NCBI GenBank assembly: GCA_046290465.1
Contig: JBKAGP010000001.1
Span: 3,584,001 to 3,648,000, forward strand
DNA length: 64,000 nucleotides
DNA from: Planctomycetota bacterium
GTDB lineage: Bacteria > Planctomycetota > UBA1135 > UBA2386
Direction: 5' to 3'
Both the position numbers and the translations under genes were made by a program. Positions 1 to 64,000 of the stretch are shown here, piece by piece; the stretch's first letter is position 1, and each line of letters opens with the position of its first letter. The notes under the pieces are model-generated. The model had not been told where the DNA came from, did not search any database, and saw only the letters and a list, made by a program, of their open reading frames with translations.

Positions 1-1
1 G

Positions 2-850
2 CAACTCGTCGCGGTCCAGGGCAAGCGCCGTTCGAAGCCGTTCGGCCTGACGATCGTCGTCGACACCGAGAAGCCGACGCTGCGCGCCGACGCCGTGCCG
101 CCGGCCGCGGCCGGCACCGAGGTCGTCGTGCGCGGCACCTGGTCCGACAACGTCGGGGTGCGTTCGATCGGCGCGATCGGTGGCGACGCTCCGAAGGCGA
201 AGGTCACCCGCGACACGCCGCGCAGCGGCAGCTTCGAACTGCGCCTGACCGTCGGCGGGCAGAGCCGCAAGGTGCCGCTGCTGATCGAGGACGAGGCCGG
301 CAACACGACGCAGACGCTGGTGACGATCGCGACCGCCACCGCGAGCCCGGTCGTGGTCGAGCCCGACCGGCCGACGCTCGCGCGCACGATCGACGCCGGC
401 CAGTTCGAGGCGATCGGCGCGCTCAACCGCGCCGGCTACCCGAAGGCGCTCCGGCACAAGGCCACGCGCATCGAGCTGCTGGCGGTCGACCTGCCGGACG
501 ACGGCGCGCCAACGCTCTACGTCGGTCGCGAGGTCGTCAGCGACGTGCAGTGGAACGGCGACGGCGACGGCAGCAACCAGGGCAGCCTGACCTGGCTGGA
601 CGTCAACTCGAGGCTGCGCGAAGCGCGCTTCGCCGGCCTGCGCCTGCCCACCAAGCAGGAGTGGCAGCGCATCCGTTCTGCCAACGTCTCAGGCATCAAG
701 ATCGGCGGCGCCCGCGAGTGGCTCGCCCAGTCGCCCGACGAGAGCGTCGACATGCGCCCCCTGTGGGACGGCAGGCAGGTGACCGCCGCCAAGCTACGCT
801 TCTCCGACAGCTACACCGGCTTCCGCGTCGTCTTCGCCCCCACCCGCTGA
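2..850 (+). CDS. 5'-truncated protein with Ig-like repeats and a degenerate C-terminal FGE/SUMF1-like domain
   Basis: Frame is open from the window edge. It contains DEAGN (Ig-like) and RLPTKQEW...GGAREWL...TGFRVV, resembling the RLPTEAEWE/GNVxEW/GFR motifs of the FGE-sulfatase domain. Confidence 0.6.
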   Translation, partial: QLVAVQGKRRSKPFGLTIVVDTEKPTLRADAVPPAAAGTEVVVRGTWSDNVGVRSIGAIGGDAPKAKVTRDTPRSGSFELRLTVGGQSRKVPLLIEDEAGNTTQTLVTIATATASPVVVEPDRPTLARTIDAGQFEAIGALNRAGYPKALRHKATRIELLAVDLPDDGAPTLYVGREVVSDVQWNGDGDGSNQGSLTWLDVNSRLREARFAGLRLPTKQEWQRIRSANVSGIKIGGAREWLAQSPDESVDMRPLWDGRQVTAAKLRFSDSYTGFRVVFAPTR

Positions 851-875
851 AGGCCACCGAACGACCAGCCACCAA

Positions 876-975
876 CCACCGCATACCGAACCGGGTTCAT
901 CCTGCGCCACTTGCCGCGCCTTGCGCGCAAGGCGCGGCAAGTGGCGCAGGATGAACCCGGTTCGGTATGCGGTGG
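876..975. repeat. Perfect 100-bp palindrome (50-bp arms, no spacer) between convergent genes
   Basis: 876-925 is the exact reverse complement of 926-975; the centre is TTGCG|CGCAA. Confidence 0.97.
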
Positions 976-977
976 GG

Positions 978-1880
978 TCAGAAGCGCACGCCGGCGGTCA
1001 GCATGACGCCGTTCCAGTCGTCGTCGACGCCGAAGAAGACCGCGTTGTTGTAGGTCTCGGTCGTGCCGACGTGGTACTTGCTGCCGACGTAGCTGAGGCT
1101 CGTCAGCAGGCCGAACGCGAAGCGGTAGCGGACGCCGAACTCGTAGTCGAGCGTGAAGGAGTAGCCCTCTTCGCTGTCGACGTTGTCCTCGACGTCGGTC
1201 GCGCCGGCACCGGCGGCGATCTCGGCGAACACCGACAGCTCGCTGATCTTGCCGTCGTGGTTGTTCTGCATCAGGATGACCTCGGGCTCCGCGGACAGCC
1301 GCACGCCCACCGTCGTGCGCTCGATCGCGCCATCGGTGAACCCGGCGTTGTCCTGCTCCGTCATCCGCATGAACGGTCCGAAGCGCACCGGCAGGCGGAA
1401 GTCGTCGTCCATCGTCGCGCGGAACGTCGCCGCGAGGAACAGACCCGAGCTGTCGTACGACGAGTCCGTCGCCCCCAGGTCCTCGTCGATGTCGTCCGCC
1501 AGCCCGAGGAAGCCCTCCGCGAAGATGCCGAAGCCCGACTGGAAGAAGTGCTCACCGCGCAGACGGAATCGCTGCGACGACGCGCTGCGCGCGGTCACCG
1601 GCGGGGTGCCGAGCGGATTGCCGGTGTTGACCTCGAGGGTCTGGTCGCCGATGCCGAGCCCGAACGTCACCATCGTGCGCGGGTGGATCTGGTCGATGTC
1701 GGGCAGCGCGTCCTGCGGCGGCGCTGCGACGTTGGCCAGCGGCGTCGGGCTCGCGGCGAACGAGGCCGGCTCGGTCGCCCAGCCCGCGGCGCGATGGCCG
1801 GGTGCTGCGCAGCTCGCCATCAGGGCGGCGAGGGCGAGGAGAGACGTAGGGAGAAGACGGTTCGATGCGGTTGGGTGCAT
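978..1880 (-). CDS. Putative outer-membrane beta-barrel protein with lipoprotein-type signal
   Basis: ATG at 1880 (MHPTASNRLLPTSLLALAALMASC), amphipathic beta-strands, C-terminal ...MLTAGVRF. The upstream part of track ORF 978..2555 overlaps another gene and is spurious. Confidence 0.65.
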   Translation of the reverse strand: MHPTASNRLLPTSLLALAALMASCAAPGHRAAGWATEPASFAASPTPLANVAAPPQDALPDIDQIHPRTMVTFGLGIGDQTLEVNTGNPLGTPPVTARSASSQRFRLRGEHFFQSGFGIFAEGFLGLADDIDEDLGATDSSYDSSGLFLAATFRATMDDDFRLPVRFGPFMRMTEQDNAGFTDGAIERTTVGVRLSAEPEVILMQNNHDGKISELSVFAEIAAGAGATDVEDNVDSEEGYSFTLDYEFGVRYRFAFGLLTSLSYVGSKYHVGTTETYNNAVFFGVDDDWNGVMLTAGVRF

Positions 1881-1944
1881 GTCTCGGATCCGGATGCGAA
1901 GGCGTGGCGCGCACGAGTCTAGGCACCCGCCCGCCGGTTCTCCG

Positions 1945-2919
1945 TCACCCGTGATGGTTTTCGCGCAGGCAACGGCGCCCGGATCGTCGCGTTGCAGCGA
2001 GACATGCAACCGCGATGTAACCCGTCGCGACCGACGCACCGAGCGCCCACGACCAATCCTCGTCGGGCCACCAGATCGTGAGCGGCCAGAACACCAGCAC
2101 CAGGTGCGCGAGGTAGTGCTGCAGCGACCAGCGACCGACCACCGCGAGGATCCGAGACCGCAGCCGCAGCAGGTAGAGCGACGCGATCGACGCACAGGCA
2201 GCGCCACCCCACAGCAGCACGAACGGCAGCGAGGTCGGCTGCCAGGTGACGTCGAGGTGCGCCGCGACACCACCCGCCTCGGCATCGCCCCAGCGATCGC
2301 ACACCAGCGCGGCGAGCATCGCCACGAGCCCCACCACCAGCCAGGCGCACAGCGCGCGCCGCGACCAACGCGCGCGACCGAGCCGCAGACCGAGCAGCGG
2401 AAACGCCAGCCAGGGCAACAACGGGTAGGCGCCGTGCAGCACGAAGTAGCGCAGCGTGTGCATGCCCAGCGAGTGGTTCGCCTCGTGCGTGCCGTCGGCG
2501 CGGATCTCGGTCCACGCAAAGCCACCCCACGACGCGGTCGCCCACGGCACCGCACCCAGCAGCGCCGACAACACCAACCACGTCACCTGCGGCCGCCCGC
2601 GCAGCAGGGCGACGACCGGCAGCATGCAGGCGATCGGGATCAGGATGTCGTTGGGCCAGACCCACACCCAGAACGGCAGCCCGAGCAGCACCAAAGACGC
2701 GGCGCGCCGCACCACCGCGCGCAAGTTCCGTTCGCCGCCGGCCGCGGCGCTGACCCCGACCAGCATCGTGAACATCGCGGCCGGCAGCGCGTCGAATGCC
2801 CACACCGAAGTCCACGGTCCGTCGTCGGGCACGAAGTGCACCCAGACCATCAGCAGCACCGCCAGCCCGCGCGCGGCGTCGAGGGTCTCGTCACGGCGCG
2901 ATGCGGGCGCGGCGTCCAT
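1945..2919 (-). CDS. DUF1624/DUF418-like (HGSNAT-related) multi-pass membrane protein, putative acyltransferase
   Basis: N-terminal RDETLDAARGLAVLLMVWVHF, F-x-x-L-V-G-V-S, YPLLPWLAFPLLG, GRWSLQHYLAH; many hydrophobic segments. Confidence 0.7.
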   Translation of the reverse strand: MDAAPASRRDETLDAARGLAVLLMVWVHFVPDDGPWTSVWAFDALPAAMFTMLVGVSAAAGGERNLRAVVRRAASLVLLGLPFWVWVWPNDILIPIACMLPVVALLRGRPQVTWLVLSALLGAVPWATASWGGFAWTEIRADGTHEANHSLGMHTLRYFVLHGAYPLLPWLAFPLLGLRLGRARWSRRALCAWLVVGLVAMLAALVCDRWGDAEAGGVAAHLDVTWQPTSLPFVLLWGGAACASIASLYLLRLRSRILAVVGRWSLQHYLAHLVLVFWPLTIWWPDEDWSWALGASVATGYIAVACLAATRRSGRRCLRENHHG

Positions 2920-2929
2920 CGCGGCAAGG

Positions 2930-5900
2930 CTACGTGATCTCGTCGGTCGGCGCGCCGGCGTAGCGGCGGGCCGGCAACAGGCGTTCGCGCTTCATGACGA
3001 CGCTGTGCGGCATCACGTGCGCGTCGTCGCCGACGTCCGCGCCGTAGAGCACGACGGCGCCGCGACCGACCGTGCAGCGCGCGCCGAGGCGGACGCGATC
3101 GATCTTGAGCACGCGATCCTCGAAGCTGTGCGCCTGGAACAGCGCGTGCACCGTGGCGCCGTCCTCGATCGTGATCATGTCCGGATCGACGACCTGCGCG
3201 AAGCCGTCGCCGAGCACGCAGCGACGGCCGATGCGCATGCCCATCGCGCGCAGGTACCACGGCAGCAGCAGCGTGCCTTCGAGCGGCGTCAGCAGCGCGC
3301 GCCCATAGCGTTGCCACATCACGTAGTGGAAGTCCCAGCGGCTCGCCCAGCACGACCACAGCCCGTGCTGCCCCGGCCGGACACGACCGAGCAGCAGCCA
3401 CTTGGTCCCCAGCACCACCGCGGCCAGCGCCGCCGCGGCGGTAGCCGTCGCCGCGAGCACGCCGCCGAAGCCCCACGCGGCAAACGCGTCGAACCACCAC
3501 AGCGCCAGCGCCGTCGGCAACGCCGGCAGCGCGAACCGCAGCGCCTCCCAGAACAGCCGGTTGACGACCCGCAGCGGCCCCGGTTCGTAGGTCAGGCGAC
3601 GGTCGACGGCGACGACCTCGCGCTGCGGCAGCGAAAACGCAGGGTGGCCGAACCACGACGATCCGGCGCGCATCGTCGCGTCGTCCGCGACCGTGCTGAT
3701 GCCGAGCAACAGGTCGTCCGGCAGGCGTTGGCCCTGTTCGACGACCACGTGGTTGCCGACGAACGTCCGCGCACCGAGCGACGTCGAGCCGACCGTCACC
3801 AGCCCCTGGTGGATGCGCGGCACGCCGAGGTAGACGCCGTCGGCCAAGAACGAATGGCCGCCCAGCGACGTGCGTTCGGGCAGCACGTCGTGGATCGAAC
3901 TGACCTCGACGTCGTGCGCCACCCGCATGCCCGCCAGCCGCAGCCAGCGCGGCCAGAACAACGTGCCCGACAGCCACTCGCCGGCGTCCTCGAGCCACCG
4001 CATGCGCACCGTCATCCACCAGTGCCGCAGCGACCAGCGCGAGAACGTTCCTTCGGCCACGCCCGGCAGCAGACGCAGCAGCAGCGCGATCTGCAGCACG
4101 CCGAGCGGCACCGCCAGCAGCGACGCCGCCACCAACCAACCGAACAGCGCCGGCGTCGACGACGGCCCGTCGACGAGCAACCACTGGCGCACCGCGGCGC
4201 CGTCGACGGCGAACGTGTCGGCCAGCAGCCAGGCAACCAGCGCCCACGGCAGCCAGACCAGCGCCGAGCCGAACAGTCGCAGCGCCAGCACCGCGATCGA
4301 ATAGCGCCACGCGCGGCCCGCGCCGGCTCGCGGCGCCCGCGGCGCCTGCCCGACCGTCTCGGCGGGCACCCCGTCGACGACGTGGCCCGCCGCGACGCGC
4401 ATCCCCGACGGAACGAACGTCAGCGGCCGCACGATCGCACCGGCGCCGACCTCGGCGTCCGGGCCGATGCCCGAACGCGCCTCCAGCGTCGCGCCGGCAC
4501 CGATCCGCACCGCCCCGACCACCAACTCGCCGTCGTCGAGTTCGCAGGTGCCGAGCTCGACGTCGCGGCCGAGCGTCACGTCGTCACCGAGGTCGAGCAA
4601 GTCCCAGCCGCCGTCGTGCAGCGCGACGCCGCGGTGCACGTGCACGCGCCGGCCGACGCGCGCGCCGAGCAGGCGCAGCACGACCGACTGCAGTTCGGTG
4701 CCCTCGAGCCAACCCCACGGCACCAGCTGCGCCAGCCGCGCCACGATCCAGTGGCGCAACCGCATTGCGCTCCACGCGGACACGCGGCCCGGCCGGTAGC
4801 GGCCGATCAGCGTCCACTTCGCCACCACCGCGGCGACGACCCCGAGAGCGCCGAACGCGACCCGCGTCACCGGCACGAGCCAGGGCAACGCGAACAGCAC
4901 CACCACCAGCGGCAGCGACAGCAGCCACGGCAGCAGCCAGGCGGCAAGGCCCCACATCGCTCCCGACGCCGCCAGCAGCAGCCCGGACAGAAACAGCACC
5001 TGCACCAGCGAGAACGCCGCGAGGCTGCCCTGCGCCGAACCGTGCGTCGAAGCATCCACCGAGCGGTCGACGCCACTGCCTGCGCGCGTGCCGACGGCCG
5101 CGAGCAGCCCGGCGACGGTCGGCGTCCGGTAGACGTCGCGCACCGCGACGGCCTGCAGCGCCCGGTGATCGCGCAGCCGCGACACCAGCATCGCCGCGCG
5201 CAGCGAGTTGCCGCCGCACGCGAAGAAGTCGTCGTCGTCCGCGAGCCGCTCGGCGGGCAGACCGAGCACTTCGCCAAAGCCGCGACGCAGCGCGGCGTGG
5301 GCCGTGCCGTCGTCGACGAACGTGTCGGCGACCGCCGTGACCTCGATCGGCGGCAGCTGCTTGCGCGAGACCTTGCCGCCGACGGTGCGCGGCAGGCTGC
5401 GCAGCCAGGCGAAGTGCGCCGGCACCATGTAGGCCGGCAGCTCGCTCGCGACGGCCTGCGTCAGCGCTGCGACCTCGGGGCGCGCGGCGTCGTCGGCCGG
5501 CACCACGTGCGCGACCAGGAAGCGCTCGGGTTCGTTGCCCTGCACGGCCAGCGCGACCTCGCGCACGCCGGGGCAGCGCGCCAGCACCGTTTCGATCGCC
5601 TCGAGCTCGATGCGATAGCCGCGCACCTTGACCTGCGCGTCGATCCGGCCGTGGTAGTGCAGCCGGCCCCGTTGGTCGACCGTGACCAGGTCCCCGGTGC
5701 GGTAGACGCGGCCGATGCCGGGCAGCGTCGGGAAGCGCTGCTCGGTCAGTTCGTCGAGCCCGAGATAGCCGCGCGCCAGCCCCGGCCCGGCGATGCACAG
5801 CTCCCCGGGCCACCCGGGTGGGACCGGCTGCAGCTGCTCGTCGAGCACGTGCGCGACGTGCGGCGGAACCGGCGCGCCGATCGTGACCGGCTCGCCGGGT

Positions 5901-6838
5901 AGTACCTGCCCGCGCACGACCGTGACCGTGCACTCGGTCGGCCCGTAGCCGTTCTCGAGTCGCAGCGCGCCGCCCCAGACCTCGGCCAGGTCGTCGGACA
6001 GCGACTCGCCGCCGACGTAGCACATGCGCAGCTCGGGCAGTTCGTCACGCGGCGAACGGCAGGCCATCGTGCGCAGCAGCGTCGGCGGTGGGCACAGGAT
6101 CGTGACGCGTTCGCGCCGTAGCCACGCGACCAGGTCCGGGCCGGACCGCACCGTCACGTCGTCCATCACGACGAGCGCCGCACCCGCGGCCAACGCCAGC
6201 CAGATCTCCTCGACCGACGAGTCGTAGGCCGGCGAACTGTTCTGCGACATCCGGTCGGTCGGCGACATCGCGAACCGCTGCAGGCCCTGCTCGATCAGGT
6301 TGACGACGCCGCGGTGCTCGACCAACACGCCCTTCGGCTTGCCGGTCGTGCCCGACGTGTAGATCGCATAGGCGAGGCTGCGTTCGGTGGACCACGCCGG
6401 CAGCGGCGCCGGCGCCCCCTGCAGCGGAGCGACCTCGTCGCAGGCCTCCGGCACGACGAACACCGGCACGCCGAAGCCGTCGAACCGCGCCCGCGAGGCT
6501 GCGTCGGTGATCACGCACACCGCGGCCGTGTCGCGCACAACGTGCGCGACGTGCGCATCCGGAAAGCCGCCGTCGAGACAGACGTGCGCCGCGCCGGCCC
6601 ACAGCACGCCGAGCTGCGCCGCGTAGAGCCACGGCGTCTCCCGCGGCAGCAGCACCACGACCATCGCCTCGCGGTCGACGTGCCCGAGCAGTTCGCGCCG
6701 CACGCGGTCGGCCATCGCGCACAGCTGCGCGTAGCGGACCTGTCGCCGTTCTGGCCGGTCCACGCCCGGCGGCACCTCGACCGCCAGCCGCTCGCCGTGC
6801 CGCGCGACACTTCGCAGGAACAGATCCGTCAGCAGCAT
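2930..6838 (-). CDS. Pls/PosA-family single-module membrane NRPS (epsilon-poly-L-lysine synthetase-like): A-T plus three TM/hexapeptide-like terminal domains
   Basis: A-domain motifs YTSGTTGKPKG, YDSSVEEIW, NGYGPTE, GELCIAGPGLARGY, YRTGD, GRIDAQVKVRGYRIE. T domain FFACGGNSL. Three repeated KWxLxGR..PG / LRLLGARVG-type domains separated by TM helices; no C or TE domain. Start is ATG 6838 or TTG 6844. Confidence 0.9.
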   Translation of the reverse strand: MLLTDLFLRSVARHGERLAVEVPPGVDRPERRQVRYAQLCAMADRVRRELLGHVDREAMVVVLLPRETPWLYAAQLGVLWAGAAHVCLDGGFPDAHVAHVVRDTAAVCVITDAASRARFDGFGVPVFVVPEACDEVAPLQGAPAPLPAWSTERSLAYAIYTSGTTGKPKGVLVEHRGVVNLIEQGLQRFAMSPTDRMSQNSSPAYDSSVEEIWLALAAGAALVVMDDVTVRSGPDLVAWLRRERVTILCPPPTLLRTMACRSPRDELPELRMCYVGGESLSDDLAEVWGGALRLENGYGPTECTVTVVRGQVLPGEPVTIGAPVPPHVAHVLDEQLQPVPPGWPGELCIAGPGLARGYLGLDELTEQRFPTLPGIGRVYRTGDLVTVDQRGRLHYHGRIDAQVKVRGYRIELEAIETVLARCPGVREVALAVQGNEPERFLVAHVVPADDAARPEVAALTQAVASELPAYMVPAHFAWLRSLPRTVGGKVSRKQLPPIEVTAVADTFVDDGTAHAALRRGFGEVLGLPAERLADDDDFFACGGNSLRAAMLVSRLRDHRALQAVAVRDVYRTPTVAGLLAAVGTRAGSGVDRSVDASTHGSAQGSLAAFSLVQVLFLSGLLLAASGAMWGLAAWLLPWLLSLPLVVVLFALPWLVPVTRVAFGALGVVAAVVAKWTLIGRYRPGRVSAWSAMRLRHWIVARLAQLVPWGWLEGTELQSVVLRLLGARVGRRVHVHRGVALHDGGWDLLDLGDDVTLGRDVELGTCELDDGELVVGAVRIGAGATLEARSGIGPDAEVGAGAIVRPLTFVPSGMRVAAGHVVDGVPAETVGQAPRAPRAGAGRAWRYSIAVLALRLFGSALVWLPWALVAWLLADTFAVDGAAVRQWLLVDGPSSTPALFGWLVAASLLAVPLGVLQIALLLRLLPGVAEGTFSRWSLRHWWMTVRMRWLEDAGEWLSGTLFWPRWLRLAGMRVAHDVEVSSIHDVLPERTSLGGHSFLADGVYLGVPRIHQGLVTVGSTSLGARTFVGNHVVVEQGQRLPDDLLLGISTVADDATMRAGSSWFGHPAFSLPQREVVAVDRRLTYEPGPLRVVNRLFWEALRFALPALPTALALWWFDAFAAWGFGGVLAATATAAAALAAVVLGTKWLLLGRVRPGQHGLWSCWASRWDFHYVMWQRYGRALLTPLEGTLLLPWYLRAMGMRIGRRCVLGDGFAQVVDPDMITIEDGATVHALFQAHSFEDRVLKIDRVRLGARCTVGRGAVVLYGADVGDDAHVMPHSVVMKRERLLPARRYAGAPTDEIT

Positions 6839-6884
6839 GGGCAACCGCGCGCATCATGGACCGCGACGACGTCCGCCGCCACGA

Positions 6885-7388
6885 TCACGCCTGCTGCAGC
6901 ATCGCCAGCACGTGCGACGACGCCAGCGGCAACACCCGACGCCGGACTTCGTCGTCGAGATGACGGAACCCGCGGATGAAGCCACGGCAGTCCACGGCGC
7001 CACAACCACACGCGAACGGTTCGGCCATGTCCCACTCGTTGGACTCGTAGTCGAACGTCACCTGTTCGCCCGCCCGGATCGCGCGGTTGGCGACCAGCGT
7101 GCGCTCGTGCAGCACCGCGTTGGGAGAGCACGCGTGGTTGAGGAAGCGCCACACGTAGCGATTGGCCCGCCCCTTCGGATCGACGTCGTGCGGCGCGTCG
7201 ACGTGACGACCGACCCCGACCTGCACCGAGTAACGCGTCGGCCGACGATAGATCTCGCCGTCGAGATAGAGGATCGCGCCACCGGCCGCGACGTCGACCG
7301 CGGCGACCAATGCCAACTCGCCATCGCGCTCGGTGACGCGCACGCGGCAGGCTGGATCGGCCGTCCGGGGATGCTCGAGGGGTTCCAT
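6885..7388 (-). CDS. SET-domain methyltransferase with post-SET Cys motif
   Basis: RFLNHACSPN, AIRAGEQVTFDY and post-SET FACGCGAVDCRG; ATG at 7388 (MEPLEHP). Confidence 0.88.
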   Translation of the reverse strand: MEPLEHPRTADPACRVRVTERDGELALVAAVDVAAGGAILYLDGEIYRRPTRYSVQVGVGRHVDAPHDVDPKGRANRYVWRFLNHACSPNAVLHERTLVANRAIRAGEQVTFDYESNEWDMAEPFACGCGAVDCRGFIRGFRHLDDEVRRRVLPLASSHVLAMLQQA

Positions 7389-7540
7389 GGCCAACGGTTG
7401 CCTGCCCGGCCCCGCGAGGGGACGCAAGAAACCGGCGATACGAACATCGACCCCCTACGAGAACCCGGCCCGACGCACACCAGCGTCGCGATGGCAACGG
7501 GCGCACGGCTACAATCCGCGCCAACTCGCCTCGCTCATCC

Positions 7541-9970
7541 ATGCGCACCGACCCCCTGCAATCGGACGCCGTGGAGCTGCTCCGCCAATCGCTGGAACAT
7601 ACCTCGCCTCCAGCCCTGGTCGTCGACAGCTCTACCTGCACCATCGTCATCGCCAACGCCCTCGCCCGCGACGCCGGCTTCACCGCCGGCGACGACGCCG
7701 AGACCGGCCTGCTCGACCGGCTGACGCCGCCCGAGGCCGAACGAGAACCGCTCGCCAGCGCCCTGCGCAACCGGAAGGCGACCGTGGCTCGCTGGACCGG
7801 GCCGCACGGTCCGCTGACGCTGCGCCTGCAGCCGCTCGACACCGGCAACGACCCGCCCCTGGTGCAAGCGACCTGGTCGCTGCAGCCCGACACGCGCGGG
7901 GTCCCCGCCGACGCGTTCGTGCAGGCACAGCGCGAACTGCACGACTGGCTGGCGCGCACGCCGGTGACGCGCAGCAACCTCGACGGCGTCATCCGCGACC
8001 TGTGCGAACGGATCTGCGAGCTCTACGACCTCGAGCGTGCCGCGGTGTGGCTGTTCACCGACGACCAGCAGGAGCTGCGTTGCCGCGACCTGTTCCTCCG
8101 CTCGAAGCGCGAGCACCAGTGCTCTCAGCACCTGCACGCCAGCGAGTGCAGCGCCGAGTTCGAGACGCTGCGCCGTTCGCTCTACGTCGACGTGCACGAT
8201 GTCGCGACCGACCCCCGCGCCGCTGGCTACCGCGACAGCTACCTCGGGCCGAACGGCATCACGTCGATGCTGGACGCGGTGATCCGCTTCGGCGGTCGCT
8301 GCTACGGCACCCTGTGCCTCGAGCACGTCGGCAAGCAGCACGTCTGGCAGCAGCACGAGATCGACTTCGCCTGCAAGATCGCGAGCTACCTCGCAACGGC
8401 CCTCGAGTCGCTGGCGCGCTCCGAGGCCGAGGCGAAGGTGCGCGAACGCGAGCAGTTCCTGCGCACGCTGATCGACGGCAGCCCGGTCGGCATCCAGGTG
8501 TTCGCACCGGACGGCACGTCGCGACGGATGAACACCGCGATGCAGCGCATCATCGGGCTGCCGTCGACGACTTACGACATCGGCAGCTACAACCTGCTCA
8601 ACGACCCGCAGGCGCAGAGCAGCGGCCTCGACGTGGTGTTCCGCCAGGCGCTCGCCGGACGCCCCAGCCAGATCGCGCGGCACGAAGTGCACCTCGGCGC
8701 CGACGGCTTCGAAGGCGGCGAACGTCGCCAGGATCCGTTCTGGCTCGAGTCGGTGTTCTTCCCGGTGCTCGACCAGGCCGACGAGGTCGAGGCGGTGGTC
8801 GTGTTCGCGTGGGAGGTGACCGACCGGGTCGACGCCGAACGCAAGCAGCAACAGCTACAGGAACAGCTGCGCCAGTCGCAGAAGCTCGAGGCCGTCGGCA
8901 AGCTCGCCGGCGGCGTCGCGCACGACTTCAACAACATCCTGACCGCGGTGCGCGGCTTCACCGACGTACTCGACATGGAGCTCGAACGTGGCGACGGCCG
9001 CCGCGAACTGGTCGAACAGATCCGCAAGGGGGCCGACCGCGGCGCCGCGCTGACGCAGCAACTGCTCGCGTTCGGCCAGCGGCAGATGACCCGCCTGGAG
9101 ACGATCGACGCCGGCAACGCCATCGTCGAGATGATGCCGATGTTGCGCCGCCTGCTGGAGGCCAACATCCACGTCGACGTGCTCGCATCGGCGTCCGCGA
9201 CGATCCACGCCGACCGCCACCAGCTGCAGCAGGTCCTGCTCAACCTGTTCGTCAACGCGCGCGACGCGATGGTCGACGGCGGCACCATCGAGGTCCGCAT
9301 CGGCCGCGTCGACGACGCCGACGGTGACGCCGGTGGCCAGATGAAGCTGACCGTGCGCGACGACGGCGAAGGCATGGACGAGGCGACGCTGCGCCAGGTG
9401 TTCGAGCCGTTCTTCACCACCAAGCCGGACGGCGTCGGCACCGGCCTCGGACTGTCGACCGTCTACGGCATCGTGCACGAGGCGGGCGGCACCATCACCG
9501 CGCACAGCGAACCGGGCGAGGGCACGTCCATCGAGATCCTGTGGCCGCTCGCGACCGAGACGGCGAGCCCGCAAACGCCGCACGCCACCCAACTGCACGC
9601 GCAGAACGGCGAGCGGGTGCTGGTCGTCGAGGACGACGACGCCAACCGCCAGCTCGCGACCCGCGTGCTGACGCGCTACGGCTACGACGTGTTGTCGGCG
9701 CCGGACGGGGAGACCGCGCTCGAACTCGTGACGAGCGAGGATCGCATCGACGTGATGCTGACCGACGTCGTCATGCCGGGCATCGGCGGGCGCCTGCTCG
9801 CGCAGGAGGCAGCCGCCGTTCGCCCGGACCTACGCATCGTCTTCACAAGTGGTTACACGAGCGACGACGTGCTCCGGCACGGCGTGCGCGAGCACCTGGT
9901 CGCCTTCTTGCCGAAGCCCTACTCGGCCCGACAACTCGCCGCGATCGTCGCCGAATCGCTACAACGGTGA
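7541..9970 (+). CDS. Cytoplasmic hybrid histidine kinase (GAF-PAS-HisKA-HATPase-REC)
   Basis: GAF (YLGPNGITSMLDAVI), LAGGVAHDFNNIL, FEPFFTTK, GTGLGL, receiver VLVVEDD...TDVVMPG...FLPKPY. Confidence 0.93.
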   Translation: MRTDPLQSDAVELLRQSLEHTSPPALVVDSSTCTIVIANALARDAGFTAGDDAETGLLDRLTPPEAEREPLASALRNRKATVARWTGPHGPLTLRLQPLDTGNDPPLVQATWSLQPDTRGVPADAFVQAQRELHDWLARTPVTRSNLDGVIRDLCERICELYDLERAAVWLFTDDQQELRCRDLFLRSKREHQCSQHLHASECSAEFETLRRSLYVDVHDVATDPRAAGYRDSYLGPNGITSMLDAVIRFGGRCYGTLCLEHVGKQHVWQQHEIDFACKIASYLATALESLARSEAEAKVREREQFLRTLIDGSPVGIQVFAPDGTSRRMNTAMQRIIGLPSTTYDIGSYNLLNDPQAQSSGLDVVFRQALAGRPSQIARHEVHLGADGFEGGERRQDPFWLESVFFPVLDQADEVEAVVVFAWEVTDRVDAERKQQQLQEQLRQSQKLEAVGKLAGGVAHDFNNILTAVRGFTDVLDMELERGDGRRELVEQIRKGADRGAALTQQLLAFGQRQMTRLETIDAGNAIVEMMPMLRRLLEANIHVDVLASASATIHADRHQLQQVLLNLFVNARDAMVDGGTIEVRIGRVDDADGDAGGQMKLTVRDDGEGMDEATLRQVFEPFFTTKPDGVGTGLGLSTVYGIVHEAGGTITAHSEPGEGTSIEILWPLATETASPQTPHATQLHAQNGERVLVVEDDDANRQLATRVLTRYGYDVLSAPDGETALELVTSEDRIDVMLTDVVMPGIGGRLLAQEAAAVRPDLRIVFTSGYTSDDVLRHGVREHLVAFLPKPYSARQLAAIVAESLQR

Positions 9971-9974
9971 TCAC

Positions 9975-12518
9975 GTGCAAACGTCCGGCAAACGAGGGTC
10001 ACGGCTGCCGCGCCTGCGCGCCGCCTGCGTCGCGGCCCTGCTGATCGCGGCTGCGCCGCTGACGGCGCAGCAGCTGGTGCGCGACGCCGAGGCCGCGCGG
10101 GAAGCCGCGCTCCCCGGCAGCAGCGAACGCCTGCAGGCATCCCTGCACGAGGTGACGACGCTGCTGCGGTTCGACCTCCGCCTGGCGCTGCAGCGCGCGG
10201 CCGAGTGCATCCGGCTCGCCGAGCAGCGCGGCGATCACGCCGCGCTCGCGGTCGCCCACTCGCTACGCGCGCGCGCAGCCGTGCAGACGCTCGGGCCCCA
10301 GGCGGCCCGCGATGCGCTCGCGACCGCGCGCGACGCGCTGCGAGCCGACGCGCCGGCCGCCGCGCGGGCGCAGGTGCACCTGGCGGCGGCGATCGTGCAC
10401 TTCGCGCTCGACGAACCCCCGGAGTGTGTCGCGGAGCTGCGACGCGCGTTCGACCTCGCCGACGAGTCCGGCGACGGCGAGGCGCGCATCCGCGCGCACA
10501 TGCTCGCGCTCACGGTGATCGGCGACCCCGAGGAGGCCGTCGAGGAGACCCGCAAGCTGCACGAACTCGCGCTGGGCGAGGGGCATGCCGGACTGATCTT
10601 CAGCACCAGCCTGTTCCAGACGATGGCGGCCGAGCAGACCGGCGGCCTGACCGACGCCGACGAAAAGTACGCCAGGCTGCTCGACGAGGCGACCCGGCTC
10701 GGCGACCGCGCGACCGAGGCGTTCCTCGCGCTGCGCCGTGCGATCCACCACGCGCCGTCGGACGGCGAACTCGCGATGCAGCTGGTCGACCGCGCGATCG
10801 CGGCCGGCGAAGCGCTCGGCGACCGCGAACAGGCGGCCGTGTCGCACGAGTTCCACGCCCGCATGCTGATGTCCATCGATCGCGCCGACGAGTCGCGCGC
10901 CGCGATCGGCAAGGCCCTCGAGCTGCTCGACGGCTCTGGCATGTTGTTGCGGCAGCAGAGCGCGCTGACGACGGCGGCCTACCTGGCATCGCTGCGAGGA
11001 GACGGCGACGAAGCGCGCCGCCACGGCGATCAGGTGGCCGAGCTCGACGCGGAGATCCGCAAGCGCTCGACGTCCGAGCAGCGCGCGCGGATGTGGCAGG
11101 AGATGGGCAAGCTCGAGACCGACCTGCGCAAGGAGCTCGAGCTGCATCGCCAGAGCGCGGCCGAATACGAGGCGAAGTTCGACCGCGCGATGATCATCGG
11201 CAGCGTCGCGCTGCTCGCCGTGCTCGGCATCGCCGGCGCGCTGCTGTGGCGCAACCAGCGGCGCCTGCGCCGCACCAACGCCGAACTGCAGCAGGCGATG
11301 GCGGCATCCCAGGAGCTGCAACAAGAGCGCGAGGCGCTGGCCAACAACCTGCAGCAGATCGAACGGCTGGAGAGCATCGGCCTGCTCGCCGGCGGCTTCG
11401 CGCACGACTTCAACAACATCCTGGTCGCCGTGCGCGGCAACTCGCAGCTGCTGCTCGGCGACGAGACCGGCGCCGAACGCCGCCAGATGCTCGAGGAGAT
11501 CCTGCAGGCGAGCGACCGCGCCGCCGGGCTGTGCAAGGACATCCTCAGCTACGCCCACGCGACCCCGACGCCGAAGCAGCCCACCGATCTGCGCGAGGTG
11601 CTGCGCGGGATCGTTCCGCTGGCGAAGGCCGGCTTCGGCTCGGGCATCGAGGTCACGCTGGACCTCGGCGAGGCGTCGCAGTTCTCATGCGTCGACCGCG
11701 TGCAGATCGAGCAGGTGCTGCTCAACGTGCTCGTCAACGCCGGCGATGCGGTCGGCGATCGCGGCCACATCCACGTGTCGATCGACCGCCAGCGACTGGA
11801 CGGACGACCGCCCACCGGACACTGGTTCGGCGAGTTCACCGGCGAGCCGCGCGACTGCGTCGCCGTCGCCGTGCTCGACAACGGCCAGGGCATGGACGCC
11901 GAGACCATCCGCCGCATCTTCGACCCGTTCTTCTCGACCCGCTTCGCCGGACGGGGCCTCGGCCTCGCCGCGGCGTTCGGCATCCTGCGCCGCCACGACG
12001 GCATCGTCGAGGTGCAGAGCGAGGTCGGTCGCGGCACGCAGTTCACGATCTACTTGCCGGCGCACGACCAGCAGACGGCCGATGCAGCCGCCGAGCCAGC
12101 GCCGGACGCCGTGCTGCAGCCGCAGCCGCCGCGCCGACAGCCGGACACGCAGAGCCAGGAGACGATCCTGGTCGTCGACGACGAACGTGACGTGTGCACG
12201 ATCGCGACCCGCCTGTTCGAGGGCCAGGGCCACGCGGTGTTGTCGGCGCACGGCGGCCTCGAGGCGCTGGAGCTGGTCGAGTGCTACAACGACCGGATCT
12301 CGCTGGCGCTGCTCGACGTGACGATGCCCGACATGGACGGCCAGACGCTGGCCCGGCACCTGCGCAGCAAGCTGCCCGGCCTGCCGATCGTGCTGATGAC
12401 CGGCCACGCCGAGTCGGCGGTTCGCGGCGACGACCTCGACGTGCCGCTGGTGCTCAAGCCGTTCGACCTGACGCGGCTGACCGCAGTCGTCCGGGACGAA
12501 CTGGCGACACGCGCGTAG
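9975..12518 (+). CDS. Membrane hybrid histidine kinase with exported helical/TPR-like sensor
   Basis: GTG 9975 followed by a signal-peptide-like segment, Ala/Leu-rich helical region, TM (MIIGSVALLAVLGIAGALLW), AHDFNNIL, FDPFFSTR, GRGLGL, receiver ILVVDDE...LDVTMPD...KPF. Confidence 0.9.
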   Translation: MQTSGKRGSRLPRLRAACVAALLIAAAPLTAQQLVRDAEAAREAALPGSSERLQASLHEVTTLLRFDLRLALQRAAECIRLAEQRGDHAALAVAHSLRARAAVQTLGPQAARDALATARDALRADAPAAARAQVHLAAAIVHFALDEPPECVAELRRAFDLADESGDGEARIRAHMLALTVIGDPEEAVEETRKLHELALGEGHAGLIFSTSLFQTMAAEQTGGLTDADEKYARLLDEATRLGDRATEAFLALRRAIHHAPSDGELAMQLVDRAIAAGEALGDREQAAVSHEFHARMLMSIDRADESRAAIGKALELLDGSGMLLRQQSALTTAAYLASLRGDGDEARRHGDQVAELDAEIRKRSTSEQRARMWQEMGKLETDLRKELELHRQSAAEYEAKFDRAMIIGSVALLAVLGIAGALLWRNQRRLRRTNAELQQAMAASQELQQEREALANNLQQIERLESIGLLAGGFAHDFNNILVAVRGNSQLLLGDETGAERRQMLEEILQASDRAAGLCKDILSYAHATPTPKQPTDLREVLRGIVPLAKAGFGSGIEVTLDLGEASQFSCVDRVQIEQVLLNVLVNAGDAVGDRGHIHVSIDRQRLDGRPPTGHWFGEFTGEPRDCVAVAVLDNGQGMDAETIRRIFDPFFSTRFAGRGLGLAAAFGILRRHDGIVEVQSEVGRGTQFTIYLPAHDQQTADAAAEPAPDAVLQPQPPRRQPDTQSQETILVVDDERDVCTIATRLFEGQGHAVLSAHGGLEALELVECYNDRISLALLDVTMPDMDGQTLARHLRSKLPGLPIVLMTGHAESAVRGDDLDVPLVLKPFDLTRLTAVVRDELATRA

Positions 12519-12567
12519 CGAACTCGCGCAAGCGGCCGGATCGGTCGGCACGTATGGTGCCCGACCC

Positions 12568-15500
12568 ATGGCTGCACGCTGCGTTCCGTCGCCTTCCGTC
12601 GCCCGCGCCCGGGCGCTCGCACTCACGATCCTCCCTGCGCTGGCGACCGCCTCGCTCGCGACGCCGGCGCGGACCCAGGAGCCGACCCCCGCGATCGACA
12701 TGTCGCTGCTTGGCGACATCGAGGCCCGCGCGATCGGCCCGGCCGTCGTCGGTGGCCGCATCGGCGCCGTCGCCGGCGTGCCGGGCGACCCGACGATCGT
12801 CTGGGCCGGAGCATCGGCGGGCGGCGTCTGGAAGTCGACCGACGGCGGCGTGACGTTCGAACCGGTCTTCGACGACCAGGACGTCGCGTCGATCGGCGCG
12901 ATCGCGGTGCACCCGACGGCGACCGACATCGTCTGGGTCGGCTCGGGTGAGGGCAATCCGCGCAACTCGGCCAGCGTCGGCCGCGGCATCTACCGCACCA
13001 CCGACGGCGGCCGCTCGTGGACCAAGCTCGGCCTCGACAAGACCGAACGCATCCACCGCATCGTGCTGCATCCCGACGACGCCGACGTTGCCTGGGTGTC
13101 GGCGTTCGGCACCAGCTGGGGCGAGAACGAGCAGCGCGGCGTCTTCAAGACGACCGACGGCGGCGCGACCTGGACCAAGGTGCTCTACGTCGACGAACGC
13201 ACCGGCTGCAGCGACCTGATCCTCGATCCGCGCAACCCGGACAAGCTGTTCGCCAGCATGTGGCAGCACCGGCGCTGGCCGTGGGCGTTCGAGAGCGGCG
13301 GCCCGGGCTCGGGGCTGTATCGCACGCTGGACGGCGGCGAGACGTGGACGCGGCTCGGCAGCGACGACGGCCTGCCCAAGGGCGAACTCGGCCGCATCGG
13401 GCTGGCGATCGCAGCGAGCGATCCGGACGTCGTCTACGCACTGACCGAGGCCAAGAAGAGCGTGCTGCTGCGCAGCGACGACGGCGGCTTCCGCTTCCGC
13501 ACGGTCAACGGCAGCGACGGCATCGCGCCGCGGCCGTTCTACTTCTGCGACATCCGCGTCGACCCGCGCGACCCCAACCGGGTCTACAACATGCACACGG
13601 TCATCGACGTGTCGACGGACGGCGGCCGCAGCTTCGAGACGCTGGTCGGCTGGAACGCCGCGCACCCCGACCACCACTCGATGTGGATCGACCCGCGGGA
13701 TCCCCAGCGCATCCTGATCGGCAACGACGGCGGCGTCTACACCAGTCGCGATCGCGGCGCGCACTGGCGATTCTGCGCCAACCTGCCGCTGGCGCAGTTC
13801 TACCACGTCGCGGTCGACGACGACGTGCCCTACCACGTCTACGGCGGCCTGCAGGACAACGGCAGTTGGCGCGGCCCGGCCAACGTCTGGGAGAACGGCG
13901 GCATCCGCAACCTGCACTGGCAGGAGGTCTGCTTCGGCGACGGCTTCGCGACCATCCCCGACCCGAGCGACAGCCGCCAGGGTTACGCGATGAGCCAGGG
14001 CGGCTCACTGGTGCGGTGGGATCTGCGCGACGGTTCGCGCAAGTCGATCCGGCCGCCGGCGCCCGAGGACGTCGAGCTGCGCTGGCACTGGAACGCGGCG
14101 ATCGCGCTCAATCCGTTCGCCGACGGCACCGTCTACTACGGCAGCCAGTTCGTGCACAAGAGCACCGATCGCGGCGACGGCTGGCAGGTGATCTCGCCGG
14201 ACTTGACCACCGACAATCCGGAGTGGCAGAAGCAGGAGGAGAGCGGCGGGCTCACCATCGACGTCACCGCCGCCGAGAACCACTGCACGATCCTGACGAT
14301 CGCGCCGAGCGCCGTGCAGCAGGGCGTGATCTGGGCCGGCACCGACGACGGCCGCGTGCACGTGACGCGCGACGGCGGCGAGAGCTGGACCAGCGTCGAG
14401 GCCAACGTGCCCGGCCGCCCGCGCAACACCTGGTGCCCGCACATCGAGGCCAGCAAGTTCGACGCGGCGACGGCGTTCGCGGTGTTCGACGGCCACCGCA
14501 ACAGCGACTGGACCAGCTACGTCTACGTCACGCGCGACTTCGGTGCGACGTGGGTGTCGATCGCGACCGAGGCGATCGACGGCTACTGCCACGTCATCGA
14601 ACAGGATCCGGTGCAGAAGGACCTGCTGTGGGTCGGCACCGAGTTCGGGCTGTTCGTCACGTTCGACGGGGGCAAGCAGTGGCACGCCTGGCGACACGGC
14701 GTGCCGACCTGCGCGGCGCGTGCGATCACGACGCAGGAACGCGACGGGGATCTGGTGGTGGCGACGCACGGCCGTTCGATCTTCGTGATCGACGACCTCG
14801 CGGCGCTGCGCGCGATGTCGCCCGAGCTGCTGCAGAAGAAGCTGCACGTGTTCGCGCCGCGCACGGCGATCATGCACGGCGTCTCGCAGACGCCGAGCAC
14901 GCGCTTTCCCGGTCAGGGCGAGTTCCGCGGCGAGACCGCGCGCCGCGGCCTGCTGCTGCAGTTCGTCGCCAACGCGCCCGAGCTGAAGCACCCCGACCCG
15001 AAGGTCGAGAAGACCCGTGAGAAACCGAAGGCATCGAAGCCGGGTGGCAGTGACGAGGGCGACGCGAGCGAGGTCGACGACGACGCCCCCAAGGACAAGG
15101 TGACGATCGAGGTCCGCGACGCCGCGGGCGCGCTGGTGCGCACGTTCCGCGCGGATGCCCACCTCGGCCTCAACCGCGTCTACTGGCGGTTCGAGCGCGA
15201 CGGCGTGCAGGGCCCCAGCCGCAACGTCACCAAGCCGCCGAAGCTGCCGCGCGCCGGCCGCCCGGTGCTGCCCGGCAACTACCGCATCACCGTTCGCTTC
15301 CAGGGGACCGAGCAGGTCGTCGAGGCCGTGGTGCAGCCGGACCCGCGGGTCGAGATCGCGATGGACGATCGCCGCGCCAAGGACGCCCTGCGCGCCGAGC
15401 GCGAACAGCTGATGTCGCGCCTGCACGTCGCCAGCCAGCGCATCGCGCCGATCGGCAAGCAGGTCGACGTCGTGCGCCAACGCCTGGCGCTGGAGGACGA

Positions 15501-15834
15501 GCCCGAAGAGGGGGACGATCCACTGCAGCCGCTGCGCGACGCGCTCGCGGCGGTCGAGAAGGCCCACCAGGACGCGCTCGACCGCGTGTGGGGCAAGGAG
15601 AAGAAGGTGCAGGGCATCAGCCGCGGCAACGACGGCCTGCTGAGCGAGGCCCAACGCCACATGCGGATCTCGTCGACCGACGACGCGCCGAACAAGACCG
15701 AGCGCGACGGCATGGTGCGCGCGACGCGCGTCGTCGCCGAGATCGAGGCCGTGATCGCGACGTTCGTCGAGCAGGACCTGCCGACGTTCCGCAAGGCCGT
15801 CGCCGACAGTGGCATCGGGCTGCTGCCGAAGTAG
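12568..15834 (+). CDS. Exported VPS10/sortilin-like BNR (Asp-box) repeat protein
   Basis: Signal peptide, IGPAVVGGRI, many (S/T)xDGGxTW Asp-boxes, YGGLQDNG, LVVATHGRS. Confidence 0.88.
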   Translation: MAARCVPSPSVARARALALTILPALATASLATPARTQEPTPAIDMSLLGDIEARAIGPAVVGGRIGAVAGVPGDPTIVWAGASAGGVWKSTDGGVTFEPVFDDQDVASIGAIAVHPTATDIVWVGSGEGNPRNSASVGRGIYRTTDGGRSWTKLGLDKTERIHRIVLHPDDADVAWVSAFGTSWGENEQRGVFKTTDGGATWTKVLYVDERTGCSDLILDPRNPDKLFASMWQHRRWPWAFESGGPGSGLYRTLDGGETWTRLGSDDGLPKGELGRIGLAIAASDPDVVYALTEAKKSVLLRSDDGGFRFRTVNGSDGIAPRPFYFCDIRVDPRDPNRVYNMHTVIDVSTDGGRSFETLVGWNAAHPDHHSMWIDPRDPQRILIGNDGGVYTSRDRGAHWRFCANLPLAQFYHVAVDDDVPYHVYGGLQDNGSWRGPANVWENGGIRNLHWQEVCFGDGFATIPDPSDSRQGYAMSQGGSLVRWDLRDGSRKSIRPPAPEDVELRWHWNAAIALNPFADGTVYYGSQFVHKSTDRGDGWQVISPDLTTDNPEWQKQEESGGLTIDVTAAENHCTILTIAPSAVQQGVIWAGTDDGRVHVTRDGGESWTSVEANVPGRPRNTWCPHIEASKFDAATAFAVFDGHRNSDWTSYVYVTRDFGATWVSIATEAIDGYCHVIEQDPVQKDLLWVGTEFGLFVTFDGGKQWHAWRHGVPTCAARAITTQERDGDLVVATHGRSIFVIDDLAALRAMSPELLQKKLHVFAPRTAIMHGVSQTPSTRFPGQGEFRGETARRGLLLQFVANAPELKHPDPKVEKTREKPKASKPGGSDEGDASEVDDDAPKDKVTIEVRDAAGALVRTFRADAHLGLNRVYWRFERDGVQGPSRNVTKPPKLPRAGRPVLPGNYRITVRFQGTEQVVEAVVQPDPRVEIAMDDRRAKDALRAEREQLMSRLHVASQRIAPIGKQVDVVRQRLALEDEPEEGDDPLQPLRDALAAVEKAHQDALDRVWGKEKKVQGISRGNDGLLSEAQRHMRISSTDDAPNKTERDGMVRATRVVAEIEAVIATFVEQDLPTFRKAVADSGIGLLPK

Positions 15835-15844
15835 CCGGACGTTC

Positions 15845-15896
15845 GCGCGGTTCGTCGCCGGCGTTCGGGCGGCGAAAGTTGGAGGATGAACCGCGT
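15845..15896. terminator. Imperfect hairpin between convergent genes
   Basis: GCGCGGTTCGTC ... GATGAACCGCGT pair over 12 bp with two G-U pairs; no U-tract. Confidence 0.35.
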
Positions 15897-15910
15897 ACCG
15901 TACGGCAACT

Positions 15911-16513
15911 TCAGCGGGTGGATTCTTCTTGGCGGAGTTTGCCCAGGCGGAGGGCGAGGCGGGAGAGGCCGCGGTGGACGAGGTTGCGGACGGCGGGCAC
16001 GCTGCGATCCATGCGCTCGGAGATCTCCTCGTATTCGAGGCCGCACAGGCGGCGCATGCTGATCGCGTCCTGGTAGTCGGGCGAGAGTTCGCCGAACGCG
16101 CGCTCGATGCGCTCGATCTCCTCGGCGCTCTGCACCTCGCCGCTCGGCGACAGCAGTTCTCCGATCAGGGAGTGCTCACCCGAACGGGCATCGATCGCCT
16201 TCTCGCGATCGGGCGTGCGCTTGTCGGCATCGACGTAGCGCGCCTTGTCGACCAGCTTGCGCTGCGCCTTGACGTAGAGCCAGTGACGGAACGCGGCCTC
16301 GCCGCGCCACTCGAACCCGCTCAGGTCCCCGAGCGCCTCGCGACAGACCGACTGCACCAGGTCGTCGGGCGTCTCCTTCGAGCGGAGCTTGGCGCCCATG
16401 CGCAACTGCAGCCACGAACGCAACCCGGGGAGGTGGCGGACGAGGAGAACTTCGACCGCCTCGCGGTTTTGCGCCTTTGCACGTGTGACGAGTGGCAGGC
16501 TCGATTCGCTCAT
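15911..16513 (-). CDS. ECF (sigma-70 group IV) sigma factor
   Basis: sigma2: TPDDLVQSVCREAL, FEWRGEAAFRHWLY; sigma4: LSPDYQDAISMRRLCGLEYEEISERMDRSVPAVRNLVHRGL. ATG at 16513. Confidence 0.92.
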   Translation of the reverse strand: MSESSLPLVTRAKAQNREAVEVLLVRHLPGLRSWLQLRMGAKLRSKETPDDLVQSVCREALGDLSGFEWRGEAAFRHWLYVKAQRKLVDKARYVDADKRTPDREKAIDARSGEHSLIGELLSPSGEVQSAEEIERIERAFGELSPDYQDAISMRRLCGLEYEEISERMDRSVPAVRNLVHRGLSRLALRLGKLRQEESTR

Positions 16514-16589
16514 ACCGTTGCGGAAGTCTACCCTGAGCTTCCCACCCTCGTCCCATTGCTCCCCGCGCGGCGATTCGCCCGCCCGCAAT

Positions 16590-19337
<2,748 letters not shown>

Positions 19338-19344
19338 CGAACGG

Positions 19345-22011
19345 ATGACCGCCGACCAAGAACGCCTCGAAGACCTGCTCGCCGAAGCGCTCTCGATCCT
19401 CGAGAGCGACGGCCCGGACGACCTGCGCACGTTCCTCGATCGGCACCCGGCGGAGGCGAGCCAGCTGCGCATGGCCCTCAGTGACCTGCAGCGCTTCGAC
19501 ATGCTCGAGCAACCCGAGTCGGACATGCCTGAGCGCTTCGACGACTTCGTGGTGCGAAGCCAGCTCGGCGTCGGCGGCATGGGCGTCGTCTACCTTGCCG
19601 AGCAACAGTCGCTCGGCCGCGAGGTCGCGATCAAGGTCATCCGCCCCGAACTGCTGCTGTTCGACGGCTCGCGCGAACGCTTCCGCCGCGAGATCGACGC
19701 GGTCGCGCGGCTCGACCACCCGTCGGTCGTGCCGATCCTGGCAACCGGTGCGACCCGCGGGGTGCCGTACTACGTCATGCCGAGGCTGCGCGGCATCAGC
19801 GGCGAGGCGGTGCTGCAGTCGCTGTGCGACCGCGACCCGCGCGAGCTGCGCGCCCGGGACCTGCACGAACTGCTCGGGGGCGTGCCCGGTGCAGCCGACC
19901 ACAGCGCCCACGAGATGTTCGTCGGCAGCTACTGGCAGGCGATCGTGCGCCTGATCCGCAAGGCGGCGCTCGGCATCCAGCACGCCCACAACCGCGGCGT
20001 GCTGCACCGAGACCTCAAGCCATCCAACATCATGCTGTCGCCGGACGGCGACGCGGTCGTGCTCGACTTCGGCCTCGCGCACGCGCGCGGCGACGCGCAG
20101 ATGACGCGCTCCGGGGCGGCAGCCGGCTCGCCCGCCTACATGGCGCCGGAGCAGCTGCGCGGCGACGACGCCGACGAGCGCTCCGACGTCTACGCGCTCG
20201 CGGCCACGCTGCACTGCCTGCTCGCGCTGCAGCCGCCGTTCCCGACCGACAGCAGCGAGGTCCTGCGCAGCAGCATCCTGACCGGCGACCGCCGTTCGCT
20301 GCGCAACCGCACCAACGCACCGCCCGAACTGCTGATGGTGCTCGACTGCGCGCTCGACCTCGACCGCACCCACCGCTACCAGAGCGCGCAGGCGTTCGCC
20401 GACGACCTCGGCGCGGTGCTCGCCGGCGAACCGATCCAGGTCCGTCGCCTGCCGCTGCGGGTGCGCGGGCGCCGCTTCGTCGAACACCATTCGACGCTGA
20501 CCGCGACCCTTGCGGTCGCGATCGGCTTCCTGCTGCTGCTGCCGATCCTGCTGCTGTGGCAGCAGCGCGAGGCCAGCGTGGCGCTCGGTGCGCAGGTGAC
20601 CAAGACCCGCAAGGCCAACGAGGACCTCGCGCGCACCAACGACGAACTCGAGCAGACCAACGGACGGCTCGCCGAACAGGTACACGTCGCCAACCACAGC
20701 CGCCAACTGACGCTCGACGCGATCGAGCGGCTGCTGACCGGCCTGCAGACGCAGAAGCTGCGCAACCAGGCGGGCGCCCAGCGCATCGCGGCCGAGATGC
20801 TGCGCGACGCGCTCGGACTGTTCGACGAACTCGGCGTGCACGAGCCGGACTGGGAGCGCATGGCGGCGCTGCACCTGAGCACGCTCGACCAGCTGATCGG
20901 GATCGAGCGCGACATGGGCCGGCTCGACGACGCCGAACGCCACATCGATGCCGGCCTCGCCCTGATCGAACGGCACGCGCCGACCGCGACGATCCGTCTG
21001 CACCACGCCCGCTTCCAGTTGCGCAAGGCGGCCGCGTGCGCCAACCGCGGCGTGATGGCTGGCGTCCCGGAGCTGATCACCGCGGCGCGCGGCACGCTCG
21101 AGCAGCTGGTCGCCGAGGGCGTCGACGACACCACCACCTTCGTGCGGCTGGCCGATGCGCTGGTCATGCACGCGCGCGTGCACGAGAACCGCGGCGAGCC
21201 GCAGCAGGCCGAGCAGCTGTTCCGCGACGCCATCGATGCGTCCGACCACACCCGCCGCGACGACACCAACCCGACCAGCTGGATGCGCGCGCGGTTCGCG
21301 ATGGTGCAGTTCTTGCGCCGACAGCGCCGGCTCGAAGAAGCCCGGCACGCGGTCGACGAGCTGATCGCGCAGGTCGAGCGGATCCCGCCGAAGCCGCGCA
21401 TGCCGTGGCCGGTGCCCAAGCTCGTGCTCGCCCAGTCGCACGGCGAACGCTTCTCGATCGCCAAGGCGCTGGGTGAGCACGACACCGCGCTCGCCGAGAT
21501 CCGCCGCTCGGTCGAGCTCTACGACGAGCTGGTGCCGGTCTACCGCGACATGACGACGCTGCTGAAGGAACGCGGCGGCGCGCGCTGCAACGTCGCGGTC
21601 CTGCTCTGCAACCGCGGCCAGCACGCCGAAGCGATCCCGCTGGTGCGCCAGGCGATCGCCGACCAGGAGGAGGCGCTGCGCCGCGCGCCGAAGCTGCGCG
21701 GCGCGCACGGCTTCCTGCAGAAGCATCGCATGCTGCTGACGATCTGCCTGCGCGAGACCGGGCAGTGGGACGAGCTCGAGCACGCGGCGATCGCGTTCGC
21801 GAAGCTCGGCCTGCCGGCCAACTGGCTCGAGAACGCGGCGTGGGACCTGCTGCGATGCGCGCAGCGTGCCGAGGCCAGCCACCGCGAACGGCTGCTCGAC
21901 CTCGCCTTCACGTGGCTGCGTTCGTGCCAGAAGGCCGACTACCGCCTGCGACTCGAGAGCCGCGACTACGACGTGATCCGCGGCGACGCGCGGTTCGCGG
22001 AGCTACGGTAG
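19345..22011 (+). CDS. Hanks-type Ser/Thr protein kinase, tandem paralog of the preceding gene
   Basis: LGVGGMGVVY, VAIKV, HRDLKPSN, DFGLA, GSPAYMAPEQ; same domain order and long shared peptides with 16590..19337. Confidence 0.95.
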   Translation: MTADQERLEDLLAEALSILESDGPDDLRTFLDRHPAEASQLRMALSDLQRFDMLEQPESDMPERFDDFVVRSQLGVGGMGVVYLAEQQSLGREVAIKVIRPELLLFDGSRERFRREIDAVARLDHPSVVPILATGATRGVPYYVMPRLRGISGEAVLQSLCDRDPRELRARDLHELLGGVPGAADHSAHEMFVGSYWQAIVRLIRKAALGIQHAHNRGVLHRDLKPSNIMLSPDGDAVVLDFGLAHARGDAQMTRSGAAAGSPAYMAPEQLRGDDADERSDVYALAATLHCLLALQPPFPTDSSEVLRSSILTGDRRSLRNRTNAPPELLMVLDCALDLDRTHRYQSAQAFADDLGAVLAGEPIQVRRLPLRVRGRRFVEHHSTLTATLAVAIGFLLLLPILLLWQQREASVALGAQVTKTRKANEDLARTNDELEQTNGRLAEQVHVANHSRQLTLDAIERLLTGLQTQKLRNQAGAQRIAAEMLRDALGLFDELGVHEPDWERMAALHLSTLDQLIGIERDMGRLDDAERHIDAGLALIERHAPTATIRLHHARFQLRKAAACANRGVMAGVPELITAARGTLEQLVAEGVDDTTTFVRLADALVMHARVHENRGEPQQAEQLFRDAIDASDHTRRDDTNPTSWMRARFAMVQFLRRQRRLEEARHAVDELIAQVERIPPKPRMPWPVPKLVLAQSHGERFSIAKALGEHDTALAEIRRSVELYDELVPVYRDMTTLLKERGGARCNVAVLLCNRGQHAEAIPLVRQAIADQEEALRRAPKLRGAHGFLQKHRMLLTICLRETGQWDELEHAAIAFAKLGLPANWLENAAWDLLRCAQRAEASHRERLLDLAFTWLRSCQKADYRLRLESRDYDVIRGDARFAELR

Positions 22012-22440
22012 CAGGCAGAAGCGCAGACCGACCGACAGCTCGATGCAGCCCGACGGGTTGAAGCACGCGCCCTGCGCGGCGAAGCACTGGCCGACCAGCG
22101 TCGGGTTGTTGGGGATCGCCAGCTGCAGCACCGCGGTCTGCCCCGGCGCCGCCGACACCGAGCCGGCCACCTGCAGCGCCACTGCGCACGGACTGCCGCC
22201 GCACGTCAGCGACGTCGGCAGGTTGGTCGGGGTGATCTCGACCCCGGTCAACAGCTGCGGGAACTCGAGCGCGCTCTGGCACGAGTAGCCGAGGAACAGC
22301 GTCTGGCCGACCTGCACGGACCCGCCGGTGGCGACGAACCCAGACCCGGGACAGCCGCTGCCGGCGATGTTGGACAGCTGCGCCGCCGCCGGCGAAGCGA
22401 GCGCCAGCACAGCGAGCCACGAGGCGAGACGAGGGGGCAT
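22003..22440 (-). CDS. Small secreted Cys-rich hypothetical protein
   Basis: Signal peptide (LAVLALASPAAAQ); GSGCPGS...LAIPNNPTLVGQCFAAQG resembles the C-terminal domain of the FG-GAP protein at 39067. Confidence 0.7.
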   Translation of the reverse strand: MPPRLASWLAVLALASPAAAQLSNIAGSGCPGSGFVATGGSVQVGQTLFLGYSCQSALEFPQLLTGVEITPTNLPTSLTCGGSPCAVALQVAGSVSAAPGQTAVLQLAIPNNPTLVGQCFAAQGACFNPSGCIELSVGLRFCLLP

Positions 22441-22488
22441 GTGGAAATGCTCCGAGGCGGCCAGCGGTCCGTCAACCCGAGCTATGTA

Positions 22489-23754
22489 CTACCCGAGTCC
22501 CACGACCAGTTCGCGCATCACGGCGCCGATCCGGCGCGCCTCGTCGTCGCTCGTACACGCCGGTGGCAGCGCGTAGAGCACGTTGCCGAGCGGGCGCAGC
22601 AGCACGCCCCGCTCGATGGCGTCGCGCCGCAATTGCGGGGTGCGCGTCGAGAGGTAGCCGGCGTCCGCATCGGGAACGACCAGGTCGAGGGCGGCCATGC
22701 CGCCGAGGTGGCGCACGTTGCGCACGCGCGGATCCCCGACCAGCGGCTGCAGCTGCTCGTGCACGAGTGCCCCGATGCGCTCGAGGCGGGCGGGCACGTC
22801 CCGCTCTCGCGTCAACCGCAGCGACGCGACCGCGACCGCGCACGCGATCGGGTTGGCGGTGAACGTGTGGCCGTGCGGAAAGAAGCGGGACCGTTCGTGG
22901 TGCAGGAAGCACGCGAACAACTCCTCGGTCGCGATCGTCGCAGCGAGCGGCAGCATGCCGCCGGTGATGCCCTTGGCCAGGCACATCAGGTCCGGCGTGA
23001 CCCCGGCGCGTTCGCAGGCGAACAGGCGACCGGTGCGGCCGAAGCCGGTCATCACCTCGTCGGCGACGAACGGCACGCCGCGATCGGTGCACAGCGCGCG
23101 CGCCTGCTGCACGAATGCCGCGCTGATGATGCGCATGCCCGCCGCCCCCTGCAGCAGCGGCTCCAGCAGGAAGCCGGCGACGCGGCCACCGAGTTCGTCG
23201 AATGCCCGCGTCAGCTGATCGGCATCGGGCGCGATCCGGCGAACCTCGAACAGCAGCGGCGCGAACGCCACGAAGAACGGGTCCGGGTCGCCCGCCGCCA
23301 TCGCGCCGAACGTATCGCCGTGGTAGGCGCCCTCGAGGGCGACGAACACGCGCCGTTCGGGCTCGCCGCGGTGCACCCACGACTGCAGCACCATCTTCAT
23401 CGCGGCCTCGACCGCGGTCGAACCGTCGTCCGAGTAGAACACCCGCGACAGACCGTCCGGCACCACCTCGAGCAGGCCCTCGGCGAGCTGCACGGCCGGC
23501 TCGTGGGTCGCGCCGGCGAACAGCACGTGGTCGAGCTGCCGCGCCTGGGCGTGCATCGCGTCGACCAGAGCCGGCTCCGAGTGGCCGTGCAGCGTCGCCC
23601 ACCACGACGAGATCGCATCGAGGATGCGGCGGCCGTCGGCCAGTTCGAGCCACGCGCCATCGCCGCGCACGACCGGCAGCGGCGCCGCCTCGATGCCGTG
23701 CTGGGTGTAGGGGTGCCAGGTGACGCGCTGGTCGCGCTGCGGCAGGTCAGTCAT
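22489..23754 (-). CDS. bioA: Adenosylmethionine-8-amino-7-oxononanoate transaminase
   Basis: WHPYTQ, DAISSWWATLHGH, YSDDGSTAVEAAMK, YHGDT, DEVMTGFGRTG, AKGITGG, GHTFTANP, LRPLGNV. Confidence 0.96.
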   Translation of the reverse strand: MTDLPQRDQRVTWHPYTQHGIEAAPLPVVRGDGAWLELADGRRILDAISSWWATLHGHSEPALVDAMHAQARQLDHVLFAGATHEPAVQLAEGLLEVVPDGLSRVFYSDDGSTAVEAAMKMVLQSWVHRGEPERRVFVALEGAYHGDTFGAMAAGDPDPFFVAFAPLLFEVRRIAPDADQLTRAFDELGGRVAGFLLEPLLQGAAGMRIISAAFVQQARALCTDRGVPFVADEVMTGFGRTGRLFACERAGVTPDLMCLAKGITGGMLPLAATIATEELFACFLHHERSRFFPHGHTFTANPIACAVAVASLRLTRERDVPARLERIGALVHEQLQPLVGDPRVRNVRHLGGMAALDLVVPDADAGYLSTRTPQLRRDAIERGVLLRPLGNVLYALPPACTSDDEARRIGAVMRELVVGLG

Positions 23755-25555
23755 CGAACAACTCCGCGAGGTCGTGCTGCGCGAGCCAGTCGTCGAGCGC
23801 CGCAGGGACCAGCCGCGCGAACGCAGGCACTTCGTAGCACCGCTCGACGCCGGCGAGCTGGCGCAGCGTCGCGAGGTTGCTCGGGTGCGGCTCGCCGACC
23901 AGGAACAGCGCCCGCGGCGTCAGGCCGCGGCCGCGCAGCGCTTCGACCGACAGCAGCGTGTGGTTGAGCGTGCCGAGCCCTGAGCGCGCCACCAGCACGA
24001 CATCGGCCTGCATGCGCGCCAGCCAGTCGAGCTGCAGCACCGGCGGTTGCAGGTCGATCGGCACCGACAGCCCGCCGGCGAACTCGACCAGCAGCCGGCC
24101 CTCGGTCGCGCTGCGGTGCCGTTCGTAGTCGCGGTGCAGCGCCGCCGGGTCGACGCGCTGGCCCGCCGCCGCGGCCGCCTCGTGCGGTGAGGCCGGCAGC
24201 GGGAAGTGCGCGTGGTTGGGCAGCAGCCGGTCGTCCGCGGCCTCGCCCAGTTCGCGCACCACCGCGGTGTCGTCGTCGTCGCCGGTCTGCAGCGGCTTCC
24301 AGTAGCTGGCCGGACCGAGGCGACCGGCCGCGCGCAGCAACAGCGCGCTGATCACGGTCTTGCCGACGCCGGTGTCGGTGCCGGCGATGCAGGTCACGCT
24401 GCTGCGCGGCAGCACCTCGGGCGCGACCCGTTCGGGCCGGTCGCGCAAGCGCGCCGCCAGCCGCTCGATCTGCTCGGCCGACTGGTCGGCGTGGCACACC
24501 ACCCGCAGGCCGGCATCCGCCGGAGCGACCGTCGGCGGTCGCACGGCCGGAGCGTAGAAGCCGTCGTCGCGCAGCCGCGTCGCCAGCGCCGCGGCGGCCG
24601 CGCTGTCCCCGACCGGCACCGGCACGATCGCCGCCGCAGGCTCGGGCAGGTCGAGCCGCGCGGCCAGCGCCCGGGCGTTGGCGAGCGTCGCTGCGCGCAG
24701 ATCGTCGGCCTCGCGACAGCGCTCGATGGCGGCCAGCAGCGCCCCCGCGACCGGCGGCGGCGGCGCCGTCGTGAACAGGAACGAACGCGCCGCGTGCACC
24801 AGGTGCGAGCGCAGCGCGTCGCTGCCGACGACGAACGCGCCGGCGACCCCGAGCGACTTGCCGCCGGTCACGAGCCGCGCGCACAGCCGGTGTGGCCCCG
24901 ACACGTCGGCCTCCGCCCACGCGCCGGCGCCAGCCGGACCGAGCAGGCCAACCGAGTGCGCCTCGTCGACGACCAGCCAGGCGTCGTAGCGACGACACAG
25001 CGCGTCGATCGCCGCGAGCGGCGCGCGGTCCCCTGCCATGCTGAAGACCGCCTCGGTCAGCACCAGGCGTCGCCGGGCGCCGGCGGCGCGCTGCAGAGCC
25101 CGTTCGAGGTCGTCGAGGTCGCAGTGCTCGTGCACCAGCACGCGCGCCCGCGACAGGCGCGCGCCGTCGATCAGCGACGCGTGGTTGTCGCGATCGGAGA
25201 CGACCGCGTCGCCGCGCCCGACCAGCGCGCCGACCAGCCCGACGTTGGCCTGGTAGCCCGACGGGAACAGCAGCGCCGCCTCGGCGCCGAGCCACGCCGC
25301 CATCGCGGCCTCCGCGCGTTCGTGCAGCGGCGAGCCGCCGGCGAGCAGGCGCGCCGACCGGCCGCCGACGCCGTGCGCGACGGCCGCCACCATCGCAGCC
25401 GCGATCGCCGGATCGCGGGACAGCCCGAGGTAGTCGTTGCTGCCGAAGTCGAGACCCGGCACCGATCCGTCGAGGAAGGTCGCGCGGCGCAGGCCGCGGC
25501 GTTCGCGTTCGTCGAGCGCGGCCTGCAGCTCCCGGTCGAGTTGCTGGTCGTGCAC
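23747..25555 (-). CDS. bioF-bioD: Fused 8-amino-7-oxononanoate synthase / dethiobiotin synthase
   Basis: N-terminal DFGSNDYLGL, SGYQAN, NHASLIDG, VDEAHSVG, GKSLG (BioF); C-terminal GTDTGVGKT, WKPLQTG, VEFAGGL, SGLGTLNH (BioD). One open frame. Confidence 0.92.
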   Translation of the reverse strand: MHDQQLDRELQAALDERERRGLRRATFLDGSVPGLDFGSNDYLGLSRDPAIAAAMVAAVAHGVGGRSARLLAGGSPLHERAEAAMAAWLGAEAALLFPSGYQANVGLVGALVGRGDAVVSDRDNHASLIDGARLSRARVLVHEHCDLDDLERALQRAAGARRRLVLTEAVFSMAGDRAPLAAIDALCRRYDAWLVVDEAHSVGLLGPAGAGAWAEADVSGPHRLCARLVTGGKSLGVAGAFVVGSDALRSHLVHAARSFLFTTAPPPPVAGALLAAIERCREADDLRAATLANARALAARLDLPEPAAAIVPVPVGDSAAAAALATRLRDDGFYAPAVRPPTVAPADAGLRVVCHADQSAEQIERLAARLRDRPERVAPEVLPRSSVTCIAGTDTGVGKTVISALLLRAAGRLGPASYWKPLQTGDDDDTAVVRELGEAADDRLLPNHAHFPLPASPHEAAAAAGQRVDPAALHRDYERHRSATEGRLLVEFAGGLSVPIDLQPPVLQLDWLARMQADVVLVARSGLGTLNHTLLSVEALRGRGLTPRALFLVGEPHPSNLATLRQLAGVERCYEVPAFARLVPAALDDWLAQHDLAELFDD

Positions 25556-25557
25556 GC

Positions 25558-26559
25558 CTAGCCTTCCGTCGCCGCGCCCGGATCCGCCACCGCGTTGATC
25601 AGAAGCTTCTGCAGCAGCGCCGCGTCGGTCGCAGGCGCCGGGTTCGGGGTGGTCAGCAGTTCGTCACCGACGAACATCGAGTTGGCGCCGGCGAGGAAGC
25701 ACATCGCCTGGGTCGCCTCGTCGAGATCGGTGCGCCCCGCCGACAGCCGCACGGCCGTGCGCGGCATCAGCACCCGCGCGGCGGCGACCATGCGCACCAG
25801 CTCGGTCCAGTCGAGCTGCTCCGAGCCTGCCATCGGCGTGCCCTCGACCTGCACCAGCGTGTTGATCGGCACCGACTCCGGCTGCGGGTCGAGGTTGGCC
25901 AGCTCGTGCAGCAGCTCGGCGCGCCCCTGACGCTGCTCGCCGAGGCCGAGGATGCCGCCGCAGCAGACCTTGACGCCGGCCTTGCGAACGTTCGCGAGCG
26001 TGTCGAGACGGTCGTCGTAGGTCCGCGTGGTGATGACCTTCTCGTAGTGCGTGCGACCGGTGTCGAGGTTGTGGTTGTAGTAGTCGAGCCCCGCCTGCTG
26101 CAGCTGCGTGGCCTGCTCCTCGTCGAGCATGCCGAGCGTCACGCAGGCCTCCATGCCGAGTTGCTTGACGCCCCGCACCATCTCGAGCACGCGGTCGAAC
26201 GGCTCGCCCTTCTTGACCGAACGCCACGCCGCTCCCATGCAGAAGCGCTCGGCACCGTTCATGCGCGCGGCCTTGGCCGCAGCCAGGACCTGGTCGACCT
26301 CCATCAGCGGCTCGCGCTCGACCGGCGTCTCGTGGTGCGCGCTCTGCGAGCAGTAGCCGCAATCCTCGGGACAGCCACCGGTCTTGATCGACAGCAGCTG
26401 CGAGCACTGCACGCGCTGCGGATCGTGGTGCTGGCGATGCACCGTCGCAGCCTCGAAGACGAGCTCGAGCAGCGGCTTCTGCAGCAGCGCTTCGACGTGG
26501 GCGAGCGAGACGGAGCCGGGGGCTCCGGACGGGTCGGCGACCGGGGTGTGCGAGTCCAT
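25558..26559 (-). CDS. bioB: Biotin synthase
   Basis: [55 protein letters not shown]. Confidence 0.98.
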
Positions 26560-26640
26560 TTCGGACGGAGGATGCTAGGTCCCCCGCCCCGCGGATTCAC
26601 GTCACGTGCACTTCACGCGAACGGCCGCTGCGCCACCCGA

Positions 26641-26666
26641 TCAGGCCTGTGCGTCAGGCCTTCGCG

Positions 26667-26679
<13 letters not shown>
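26641..26679. repeat. 3 x 13-bp tandem repeat TCAGGCCT(T/G)(C/T)GCG at the 3' end of the M20 peptidase gene
   Basis: tcaggcctgtgcg / tcaggccttcgcg / tcaggccttcgcg; the third copy contains the gene's stop codon. Confidence 0.9.
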
Positions 26680-28208
<1,529 letters not shown>

Positions 28209-28283
28209 GGCGATGCGCCGCCAATCTGACGGCACGCATCGCGTCGGCTCAAGCGCGTTCGGCCATCGGCGGCCGCAATCCGC

Positions 28284-28883
28284 TCACCTGCCGCCGAACG
28301 CCGCGCGCACCAGGTCGTCAGCGGTCCAGTCCTCGGGGCGATGCTGCAGCGGGGTCGTGCCGGGCACGCGCACCAGCAGGTAGCGCGAACGCGTGAACAT
28401 CGGCTCGACGTCGTTCGGCGCCTGCAGGCTGTTGAAGGCCTCGACCGCGATCGTGTTGGCGTCGACCGCGCCGCCGGCGAGCGCCGTCTCGATGCGCGTG
28501 CCGGCCGACGGGCGTCGATCGACCACGAGACCGTAGAACACGCGCGACGCGTCGATCTGGTTGACGTAGCTGATCAGCGGCGCGCCGATGATCGCAGCCA
28601 GGTCGTCGGGGTCGACGCTCAGGCCGCCGATCGTCGCGATGCGCGTCGGCTCGAACTGGAACATCGTGCCGTCGACCGGCGGGTCCGGGACGGTCGCGTT
28701 GGTCTCGACGACCGTCGCGTTCTGGATGACCCAGGTGCCCGCCATGTCGATCTGGACGCCGCCGGCGCCCTCGGGCACGGCGGCCGGGATGTCGGGACCC
28801 GAGGGGCCACCGCCGCCACCACCACTGCTGCAGGCGGCGACGAGGGCGAGAAGGAAGACGCTGACCGGACGATTCCTCTTCAT
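28284..28883 (-). CDS. Hypothetical lipoprotein
   Basis: MKRNRPVSVFLLALVAAC followed by SSGGGGGG linker. Confidence 0.72.
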   Translation of the reverse strand: MKRNRPVSVFLLALVAACSSGGGGGGPSGPDIPAAVPEGAGGVQIDMAGTWVIQNATVVETNATVPDPPVDGTMFQFEPTRIATIGGLSVDPDDLAAIIGAPLISYVNQIDASRVFYGLVVDRRPSAGTRIETALAGGAVDANTIAVEAFNSLQAPNDVEPMFTRSRYLLVRVPGTTPLQHRPEDWTADDLVRAAFGGR

Positions 28884-29008
28884 GGGCAGATTGGGGTTCA
28901 AGCGCGCAGATTCGCACGCCGCCCTCTCCGCCGTCAACGAAGATCCGGTGGCAGCGGAGAATGCCGCCGGACCGGCCCCGGCGACCTCCGCGCGGGAGCC
29001 CAGCTCCC

Positions 29009-31054
29009 CTACCCGGTCGACGACACGCCGCGCGTGCGCGCTTCGGCGATCGCGGCGGCGACATCGGACGGCGTGAACGGCTTGCACAAGAACGCGTCGA
29101 CGGTGCCGTGGGCGCACGCGGCCCGCGCCTCCATCTCCCCGAGACCGCTGGTCAGCACGATCGGCGCGTCGACGCCCAGCGCGCGCACGCGCCGCGCCAA
29201 TTCGGCGCCGTCGAGCCCCGGCATCGTGAAGTCGAAGATCAGCAGATCGAACCCGTTCGGCTCGGCCTCGATGCGGCGCAGGCCGGACTCACCGTCGGCG
29301 GCGACCTCGGCGCCGAGTCCCTGCCGGGCGAGGATGCGCTTCATCACGCTGCCGATGACCTCCTCGTCCTCGACGACGAGCACGCGGCCGTCCGCCGCCG
29401 ACGGGCAACCCTGGCGCGGTGCCGGCGGGAGCACCGCACCGGCCGGCGTCGCCGGCAGCGAGATCCAGAACGTCGTGCCCTCCCCGGGTCGGGAACGCAC
29501 GTCGAGGCAACCGCCGTGGCCGCTGATGATGCCGAGCACCGCCGCGAGCCCGAGGCCGCGCCCGGAGTCCTTGGTCGTGAAGAACGGCTCGAAGATGCGC
29601 GCCTGGGTGTCGCGGTCCATGCCGCTGCCCTCGTCCTCGACGGTGATCTCGAGCCAGTCCTGCTGCGAAGCCTCCAAGGTCGCCAGCCGCGACGTCGGCC
29701 GCCAGCCGCGACGCAGCCGCGCGCGCACGCGCACGACGCCATCGCTGCCCTCGTACGCATCCGCGGCGTTGAGGATCAGGTTCATCAGCACCTGACGGAT
29801 CTGCACCGGGTCGGCCGCGATCACCGGCAGGTCTGGCTCGAGGTCGATCACCAGCCGCGAGCGCTGGCAGACCGTGCCGGGCAGCAGCGTCGGGATCTCA
29901 CCGAGCAGTTCGGCGAGGTCGAGCGCTTGCCTGGCCGGCTGGCGCTTGCCGGCGTACTGCATCAGCTGCGAGGTCAACTCGGCGGCGCGCTGCGATGCGA
30001 TCCGGATGTCGGTCGCGCTCTTGCGCAGCTCGTCGGGCACCTCGTGCGATTCCTCGATCAGCGCGGCGTTCGCCATCATGCCGACGAGCAGGTTGTTGAA
30101 GTCGTGCGCGACGCCGCCGGCGAGCACGCCGAGGCTCTCGAGCTTCTGGGCCTGCTGCATCGCGCGTTCGACCCGGCGGCGCTCGGTCAGGTCGCGAGCG
30201 ATGCCGACGATGCCGACGACCGAGCCGTCGTCGTCGCGCAGCGGGTCCTTGCGGATCAGGTATTCGCGCTGCTCACCGTCGACCTTCGAAGTCACCTCGA
30301 GTTCGTGCACGATCGACTCGTTGGTCGCGACGACGCGACGGTCGTACTCGATCGACTCGCGCATCTGCTCGAGCCCGTAGAGGTCTTCGTCGCTGCGGCC
30401 GACCATCTGTTCGCACGACAGGCCGCGGTGGCGCGCCTCGGCCTCGTTGACGAGCCGGTAGCGGCCGTCGATGCCCTTGACGAAGATCGGGTCCTCGGCG
30501 CAGTCGATCACCGCGCGCAGCAGGTTGCTCTGCTCGGCCGCGCGGCCCTCGGTGCGCTCGATCCGGATCGCGACCCCGGCCAGGTAGGCGGCCAGCTCGA
30601 GCAGCTTGCGCTGCTCGTCGGACGGCGAGCCCGCGACCGTGCGCGAGATCGCGAACGTCCCGGCGATGGTCTGTTCGTCGAGGAAGATCGGCACCGACCA
30701 GCACGCCTTGATGCCGTAGGTCGCAGCGACCTCGCGCAGGTTCTGCCAGCGGGGATCGGTCGACGTATCGAACACCGCGACCATCTGCCGCTCGAACACC
30801 GACGAGCCGCACGAGCCCGCGAACGGCCCTGGCGTCAGCACCCCGAACGCCTCGAGCACCTCCGCCGGCGCGCTCGGAGCGTTGCAGAACGTCAGCGAGT
30901 TCTGCACCGCGTCGTAGCGCATCACCGTCGCCAGGCCGTGCGGCACGGCCTGCTGGATCAGCTCGCAGAGGCGATCGAGGATCTCGCTGGTCGGACGCCG
31001 GGCGGCGACCTGCTCCAGCACCGATCGCTGAAGGGCATGGATGGCGTCGTTCAT
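29009..31054 (-). CDS. Cytoplasmic hybrid histidine kinase (GAF-PAS-HisKA-HATPase-REC)
   Basis: GAF (GSCG...DPRW...CWSVPI), PAS (IFVKGIDGRYRLVN...GIARDLTE), AHDFNNLL, FEPFFTTK, GRGLGL, receiver DFTMPG...KPF. Confidence 0.93.
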   Translation of the reverse strand: MNDAIHALQRSVLEQVAARRPTSEILDRLCELIQQAVPHGLATVMRYDAVQNSLTFCNAPSAPAEVLEAFGVLTPGPFAGSCGSSVFERQMVAVFDTSTDPRWQNLREVAATYGIKACWSVPIFLDEQTIAGTFAISRTVAGSPSDEQRKLLELAAYLAGVAIRIERTEGRAAEQSNLLRAVIDCAEDPIFVKGIDGRYRLVNEAEARHRGLSCEQMVGRSDEDLYGLEQMRESIEYDRRVVATNESIVHELEVTSKVDGEQREYLIRKDPLRDDDGSVVGIVGIARDLTERRRVERAMQQAQKLESLGVLAGGVAHDFNNLLVGMMANAALIEESHEVPDELRKSATDIRIASQRAAELTSQLMQYAGKRQPARQALDLAELLGEIPTLLPGTVCQRSRLVIDLEPDLPVIAADPVQIRQVLMNLILNAADAYEGSDGVVRVRARLRRGWRPTSRLATLEASQQDWLEITVEDEGSGMDRDTQARIFEPFFTTKDSGRGLGLAAVLGIISGHGGCLDVRSRPGEGTTFWISLPATPAGAVLPPAPRQGCPSAADGRVLVVEDEEVIGSVMKRILARQGLGAEVAADGESGLRRIEAEPNGFDLLIFDFTMPGLDGAELARRVRALGVDAPIVLTSGLGEMEARAACAHGTVDAFLCKPFTPSDVAAAIAEARTRGVSSTG

Positions 31055-31187
31055 CGGGGCCGACTCCGTAGGTGATGGGTGTCGACCGCTTCATCGGCAC
31101 CCGAGGACCCGCACCTTGGCGCGAACCTTCGATGCTACCGCCGGTCCAGCCGCCCCGGGCTCGGCCAGTGTGCGTATCCAGGGCGTG

Positions 31188-32591
31188 CTAACGGTCGGCC
31201 AGCGCGGCAGCTGCATACGCCAGCACGGCCGCGCCCAAAGCCAGCTCGCGCTCGTTGACGGCTGGCAGGTCGTCGACCGAAGTGTGGTGGTAGTCGAAGT
31301 AGCGGTGGCCGTCGACCCACATGCCGAAGCACGGCACGCCGCGCGCATGCAGCACGCTGATGTCGGCGCCGCCGGCACCGGCCCCCGGCAAGAACAGGCC
31401 CGCACCGAGTTCGTCGAGCGGTGCGAACCGCTGCTCGACCGCGACCGCCTCGTCACCGCGCAACGAGCACGAGAAGCCCTTGGGCGTGAAGCCGCCCGAA
31501 TCGGTCTCGATCGCCGCGACGTGCCGCGCGATCTCGTGCTCGTGCGCCGCCGCGTAGGCTTGCGCGCCGCGCAGACCGTTCTCCTCGTTGGCGAACAGCA
31601 CCACCCGGATGGTGCGCTTCGGCCGCCAGCCGATCGCACGCAGCAGCCGCACCGCTTCGAGGCAGTGCACGCAACCCGCACCGTCGTCGTGCGCACCGGT
31701 GCCGAGGTCCCACGCGTCGAGGTGGCCGCCGATCAACACCAGTTCGTCGGGGCGTTCGCTGCCGCGCAGCTCACCGATCACGTTGTGGCCCTCGACGTCC
31801 TCGAGCGTGCGGCAACCGAGTTCGAGGCTGACGCGCACCGGTCCGTTCTCGAGCATCGCGGCCAGCGCCTCGGCGTCCTCGGTCGCGATCGCCGCGGCCG
31901 GCACCTTGGCGACGTCGTCGTCGTAGCGCATCGCGCCGGTGTGCGGAAAGCCGTCGACGGCGGTCGTCATCGAACGCACCAACGCGGCCACCGCGCCGAC
32001 CTTGGCGGCCTCGATCGCGCCGTTGCTGCGCTGCGGCACCGCTGCGCCGTAGGCACGGCCGGTGCGACGGAACGCGCGCGGCATCGGCCGGTTGAAGAAC
32101 ACGATCTTGCCCTTGGCCGCGGCCCCTAGCTGCTGCAGCTGTTCGAACGAACGGACCTCGACGACCTCGGCCTCGACGCCACCGATCGGCGTTCCGACGC
32201 TGCCGCCGAGCGCCGTCACGCGCAACGGCGTGGCGGTCGGCGCCGTCGTCGCGGCCGCCTCGACACCGCGGCGCCAGTTGGGCACCATCACGTTCTCGAG
32301 GCGGACCTCGTCGAAGCCGATCTCGCGCATCGTCGTGGCCGCCCACTGCTCGGCGTCGAGCATGCCCTGCGAGCCGGCCAGCCGCTTCGGCGCCGCCTCG
32401 ACCAGCGAACGCAGCGTTGCGATCGCGCGGTTGTCGTCGAGCGCCCGGGCCTCGAGGGCGAGCGCGCGCTCGCGCAGCGCCGGGTCCACTGCGGATCCAT
32501 CCAAAAGCTTCGCCGACGGCGTAGCGCCGCAGCCACCGAGGATTGCGGCCGTGACCAGGAACGAGAGTGCGCGCGAAGGCCTGCAGTGCAT
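31188..32591 (-). CDS. M28-family peptidase (carboxypeptidase Q-like) lipoprotein with PA domain
   Basis: Lipobox-like LGGC; RLAGS, GGHLDAWD, GAHDDGAG, NEENGL, ETDSG, YFDYHH. Confidence 0.92.
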   Translation of the reverse strand: MHCRPSRALSFLVTAAILGGCGATPSAKLLDGSAVDPALRERALALEARALDDNRAIATLRSLVEAAPKRLAGSQGMLDAEQWAATTMREIGFDEVRLENVMVPNWRRGVEAAATTAPTATPLRVTALGGSVGTPIGGVEAEVVEVRSFEQLQQLGAAAKGKIVFFNRPMPRAFRRTGRAYGAAVPQRSNGAIEAAKVGAVAALVRSMTTAVDGFPHTGAMRYDDDVAKVPAAAIATEDAEALAAMLENGPVRVSLELGCRTLEDVEGHNVIGELRGSERPDELVLIGGHLDAWDLGTGAHDDGAGCVHCLEAVRLLRAIGWRPKRTIRVVLFANEENGLRGAQAYAAAHEHEIARHVAAIETDSGGFTPKGFSCSLRGDEAVAVEQRFAPLDELGAGLFLPGAGAGGADISVLHARGVPCFGMWVDGHRYFDYHHTSVDDLPAVNERELALGAAVLAYAAAALADR

Positions 32592-32597
32592 CGCAGA

Positions 32598-32618
32598 ATC
32601 CTATGCGTCGCCTACACT
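32598..32618. promoter_or_regulatory. Back-to-back -10-like hexamers for the divergent M28 and CE15 genes (probable leaderless transcripts)
   Basis: TAGGAT (minus strand, 32598-32603) lies 6 nt before ATG 32591; TACACT (plus strand, 32613-32618) lies 8 nt before ATG 32627. No SD before either. Confidence 0.5.
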
Positions 32619-32626
32619 CGCCGGCC

Positions 32627-33952
32627 ATGCGTGGCTCGCCAACGACCGCTCCGACCGACCATCCGCTGCTGGCATCGACGCTGGCCGCGACGCTGGCGTT
32701 CGCCCAGATCGCCGCCTGCCAGCAGGATCGCCCGGCCCGATGCGAGCCGGACGCGCTGGTGTGCCTCGACGGTTCGCGGGTCGAGACCGCCGAGCAGTGG
32801 CGCACCAGGCGGCGACCGGAATTGCTGGAGCTGTTCCGGCGCCAGATGTACGGACGCGCGCCCCGGCCGAGCGCGATCACGATCGAAGAACGTTCGCAGG
32901 CGCCGGCGCTCGACGGCAAGGCGCTGCGCAAGCAGTGGCACGTCCGCTACGCCGAGGGGCCGACGGCCGTCGTGCGGGTGCTCGCCTACCTGCCGGCCGA
33001 ACGCGACGGCGCGGTGCCGGTGTTCCTGGCGCTCAACTTCGACGGCAACCAGACCGTGCACCCGGACCCCGACATCCGGCTCGCCTCGAGCTGGGTGCGC
33101 AACTCCGACGAGCACGACATCCACGATCATCGCGCCAACGAGTCGACCCGCGGCCGCGCGGCACGGCGCTGGCCGGTCGAGGCGATCCTGGCTCGCGGCT
33201 ACGGCCTGGTGACCGCCTACTACGGCGACCTCGACCCGGACTTCGACGACGGCTTCCACAACGGCGTGCACGGCGTGCTCGACCCGCAACGCGACGGCCC
33301 GCGACCGCCGGACGCGTGGGGCGCGATCAGCGCATGGGCCTGGGGGCTGTCGCGCATCGTCGACTCGCTCGAGCACGACGACGACATCGACGGCCGCCGC
33401 ATCGCCCTGCTCGGCCACTCCCGCCTCGGCAAGACGTCGCTGTGGGCCGGCGCGCAGGACGAGCGCTTCGCGCTGGTGATCGCCAACGAGTCCGGCTGCG
33501 GCGGCGCCGCCTACGCGCGTCGCAAGCAGGGCGAGACGGTGGCGGCGATCACCCGGAACTTCCCGCACTGGTTCTGCCGCGCGTTCCGCAGCTACGCCGA
33601 CAAGGAGGAGCAGATGCCGTTCGACCAGCACCTGCTGGTCGCGCTGTGCGCGCCCCGTCCGGTCTACGTCGCGAGCGCCGAACAGGACCGCTGGGCCGAC
33701 CCCGCCGGCGAGTTCGCGTCCGCCGCCGGTGCCGACGGCGTCTACCGGCTGCTGTGCGGCGACGGCCTGCCGACCACCGAGATGCCGGCCGTGGACACGT
33801 CGATCCAGGGCCGCATCGGCTACCACGTGCGCAGCGGCAAGCACGACCTGCTCGAGGTCGACTGGCAGCACTTCCTCGACTTCGCCGACCGGCACTTCGC
33901 CGGCGATGCGACCGGGGCCGGCAAGGCGGAGCGGCCGGAGAACGGCAAGTAG
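32627..33952 (+). CDS. CE15-family glucuronoyl-esterase-like alpha/beta hydrolase, exported
   Basis: WRTRRRPELLELF..QMYG, WGAISAWAWGLSR, nucleophile motif GHSRLGK, SGCGG, PFDQH, WADP.GE. Confidence 0.88.
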   Translation: MRGSPTTAPTDHPLLASTLAATLAFAQIAACQQDRPARCEPDALVCLDGSRVETAEQWRTRRRPELLELFRRQMYGRAPRPSAITIEERSQAPALDGKALRKQWHVRYAEGPTAVVRVLAYLPAERDGAVPVFLALNFDGNQTVHPDPDIRLASSWVRNSDEHDIHDHRANESTRGRAARRWPVEAILARGYGLVTAYYGDLDPDFDDGFHNGVHGVLDPQRDGPRPPDAWGAISAWAWGLSRIVDSLEHDDDIDGRRIALLGHSRLGKTSLWAGAQDERFALVIANESGCGGAAYARRKQGETVAAITRNFPHWFCRAFRSYADKEEQMPFDQHLLVALCAPRPVYVASAEQDRWADPAGEFASAAGADGVYRLLCGDGLPTTEMPAVDTSIQGRIGYHVRSGKHDLLEVDWQHFLDFADRHFAGDATGAGKAERPENGK

Positions 33953-34091
33953 CGATCCGGGCATTCCTCCTGCTCAGAAGGACGCAGCCGCAAGGCCAGG
34001 CGCCGTAAAGACCCGGTCGCTCTCCGCGCAACGCGGCAAATCACCAATTCCGCGTGACAGGGACCGCCGCGGCACGCCCACCCCCCGCGTC

Positions 34092-35066
34092 ATGGAGAGA
34101 ACCGCCCCCGGTCGAGCCCTGCTCGGTCTCGTCGCTGCCGCAACCCTGCTGCCCCATCCGCTCGCTGCCCAGCGCGGTGGCGATGCACCGGGCGTGCAGC
34201 ACGTCGTCGTGGCGACCGATGCCGACGACGAGCAGGTCGATGCCGCGCTGGAGCAGATCAAGAAGACGATCCTGCCGATCAGCTGGGAGCCGAAGTGCGA
34301 CGACGACGAACGGCGCCGCGACAAGTACCTCAAGAAGTGGCAGGCCGTCGTCAGCGGCCACTACATCGTGTTCACCAACGGGCCGAAGGCGTCGTGCAAG
34401 AAGTACGCGGTCACCCTCGAGAAGCTCTACAAGGTGATCCAGAAGGAGCTGCCGTTCGAAGACCCGGACCACCTGCTGGTCGCCTACATCTTCAAGGATC
34501 CGGAGGACTACTACCGGTTCACGGTCGAGGTCACCGGTTGGCCCGAAGCGTCCGCGCGCGCGACCGCCGGCCACGCGCTGCCCAGCTACTACGCGACCTA
34601 CTACGAGTCCCCGCGGGCGCCGACGGTCTACCACGAAGCCGCGCACGAGATCGTCGGCGCGTGCCTGAAGGTCAACGGCGTCGGCTCGTGGTTCCAGGAG
34701 GGCCTGGCCGTCTACTTCGAGAAGCAGATGACCAACCAGGGCCTCGGCAAGTGCCGCAGCGACGTCAAGCGCGGCGACTACTACCCGCTGAAGGAGTTCT
34801 TCGCGATCCGCACGCTGCTGGCCGACCGGAACGGCAACGGCCATCGCAACTACGACCACGCGGGCGACCTGCTCGACTTCCTGATCAACACCGACGAGGA
34901 GCCGGTGGCGGGCAGGTTCGGCGACTTCCTGAAGGCCGCGTGCACCCAGGGCCACGGCCTGGCACGAGGCCCGGCCGTCAGCGCGCGCCTGGTGCAGCGC
35001 GTCTACGGCCTGTCGGTCGAGCAGCTCGAGGAAGTCTGGATGAAGCACCTGCGCATCAAGCGCTGA
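34092..35066 (+). CDS. Exported DUF1570/gluzincin-like HExxH protein
   Basis: Signal peptide; YHEAAHE followed by WFQEGLAVYFE. Confidence 0.72.
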   Translation: MERTAPGRALLGLVAAATLLPHPLAAQRGGDAPGVQHVVVATDADDEQVDAALEQIKKTILPISWEPKCDDDERRRDKYLKKWQAVVSGHYIVFTNGPKASCKKYAVTLEKLYKVIQKELPFEDPDHLLVAYIFKDPEDYYRFTVEVTGWPEASARATAGHALPSYYATYYESPRAPTVYHEAAHEIVGACLKVNGVGSWFQEGLAVYFEKQMTNQGLGKCRSDVKRGDYYPLKEFFAIRTLLADRNGNGHRNYDHAGDLLDFLINTDEEPVAGRFGDFLKAACTQGHGLARGPAVSARLVQRVYGLSVEQLEEVWMKHLRIKR

Positions 35067-35134
35067 GTGCGCGGCGCGCCGGCAGGCCCATGGCTGGCAC
35101 TACCGCACGCGCTGGCTAGACTGCCCGCGCATCC

Positions 35135-36565
35135 ATGGCCCCGACCGTTCGCACCGCCGTGCAGGCCCTGCTGGTCCTGCTGCCGATCGCCGTCCTCGCG
35201 GCACTGATCGCGTGCTACGGCGTCGACGTGCCGCTGAACGACCAGTGGGCGCTGGTCGGGCGGGTCGAGCGAGCGTGCACCGAAGGGCTGACGTGGAACG
35301 ACGTGGTCACGCCCCACCACGAGCACTGGATGCCGGTGCCGATGGCGCTGATGCTCGCGCTCGCGTCCTGGACGGACTGGAACTGCAGGGCCGAACTGCT
35401 GGTCAACGGCGTGCTCGGCCTGTGCGCCTTCGCGCCGATCGCGTGGCGCGTGGTCGCGGCACAGCGCGAACGTGGCGAGGGCACGCTGCTGGCCCTGCCG
35501 ACGGCGGCGCTGATCACGACCGCGATCACCCAGCATCAGAACTGGCTCTGGGGCCTGCAGGTCTCGTCGCTGCTGTGCGTCGCGAGTGCGCTCGCGGGTC
35601 TGCACCTGATCAGCACGGAGCGACCGTCGCCGCTGCGCCTGGTCGCGGCGATCCTGGCGGCCGTCGTCGCCAGCGGCTCGCAGTTCCAGGGCAACCTCGT
35701 CTGGCCTGCCGGCCTGCTCGCGATCCTGATGGCGCACGGCGGCGTGCGCGGTGCGCTGCGCACGCTGCTGGTCTGGTCGGGATGCATGCTCGCCGTCGCG
35801 GCCAACGCCTACCGACTGCTGCAGACGGACTCCGACACCGGCGCGTTCGTGGAGGCTCCGTGGGACGCCGCGCGCTACGTGCTCGTCTACCTCGGCGCGC
35901 CGTTGGCCGGCCCGTCGGAAACGTGGTCTTTGCTGTGCGGAGCCGTCGGCTGCGTCGCGGCGATCGCGCTGTTGCCGCGCACCCGCGCACCGCGCACCCG
36001 CCCGTTCGTGCTCGCGCTGCTGGCGTTCTCGATCGGCGCCGCGGCGGTCACGGCGATCGGTCGCCTGGGCACCTCGACCGAGCAGGCGCGCGCCTCGCGC
36101 TACCTCTCCTATGCGACGCCGATGTGGATCGCGGTGACGATCCTGCTGGCGTCGGCCCGGCTGCCGGCCCGGATCCGGACGGCGTTGCTGGCGCTGATCT
36201 ACCTCGCCATCGCCACCTGCTGCGTGCTCTCGCTCGAGGTCATCGGCAGGCAGAGCCGCGCGCGGCAGGCTGCACGCGACCACTTCCTGGCGCAGCGAGA
36301 CGCGATCCCGGACGACCTCGCCGCGTTCGCGCCGGCGTTCGCCGACCCCGAACTGCTCGTGCTCCTGCAGCAGGTCGGCGGCGAGCCCTCCCGCCTCTAC
36401 ACCGAACGCCCCGACGAGATCCAGCGGTTGCTCGAACGGCACGGTCTCGCCTTCGTCGACGCCCGGCACCTCGGCACGATGCACAAGGACCACCAGCTCG
36501 TGCGCGCTGGACTGGTCACGCTGAAGCGACGCGGGCTGTCGGTGTTCCGCGGCGATCCGCCGTAG
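35135..36565 (+). CDS. Multi-pass membrane protein, possible GT-C-type glycosyltransferase
   Basis: First loop DVPLNDQW and PHHEHW..P, about 11 hydrophobic segments, GR...SRY motif. Confidence 0.6.
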   Translation: MAPTVRTAVQALLVLLPIAVLAALIACYGVDVPLNDQWALVGRVERACTEGLTWNDVVTPHHEHWMPVPMALMLALASWTDWNCRAELLVNGVLGLCAFAPIAWRVVAAQRERGEGTLLALPTAALITTAITQHQNWLWGLQVSSLLCVASALAGLHLISTERPSPLRLVAAILAAVVASGSQFQGNLVWPAGLLAILMAHGGVRGALRTLLVWSGCMLAVAANAYRLLQTDSDTGAFVEAPWDAARYVLVYLGAPLAGPSETWSLLCGAVGCVAAIALLPRTRAPRTRPFVLALLAFSIGAAAVTAIGRLGTSTEQARASRYLSYATPMWIAVTILLASARLPARIRTALLALIYLAIATCCVLSLEVIGRQSRARQAARDHFLAQRDAIPDDLAAFAPAFADPELLVLLQQVGGEPSRLYTERPDEIQRLLERHGLAFVDARHLGTMHKDHQLVRAGLVTLKRRGLSVFRGDPP

Positions 36566-36721
36566 CGCGCAGCCCGGCCCCGGGACCGGACCGCCCGCAG
36601 GCGTCAGAAAATGGTCTCCGAGCCGCCGAACCGGCCCGGACGCGACGCGACGCTGGCCATCGACGACCTCCTACGTAGATTGCCGCGCCCCCATGAACCG
36701 CAACGCCCCCCACTCCGGCTC

Positions 36722-38881
36722 GTGATCCGCACCTCTCTCACCATCACGTGCCTCGCCGTCGGCAGCGCACTCGCCCAGTCACAGAACCCCAACACCGACC
36801 CGCAGGATCCGCCGGGCCAGCAGCCGAAGCCCGCGCAGGCCGCCGAGCTGCCCGAACAGGTGTTCGTCTCCGCCGAGAAGTGGAACGGCCCGGCAGCCCA
36901 GGACGTGCCGCGCAGCTTCACGCCGATCTCCGAGCGCCTGCGCAAGGACGCCGGCATCACGTCGATCGAGGAGGCCGCGCGGTTCGTGCCCAACGCGCTG
37001 GTCACCGGCTTCACCGCGCGGCGGCTGAGCTTTCCGTACGTGCGCGGCGTCGGTTCGGGCCAGGGTGACCCAGCGGTCGCGACGTTCGTCGACGACGTGC
37101 CTCAGCTGAGCATCAGCAGCACCAACCTGTCGCTGGTCGGCCTCGACCGCATCGAGATCCTGCGCGGCCCGTCGGGCGCCTTGTGGGGTCGCAACACGAT
37201 CGGCGGCGCGATCAACCTGATCACCAAGGAGCCCGAGTTCCAGAACGGCGCCGAGCTGTTCGCGTCGGTCGGCAACTTCAACTCACAGCGCTACGAGGTG
37301 CGGGCCACCGGCCCGATCACCGAGGACTCGCTCGCCGCCAGCGTGTCGGCGTCGTACGAGCGGCGCGACGGCTTCACCGACAACACCTTCACCGGCAACG
37401 ACGTCGACTTCCGCGAGAGCACGTTCGCCCGCGGTCAGGTGCTGTGGGCGCCCGACGACGACAACACGGTGCGCTTCGTGCTCTACGGCGAAGGCACGCG
37501 CGACGGCGGCTTCGTGCTGTCCGACGTCGGCGGCCTGCGCAGCAACCCTTACCGCATCAACCAGGACTTCGAGGGCAGCACCGACCGCGACATCCTGGCT
37601 GCGTCGGTGATCTGGGAGCACACCGGCGACGGCTTCGACTTCACGTCGATCACGTCGGCCCAGACCTGGGAGATCGACGAGACGTCGGACTTCGACTTCT
37701 CGCAGATCGACGGCGTGCGCCGCTACACCAGCGAGGAGGAGGACTACGCCTACCAGGAGTTCCGCCTGCAGTCGAACGGCGACTACGACCCGAGCGACCG
37801 CGACGCGACCGGCATGCGCTGGCTCGCGGGGGTCAGCGGCTTCTACAGCGACGAGCAACGCTCGGCCGCCAACGAGTTCCGCCCCGGCGGCGCCGGCATC
37901 ATCTTCGCGCCGAGCATGGTCGGCACCGACCGCAGCGTCGGCGACTTCCAGAGCTACGCGCTGAGCGCGTTCGGCCAGGTGTCGATGCTGCTCGGCAGCG
38001 GCCTCGAGGTGTCCGGCGCGGTGCGCTACGACTACGAGGACAAGAAGGCGGGCATCAACCGCACGTTCAGCGTCAGCGGCTTCGCGTCGCCGCTGGCGAC
38101 GACCAGCCAGAGCCGTTCGTTCGACCGCGTGCTGCCGCGCGCCAGCATCACCTGGCGCGCCAACGACGACGTCACGTCGTACTTCACGATCGCGCGCGGC
38201 TTCAAGGCGGGCGGCTTCAACCTGACCGCGCCGTCGGGGCAGGAGTCGTTCGGCGTCGAGAGCAGCTGGACCTACGAACTCGGCGTCAAGTCGCGCTGGC
38301 TCGACGATCGGGTGCAGGCCAACGCAGCGGTGTTCTTCGTCGACTGGGACGACATGCAGCTGAGCCAGTTCGATCCGATGGCCGGCGGCTTCGTCAGCAA
38401 CGCCGGCGAGTCGACCAGCCAGGGCATCGAGCTCGAACTGGTCGGCGAGGCCACCGACGAGCTGACCGTGTTCGGCACCGCCGGCTACCTCGACACCGAG
38501 TTCGACCGCTTCACCGACCAGTTCGGCCAGGACGTGTCCGGTCGCAGCCTGCCGTTCGCGCCCGAGTGGACGTTCGGCGCGGGCGCGCAGTATCGCCAGC
38601 GCATCGACGACGACCTCGCCGCGTTCGCGCGCATCGACTACTTCCACGTCGGCGAGTTCTACTACGACGCCGGCAACCTCGGCCGCGAGCGCTACAACCT
38701 GACCAACCTGCGCATCGGCGTCGACTACGAGAACTGGCGCGTCGACCTGTTCATGCACAACGCCTTCGACGAGGAATACGTGTCGCTCGCGTTCCAGGCC
38801 AACCCGGCCGACCCGACCCAGTTCGTCGGCCAGAACGGCGCGCCGCGGACCTATGGCCTGTCGGTGCGCGTGACGTTCTAG
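36722..38881 (+). CDS. TonB-dependent receptor
   Basis: TonB-box-like EQVFVSAEK, plug RIEILRGPSGALWGRNTIGGAINLIT, GFKAGGFN, NAFDEEY, C-terminal PRTYGLSVRVTF. Start uncertain (36611-36722). Confidence 0.93.
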   Translation: MIRTSLTITCLAVGSALAQSQNPNTDPQDPPGQQPKPAQAAELPEQVFVSAEKWNGPAAQDVPRSFTPISERLRKDAGITSIEEAARFVPNALVTGFTARRLSFPYVRGVGSGQGDPAVATFVDDVPQLSISSTNLSLVGLDRIEILRGPSGALWGRNTIGGAINLITKEPEFQNGAELFASVGNFNSQRYEVRATGPITEDSLAASVSASYERRDGFTDNTFTGNDVDFRESTFARGQVLWAPDDDNTVRFVLYGEGTRDGGFVLSDVGGLRSNPYRINQDFEGSTDRDILAASVIWEHTGDGFDFTSITSAQTWEIDETSDFDFSQIDGVRRYTSEEEDYAYQEFRLQSNGDYDPSDRDATGMRWLAGVSGFYSDEQRSAANEFRPGGAGIIFAPSMVGTDRSVGDFQSYALSAFGQVSMLLGSGLEVSGAVRYDYEDKKAGINRTFSVSGFASPLATTSQSRSFDRVLPRASITWRANDDVTSYFTIARGFKAGGFNLTAPSGQESFGVESSWTYELGVKSRWLDDRVQANAAVFFVDWDDMQLSQFDPMAGGFVSNAGESTSQGIELELVGEATDELTVFGTAGYLDTEFDRFTDQFGQDVSGRSLPFAPEWTFGAGAQYRQRIDDDLAAFARIDYFHVGEFYYDAGNLGRERYNLTNLRIGVDYENWRVDLFMHNAFDEEYVSLAFQANPADPTQFVGQNGAPRTYGLSVRVTF

Positions 38882-38895
38882 CGCGAACTCGGGAA

Positions 38896-38960
38896 CCGAT
38901 CGTGGCGGTGCCGCGGTCGCCGCGATCGGCAGCTGCAGCGCAGCCAGCCAACGCTGCGCT
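38896..38960 (+). terminator. Two tandem GC-rich hairpins downstream of the TonB receptor
   Basis: CCGATCGTGGCG/CGCCGCGATCGG (38896-38929) and AGCGCAGC/GCTGCGCT (38937-38960); no U-tract. Confidence 0.35.
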
Positions 38961-39066
38961 CGGACGCGAGGCGAGCCCGGGCCGGCACGCCCGACAGCCT
39001 GCTTGCCGATGCCGCTTCGCACGGATTTCGCGAGACGGCCGCCGGGCGCCCTCGATTGCTCCCGGC

Positions 39067-41928
39067 ATGCGACACCTCATGCTCGGCTGGATCCTGTCCG
39101 GCCTGTTCGTTGCGAGCCTCGACGCCCAGTCCCAGCTCGACACCTTCGCCGCCCCACTCGGCACCCAGTCGGCCGGCGGCGGCGCCGAAATGGCGCTGCT
39201 CGACGACCTCGACGGCGACGGCCTACGTGATCCGGTGATCGCGATGGGGCAGGCCGGCACCGGCTACCTCGACGTCCGGTCGAGCGACACCGGCGCAACG
39301 CTGCTGCTCATCGGCCCCGGAACCCAGGACTCGTCGCGGATCTCGATATCGGCGATCGACGACCTCGACGGCGACGGCTACCGCGACGTCGTCGCCGGAT
39401 TCCCCGGCCACAGCACCGGAGCCGTCGAGCGCGGCATCGTCCGGGTCTACTCCGGACGAACCGGCAAGCTGCTCCGCTCGCACGTCGGCGCCGCGGCGCA
39501 CGACGAGTTTGGCTACGAAGTCTGCGCGATCGGCGATGCCAACTCCGACGGCGTCGCCGACTACGCGGTGGGAGCCCCCGGCGTGACCAGCACGCTGGTG
39601 CCGTTCGCCGGGCCCGACGCCGGCGCGGTCACCGTGTTCTCCGGCACCGACGGCAGCCAGATCGACTACCGCGAGACCGTCAACAGCAGCCGCATGGGCA
39701 TCGCATTGGCGCTGCTCGGCGACCTCGACGGCGACGGCCGACCAACGCTGGCGATCGGAGCGCCCGGCCTCGACCGGGTGTTCGTCTACGAGGTGCTCGG
39801 CAACCAGCCCACGACGATGCTGACCAGCACGCCGGGCACGGAGTTCGGCGCCGCGCTCGCCAGCGTCGGCGACGTCGACGGCGACGGCCGCCGCGACCTG
39901 GCCATCGGCCAGCCGAGCTTCCAACTGCCGTCGAATGGCACGCCGGGCGGCCGCGTCGCGGTGCACGGCTCGGTCTCGGGCAACGTGCTGCTGTCCGACA
40001 CTGGCTGGTCGGGGTACTGCCTCGGCTGGGACGTCGCCGACCCGGGTGACGTCGACGGCGACGGCGTCGGCGACGTGCTCGTTTCGAGCGCCGGCAACTG
40101 GCTCGGCGGCGCGTCGGCGCCATACGGCCTGATGCGGATCCTGTCGGGCGCGAACGGCAACGTGCTCGAGGAACTCACTCCCGGTGGCGCCTGGTGGGGC
40201 TTCGCGCTGGCCGAGGATGCCGACCAGGACGGCCACGACGACCTGTGGATGACGTATCGCTGGGATGGCCTGTTCTACCGCGACCCGGTTCCGGGGGATG
40301 GCCAATGGCCCGCCCCGCTGAGCATCGCCGCGGGCGGCCAACGCTATGGCGAAGCCGTCGCGATGCTCGACGACCTCGACGGCGACGGCCGCCCGGAGAT
40401 CGCCGTCGGCGGCCCGCACGCGACCCCCGGGGACCTCGCCGATCAGGGCTCCGTGCGCGTCTATTCCGGGACCAACGTGCTCTATGCGCTCGACGGCGCG
40501 TTCGGCGAACAGATGGGCACCGCGGTGGTCGCGCTCGGCGACCTCGACGACGACGGCGTCGGGGAGTTCGCGATCGGACGACCGCGCGCGAGGTTCGGCA
40601 ATACGGTGGTCGGCGCGGCTTCGATCTACTCTGGCGCCACCGGGCAGCCGCTGCGCCACCACTTCGGTGTGACGTGGGGCGATCGCTTCGGCGCCGCCAT
40701 CGCCCGCGTGCCGGACACCGACGGCGACGGGGTCGACGACTATGCCATCGGCGCCCCCGCCGTCACGGTCGCAGCCGGCCCGGTCAACGCCGGCCGTGTG
40801 AGCGTCTACTCGGGCGCGACCGGGGCCCACCGCTACAGCATCGACGGGACGATGCGGAACGGCACGTTCGGCGCGGCGCTGGCGGGCAGCGACGATCTCG
40901 ACGGCGACGGCCGTGGCGAACTGTTGATCGGTGCTCCGGGCGAGACGGCGTCGCTGCTGCTCGTCGGCGCAGGCCGCGTGCACCTGCGTTCTGGGGCGAG
41001 CGGGCCGTCGCTCGGCATCGTCGGCGGTGGCCAGCCGTCGATGCGATTCGGCGCCGCGGTCGCCAGCATCGGCGACATCGACGGCGACGGCGCTGCCGAG
41101 TGGCTCGCCGGTGCTCCGCGGTTCCGCGCGGTCGCGCGCGGCGACGGTCGCGCCCAGCTGCACGACGGTGCCAGCGGTGCGACGATCTGGTCCGGCGACG
41201 GCGCGTTCCAATCGCGACTCGGCAGCTCGGTCGCGGCATGCGGAGACATCGACAACGACGGGATCGTCGACTTCGCCGTCGGCGAACCGCGCGGCATCGA
41301 CCCGTTCGCCGGCAACGTGCCCGGCCGCGTGCGTCTCTACTCGGGCGCGACGACGTCGTGGTACCAGACGCTGCAGGGCAGCGAGGACGGCGCCCGCTTC
41401 GGGCGCGCCGTCGCCAGCGGATGCGACCTCGACGGGGACCGGATGGCGGACTTCGTCATCGGCTCGCCGGACACCGAGGTCTCGACGCCCGGCTGGGATC
41501 CCGCCACCGGCGCGACCTCCACCTGGACCGCGCGCGAACTCGGCAGCGAAGCGTTCGGCAGCGGCACCGGTGGCTGCGCGGGTGATCACGTGCTGACGCT
41601 GCTGAGCACGGTCAAGCCCGGCCAGCCGATGAAGCTGCGCTACTCGGGCATGTCGGCGACGACGTTCCCGATCCTGGGCGTCGGCACGCCGCTGCCGTCC
41701 CCGGGTCTGCCGGTGCTCGGGTTCCTGGCCCACGTGCAGTCCCAGTTCACGCTCGGTCTGCCGCTGCCGATCGGCACGCACGGCGCCCACGCCGAGCCGA
41801 TCCCGAACGATCCCAACCTGGTCGGCGCGCAGCTGCACATGCAGGTCTTCGCGCTGTGGCTCGCCGGCTGCGCCCAGCTGCCGTTCGACCTGTCGAGTTC
41901 GAACGGCCTGACCGTGACGGTGCTGTGA
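39067..41928 (+). CDS. Secreted FG-GAP / integrin-alpha repeat protein (probably two propellers) with C-terminal beta-sandwich-like domain
   Basis: ATG 39067 with signal peptide; about 12-13 DxDGDG Ca-binding loops with FG...GAP motifs. Confidence 0.9.
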   Translation: MRHLMLGWILSGLFVASLDAQSQLDTFAAPLGTQSAGGGAEMALLDDLDGDGLRDPVIAMGQAGTGYLDVRSSDTGATLLLIGPGTQDSSRISISAIDDLDGDGYRDVVAGFPGHSTGAVERGIVRVYSGRTGKLLRSHVGAAAHDEFGYEVCAIGDANSDGVADYAVGAPGVTSTLVPFAGPDAGAVTVFSGTDGSQIDYRETVNSSRMGIALALLGDLDGDGRPTLAIGAPGLDRVFVYEVLGNQPTTMLTSTPGTEFGAALASVGDVDGDGRRDLAIGQPSFQLPSNGTPGGRVAVHGSVSGNVLLSDTGWSGYCLGWDVADPGDVDGDGVGDVLVSSAGNWLGGASAPYGLMRILSGANGNVLEELTPGGAWWGFALAEDADQDGHDDLWMTYRWDGLFYRDPVPGDGQWPAPLSIAAGGQRYGEAVAMLDDLDGDGRPEIAVGGPHATPGDLADQGSVRVYSGTNVLYALDGAFGEQMGTAVVALGDLDDDGVGEFAIGRPRARFGNTVVGAASIYSGATGQPLRHHFGVTWGDRFGAAIARVPDTDGDGVDDYAIGAPAVTVAAGPVNAGRVSVYSGATGAHRYSIDGTMRNGTFGAALAGSDDLDGDGRGELLIGAPGETASLLLVGAGRVHLRSGASGPSLGIVGGGQPSMRFGAAVASIGDIDGDGAAEWLAGAPRFRAVARGDGRAQLHDGASGATIWSGDGAFQSRLGSSVAACGDIDNDGIVDFAVGEPRGIDPFAGNVPGRVRLYSGATTSWYQTLQGSEDGARFGRAVASGCDLDGDRMADFVIGSPDTEVSTPGWDPATGATSTWTARELGSEAFGSGTGGCAGDHVLTLLSTVKPGQPMKLRYSGMSATTFPILGVGTPLPSPGLPVLGFLAHVQSQFTLGLPLPIGTHGAHAEPIPNDPNLVGAQLHMQVFALWLAGCAQLPFDLSSSNGLTVTVL

Positions 41929-41950
41929 CCAACGCCCCTGGTCTTCAGAG

Positions 41951-43396
41951 CTAGCGGCCGACGCAGAACAGCTTCTCGTTGGTCCGGATCAGCACGTCGC
42001 CGTGCGCGACGACGATCGACGAACGGATGTGGTCGTCGTCGTCGCTGCCCATCGCGACCTGGTGCGTGACCTTGCCGCTCTCGGCGTCGAGCACGATGAC
42101 CAGGCCGTTGTGGTCGATGCACCAGACGCGGCCGTCGGCGACCGTCGGGCTGGCGCGCCACAGGTGGTCCTTGGGCATCGGCGTCGTCCACAGCACCTCA
42201 CCGTCCGTGGCGCGCACGCGCGAGATCGCCGAGCGCACGTCGCTGAGCACGAAGAAGCAGCCGTCGTGGAAGGCCGGCGTCGGCACGTCGCTCGACACCG
42301 GGTTGGGGCGGCCGCCGCTCTTCCAGACCATCGCGTCGTCGTCCAGCTCGCCGGAGCCGCCGAGCCGCACCGCGTAGACCGGCGCGCGCTTCGGCGCACA
42401 GACCAGCGCGAGTCCGTCGCCGACGACGACCGACGGCACCAGCCGCCAGAACCGTTCGCGGTGGCCTTCGTTCCAGGTGCCCCAACGCCACAGCTCCTTG
42501 CCGGTCTTCGGATCGTGGCCGGTGATGACGTCCCCGCCGACCAGCAGCATCTCCTCGCGGCCGCCTTCGCCGACGAACGGGATCATCGTCGTGTCGGACT
42601 CGAGCGACTCGACCTGGGCCGGCGACGGACGCACGTGGCGGAACACGTTCTTGCCGGTCTTGACGTCGACGGCGAGCACGAACGACTCGATCGGCTCGGG
42701 CTGCTTGGCGGCGGCCGCCTCCTGCGCCTGCTTGCCGCGACCGCGTCGGCCACCGCCCGGACGACCGCGACGGATCGGCACGTCGCGCTGCAGCACCGGC
42801 AGGTAGACCAGGCCCTCGCGGTAGGTCGGGCTCGCCGCGAACGTCCAGTTGAACGCGAAGTTGCCGTAGTCCTGCTGGATGTTGCGGCGCCACAGCTCCT
42901 CGCCGGCGAAGTCGTAGGCGACCAGGTCGCCGTTGCCGAAGAAGAACACCACCCGCTGCCCGTCCGAGACCGGCGACGGCGACGCGTAGGTCGCGCGGGT
43001 GCGGGCGCCGCGCGCGATCCGCGTGCCCTGCTCGGTCGGCTTGTAGCCGCTGCCCGCGTCGCGCTGCCAGACGACCTCGCCGGTCTTACGATCGAGGCAG
43101 ATCGCGACCAGCCGTTCGCGCGCGCTGTCGACCGAGGTCACGAACACGCGGTCGCCGAGCACGATCGGCGTGCTGGCGCCGGGACCGGGCATCGTCGCCG
43201 CCCAGCGCACGTTCTGTTCGGGGCCGAACGCCTGCGGCAGCTCCTTCGCTTCGGACGCGCCGTTGTAGTGCGGGCCGCGCCAGTGCGGCCAGTCCTGCGC
43301 GACGACCGGAGCGGACAGGGCGCCGAGCAGCGTTCCGAACAGGGCGACGGCGAGAGGGGCGACGGCGAGAGGGAGACGGATGGAGGCGTGTGGCAT
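41951..43396 (-). CDS. Exported PQQ-type (BamB-like) beta-propeller protein
   Basis: Signal peptide ending VVA-Q, DWPHWRGP, repeated SP(x)n..D.KTG...W blades. Confidence 0.9.
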   Translation of the reverse strand: MPHASIRLPLAVAPLAVALFGTLLGALSAPVVAQDWPHWRGPHYNGASEAKELPQAFGPEQNVRWAATMPGPGASTPIVLGDRVFVTSVDSARERLVAICLDRKTGEVVWQRDAGSGYKPTEQGTRIARGARTRATYASPSPVSDGQRVVFFFGNGDLVAYDFAGEELWRRNIQQDYGNFAFNWTFAASPTYREGLVYLPVLQRDVPIRRGRPGGGRRGRGKQAQEAAAAKQPEPIESFVLAVDVKTGKNVFRHVRPSPAQVESLESDTTMIPFVGEGGREEMLLVGGDVITGHDPKTGKELWRWGTWNEGHRERFWRLVPSVVVGDGLALVCAPKRAPVYAVRLGGSGELDDDAMVWKSGGRPNPVSSDVPTPAFHDGCFFVLSDVRSAISRVRATDGEVLWTTPMPKDHLWRASPTVADGRVWCIDHNGLVIVLDAESGKVTHQVAMGSDDDDHIRSSIVVAHGDVLIRTNEKLFCVGR

Positions 43397-43442
43397 GGTC
43401 TGCTCCGCGGAGAATACAGGTCGATGGCACCCGTGGTCCGGC

Positions 43443-44687
43443 TCAGGACCCCGTCGCCACCTCGTCGTCGAACATCTGCTGGATCTGCTCGATCACGCCG
43501 ATCGCCTCGTCGGTGTCGACGATGCCGGTCAGCATGTCGACCAGCCCCTGGCGGTGGGCCTCGACCTTGGACAGCTCGCCGAAGCGGAAGTCCTCGGTGT
43601 AGAACGCGCGCACCAGCGGCAGGAAGCGGTCGAACGCGACCTGCCACTCGCCCGATCGGCCCTGCAGGTCCGGATGCCGGGCGTCCCCCGCGAGCGCGCA
43701 GGTGACCTCGAGCGCGAGGATCTCGGCCGATCGCGCCGACAGCAGCAGGCCGGTCGAGTAGACGGGATCGATGAAGCCGAGCGCGTCGCCGATCAGCGCC
43801 CAGCCCGGACCCCCGTCGCGTTCGGCGCGGTACGAGAAGTCGCGCGCGACCCGGACCTCGCCCGACAGCCTGGCGTCGACGAGACGTTCCTTGAGGTGCG
43901 GGCAGCGGTCGATCGCCGCCTGCAGGATCTCGTCGCGGTTCTGGCCGAACCGCAGGATCTCGCGCGCCGAGGTGACCAGGCCGATGCTGACGACGCCGGG
44001 CAGCGGGATGAACCAGATCCACGAACGCGCGTCGAGGCGGAAGATCAGCGTCGAGCCGGCGTCGATGCCGGGATCGAGCCGCACGCCCTCGTAGTGCGCG
44101 TAGACGGCGGTGTTCTCGAGGCCCGGCACGCCGACCTGGCGGCTCAGTTCGCGCGGGATCACGCCCTTCTGGCCGGATGCGTCGAGCACGACGCGCGCCG
44201 ACACGACCTCTTCGCTCTCGTCGAGCCGCCGCACCCGCACACCGGTCGCAGTCTCCCCTTCGAGGCAGACGTCGACGACCGGCGTATCGGTCTCGACTTG
44301 CGCGCCGGCCTCGCGCGCGGTGTCGAGCAGCATGCGATCGAAGTCGCTGCGCAGCACCTGCCAGGTGTGATGCATGCGCTGGTCGCGGACCTCGGAGAAG
44401 TAGAACGGCCGGCTCGGGCCGTTGGGCCCGTAGAACTGCACGCCGTGCTTCTGCGGGAAGCCGAGCTCGTCCATGCGCGCGCGCACGCCGAGCTTGTCGA
44501 GCGCCAGGTTGACGGCCGGTACCAGCGACTCGCCGACGTGGAAGCGCGGGAACGCCTGGCGCTCGAACAGACCGACGCGATGGCCGGCGCGCGCCAGCAG
44601 GGTGGCGGCGGTGGCGCCGGCGGGACCGCCGCCGACGACGACGACATCGAAGCTCTTCTCGGACTCAGTCACGTGCCGCTGCATCAT
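43443..44687 (-). CDS. Flavin-dependent halogenase-like enzyme (phenolic/pyrrole type)
   Basis: VVGGGPAG, FPRFHVGESL, GFPQKHG (catalytic-Lys position), WIWFIP (WxWxIP), GDALGFIDPVYSTG (FxxPxxSxG). Start is ATG 44687/44684 or GTG 44672. Confidence 0.82.
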   Translation of the reverse strand: MMQRHVTESEKSFDVVVVGGGPAGATAATLLARAGHRVGLFERQAFPRFHVGESLVPAVNLALDKLGVRARMDELGFPQKHGVQFYGPNGPSRPFYFSEVRDQRMHHTWQVLRSDFDRMLLDTAREAGAQVETDTPVVDVCLEGETATGVRVRRLDESEEVVSARVVLDASGQKGVIPRELSRQVGVPGLENTAVYAHYEGVRLDPGIDAGSTLIFRLDARSWIWFIPLPGVVSIGLVTSAREILRFGQNRDEILQAAIDRCPHLKERLVDARLSGEVRVARDFSYRAERDGGPGWALIGDALGFIDPVYSTGLLLSARSAEILALEVTCALAGDARHPDLQGRSGEWQVAFDRFLPLVRAFYTEDFRFGELSKVEAHRQGLVDMLTGIVDTDEAIGVIEQIQQMFDDEVATGS

Positions 44688-44814
44688 GGTCCAGGGTCCT
44701 TCGCACGTGGTAGCGAGACGAGATTCTGACACTTGTGGAATTCGTGCGCACCACGACCCAGCAAACGCGATCGCGCGCGAACCGCCCGCCGCAGCGATAG
44801 GATCCTGACACGCC

Positions 44815-46119
44815 ATGGCCTCCGAATCCGACACGAAGACCGGCAACTACTTCGTCGCCAACTACCCGCCGTTCTCGACGTGGCGCGTCGAGGACGCGCA
44901 CGTCGCGACCGACCGCCTCGCACGGCCGCCCGCCGCCGGCACGCCGTTCGGCCTCTACGTGCACATCCCGTTCTGCAGGAAGCGGTGCGACTTCTGCTAC
45001 TTCCGGGTCTACACCGACAAGAACGCGAGCGCGGTGCACCGCTACCTCGACGCGGTCGTCGACGAGGCGCGCAGGCACGCCGAGCAGGCGGCGGTGCGCG
45101 GGCGCAAGCCGGAGTTCGTCTACTTCGGTGGCGGCACGCCGTCGTACTTGTCCGTCGACCAGCTGACCCGCCTGTTCGACGGCCTGCAGCAGCACCTGCC
45201 GTGGGACGGCGCCAAGGAGATCACGTTCGAGTGCGAGCCCGGCACGCTGCAGGAGCAGAAGATCCACGCGCTGAAGGACATGGGCATCACCCGCCTGAGC
45301 CTCGGCGTCGAGAACTTCGATCCGGACATCCTCGAGCGCAACAACCGCGCCCACCGCGCCAAGGAGATCGACCGCGCCTACGGCTTCGCGCGGCAGGCCG
45401 GCTTCCGGCAGATCAACATCGACCTGATCGCCGGCATGATCGGCGAGACCGACGACAACTGGCGTCGCTGCATCGAGCGCACGCTCGAGCTCGAGCCGGA
45501 CAGCGTGACGATCTACCAGATGGAGATCCCGTTCAACACGACGGTCGCGCGCCGGATGAAGGACGACCAGCAGGAGGTCGCGCCGGTCGCCGACTGGGAC
45601 ACCAAGCGTCGCTGGGTCGACGAGGCGTTCGCGGCGCTCGAACGGGCCGGCTACCGCGTCGGCAGCGCCTACACGGCCTCGCGCGGGGACCAGGCGACGT
45701 TCGAGTACCGCGACGGCCTGTGGCACGGCGCCGACCTGCTCGGCCTCGGCGTCGCGTCGTTCGGCCACATCGGCGGCGTGCACTACCAGAACGTGCACGA
45801 CTTCGATCCCTACCTCGAACGGGTCGAGTCCGGCGCGCTGCCGGTGCACCGCGCGCTGCAGCTCACCGACGACCAGCGGCTGATCCGTGAGTTCATCCTG
45901 CAGCTCAAGCTGGGCTCGGTCGACACGCGACCGTTCGTCGAGAAGTTCGGCGTCGATCCGCTGCAGCGCTTCGCAGCACCGCTGCGAAAGCACCAGGACG
46001 ACGGCTACCTGCGCGTCGACGGCCCGCGCGTCGAGCTGGCGCGGCACGGCCTGCTGCAGGTCGACCGGCTGCTGCACGACTTCTTCCCCGAGGAGCACCG
46101 CGCGGTGCGCTACGCCTGA
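44815..46119 (+). CDS. HemN-like radical SAM enzyme (class C methyltransferase / coproporphyrinogen oxidase superfamily)
   Basis: LYVHIPFCRKRCDFCYF (CxxxCxxC), YFGGGTPS, ITFECEP, RLSLGVE, NIDLIAG, LGLGVAS. Confidence 0.88.
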   Translation: MASESDTKTGNYFVANYPPFSTWRVEDAHVATDRLARPPAAGTPFGLYVHIPFCRKRCDFCYFRVYTDKNASAVHRYLDAVVDEARRHAEQAAVRGRKPEFVYFGGGTPSYLSVDQLTRLFDGLQQHLPWDGAKEITFECEPGTLQEQKIHALKDMGITRLSLGVENFDPDILERNNRAHRAKEIDRAYGFARQAGFRQINIDLIAGMIGETDDNWRRCIERTLELEPDSVTIYQMEIPFNTTVARRMKDDQQEVAPVADWDTKRRWVDEAFAALERAGYRVGSAYTASRGDQATFEYRDGLWHGADLLGLGVASFGHIGGVHYQNVHDFDPYLERVESGALPVHRALQLTDDQRLIREFILQLKLGSVDTRPFVEKFGVDPLQRFAAPLRKHQDDGYLRVDGPRVELARHGLLQVDRLLHDFFPEEHRAVRYA

Positions 46120-46122
46120 GCC

Positions 46123-46545
46123 ATGGCGCACCGCTTCGCGATGACGCGCCGGGTCACGTTCGCCGAGACCGACATGGCGGGCATCCTGCACTTCTCCAAC
46201 TACTTCCGCTACATGGAGGAGACCGAGCACGCGTTCTTCCGTTCGCTCGGCTTCCAGGTGCACGCGTGCGAGCAGAGCGGCGCCTGGGGCTGGGCGCGGC
46301 GCAACGCTTCGTGCGACTACCAGCGTCCGCTGCGCTACGAGGACGAGGTCGAACTGCAGCTGACGGTCAAGGAGAAGCGCAGCAAGGCGCTGGTCTACGA
46401 GGTGCGGTTCGTGCTCGACGGCGAGCTGGCCGCGCAGGGCGAACTGACCGCGGTGTGCGTCGAGAAGGGGCCGGACGGCCGGCTGCGCGCCGCCGAGATG
46501 CCGGCCGTGGTGGCTGCGGCGATCGACGTCGCTCCGTTGACATGA
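46123..46545 (+). CDS. Hotdog-fold acyl-CoA thioesterase (4HBT/YbgC family)
   Basis: RVTFAETDMAGILHFSNYFRYMEE, CDYQRPLRYED. Confidence 0.9.
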   Translation: MAHRFAMTRRVTFAETDMAGILHFSNYFRYMEETEHAFFRSLGFQVHACEQSGAWGWARRNASCDYQRPLRYEDEVELQLTVKEKRSKALVYEVRFVLDGELAAQGELTAVCVEKGPDGRLRAAEMPAVVAAAIDVAPLT

Positions 46546-46671
46546 GTTTGTGACAACCGGGCTTGCGTCTCGCGAGCCCGCGTCGCGAACGATGGGACGC
46601 CCGCGCAGCGCCGCTATCCTCGTCGACCCGATTTCGGGTCGGCCGCCGCCGGCGCAGCCCCCTCCCTTCCG

Positions 46672-48963
46672 ATGAAACGACGCACCTCCACGCTGGCCGC
46701 CGTCCTCGGCGCCGCGCTCGCGCTCCCGCTCGCCCTGCTCCCGACCGGCTGCGGCACGACCCCGGACATCGAGACCGGCAGCTTCGCCGCGCACGGCTGG
46801 CTGAGCTGGCGAGGCCCCGAACAAAACGGCCGCTCGCGCGAGACCGGCCTGCCCGAGCCCGCCGACGTCGACGGCAACAAGCCGACCTGGCGCTACGACC
46901 TCAGCGGTCGCGGCACGCCGGTGATCGCCAACGGCCGCGTCTACACGATGGGCTACGAGGGCGAGGGCAAGGAGCTCGAGGAGGTGCTGGTCTGCCTCGA
47001 CGAGAACACCGGCGAGCGGATCTGGGAGCAGCGCTTCCAGCACTTCTTGACCGACATCATCTACTACCGCTTCGCGATCGGCAGCCCGACGATCGACGCC
47101 GCGACCGGCAACGTGTTCTGCATCACGTCGGCCGGCCTTCTCTGCTCGTTCACCGCCGACGGTGAGCTGCGCTGGCAGCACGCGCTCGGCGCCGAGTACG
47201 GCCGGCTGGTGTTCCCCAACGGCCGCACCGGCGCGGTCGCGCTGACCGACGAACACGTCGTGCTGCACATGACGACGTCCGGCTGGGGCCCGCAGGGGCC
47301 GGCGCGCGGCCGCTTCTTCGCGTTCGACAAGGACGACGGCGCGTCGGCGTGGACGTCGACGCCGGGCGGACCGCCGAAGGACATCTCGTTCTCGCTGCCG
47401 GTCGTCGAGCAGCGCGGCGGCCGCCTGCTCACCTACGCCGGCCTGTCCGGCGGCCACATGACCTGCGTCGACGCCCGCACCGGCGACGCGCTGTGGCGCT
47501 TTCCGATGTGCACCGGCGGCATGAGCTCGAGCGCCGTGCTCTACAAGGACACGCTGATCGCGATCCACGGCAAGGAGAACCTCGACTCGTCGACCGCCGG
47601 CCGCATGGTCGCGATCAAGCTCGGCGCGCTGCCGGGCAAGGACGGCAAGCAGCTGGTGCTCGGCGCCGAACACGAGAAGTGGCGCAACCACCTGACCGCG
47701 TTCACCAGTTCGCCGGTGCTGGTCGACGACCGCGTCTACACGACCATCGCGACCGGCGAGCTCGCCTGCGTCAACGCCGACACCGGCGAGGTGCTGTGGG
47801 AGCACAAGCTGGCGCCCGACCAGATCCACGCCTCGCCGGCGTTCGGTGACGGTCTGCTGTGGGTGCCGATGAACAACGGCTCGCTGTTCGTGATCCGGCC
47901 GACCGATGCGGCCGCCGAAGTGCTCACCGAGACGACGCTCGAAGGCAACTGCCTCGGCGCGCCGGCGATCTGCAACGGCCGCGTCTACGTGCACACGACC
48001 AAGGCGCTCTACTGCTTTGCGGGGGAAGGCTCGCAGCAAGCGCCGCCGGCGATCCCGGCGCCGACCGTCGACGCCACCCTTGGTGCGGCGACGCGGCTGC
48101 AGGTGCTGCCGGCCGACGTGCTGGTGCGCACCGGCGAGACCATCCAGTTCCGCGCGCGCAGCCTCGACGCCGACGGCAACACCGTCGCCGACCCGGTCGC
48201 GGGCGCGATCGAGTGGACCGGCAAGCTGACCGACGGCATGCGCATCGACGCCGCTGGCAAGCTGACGATCGCGGCCGACGCGACCCCGACGGCGCTGGTG
48301 CTGAAGGCGTCCTCGGGCGGCGTCACCGGCACCGCGCGCGTGCGCGTCGTGCCGAGCGCGCCCTACACCGACGACCTCGAGGACGTCGCGCTGCAGCCGC
48401 ACCCGAAGGAGGATGGCGTGAACTTCGCGTTCCCGCGGGCGCACTGGATCAGCGCCAGGCTCAAGTGGGAGGTGCGCGAACGCGACGGCAACAAGGTGCT
48501 CGCGCGCACGCTCGACCAGCCGCTGTTCCAGCGCACGATCTCGATGATCGGCGCGCCCGACATGGCCAACTACACCATGCAGGTCGACGTGATGACCGAC
48601 GGCAACCGCCGCATCATGTCGACGCCGGGAATGGTCAACCAGCGCTACCTGATCCTGCTCAAGGGCAACCACCAGGCGCTCGAGATCACCTCCAACGAGG
48701 AGCTGCTGAAGGAGCGCGTCAAGTTCCGCTGGAAGCCCAAGGTCTGGTACCGGATGAAGAGCCGGGTCGACGTCGCGCCCGACGGCAGCGGCGTCGTGCG
48801 CGCCAAGGCCTGGCAACGCGACGAGCCCGAGCCGGACGGCTGGCTGCTGGAGGTCGAGGTGCCGCGCGCCAATCGCAGCGGCTCCCCCGGCATCTACGGC
48901 TTCACCCCCCAGAGCCGCTTCCGCTGCTACGTCGACAACATCGTGGTGACCCCCAATGACTGA
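46672..48963 (+). CDS. Lipoprotein PQQ-type beta-propeller with Ig-like and C-terminal beta-sandwich domains
   Basis: MKRR...LLPTGC lipobox-like signal, WLSWRGP, propeller repeats, C-terminal KPKVWYRMK...AKAW..DEPEP..W. Confidence 0.85.
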   Translation: MKRRTSTLAAVLGAALALPLALLPTGCGTTPDIETGSFAAHGWLSWRGPEQNGRSRETGLPEPADVDGNKPTWRYDLSGRGTPVIANGRVYTMGYEGEGKELEEVLVCLDENTGERIWEQRFQHFLTDIIYYRFAIGSPTIDAATGNVFCITSAGLLCSFTADGELRWQHALGAEYGRLVFPNGRTGAVALTDEHVVLHMTTSGWGPQGPARGRFFAFDKDDGASAWTSTPGGPPKDISFSLPVVEQRGGRLLTYAGLSGGHMTCVDARTGDALWRFPMCTGGMSSSAVLYKDTLIAIHGKENLDSSTAGRMVAIKLGALPGKDGKQLVLGAEHEKWRNHLTAFTSSPVLVDDRVYTTIATGELACVNADTGEVLWEHKLAPDQIHASPAFGDGLLWVPMNNGSLFVIRPTDAAAEVLTETTLEGNCLGAPAICNGRVYVHTTKALYCFAGEGSQQAPPAIPAPTVDATLGAATRLQVLPADVLVRTGETIQFRARSLDADGNTVADPVAGAIEWTGKLTDGMRIDAAGKLTIAADATPTALVLKASSGGVTGTARVRVVPSAPYTDDLEDVALQPHPKEDGVNFAFPRAHWISARLKWEVRERDGNKVLARTLDQPLFQRTISMIGAPDMANYTMQVDVMTDGNRRIMSTPGMVNQRYLILLKGNHQALEITSNEELLKERVKFRWKPKVWYRMKSRVDVAPDGSGVVRAKAWQRDEPEPDGWLLEVEVPRANRSGSPGIYGFTPQSRFRCYVDNIVVTPND

Positions 48964-50521
48964 TCTGACCCTGCGTGGCGTCGCGGCGCTGCTGATCGCC
49001 CCCGCCCTCCTCTCCTCGCTCGCGTCGGCCCAGGACTGGCCGATGTGGGGCCGCAACGCGACCCGCAACATGGTCGCCGACGTCAAGGGACTGCCGCTCG
49101 ACATCGTGCCCGGCGAGTTCGCCGACGACAGCGAGGACATCGACATCACGACGTCCAAGAACGTCAAGTGGATCGCCAAGCTCGGCTCGCAGAGCTACGG
49201 CAACCCGACCGTCGCCGACGGCCGCGTCTACGTCGGCACCAACAACGACGTGCCGCGCGACGACCGCTTCCAGGGCGACCGCAGCTGCGTCTACTGCCTC
49301 GACGAGAAGACCGGCGAGCTGATCTGGCAGCTCAACGTTCCCAAGCTCGGCACCGGCAAGGTCAGCGACTGGGAGTTCCTCGGCATCTGCAGTTCGCCCT
49401 GCGTCGACGGCGATCGCGTCTACCTGGTGACCAACCGCTGCGAGGTCATGTGCGTCGACGTCAACGGCTTCAAGGACGGCAACCAGGGCTTCCAGGACGA
49501 GGCCAAGTACTACGCCGACAACGGCAAGCCACCGGTCAAGGTCAACGAGAAGACCGACGCCGACATCATCTGGAAGATGAACATGATCGACGAGTGCGGC
49601 GTGTTCCCGCACAACATCACCAGCTGCTCGGTGATGGTCGTTGGCGACCAGATCTGGACCTCGACGTCCAACGGCGTCGACTACGGCCACGTCGAGACGC
49701 CGGCCCCGAACGCGCCGTCGCTGATCGTCGTCGACAAGAAGACCGGCAAGCTGATCGGCGAGGAGGCCTCGGGCCTCAGCCAGAACATCTTCCACAGCAA
49801 CTGGTCGTCGCCCGCCTACCTGAAGGCCGATGACACCGAGCTGGTGATCTTCGGCGGCCCGGACGGCGTGCTCTACGCGTTCGATCCGAAGCCGGTGAAG
49901 GACGAGGACGGCTTCCTGGTGCTGAAGGAGGCGTGGAAGTACGACTGCAACCCGAAGGCCTACCGCGTCAAGGAGGACGGTTCGCCGCGCAAGTACGCGA
50001 CCGCCAAGGGACCGAGCGAGGTGCTGGCGACGCCGGTCGTCTACGACGGCCACGCCTACGCCCTGATCGGCCAGGACCCGGAGCACGGCGAAGGTGTCGG
50101 CAACCTCGTCTGCCTCGACCGCAACGGCAAGCAGGTCTGGTCGTTCGGCGAGATCCACCGCTCGATCTCGACGCTGTCGATCACCGACGGCCTGGTGTTC
50201 GCCGCCGACTACTCGGGCTACCTCTACTGCATCGACGCCAAGACCGGCGAGAAGTGCTGGCAGTACGACACCAGCGCGCACATCTGGGGCTCGACGCTGG
50301 TCGCCGACGGCCGCGTCTACGTCGGCATCGAGGACGGCTTCCTGGTCAGCGCGCCGGCGACGCGCGCGTTCGACAAGAAGAACGTCAAGGAGATCGACTT
50401 CGCGGTCCCGATCTACAGCTCGCCGATCGCGGCGAACGGCGTGCTCTACATCGCGACCCACACCCACCTGTTCGCCATCGCCAAGGGCGCCGGCGCGGCC
50501 GGGGACGACGGCGGCAAGTGA
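48956..50521 (+). CDS. Exported Cys/acid-rich PQQ-type beta-propeller protein
   Basis: Signal ASA-Q, DWPMWG, propeller repeats, GQDPEHGEG; overlaps the upstream stop by 8 nt. Confidence 0.88.
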   Translation: MTDLTLRGVAALLIAPALLSSLASAQDWPMWGRNATRNMVADVKGLPLDIVPGEFADDSEDIDITTSKNVKWIAKLGSQSYGNPTVADGRVYVGTNNDVPRDDRFQGDRSCVYCLDEKTGELIWQLNVPKLGTGKVSDWEFLGICSSPCVDGDRVYLVTNRCEVMCVDVNGFKDGNQGFQDEAKYYADNGKPPVKVNEKTDADIIWKMNMIDECGVFPHNITSCSVMVVGDQIWTSTSNGVDYGHVETPAPNAPSLIVVDKKTGKLIGEEASGLSQNIFHSNWSSPAYLKADDTELVIFGGPDGVLYAFDPKPVKDEDGFLVLKEAWKYDCNPKAYRVKEDGSPRKYATAKGPSEVLATPVVYDGHAYALIGQDPEHGEGVGNLVCLDRNGKQVWSFGEIHRSISTLSITDGLVFAADYSGYLYCIDAKTGEKCWQYDTSAHIWGSTLVADGRVYVGIEDGFLVSAPATRAFDKKNVKEIDFAVPIYSSPIAANGVLYIATHTHLFAIAKGAGAAGDDGGK

Positions 50522-50528
50522 GCCACGC

Positions 50529-50771
50529 ATGACCCGAAAGCTCTCGAGCGGCGGCAAGTTCGCGTGGGGCCTCGTCGTCCTGCTCGCGATCCTGCACTAC
50601 GACTTCTGGTTCTGGGGCGACCGCAGCGTCGCGTTCGGCTTCCTGCCGGTCGGCCTGCTGTTCCAGGCGCTGATCTCGCTCGGGGCCGCCATCGCCTGGG
50701 CGCTGGTCGTCCGGTTCGCGTGGCCGACGCACATCGAGGAGTGGGCCGACCGGCCCGTTGACGACGAATGA
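50529..50771 (+). CDS. Small two-TM symporter accessory protein (DUF3311-like)
   Basis: 80 aa, LHYDFWFW..GFLP.GL, ATGA overlap with the symporter; appears only as the tail of track ORF 50094..50771. Confidence 0.8.
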   Translation: MTRKLSSGGKFAWGLVVLLAILHYDFWFWGDRSVAFGFLPVGLLFQALISLGAAIAWALVVRFAWPTHIEEWADRPVDDE

Positions 50772-52300
50772 TCTCGGCACTCCTGCAAGGCCCGCCGCAG
50801 AGCACCACCCCGCTCTACGTCGTCGGCGTCTACCTGCTGCTGCTGCTCGCGTTCAGCATCCTCAACAGCCGGCGCGCGCGCGGCTCGGCCGGCGAGTACT
50901 TCGTCGCCAGCCGCTCGATCGGACCGTTCCTGCTGCTGATGAGCGTGTTCGGCACGACGATGACCGCGTTCGCGCTCGTCGGCTCGACCGGCAAGGCCTA
51001 CGACAGCGGCATCGGTGTCTACGGGCTGATGGCGTCGGCGTCCGGCATCATCCACTCGCTGGTGTTCTTCCTGGTCGGCATCCGGCTGTGGGCCATCGGC
51101 AAGCGCTTCAACTACGTCACCCAGATCCAGTTCTTCCGCGGCCGCTTCCAGTCGAACCTGCTCGGCTACCTGCTGTTCCCGGTGCTGGTCGGGCTGGTGA
51201 TCCCGTACCTGCTGATCGGGATCGTCGGCGCCGGCGCGGTCGTCAAGGGCATCTCCGGCGTGCCGACCTGGCTGACCGGACTGGTCGTCTGCGGGGTCGT
51301 GCTGGCCTACATCCTGACCGGCGGCGTGCGCGCCGCGGCGCTCGCCAACGCGGTGCAGACGATCGTGTTCATGGCGGTCGGCCTGCTCGCGTTCGTGCTG
51401 ATCTCGGGCTCGCTCGGCGGCGTCGAGCAGGCCACCCAGAACGCGGCCGACAACACCCCGGAGCTGCTCGCCCGCGAAGGCAAGATCGGCCACCTGCAGT
51501 TCTTGAGCTACTGCTTCGTGCCGCTCTCGGTCGGCATGTTCCCGCACCTGTTCCAGCACTGGCTGACGGCGCGCAGCGCCAAGACGTTCCGCACCACGGT
51601 CATCGCGCACCCGATCTTCATCATGATCGTCTGGGTGCCGTGCGTGCTGATCGGCGTCTGGGCGGCCGGCGCCGGCATCGAGGCGCCCGGCGGCAACTCC
51701 AACGCGGTGCTGGCCAAGATGGTCGGCATGCAGCTGAAGAACCCCTGGATCAGCGGCCTGCTGATGGCCGGCATCCTGGCCGCGATCATGTCGTCGCTCG
51801 ATTCGCAGTTCGTCTGCCTCGGCACGATCTTCACCCACGACATCGTCGTGCACGTGACCGGCGATCGCTTCGACGAGGCCCAGCGGGTGCGCCTCGGCCG
51901 GTTCTTCATCGTCGCGATCGTCGCGCTGACCTACGTGCTGTCGCTGTTCCCGCCGCCCAACGTGTTCGATCTGGCGGTGTGGTGCTTCAGCGGCTTCGCC
52001 AGCCTGTTCCCGCTGGTCGTCGCGGCCGTCTACTGGCGTCGCGCGACCGCGAAGGGCGCCATCGCGTCGGTGCTGGTCGCCGGCGGCACCTGGGCGGTGC
52101 TGTTCTACGACGGCCTGCTGGCGCCGACGCTCGCGGGCGAACGCGCCGGCGAGGACTACCTGATCGGCGGCATGATGCCGGTCACGGTGATGATCGCCGC
52201 CTCGGCGGTGACGCTGGTCGTCGTCAGCCTGATGACGCAGCCGCCCTCGGCCGCAACCGTGGCCCGCTTCTTCGACGAAGACCCGGCCGCCGTATCCTGA
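50768..52300 (+). CDS. Sodium:solute symporter (SSS) family transporter
   Basis: EYFVASRSIG, GGVRA...NAVQ, MFPH, LAAIMSSLDSQ; about 13 TM helices. Confidence 0.93.
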   Translation: MISALLQGPPQSTTPLYVVGVYLLLLLAFSILNSRRARGSAGEYFVASRSIGPFLLLMSVFGTTMTAFALVGSTGKAYDSGIGVYGLMASASGIIHSLVFFLVGIRLWAIGKRFNYVTQIQFFRGRFQSNLLGYLLFPVLVGLVIPYLLIGIVGAGAVVKGISGVPTWLTGLVVCGVVLAYILTGGVRAAALANAVQTIVFMAVGLLAFVLISGSLGGVEQATQNAADNTPELLAREGKIGHLQFLSYCFVPLSVGMFPHLFQHWLTARSAKTFRTTVIAHPIFIMIVWVPCVLIGVWAAGAGIEAPGGNSNAVLAKMVGMQLKNPWISGLLMAGILAAIMSSLDSQFVCLGTIFTHDIVVHVTGDRFDEAQRVRLGRFFIVAIVALTYVLSLFPPPNVFDLAVWCFSGFASLFPLVVAAVYWRRATAKGAIASVLVAGGTWAVLFYDGLLAPTLAGERAGEDYLIGGMMPVTVMIAASAVTLVVVSLMTQPPSAATVARFFDEDPAAVS

Positions 52301-52310
52301 CCCCGACGCC

Positions 52311-53359
<1,049 letters not shown>

Positions 53360-53363
<4 letters not shown>

Positions 53364-54799
53364 GCGCTCCCCACATCCCGGTGCTGCGGCACGGCGTCGA
53401 GTACGAGAGCCTCGACCAGAGCGAGCTGACCGGCATCGGCAGCAACGAGGTGCTGGCGCGCATCAGCCAGACCAACGCCGGCATGATCAAGCGCGACCTG
53501 CGCCGCGCCGACGACGCCGCCAAGAAGCTGCGCGCGCTCAGCAGCGCGCGCCTGCTCGAGATCTGCAAGCAGGCCGGCAAGCTGTTCCTCGAAGGCGACC
53601 TGCCGCTCAACGAGCAGGGTGACACGCAGACCGCCGGCCAATACGTCGCGACGCTCAGCCGCACCAGCGGGCTGCCGCACGTGCTCGTGCGGCGCAACAT
53701 GCAGAAGGTCTTCACCGTGCTCGACGGCATGGCGGACATCCTGCGCGGGCTGATGCGCGGCATGGACCCGGCGGTCGTCGAGACCGGCTTCGGCGAGCAC
53801 TGCGGCGTGCCGGTCTACTACGCACCGACGACGTCGACCCTCGGCGTCGTGCTGCCGAGCAACTCGCCCGGCGTCAACTCGATCTGGATCCCGTCGCTGG
53901 CGCTCGGCGTGCCGGTCGTGCTCAAGCCCGGCCGCGAGGAGCCGTGGACGCCGCTGCGGATCATGCAGGCGCTGATCGCCGCCGGCTGCCCGCGCGAGGC
54001 GTTCTGCTTCTACCCGACCGACCACGAAGGCTCGTCGGTGATCCTCGACCGCTGCGGCCGCGTGCTGCTGTTCGGCGACGAGGCCGTGACCAAGGCCTGG
54101 TCGCACGACGAGCGCGTGCAGATCCACGGCCCGGGCCGCAGCAAGGTGATCCTCGGCCCGGACGTGGTCGACGACTGGCGCAGCTTCCTGCCGGTGCTGG
54201 CGGCGTCGGTCGCCGACAACGGCGGCCGCAGCTGCATCAACGCCTCGTCGATCTTCGTGCCGGCGCACGGCCGCGAGATCGCCGAAGCGCTGGCCACCGA
54301 GCTGGCGTCGCGCGCGCCGAAGCCGGCCGACGACGACGGCGCGGTGCTGTCGGCGTTCGCCAACCGCAAGTTCGCCGAGTTCATCGACGCCAAGATCGAC
54401 GAGGACGTCGCGGCCGGCGGCGCCGAGGACGTCAGCAGCCGGCACCGGGGTGGCCCGCGCCGACGCGACATCGACGGCGCGCCCTACCTGCTGCCGACCG
54501 TCGTGCACTGCGACAGCGTCGAGCACCCGCTGGCGCGCACCGAGTTCCTGTTCCCGTTCACCAGCGTGGTCGAGGTCGCGCCCGAACGGCTGGTCGCCGA
54601 CATGGGCCCGAGCCTGGTGGTCACGGCGATCACCCGCGACCAGGCGCTGATCGACGAACTGAAGCGCTCCGACCACGTCGACCGCCTCAACCTCGGCCCG
54701 GTGCCGACCTCGCACGTCGAGTGGGACCAGCCGCACGAGGGCAACCTGTTCGAGTTCCTGTACGAACGCCGCGCGATCCAGCGGGCGACCGACTGGTAG
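53360..54799 (+). CDS. EhpG/GriD/LuxC-like acyl reductase (aldehyde dehydrogenase fold)
   Basis: TTG start overlapping the upstream TGA; LPSNSPGVNSIW, LKPG.EEP.T, HGPGRSK, catalytic GRSCINAS, EFLFPF, PHEGNL. Confidence 0.8.
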
Positions 54800-55942
54800 A
54801 TGCAAGCGCGCACGTTCGAGCTGCCGACGAAGGTCGTGCTCGGCGCGGGCGCGCTGGGCGAGGTGCCGACGCTGGTCGGCGACCGCGTGTTCGTGGTCAC
54901 CGACCCGGGCATCGTCGCGGCCGGCCACTGCGAACGTCTCGAACGGCTGCTGGCCGACGCCGGCATCGAGGTCCACCGCTACCAGGACGTGCAGCCGAAT
55001 CCGGACGAGCACGCGGTCGCGGCGTGCCTCGCCGCGTTCGAGCGGGCGGGTGACGGGATCGAGTGGATCGTCGCGCTCGGTGGCGGCAGCGCCATCGACG
55101 TCGCCAAGGGCTGCGCGATGCTCGCCTGCGGCGGCGGCCGCATGGCCGACTACCTCGGCCGCGCCCGCATCGACGTGACCTCCCCGCGCCTGATCGCGAT
55201 CCCGACCACCGCAGGCACCGGCAGCGAGACGCAGTCGTTCGCGCTGATCGGCAACCGCGACACCGGCCAGAAGATGGCGTGCGGCGGCAGCGCGCCGTTC
55301 GCGACCGTGCTCGACCCCGAGCTGACCGTGAGCATGCCAGCGCCGGTGACCGCGTGCACCGGCCTCGACACGCTGGCCCACGCGGTCGAAGCCGCGGTCA
55401 GCCGCCGCAGTACGCCGTGGTCGGCGACGTTCGCGCGCGAGGCGTTCCGGCTGGTCGAACGCCACTTCGAACGCGTGCTCGGCCAGCCCGACGACCTCGA
55501 CGCGCGCGCTGCGATGCTGCACGCGTCGGCGCTGGCCGGCATCGCGATCGAGAACGGCATGCTCGGCGCCGCGCACTCGATGGCCAATCCGCTGACCCGG
55601 CGCTTCGACACCGCCCACGGCCAGGCGGTCGGCCAGGCGCTGCCGGCGGTCGTCGCGTACAACGCCGGCGACCCGTCCGCGCGCATCGGCTACGCCGACC
55701 TCGCGCGCGGGTCCGCCCTGGTCACCAACGATGCAGACGACGGCGTCGCCGTCGACGCGCTGCTGCGCCGGCTGCGCACGCTGGTCGAACGCGCCGGCTT
55801 CGGCCCGCACATTCCGGGCGTGCCGTCGGCCGCCGCCGACGAGCTCGCTGCCGAAGCCGCCACCCAATGGACCGCGCAGTTCAACCCGCGCGACGTCGAC
55901 GTCGCCGCGTTCGCCGGGCTCTACCGGGAGGTGCTCGCGTGA
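54800..55942 (+). CDS. Iron-containing alcohol dehydrogenase
   Basis: VVTDPG, LGGGSAIDVAK, IPTTAGTGSE, GLDTLAHAVE, GAAHSMA...HG metal ligands. Confidence 0.93.
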   Translation: MQARTFELPTKVVLGAGALGEVPTLVGDRVFVVTDPGIVAAGHCERLERLLADAGIEVHRYQDVQPNPDEHAVAACLAAFERAGDGIEWIVALGGGSAIDVAKGCAMLACGGGRMADYLGRARIDVTSPRLIAIPTTAGTGSETQSFALIGNRDTGQKMACGGSAPFATVLDPELTVSMPAPVTACTGLDTLAHAVEAAVSRRSTPWSATFAREAFRLVERHFERVLGQPDDLDARAAMLHASALAGIAIENGMLGAAHSMANPLTRRFDTAHGQAVGQALPAVVAYNAGDPSARIGYADLARGSALVTNDADDGVAVDALLRRLRTLVERAGFGPHIPGVPSAAADELAAEAATQWTAQFNPRDVDVAAFAGLYREVLA

Positions 55943-57972
55943 GGATCCTGCCGTTCGTCACCGTGCTGGTGCTCGCCGGCACCGCGCTGGTCGCCCAGCG
56001 CATGCGGCTCGACGCCTCGGGTGCGTTCTTCACCAGCAACCCGGCCAGCACCGCCGAAGAGCGACCGCTGGTGACGTTCGATGCCGGCGCCATCACGCCG
56101 TCGATGCTCGCCGATTTCGGCGGCGCGCGGACCGGGCCGCGCATCCTCGAGAACCTCGCGTTCGCGATGGCCCTGGCGCGCGAATGCGAGGCCCGCGGGC
56201 TCGCCCGCAGCGCCCCGACCCTGGCCCGCTCCGAGGTCGCGCAGCAGACCGTCGGCGACCAGCCGTTCGATCCGGAGACCCGTGCCCGCCTCGCGACCGA
56301 GGCCCTGCGCGACCTGCGCATGGTCGCGCTGATCGGCGAACAGCGCGCCAGGGACGAGGACGCGCTGCGCGAGCTGTTCGAGCACCGATACGGCAAGGGC
56401 GGCGTGCGCGTGCGGGTCCGCCACGTGCTCAGCACCGACCGGATGTCGGCGCCGCAGACGGCCGGCGAGCGAGCCGCGGCGCTGCGCGCCACGCTGCAGA
56501 CCGGCGCGACCTTCGACGACCTGCTGGCGAAGTCGCACGACCGCGTCACCCGCCGGCTGCTGCGCGATCCGCAGCGCCGCGCCGAGGCCGGCCTGCTGCC
56601 CAACTACAACTACCATCGCTACGGCGAGGCGTTCGCCCGAGCGGTGCGCGCGCTCGAGGTCGGCGAGGTCTCGCAACCGGTCTCGTCGTCGGTCGGCGTG
56701 CACCTGATCGAACTGCTCGACCGCACCACGACGCAGCTCGCAGACGTGCGCACCGAGCTGGTCCGACAGCTCGCCGGCGGCAAGGCGCGCAGCGCCGAGA
56801 TCCTGCAGCTGCGCCAGCGCCTGCTCGCCAAGTACGGCTACCAGGCGCCTGCCGCCGTCGCCCGCAAGCGCACCCCCGTCGCGGACCTCGGTCCGCCGCC
56901 GTCGACCGAGTGGCCGCACTATCGCGGCAACCCGCAGCTGCACGGTGTCTCGGCGGCACGACTCGGCGACCAGCCGACGCTCGCGTGGCGGTTCGACACC
57001 GCCGGCGACATCCTGTCGTCGCCGGTGATCGCCAACGGCCTGGTCTACATCGGTTCGACCGACAACTTCGTCTATGCGATCGACCTGAAGACCGGCGAGC
57101 AGCGCTGGAAGTTCGAGACCAAGGACATGGTCGAGGCGCCGCCGCTGGTCGTCGACGGCCGCGTGTTCGTCGGTTCGTCGGACTTCTTCTTCTACGCGCT
57201 CGACGCCGCCGGCGGCGGGCTGCTGTGGAAGTACGAGACCCAGGACCGGATCCTCGGCGGCGCCAACTGGTTCCGCAGCCAGAACGGCAAGACGCGCGTG
57301 CTGGTCGGCAGCTACGACGCCAACGTCTACTGCTTCGACGTGCACGGCGGCGATCCGCTGTGGACCTACGCGACCGACAACTACGTCAACGGCTCGCCGG
57401 CGATCGCCGGCCGCGAGACGCTGTTCGGCGGCTGCGACGCCGCGCTGCACCTGGTCGACCTCGAGAGCGGCGAACGCGTCGCCAAGGTCGAGCTCGGTGA
57501 GGGCTGCCAGGTCGCCGGCTCGGTCGCGCTGCTCGGCGACCGCGCCTACTTCGGCCACTACGGCAACGAGTTCCTGCGCGTCAACCTCGACGACGGCAAG
57601 GCCGAGTGGCGCTACGCGAGCAAGCGGCAGGGCTTCTGCTCGTCGCCGGCGGTCGGCGAGAAGTACGTCGTGTTCGGCGGCCGCGATCGCCACCTGCACT
57701 GCGCGCTGCGCGCCGACGGCACCCCGCAGTGGCAGTTCCGCACCAGGCGCAAGGTTGACGCGTCGCCGGTGATCTGCGGCGACAAGGTCGTGTTCGGTTC
57801 GGGCGACGGCCGCCTCTACGTGCTGCGGCTCGCGACCGGCGAGAAGGTCTGGAGCTACGACATCGGCAAGCCGATCTACTCGTCGCCGGCGGTCGTCGAC
57901 GACATGATCGTGGTCGGCGCCGGCGACCAGCGCGTCTACGCGTTCCGCGCTCCCGCAGGAGGCGGCAGGTAG
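55939..57972 (+). CDS. Exported parvulin/PpiC-like domain fused to a PQQ-type beta-propeller
   Basis: GTG start (GTGA overlap), signal peptide, VRVRHVL...TFDDLLAKSHD...F..AV..LEVGEVSQPV.S..GVHLI, then EWPHYRG and regular SSP.V/GS.D blades. Confidence 0.82.
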   Translation: MRILPFVTVLVLAGTALVAQRMRLDASGAFFTSNPASTAEERPLVTFDAGAITPSMLADFGGARTGPRILENLAFAMALARECEARGLARSAPTLARSEVAQQTVGDQPFDPETRARLATEALRDLRMVALIGEQRARDEDALRELFEHRYGKGGVRVRVRHVLSTDRMSAPQTAGERAAALRATLQTGATFDDLLAKSHDRVTRRLLRDPQRRAEAGLLPNYNYHRYGEAFARAVRALEVGEVSQPVSSSVGVHLIELLDRTTTQLADVRTELVRQLAGGKARSAEILQLRQRLLAKYGYQAPAAVARKRTPVADLGPPPSTEWPHYRGNPQLHGVSAARLGDQPTLAWRFDTAGDILSSPVIANGLVYIGSTDNFVYAIDLKTGEQRWKFETKDMVEAPPLVVDGRVFVGSSDFFFYALDAAGGGLLWKYETQDRILGGANWFRSQNGKTRVLVGSYDANVYCFDVHGGDPLWTYATDNYVNGSPAIAGRETLFGGCDAALHLVDLESGERVAKVELGEGCQVAGSVALLGDRAYFGHYGNEFLRVNLDDGKAEWRYASKRQGFCSSPAVGEKYVVFGGRDRHLHCALRADGTPQWQFRTRRKVDASPVICGDKVVFGSGDGRLYVLRLATGEKVWSYDIGKPIYSSPAVVDDMIVVGAGDQRVYAFRAPAGGGR

Positions 57973-57976
57973 CGCG

Positions 57977-59281
57977 ATGCGCCTGATGCTGCTGACGCCG
58001 GGCACCGGCCACTTCTTCTGCGGCAGCTGCCTGCGCGACGACGCGCTCGGCAACGCGCTGCGACAGCAGGGACACGATGCCACCAACGTGCCGCTCTACC
58101 TGCCGATGGTGCTCGAGCGTCCCGACGACCATCCGGTCCCGGTGCACATGGGCGGGATCAACGTCTACCTGCAGCAGAAGGCGCGCATGTTCCGCCATCT
58201 GCCGCGCTTCGTCGCCAACTGGCTCGACAGCCCCAGGCTGCTGCGCTGGGTGGCGAGCCGCAGCAGCATGACCGACGCCAGCGACCTCGGCGCGATGACC
58301 GTGTCGATCCTGCGCGGCGAGTGCGGCAAGCAGGAGAAGGAGATCGACAAGCTGGTGGCGTGGATCGGCACACAGCCGCGCCCCGACGTCGTCATCGTCT
58401 CCAACGCGATGCTGACCGGCGTCGTGCGGCGCCTGCGCGACGCCCTCGGCGTGCCGGTGATGGTGACGCTGCAGGGCGAGGCGCCGTTCTTGGACGCGCT
58501 GCCGCCGCAGGACCGCGACGCGGCGTGGCAGACGCTGCGCGAACGCGCCGGCGAGGTCGACGCGCTGGTCGCCGTCAGCGCCGACTACCGCGACGAGATG
58601 CAGGCGCGCCTGCAGGTCGACCCCGACCGGCTGCACGTGGTGCACAACGGCATCGACCTGAGCGGCTTCGACGACGAGGCCGCACCGCCGTCCGGACGCA
58701 CGCCGCCGACGATCGGCTACCTGGCGCGCATGTGCCGCGACAAGGGCCTCGACACGCTGGTCGACGCGTTCGTCCGCCTGCGCTCCGACGCGCGCTTCCC
58801 GCAGCTGCGCCTGCGCGTCGCCGGGGTGCAGCTCGCCGAGGATCGCGCCTACGTCGAGCAACTGCAGCAGCGGCTGCAGGCCGCTGGCTGCCTCGACGAC
58901 GCCGAGTTCCTGCCGAACATCGACCGCGCGCAGAAGCTGACGTTCTTGCGTTCGCTGACGGTGATGTCGGTGCCGGCGCGCTACGGCGAGTCGTTCGGCC
59001 TCTACCTGCTCGAGGCGATGGCGGCCGGCGTGCCGGTCGTGCAGCCGCGCCACGCGGCGTTCCCCGAGGTGCTCGACGCGACCGGCGGCGGCCTGCTGTG
59101 CGAACCGGAGGACCCGGCGTCGCTCGCTGCGGGCCTCGCCGAAGTGCTGTCCGACCCGCAGCACGCCGACCGGCTCGGCAGCCGCGGCCGCGAGGCCGTG
59201 CGCGAGCGCTTCACGTCCGCCCACATGGCTGCCAACGTCACCCGCATCTGCGAAGCCCTCGCAGCCGCCCGCTCGACCTGA
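57977..59281 (+). CDS. GT4-family (GT-B) glycosyltransferase with N-terminal CxxC
   Basis: PGTGHFFCGSCLRD, VVHNGID, KGL, ESFGLYLLEAMAAGVPVV. Confidence 0.9.
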   Translation: MRLMLLTPGTGHFFCGSCLRDDALGNALRQQGHDATNVPLYLPMVLERPDDHPVPVHMGGINVYLQQKARMFRHLPRFVANWLDSPRLLRWVASRSSMTDASDLGAMTVSILRGECGKQEKEIDKLVAWIGTQPRPDVVIVSNAMLTGVVRRLRDALGVPVMVTLQGEAPFLDALPPQDRDAAWQTLRERAGEVDALVAVSADYRDEMQARLQVDPDRLHVVHNGIDLSGFDDEAAPPSGRTPPTIGYLARMCRDKGLDTLVDAFVRLRSDARFPQLRLRVAGVQLAEDRAYVEQLQQRLQAAGCLDDAEFLPNIDRAQKLTFLRSLTVMSVPARYGESFGLYLLEAMAAGVPVVQPRHAAFPEVLDATGGGLLCEPEDPASLAAGLAEVLSDPQHADRLGSRGREAVRERFTSAHMAANVTRICEALAAARST

Positions 59282-59322
59282 GCGAACTTGCGCCCAATCC
59301 CGACCGCACCGAGACTCCCCCC

Positions 59323-59847
59323 ATGCAGACCTGGATCCTGTTCGCGCTCCTCACCGTCGCCTCGTGGGGCATCTACGGCGTGCTGCTGCACAGCGGCCAG
59401 GTCGCGATGAGCGACCCGCAGAACGGCCGCTACAAGGCGTTCTTCTGGGTCGGCATCGCCTACTTCCTGATCGCGGTGCTGGCGCCCGCCGGCATGCTGC
59501 TGGCGGCGAAGGCCTCGTGGTCGATGCCGTCCAAGGCGATCTGGCTGTCGCTGTTCGCCGGGGTCGTCGGCGCCGTCGGCGCGTTCGGCGTGCTGCTCGC
59601 GTTCGGCGCCAAGGGCCACCCGGCCGCGGTGATGTCGATCATCTTCGCCGGCGCACCGATCGTGAACGCGTTCGTCGCGATGTCGCTGCACCCACCCAAG
59701 GGCGGCTGGGGCAGCCTCGACTGGCGCTTCCTGCTCGGCATCGCCCTGGCCGCGACCGGCGGGCTGCTGGTCAGCCTCTACAAGCCCGCGCCCGGCGGCG
59801 CCAAGCCGGCCGGCCAGCCACCGAGCCAGCAGAACGCGCCGAAATGA
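59323..59847 (+). CDS. Small DMT/EamA-like membrane protein
   Basis: ATG 59323; five hydrophobic helices, WGIYG, AGVVGAVGA, FAGAPIVN. Confidence 0.72.
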   Translation: MQTWILFALLTVASWGIYGVLLHSGQVAMSDPQNGRYKAFFWVGIAYFLIAVLAPAGMLLAAKASWSMPSKAIWLSLFAGVVGAVGAFGVLLAFGAKGHPAAVMSIIFAGAPIVNAFVAMSLHPPKGGWGSLDWRFLLGIALAATGGLLVSLYKPAPGGAKPAGQPPSQQNAPK

Positions 59848-60551
59848 GCGCACCGCTGGTCGAACTGCGCGGGATCACCCGTCGCTTCGGTGCGACGACC
59901 GAAGTGCTGCGCGGGATCGATCTCGAGGTCGCCGCGGACGACACGCTGGCCGTGCTCGGCCCGTCCGGCTGCGGCAAGAGCACGTTGCTGCACATCCTCG
60001 GCGGGCTGCTGCCGCCCACCAGTGGCACCGCGCGCTTCGACGGCCGCGACCTCGCGACGATGTCGGCGACCGAACTGGCCGCGCTGCGCAACCGCGAGAT
60101 CGGCTTCGTGTTCCAGGCGCACCACCTGCTGCCGCAGTGCACCGCGCTCGAGAACGTGCTGGTGCCGACCCTCGTGCACCCCAAGGACGACGCGCGCCGC
60201 TCTGCCGAGTCGCGTGCCCGCGAGCTGCTCGCCGACGTCGGCCTCGGCCAACGCCTCGACCACCGCCCGGCGCAGCTGTCCGGAGGCGAGCAGCAGCGCG
60301 TCGCGGTCGTGCGCGCGCTGATCAACCGGCCGCGGCTGCTGTTGGCGGACGAGCCGACCGGCTCGCTCGATGAGGCGGGCACCGACCTGCTCGGCGACCT
60401 GCTGTGCTCGCTCAACGAGAAGCACCGGGTTGCGGTCGTGACGGTCACCCACTCGCCGCGGCTGGCCCGGCGCATGCGGCGCGTGGTCGAGCTGCACGCA
60501 GGCCGCCTGCGCCGCGCCGACGACGCCCGCGCGGCGGACACGGCCGGATGA
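59844..60551 (+). CDS. ABC transporter ATP-binding protein (LolD/MacB type)
   Basis: GPSGCGKS, IGFVFQ, LSGGEQQR, LLADEPTG, VTH; ATGA overlaps on both sides. Confidence 0.96.
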   Translation: MSAPLVELRGITRRFGATTEVLRGIDLEVAADDTLAVLGPSGCGKSTLLHILGGLLPPTSGTARFDGRDLATMSATELAALRNREIGFVFQAHHLLPQCTALENVLVPTLVHPKDDARRSAESRARELLADVGLGQRLDHRPAQLSGGEQQRVAVVRALINRPRLLLADEPTGSLDEAGTDLLGDLLCSLNEKHRVAVVTVTHSPRLARRMRRVVELHAGRLRRADDARAADTAG

Positions 60552-63500
60552 GCTCCTGGAGCCTGATCGCGCGCGGCCTCGCGCACCACTGGCGCACGCA
60601 CGTCGGCGTCGTGCTCGGCGTGCTGGTCGCGACCGCGGTGTTGGCCGGCGCGCTGATCGTCGGCGACTCGGTGCGCGCCAGCCTGCGCCGCCAGGCCCTG
60701 CAGCGCATCGGCCGCTTCGACAGCGTGCTCGCCTGCGGCGACCGCTTCGTCACCGCCGACCTCGCGCGACGCATCGAGGCCGGACTCGGTGCGACCACCT
60801 GCGCGGCGCTGCAGCTGCCGGGGGTCGCCAACCGCGGGGACGGCAACGCGCGCACCGGCATCGTCGACGTGTTCGGCGTCGACGACACGTTCTTCGCGAT
60901 GAGCACGCGCGGCGTCGCCCGCCCGGCACCGGCACCTCGCCACGCGCTGCTCAACCGGCAGCTGGCCGAACAGCTCGGCGTGCAGCCCGGTGACGAGATC
61001 GTGCTGCGCATCGAAAAGCCCAGCCTGATGCCGCAGGAGGCGACGATGGCGACCGTCGACGACCTCGCGTTCGCGATGCGCGTCGAGATCGACGCGCTCG
61101 TCGACGACGACGAGTTCGGCCGCTTCGGCCTGCGCGCCAGCCAGGTCGCGCCGTTCGACGTGTTCGTGTCGCGCACCTGGCTCGCCGCAGAACTCGAACT
61201 CGAAGGCCACGCCAACCTGCTGCTGAGCGCGGCCGGCACGACCCGCAGTGACGAGGCCCTGCGCGCCCACTGGACGCTCGCCGACGCCGAACTCGAGCTG
61301 CGCGTCGGCGACGCCGGCAGCGAACTGCGCAGCGGCCGCGTGTTCCTCGATGCAGCGATCGTCGACGCGGCCACGGAGCTGGCTCCCGACGCGTTCGGCG
61401 TGTTCACCTACTTCGTCAACGCGCTGCAGGTCGGCGAGCGCGTCACGCCCTACTCGATGGTCTGCGGCGTCGGCCCGCTCCGTAGCGCACCGGCGACGGC
61501 TCCGCTGCGGCAGCTGATGCCGGCCACGGACGACCTGCTGATGCCCAACGCCTGGCTCGCAGACGACCTCGGCGCCGACCGCGACGACCGCGTCCGGCTG
61601 CGCTACTACGTGATGAACGAGCAGCTGCAGCTCGAGGAACGCGAGCACGAACTGCGGATCGGCCGCGTCGTGCCGCTGGTCGGCGTGGCCGCCGACCCGA
61701 CGCTGATGCCCGAGTTCCCCGGACTGGCCGAGGCGCGTAGCTGCACCGACTGGGAGCCGGGCGTGCCGGTCGAGCTCGACCAGCTCGACGACCGCGACCA
61801 GCAGTACTGGGACGAACACCGCGGCACGCCCAAGGCGTTCGTGTCGCTGGCGACCGCGCGCTCGCTGTGGGCCAATCGGTTCGGCACGCTGACGGCGATC
61901 CGCGTGCCCGCAGGTCCCGACGCCGAACGGCTCGCGCAGCTGCCGCGCCGGCTCTTGCCCGAATCGGTCGGCCTGTTCTTCCAGGACCTGCGCGGCCCCG
62001 CGCTCGCTGCCGCCGCACCCGCGACCGACTTCGGCGCGCTCTACCTCGGCCTCAGCTTCTTCCTGATCGTCGCGGCGCTGCTGCTGACCACGCTGCTGTT
62101 CGTGTTCGGCATCGAGCAGCGCGCCGGCGAGGTCGGCACGCTACTGGCGGTCGGCTACGAGCCACGGCAGGTGCGCAGCCTGTTCGTGCGCGAGGCGCTG
62201 CTGCTCGCGTGCGTCGGCGCGGCGCTCGGCACGTTCGCCGGCATCGGCTACGCCGACGGCGTGCTCGCCGGCCTCGCCACGCTGTGGCAGGACACCGCCC
62301 GGCAGGCGGCGCTCTCGGCCCACGTCGAACCCGGCTCGCTCTTGACCGGCGCAGCAGTCACGATCCTGGCCGCGATGGTCGCGATCTGGTGGACGCTGCG
62401 CGCGACCGCGCGGCGACCGGCCGTCGAGCTGCTGGCGACCCGCGGCGGCCTGGAGGCCGCCTCGACCGATCCCGCCAGCGCACGCCGACGGCTGTGGACC
62501 AGCAGCCTGGTCGCCGCGTTGGCGGCCACGGGCGCGCTGACGCTGGCGCTGCGCGCCGACCCGTGGCGGGCGACCAGCGCGTTCTTCGGCGGCGGCGCGC
62601 TGCTGCTGGTCGCGTCGCTCGCGGCGTGCCGTGCGCTGCTGGCGCGCCTCGGTGCCGGTCCACGTCGGCCGATCGCGACGGTCGCGGCGCTCGGCCTGCG
62701 CAGCGCCAGCCGACGGCCGGGGCGCAGCCTCGCGTCGATCGCGCTGCTCGCGAGCGGCGCCTTCCTGGTGCTGGCGATCCAGGCCAACCGGCTCGCGCCG
62801 CCGCAGGACCCGACCGAACGCACCTCCGGCACCGGCGGCTTCGCGCTGTTCGGTCGCTCGACGCTGCCGGTGTTGCGCGACCTCGCGACCGAGGCGGCGC
62901 GCGACGCCTACGCGCTCGACTCAAGAACGCTGCGGGACGTCGACGTCGTGCCGCTGCGGCTGCGGCCCGGCGACGACGCCAGCTGCCTCAACCTCGCCAC
63001 CGCCCAGAACCCACAGCTGCTCGGCGTGCTGCCGGAACGGCTCGCCCGGCGCGGTGCGTTCCGCTTCACCCGCGCGATCGACGGCGCGTCGGTCGACGAC
63101 GGCTGGACGCTGCTCGAACGGGACCTCGGTCCGAACGTCGTGCCGGCGATCGGCGACGGCGGCAGCGTCGCCTGGGCGCTGCACAAGAAGGTCGGCGACT
63201 CGCTGCGCTACCGCGACGAGAACGGCGAGGAGTTCGACGTGCGCATCGTCGCCACCGTCGCCGACTCGATCCTGCAGGGCAACCTGCTGATCGCCGACCG
63301 CCACCTGCGCGCGCGCTTCCCTTCAGCGTCGGGCTTCCGCATGTTCCTCGTCGATGCGCCCGCGCAGCGCGCCGACGAGGTCGCGCGCGACCTGAGCGAC
63401 GCGCTGTCCGACATCGGCCTCGAACTGACGCCGACCGGCCAGCGGCTCGCGTCGTTCCAGTCGGTGCAGAACACCTACCTGTCGATCTTCCAACTGCTCG

Positions 63501-63850
63501 GCGGCCTCGGCTTGTTGCTCGGCACGGTCGGCCTCGGCGTCGTCGTGATGCGCAACGCACTCGAACGCCGCAGCGAACTCGCGGTCGCGCGCGCGCTCGG
63601 GTTCTCCGACGGCGCCGTGCGGCGACTGGTCTGGAGCGAGCACGCGCTGCTGCTGGCCCTCGGCCTGTTGGCCGGAACCGCCGCCGCCTCGATGGCCATG
63701 ATCCCGGCGCTGCGCGACGGCCGGGACCTGCCGCTCGGGTCGTCGGCCCTGCTGCTCGGCGCACTCGCCGCGAGCGGCGCGTTCTGGGTCTGGCTGGCCA
63801 GCCGCCTCGCCACCCGCGGCCCGCTGCTCGACCGGCTGCGCGGCGACTGA
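60548..63850 (+). CDS. Large duplicated FtsX/MacB-type ABC permease
   Basis: Two FtsX-like halves (EQRAGEVGTLLAVGY; ERRSELAVARALGF) with large periplasmic loops. Confidence 0.9.
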   Translation: MSSWSLIARGLAHHWRTHVGVVLGVLVATAVLAGALIVGDSVRASLRRQALQRIGRFDSVLACGDRFVTADLARRIEAGLGATTCAALQLPGVANRGDGNARTGIVDVFGVDDTFFAMSTRGVARPAPAPRHALLNRQLAEQLGVQPGDEIVLRIEKPSLMPQEATMATVDDLAFAMRVEIDALVDDDEFGRFGLRASQVAPFDVFVSRTWLAAELELEGHANLLLSAAGTTRSDEALRAHWTLADAELELRVGDAGSELRSGRVFLDAAIVDAATELAPDAFGVFTYFVNALQVGERVTPYSMVCGVGPLRSAPATAPLRQLMPATDDLLMPNAWLADDLGADRDDRVRLRYYVMNEQLQLEEREHELRIGRVVPLVGVAADPTLMPEFPGLAEARSCTDWEPGVPVELDQLDDRDQQYWDEHRGTPKAFVSLATARSLWANRFGTLTAIRVPAGPDAERLAQLPRRLLPESVGLFFQDLRGPALAAAAPATDFGALYLGLSFFLIVAALLLTTLLFVFGIEQRAGEVGTLLAVGYEPRQVRSLFVREALLLACVGAALGTFAGIGYADGVLAGLATLWQDTARQAALSAHVEPGSLLTGAAVTILAAMVAIWWTLRATARRPAVELLATRGGLEAASTDPASARRRLWTSSLVAALAATGALTLALRADPWRATSAFFGGGALLLVASLAACRALLARLGAGPRRPIATVAALGLRSASRRPGRSLASIALLASGAFLVLAIQANRLAPPQDPTERTSGTGGFALFGRSTLPVLRDLATEAARDAYALDSRTLRDVDVVPLRLRPGDDASCLNLATAQNPQLLGVLPERLARRGAFRFTRAIDGASVDDGWTLLERDLGPNVVPAIGDGGSVAWALHKKVGDSLRYRDENGEEFDVRIVATVADSILQGNLLIADRHLRARFPSASGFRMFLVDAPAQRADEVARDLSDALSDIGLELTPTGQRLASFQSVQNTYLSIFQLLGGLGLLLGTVGLGVVVMRNALERRSELAVARALGFSDGAVRRLVWSEHALLLALGLLAGTAAASMAMIPALRDGRDLPLGSSALLLGALAASGAFWVWLASRLATRGPLLDRLRGD

Positions 63851-63853
63851 CGG

Positions 63854-63871
63854 CGCCGCGTCGACGCGGCG
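63854..63871 (+). terminator. 18-bp perfect palindrome directly after the permease stop codon
   Basis: CGCCGCGTCGACGCGGCG. Confidence 0.4.
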
Positions 63872-63973
63872 AGGTCCCAGTTACGTCCTAACTCCGTATG
63901 TGTCGCGGTTGGGGTGCCGGGGTGGCTTCCGTTCCCTGCGCGCCCCCGCTATGCCAACGTGCCAGGAGCTCCC

Positions 63974-64000
63974 ATGCCGCACATCCGCACCGTCATCGTC
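63974..64000 (+). CDS. Start of a downstream gene, truncated by the window
   Basis: AGGAG 5 nt before the ATG; MPHIRTVIV. Confidence 0.45.

Follow-up and report, generated by a model that had tools for sequence, protein, structure and literature searches.

A Planctomycetota gene cluster with a predicted EhpF/EhpG-type reductase, a halogenase-like protein and a glycosyltransferase accompanies a large family of exported propellers

The gene cluster described here accompanies the "WRGP" family of exported propellers in Planctomycetota and consists of two parts: a shared core (a GT4 glycosyltransferase, the propeller bpD and a LolD/FtsX system) and an aerobic module (module A) that includes an EhpF-like protein. 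This division is drawn from the either-or pattern in which propeller genomes carry EhpF or an electron wire, and from the split in heme-copper oxidase between the two groups. The aerobic module is interchangeable with the anaerobic wire. As judged from sequence, the cluster might serve the propellers through a redox shuttle whose carrier is a halogenated acid of the 4-hydroxybenzoate type, a tentative proposal that we rate somewhat short of an even chance.

The window, that is, the whole stretch of DNA analyzed, comprises 64,000 nt of Planctomycetota bacterium GCA_046290465.1 (contig JBKAGP010000001.1, forward strand, 3,584,001-3,648,000). Re-checking the open reading frames and translations confirmed 14 plus-strand genes between 44815 and 63850 as well as a divergent pair, a halogenase-like gene and a propeller gene (Table 1). 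The gene junctions noted by the first-pass annotation are correct (ATGA at 50768, 59844 and 60548, TTGA at 53360 and GTGA at 55939); bpB and bpC overlap by 8 bp at 48956, and the EhpG-like and Fe-ADH genes abut at a TAG/ATG junction (54799/54800). Pfam and NCBIfam profiles run on the 16 proteins agreed with the earlier family calls, the DUF3311 and EamA matches falling under the curated cut-offs, and none of the 16 matched a PKS, NRPS or terpene synthase family, as had been stated. The cluster had been placed between 41951 and 63850; this gene set stands, but the limits are too narrow, missing a TonB-dependent receptor and nine more propellers. Of the 80 loci examined around relatives of EhpF, 12 hold an ortholog of the receptor (45-52% identity); a 64% relative adjoins bpA in a genome of the same genus, and a 49% relative lies in a wire-type locus. 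TonB receptors are found with both module types. A MarR regulator is present in 12 loci. No sigma-70-like promoter was found at the locus, and there was one terminator-like match, fewer than in shuffled sequence.

Table 1. Features of the locus, in window coordinates
Feature	Coordinates	Strand	Remarks
TonB-dependent receptor	36611..38881	+	PF00593/PF07715; predicted outer-membrane uptake; syntenic; missed earlier
bpA, exported WRGP-type 8-bladed propeller	41951..43396	-	PF13360; generic, presumed client
Flavin-dependent halogenase-like protein, CndH/PltA type	43443..44687	-	Module A
HemN-like (class C-type) radical SAM enzyme	44815..46119	+	CxxxCxxC at residue 54; module A
4HBT/YbgC hot-dog thioesterase	46123..46545	+	PF13279; 13/80 loci; module A
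bpB, dedicated propeller	46672..48963	+	Lipoprotein-like signal (LPTGC); extra C-terminal domains; module A
bpC, dedicated exported propeller	48956..50521	+	Candidate periplasmic enzyme; module A
Small DUF3311-like membrane protein partnering the symporter	50529..50771	+	PF11755 E 1e-5, under cut-off
Sodium:solute symporter (SSS)	50768..52300	+	PF00474; predicted importer; module A
EhpF/GriC-like adenylating subunit	52311..53363	+	Predicted two-protein carboxylate reductase; module A
EhpG/GriD-like ALDH-fold reductase subunit	53360..54799	+	PF00171; TTG start; module A
Iron-containing alcohol dehydrogenase	54800..55942	+	PF00465; module A
bpD, exported propeller fused to parvulin PPIase domain	55939..57972	+	PF13570 + PF00639; shared core
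GT4 glycosyltransferase	57977..59281	+	PF00534; conserved N-terminal CGSC motif; shared core
Five-helix DMT/EamA-like transporter	59323..59847	+	PF00892 E 0.002, under cut-off; predicted exporter; module A
LolD-like ABC ATPase	59844..60551	+	TIGR02211 E 6e-73, under cut-off; shared core
Double FtsX/MacB-type permease	60548..63850	+	Two PF02687 stretches; shared core
Nine more WRGP propellers	first 63914..64000 in window	+	Presumed clients; array ends at 78848 in extended numbering

The EhpF-like protein stands alone as a short ANL adenylating subunit and is an EhpF homolog: it matches the solved EhpF structure (PDB 3l2k) over residues 10-350 (E 4e-39) and carries the motifs ETGGTTGxPK and YGNT. 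Its neighbor, overlapping it by 4 bp, has the ALDH fold and a conserved catalytic Cys (GRSC) without the general-base Glu; where ALDHs typically carry the Glu-bearing ELGG motif, it has HGPG. Both GRSC and HGPG are conserved in 78 sequences. Together with the iron-containing alcohol dehydrogenase, these proteins form a set compatible with reduction of an acid to an alcohol, as first proposed. A LuxCDE-type reading was provisionally set aside, EhpF being the sole PDB match of the adenylating protein. Phenazine or grixazone scaffold genes (PhzA/B-G, GriH/GriI) were found neither among the 16 genes nor among the conserved neighbors in 100 loci.

The flavoprotein is probably a halogenase, as previously annotated. 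It carries GxGxxG, a catalytic Lys (Lys80) and WIWFIP, which fits the WxWxIP pattern of the CndH/PltA type, and its nearest solved structures are halogenases (PDB 8zop, E 2e-65, and 3e1t); the NCBIfam models for QhpG/LodB/GoxB hydroxylases also match it, more weakly. The radical SAM enzyme combines its CxxxCxxC motif with a HemN C-terminal domain, is separate from the housekeeping HemN/HemW, and matches HemN (1olt) and NocN (9p2u) in the PDB; two other radical SAM paralogs are present in this genome at 27-32% identity. As to the substrate, a gene for a putative chorismate-lyase-fold protein is present in 33 of 42 EhpF genomes, which supports the predicted aromatic acid and makes a hydroxybenzoate-type compound likely; in the canonical operon form of the relatives, chorismate-lyase-like and flavin halogenase genes are adjacent. 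This protein has no Pfam match at 1e-4 and reaches PDB 2nwi only at E 0.008; its Atlas neighbors lie at 0.95-0.97, and PF01947/PF04345 occur on 11-19% of their members. The genome studied here has no such gene, in keeping with the earlier idea that the acid is imported, but most relatives are likely able to synthesize it. As a precursor source, MqnA at 71337 (extended numbering) was rejected; it is single copy, is found in no other locus and is probably a menaquinone gene.

The propeller array following the operon occupies positions 3647914-3662848 of the contig, and 13 of the 15 propellers of this genome that have the N-terminal WxxxRG motif fall within one 37-kb stretch. The family is very large, with 13,241 clusters at 50% identity (E up to 1e-30), and includes fusions to sulfatase, GDSL, malectin, LamG and beta-lactamase-like domains; no cytochrome c fusion was found among 50 long members scanned. 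In a propeller tree (FastTree, 93 sequences, midpoint root), bpA, which has an N-terminal hydrophobic segment, clusters with the downstream paralogs, bpB forms its own clade, and the bpD orthologs of EhpF and wire loci intermingle in a single clade (support 0.988). bpD is a candidate carrier or chaperone. The alignment of bpC contains numerous invariant His/Glu/Asp residues, and its predicted structure (pLDDT 89) has a BamB/PQQ-like fold; no recognized cofactor site was found in bpB or bpC. In fold, a modeled client propeller comes closest to YxaL, Rv3035, BamB and tetrathionate hydrolase (Z 33-37), versus Z 29-31 for the quinoprotein dehydrogenases PedH/MDH, whose targets have 560-670 residues. 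With no recognized cofactor site in bpB or bpC, and with these other folds ranking ahead of the quinoproteins, the clients are at most candidate redox enzymes. Neither a PQQ-dependent quinoprotein dehydrogenase (TIGR03075, 30-71 bits where 480 is required, not full-length architecture) nor a BamB equivalog (TIGR03300, 48-177 bits against 285) was recognized, the fold being common to both. The predicted folds of bpC and one generic propeller gave no functional identity.

The order of genes around EhpF is not due to chance. The EhpF-like protein has 431 related stretches in GTDB, and EhpF genes are single copy and 51-92% identical across phyla. Among 80 loci around EhpF relatives, many of them incomplete, ehpG was present in 69, bpC in 62, bpB in 56, ADH in 54, SSS in 53, a DUF3311-like gene in 36, bpD in 35, the radical SAM gene in 25, GT4 and DMT in 18 each, lolD in 14, the thioesterase and halogenase genes in 13 each and ftsX in 10. 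The genes are thus co-conserved in other genomes, and in several lineages all cluster genes lie in one operon. In 19 loci, the position of the symporter is taken by an MFS protein.

Co-occurrence with the propellers was surveyed in 201 Planctomycetota genomes, 64 with the WRGP family and 137 without. Close EhpF orthologs were found in 42 of the 64 propeller-positive and none of the 137 propeller-negative genomes, one search behind this count having scored only 9 candidates per genome. In Verrucomicrobiota, the figures were 4/24 and 0/177, one of the four being the chosen center. Within the genus, four of five EhpF-less genomes have no WRGP propellers; the fifth has 17 along with the radical SAM (cut at contig ends), halogenase and thioesterase genes. 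The radical SAM gene occurs in 41/41 EhpF genomes and 0/39 others, the halogenase gene in 42/42, with at most paralog-level matches in EhpF-less genomes, and bpC in 42/42 EhpF genomes, 6/22 EhpF-less propeller genomes and 0/16 others; all three accompany EhpF even when the genes are megabases apart. The 16-17 negative-control genomes behind such counts were hand-picked from listed no-match genomes, and since the genomes are related, the counts overstate independence; Fisher tests gave very small p values that, kin not being independent, were not relied on. The functional tie between cluster and propellers is strongly supported by the nesting of EhpF within propeller genomes, by the pattern within the genus and by the 13 of 15 propellers flanking the operon.

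GT4 behaves differently from EhpF, being present in 60 of 63 propeller genomes (41/41 with EhpF and 19/22 without) versus none of 17 propeller-negative ones. In the EhpF-less propeller genomes, an electron wire consisting of NuoEF(G)-like, NapH-like and ferredoxin proteins often adjoins GT4 and LolD/FtsX: its operon, which encodes electron-transfer proteins, is found in the vicinity of GT4 in 12 of 17 loci, and 14 of 17 EhpF-less loci have LolD no more than 10 kb from GT4. The wire proteins match the NapH/MauN model (E 4e-13) and NuoE/NuoF/HoxU-like domains, every match being under the curated cut-offs. The NapH-like gene was found in 20/22 EhpF-less propeller genomes, 4/42 EhpF genomes and 0/16 others. 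Thus, 62 of 64 propeller genomes carry the EhpF module or the wire, and the two with neither also have no GT4. Heme-copper oxidase (COX1 family) is present in 10/10 EhpF genomes versus 3/20 wire genomes, a split that could arise simply from an O2 need of the halogenase.

These distributions do not support the single linear route from acid to alcohol to glycoside that the first-pass annotation had drawn, as GT4, bpD and LolD/FtsX are retained without EhpF, the radical SAM enzyme, the halogenase or chorismate lyase. The GT4 acceptor is therefore probably not the product of EhpF/EhpG/ADH. Of the two fates then suggested for the product, that of a free secondary metabolite became less likely, given that the wire replaces the module in other lineages.

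In the shuttle that we propose, most relatives would make a 4-hydroxybenzoate-type acid with their putative chorismate-lyase-fold protein, whereas this genome would take it up by way of the TonB receptor and the symporter. The halogenase (probably acting on a thioester), the HemN-like enzyme and the thioesterase would tailor the acid once, yielding the carrier. At a cost of ATP plus NAD(P)H, the carrier would then be adenylated by EhpF, reduced by EhpG to the aldehyde and taken on to the alcohol by the Fe-ADH. The reduced carrier might leave through the DMT protein, be re-oxidized in the periplasm by bpB/bpC, with its electrons activating or driving the client propellers, and return as the acid through the symporter. 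In genomes without heme-copper oxidase, NuoEF(G), the NapH-like membrane protein and exported ferredoxin plus propellers would do the equivalent job. Synthesis, export and loading of a glycosylated ligand or anchor would fall, as a separate task, to the shared core. The operon encodes the predicted importer, cytoplasmic reductase and exporter together. The predicted exporter has five hydrophobic segments; YdeD/EamA is a DMT-family protein. In favor of the shuttle, both transporters track module A (5 + 5 genomes), the symporter ortholog occurring in 3/5 EhpF genomes with scattered genes and the DMT ortholog in 4/5, versus 0/5 wire genomes for each. Against it, these orthologs were not found in 2/5 and 1/5 EhpF genomes, respectively, bpC is also found in six wire genomes, four genomes hold both modules, and known EhpF/GriC pairs work in one-way biosynthesis.

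Alternatively, in a sharper form of the first-pass idea, module A may make a halogenated, methylated hydroxybenzyl alcohol that GT4 glycosylates; exported and loaded by LolD/FtsX and bpD, it would take the place of PQQ in the propellers. Anaerobes would salvage it or obtain an equivalent through some unseen pathway, with the wire acting as an electron sink for the loaded enzymes. The enzyme set does read linearly and lies in one operon in several lineages; the propeller co-occurrence of EhpF and GT4 would be shared by this one-way cofactor, the TonB receptors with both module types would permit salvage, and an NCBIfam model named "acido-empty-quinoprotein" weakly matches bpB, bpC and bpD. We nonetheless consider a one-way cofactor unlikely: GT4 persists in 19/22 genomes that have no EhpF, radical SAM or chorismate lyase gene and at most a paralog-level halogenase, no conserved replacement biosynthetic genes specific to these genomes were found, and an importer would be superfluous beside a complete de novo route. 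A prenyl synthase/squalene-cyclase-like block was rejected as an anaerobic biosynthetic alternative, being common to both types (31/42 EhpF and 16/22 EhpF-less genomes) and absent here.

Considerably less probable is a secreted metallophore, signal or defense molecule that the TonB receptor and the symporter would bring back in, with the propellers binding the molecule or its metal in the periplasm. The receptor, importer, exporter and MarR regulator would suit such a role, the fold neighbor Rv3035 was solved in complex with FecB, and a planctomycete precedent exists in 3,5-dibromo-p-anisic acid (bioRxiv 10.1101/723874). However, BaaB of that pathway is reportedly 44% similar to Bmp5, while the flavoprotein here is nearest to the CndH/PltA type, an apparent difference, and secretion leaves both the substitution of the wire for the module and the link to a family of ~13,000 clusters unexplained. 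Least probable, and in our view very unlikely, is a catabolic or detoxifying module acting on environmental haloaromatics freed by the propellers, or envelope-glycolipid tailoring, the propeller link then reflecting a shared lifestyle. The domains fused to WRGP propellers, the missing chorismate-lyase-fold gene in this genome and the kinship of GT4 to the lipid mannosyltransferases PimA/PimB would fit; the chorismate lyase fold, halogenase motifs and HemN-like enzyme indicate synthesis instead, and the single-copy, highly conserved genes and the joint loss of module and propellers inside one genus also speak against it.

A wider form of the shuttle proposal, possible but more doubtful than the shuttle itself, is that in aerobic Planctomycetota and Verrucomicrobiota a halogenated, radical SAM-tailored hydroxybenzoate is cycled between acid and alcohol as an ATP-charged electron carrier across the inner membrane, taking over from an iron-sulfur wire that is sensitive to oxygen and powering periplasmic propeller enzymes of more than 13,000 clusters that would also need an undescribed glycosylated cofactor. 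If true, this would place a class C radical SAM enzyme and a flavin halogenase in primary metabolism and suggest a carrier or cofactor that is new. Commonly labeled BamB-like or PQQ-like, the WRGP propellers form a very large family that is still unexplained; the locus names their companion genes, and as GT4 and EhpF are each single copy, propeller function is now testable by deleting them in cultured planctomycetes. A comparable aerobic/anaerobic module swap is that of FGE and anSME for sulfatases. No description of this system was found in a literature search outside of which most subscription journals and bioRxiv supplements fell.

Several known systems resemble parts of the locus. The wire (module B, outside the window) resembles the NapH/MauN/NosR/NirI/RdhC polyferredoxins and NuoEFG/HydABC-like modules. 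NapH/NosR-type proteins supply periplasmic enzymes, some of them propellers, with electrons or take part in their maturation; however, catalytic subunits acting on nitrate, nitrous oxide or methylamine, or those of dehalogenases, were not found among the conserved wire neighbors, the partners being WRGP propellers and GT4. Like PQQ and mycofactocin, the latter of which includes a glycosyltransferase comparable to GT4, the cluster has one biosynthetic set per genome, many paralogous clients and a PQQ-like fold, but no precursor peptide, PqqA-E or Mft genes occur among its conserved neighbors, and solved quinoprotein dehydrogenases are ~150 residues longer than the client propellers, which rank nearer to BamB/YxaL. 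GriC adenylates and GriD reduces 3-amino-4-hydroxybenzoate for grixazone in Streptomyces griseus (PMC10179220), and EhpF-O turn a phenazine dicarboxylate into a hydroxymethyl product for D-alanylgriseoluteic acid in Enterobacter/Pantoea agglomerans Eh1087 (PMC3175449). The reductase here is alike in its full-length EhpF match and adjacent ALDH-fold partner; it differs in having no phenazine or aminohydroxybenzoate core genes among conserved neighbors and in being joined to an Fe-ADH, importer, exporter, halogenase, radical SAM enzyme and exported propellers. The baaA-baaB pair of Planctomycetales strain 10988, to which 3,5-dibromo-p-anisic acid was attributed without genetic proof as chorismate lyase plus brominase (bioRxiv 10.1101/723874), likewise places a chorismate-lyase-like gene next to a flavin halogenase gene in a planctomycete genome, but it is a two-gene model with BaaB likened to Bmp5, and the accessible text of that preprint discusses no reductase, radical SAM enzyme, GT4, transporters or propellers. 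The closest functional analogy to the proposed shuttle is the E. coli cysteine/cystine shuttle (exporter YdeD; importers FliY-YecSC and YdjN), in which a reduced molecule goes out and returns oxidized, providing periplasmic reducing power (PMC4383340). Importer and reductase here are not homologous to those of E. coli, and whereas that shuttle serves peroxide removal, the present one would use a dedicated, tailored aromatic compound and ATP-driven reduction to serve a protein family.

Re-examination of the window confirmed the 16 genes, family assignments and coupled junctions described in the first-pass annotation. The window corresponds to G000:C1:3584001-3648000. GC content is even at about 70% throughout, so the region gives no impression of recent acquisition. 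In a GTDB scan with EhpF, the nearest relatives were titled Planctomycetota, and 431 stretches encoded a relative. The annotation had left synteny to be checked across genomes; gene order proved to be conserved among the best 80 of the 431 loci, which are mostly titled Planctomycetota or Verrucomicrobiota. Clustering of the other ORFs in these 80 revealed a chorismate-lyase-fold gene in 14 loci, a MarR regulator in 12 and a TonB-dependent receptor in 11 (12 by tblastn); in 19 loci an MFS transporter stands where the symporter would be. Twenty further loci from distant planctomycetes brought the total to 100, and their fullest order is receptor, MarR, bpB, bpC, accessory, SSS, ehpF, ehpG, ADH, bpD, rSAM, lyase, halogenase, GT4, TE, DMT, lolD, ftsX, where bpA to bpD denote exported beta-propellers. 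A PaaK-like ligase is present in 8 of the 100. The window's own genome has no match to either the chorismate-lyase-fold gene or the MarR regulator of the related loci. The cluster is real, ancient and conserved.

Several features of individual loci are listed in the Table. The FG-GAP repeat gene was probably inserted, because the receptor and bpA adjoin in a genome of the same genus, G009, where no FG-GAP gene occupies that place. The MqnA-like gene was found in no other compared locus. One contig titled Luminiphilus (Gammaproteobacteria; L002) has the same gene order with an EhpF 91% identical, reflecting either misbinning or transfer.

Table. Coordinates of individual features (window numbering unless a genome or locus is named)
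Feature	Position	Strand	Remark
Multi-pass membrane protein, 476 aa	35135-36565	+	No Pfam hit; directly upstream of TonB receptor
FG-GAP repeat protein	39067-41640	+	Between TonB receptor and bpA
Span of propeller ORFs	41951-78848 (extended)		Holds 13 of the 15 WxxxRG ORFs
GT4 N-terminal motif PGxGxFxCGSCxRD	57977-58050		Strictly conserved; CxxC unusual for GT4 family
MqnA-like chorismate dehydratase	G000:C1:3655337-3656185 (extended 71337-72185)		Window's own genome; single copy, within propeller array
Radical SAM, 4Fe-4S dicluster, CobW-like GTPase and GcvH-like genes	L098:32-3621		Upstream of bpB; also in L013 and L015, all module-A loci
Second, paralogous HemN-like rSAM (40-44%) + halogenase pair	G078:C1:334334-336799; G118:C10:20326-23073		Elsewhere in these genomes
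Wire operon	L103:364-17960		Example from L102-L113, L115, L121, L122-L138

The WxxxRG motif at the propeller N-terminus occurs in 15 ORFs of the window's genome. A profile of 10 generic propellers, with bpB, bpC and bpD left out, was run together with EhpF on the same 201 Planctomycetota genomes (each at least 90% complete). Propellers (E up to 1e-30) were found in 64 genomes, comprising all 42 with a close EhpF (E below 1e-100) and 22 others, and 35 of the 42 had at least nine matches. A distant EhpF subfamily (31-36% identity) occurs in 19 of the 201 (G218, G162, G121, G198, G149, G187, G088, G046, G135 and ten more), none of which has a propeller at that threshold; 9 of the 11 genomes of family f35 carry it. 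In Verrucomicrobiota, all four EhpF genomes fall within the 24 of 201 with propellers. Within the window's genus, 7 of 12 genomes have EhpF; four of the other five lack propellers, but G009, the remaining one (510 contigs), has 17, together with orthologues of rSAM, halogenase, TE, receptor and ftsX. The propeller family is large: at E up to 1e-30 it counts 13,241 clusters, and among 50 scanned of 150 listed members, sulfatase, FGE-like, GDSL, malectin, LamG, beta-lactamase-like, ankyrin and FG-GAP domains occur as fusion partners.

We compared EhpF-positive, propeller-positive EhpF-less and propeller-negative genomes (in this order below) in an 80-genome panel, the negatives being hand-picked from the listed no-match genomes. 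The rSAM (41/41, 0/22, 0/17), chorismate lyase (33/42, 0/22, 0/16) and bpC (42/42, 6/22, 0/16) differed from GT4 (41/41, 19/22, 0/17). The halogenase was present in all 42 EhpF genomes at E up to 1e-90, each other group giving one match near 1e-80, the level of the paralogue in the window's genome. One family represented by complete genomes retains all the genes although they are scattered (in G055, ehpF lies at 5.77 Mb and rSAM at 0.44 Mb). Because of these counts and this retention, EhpF, rSAM, halogenase and bpC constitute a single unit, module A, and GT4 tracks the propellers regardless.

What accompanies propellers without EhpF is a second conserved block, the wire. Among 15 propeller-rich loci of Verrucomicrobiota that lack EhpF, 13 carry it, and it is absent from five planctomycete loci compared alongside. 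It encodes an NHL-repeat protein, a 4Fe-4S ferredoxin with a twin-arginine-like N-terminal segment, a NapH/MauN-like membrane polyferredoxin, a membrane-anchored propeller and, in 11 loci, a NuoE/NuoF/HoxU-like protein. Around GT4 in EhpF-less planctomycetes, lolD occurred in 14, bpD in 8 and wire-block genes in 12 of 17 loci. The NapH-like gene follows the converse distribution (4/42, 20/22, 0/16). The bpD orthologues of both module types group in a single clade, and the propellers encoded by the wire itself fall into clades separate from bpB and bpC. A polyprenyl synthase/squalene-cyclase-like/second rSAM block is optional and common to both types (cyclase-like gene 31/42, 16/22, 0/16; absent from the window's genome). 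The COX1 family was found in 10/10 module-A genomes tested versus 3/20 wire-only genomes, the DMT orthologue in 4/5 module-A versus 0/5 wire genomes and the SSS orthologue in 3/5 versus 0/5. The wire operon, which is undescribed, combines NuoEF(G)-like, NapH-like, ferredoxin and NHL proteins with propellers, GT4 and LolD/FtsX, frequently adding DUF116-polyprenyl synthase, squalene-cyclase-like, prenyltransferase-fold, second radical SAM and dicluster proteins; its hosts are Verrucomicrobiota and Planctomycetota, mostly oxidase-less. From this distribution it is well supported, and in our judgement very probable, that module A works for the propellers and that it and the wire can replace each other. 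The best reading of the cluster is that of an aerobic module supporting an orphan family of propellers.

The wire block consists of electron-transfer proteins spanning cytoplasm, membrane and periplasm, and no biosynthetic enzyme is recognisable among its genes. Since module A stands in for the wire, it would most simply do the wire's job as its functional equivalent. An importer, an acid reductase powered by ATP and NAD(P)H, an alcohol dehydrogenase and an exporter would provide the anatomy for a shuttle, completed by two dedicated exported proteins, bpB and bpC, with the carrier presumably built by the lyase, halogenase, rSAM and thioesterase. Many His, Glu and Asp residues are invariant in bpC. 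We regard this shuttle chemistry as a tentative working hypothesis, somewhat short of probable. The order of the operon is equally compatible with a rival, one-way synthesis of a cofactor, but this must account for GT4 persisting without its supposed acceptor. The predicted models of bpC and of a generic propeller are both confident eight-bladed propellers, with BamB, YxaL, Rv3035 and tetrathionate hydrolase as nearest folds, and they do not decide between the shuttle and one-way synthesis. The invariant N-terminal Trp, Arg and Gly and C-terminal Arg could be structural or anion-binding.

Assignment of the cluster to the phenazine, grixazone, PQQ or BamB systems was rejected by feature tests, which for the phenazine and grixazone core genes covered the 16 genes and the conserved neighbours in 100 loci. 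No description was found in the searchable literature. Within the reductase pair, the adenylating protein is a homologue of EhpF (PMC3175449), and the pair would work by analogy with GriC/GriD (PMC10179220). The proposed shuttle would resemble, with no homology, the cysteine/cystine shuttle of E. coli (PMC4383340), and the genes of the planctomycete baaAB proposal (bioRxiv 10.1101/723874) may be related to those of this cluster.
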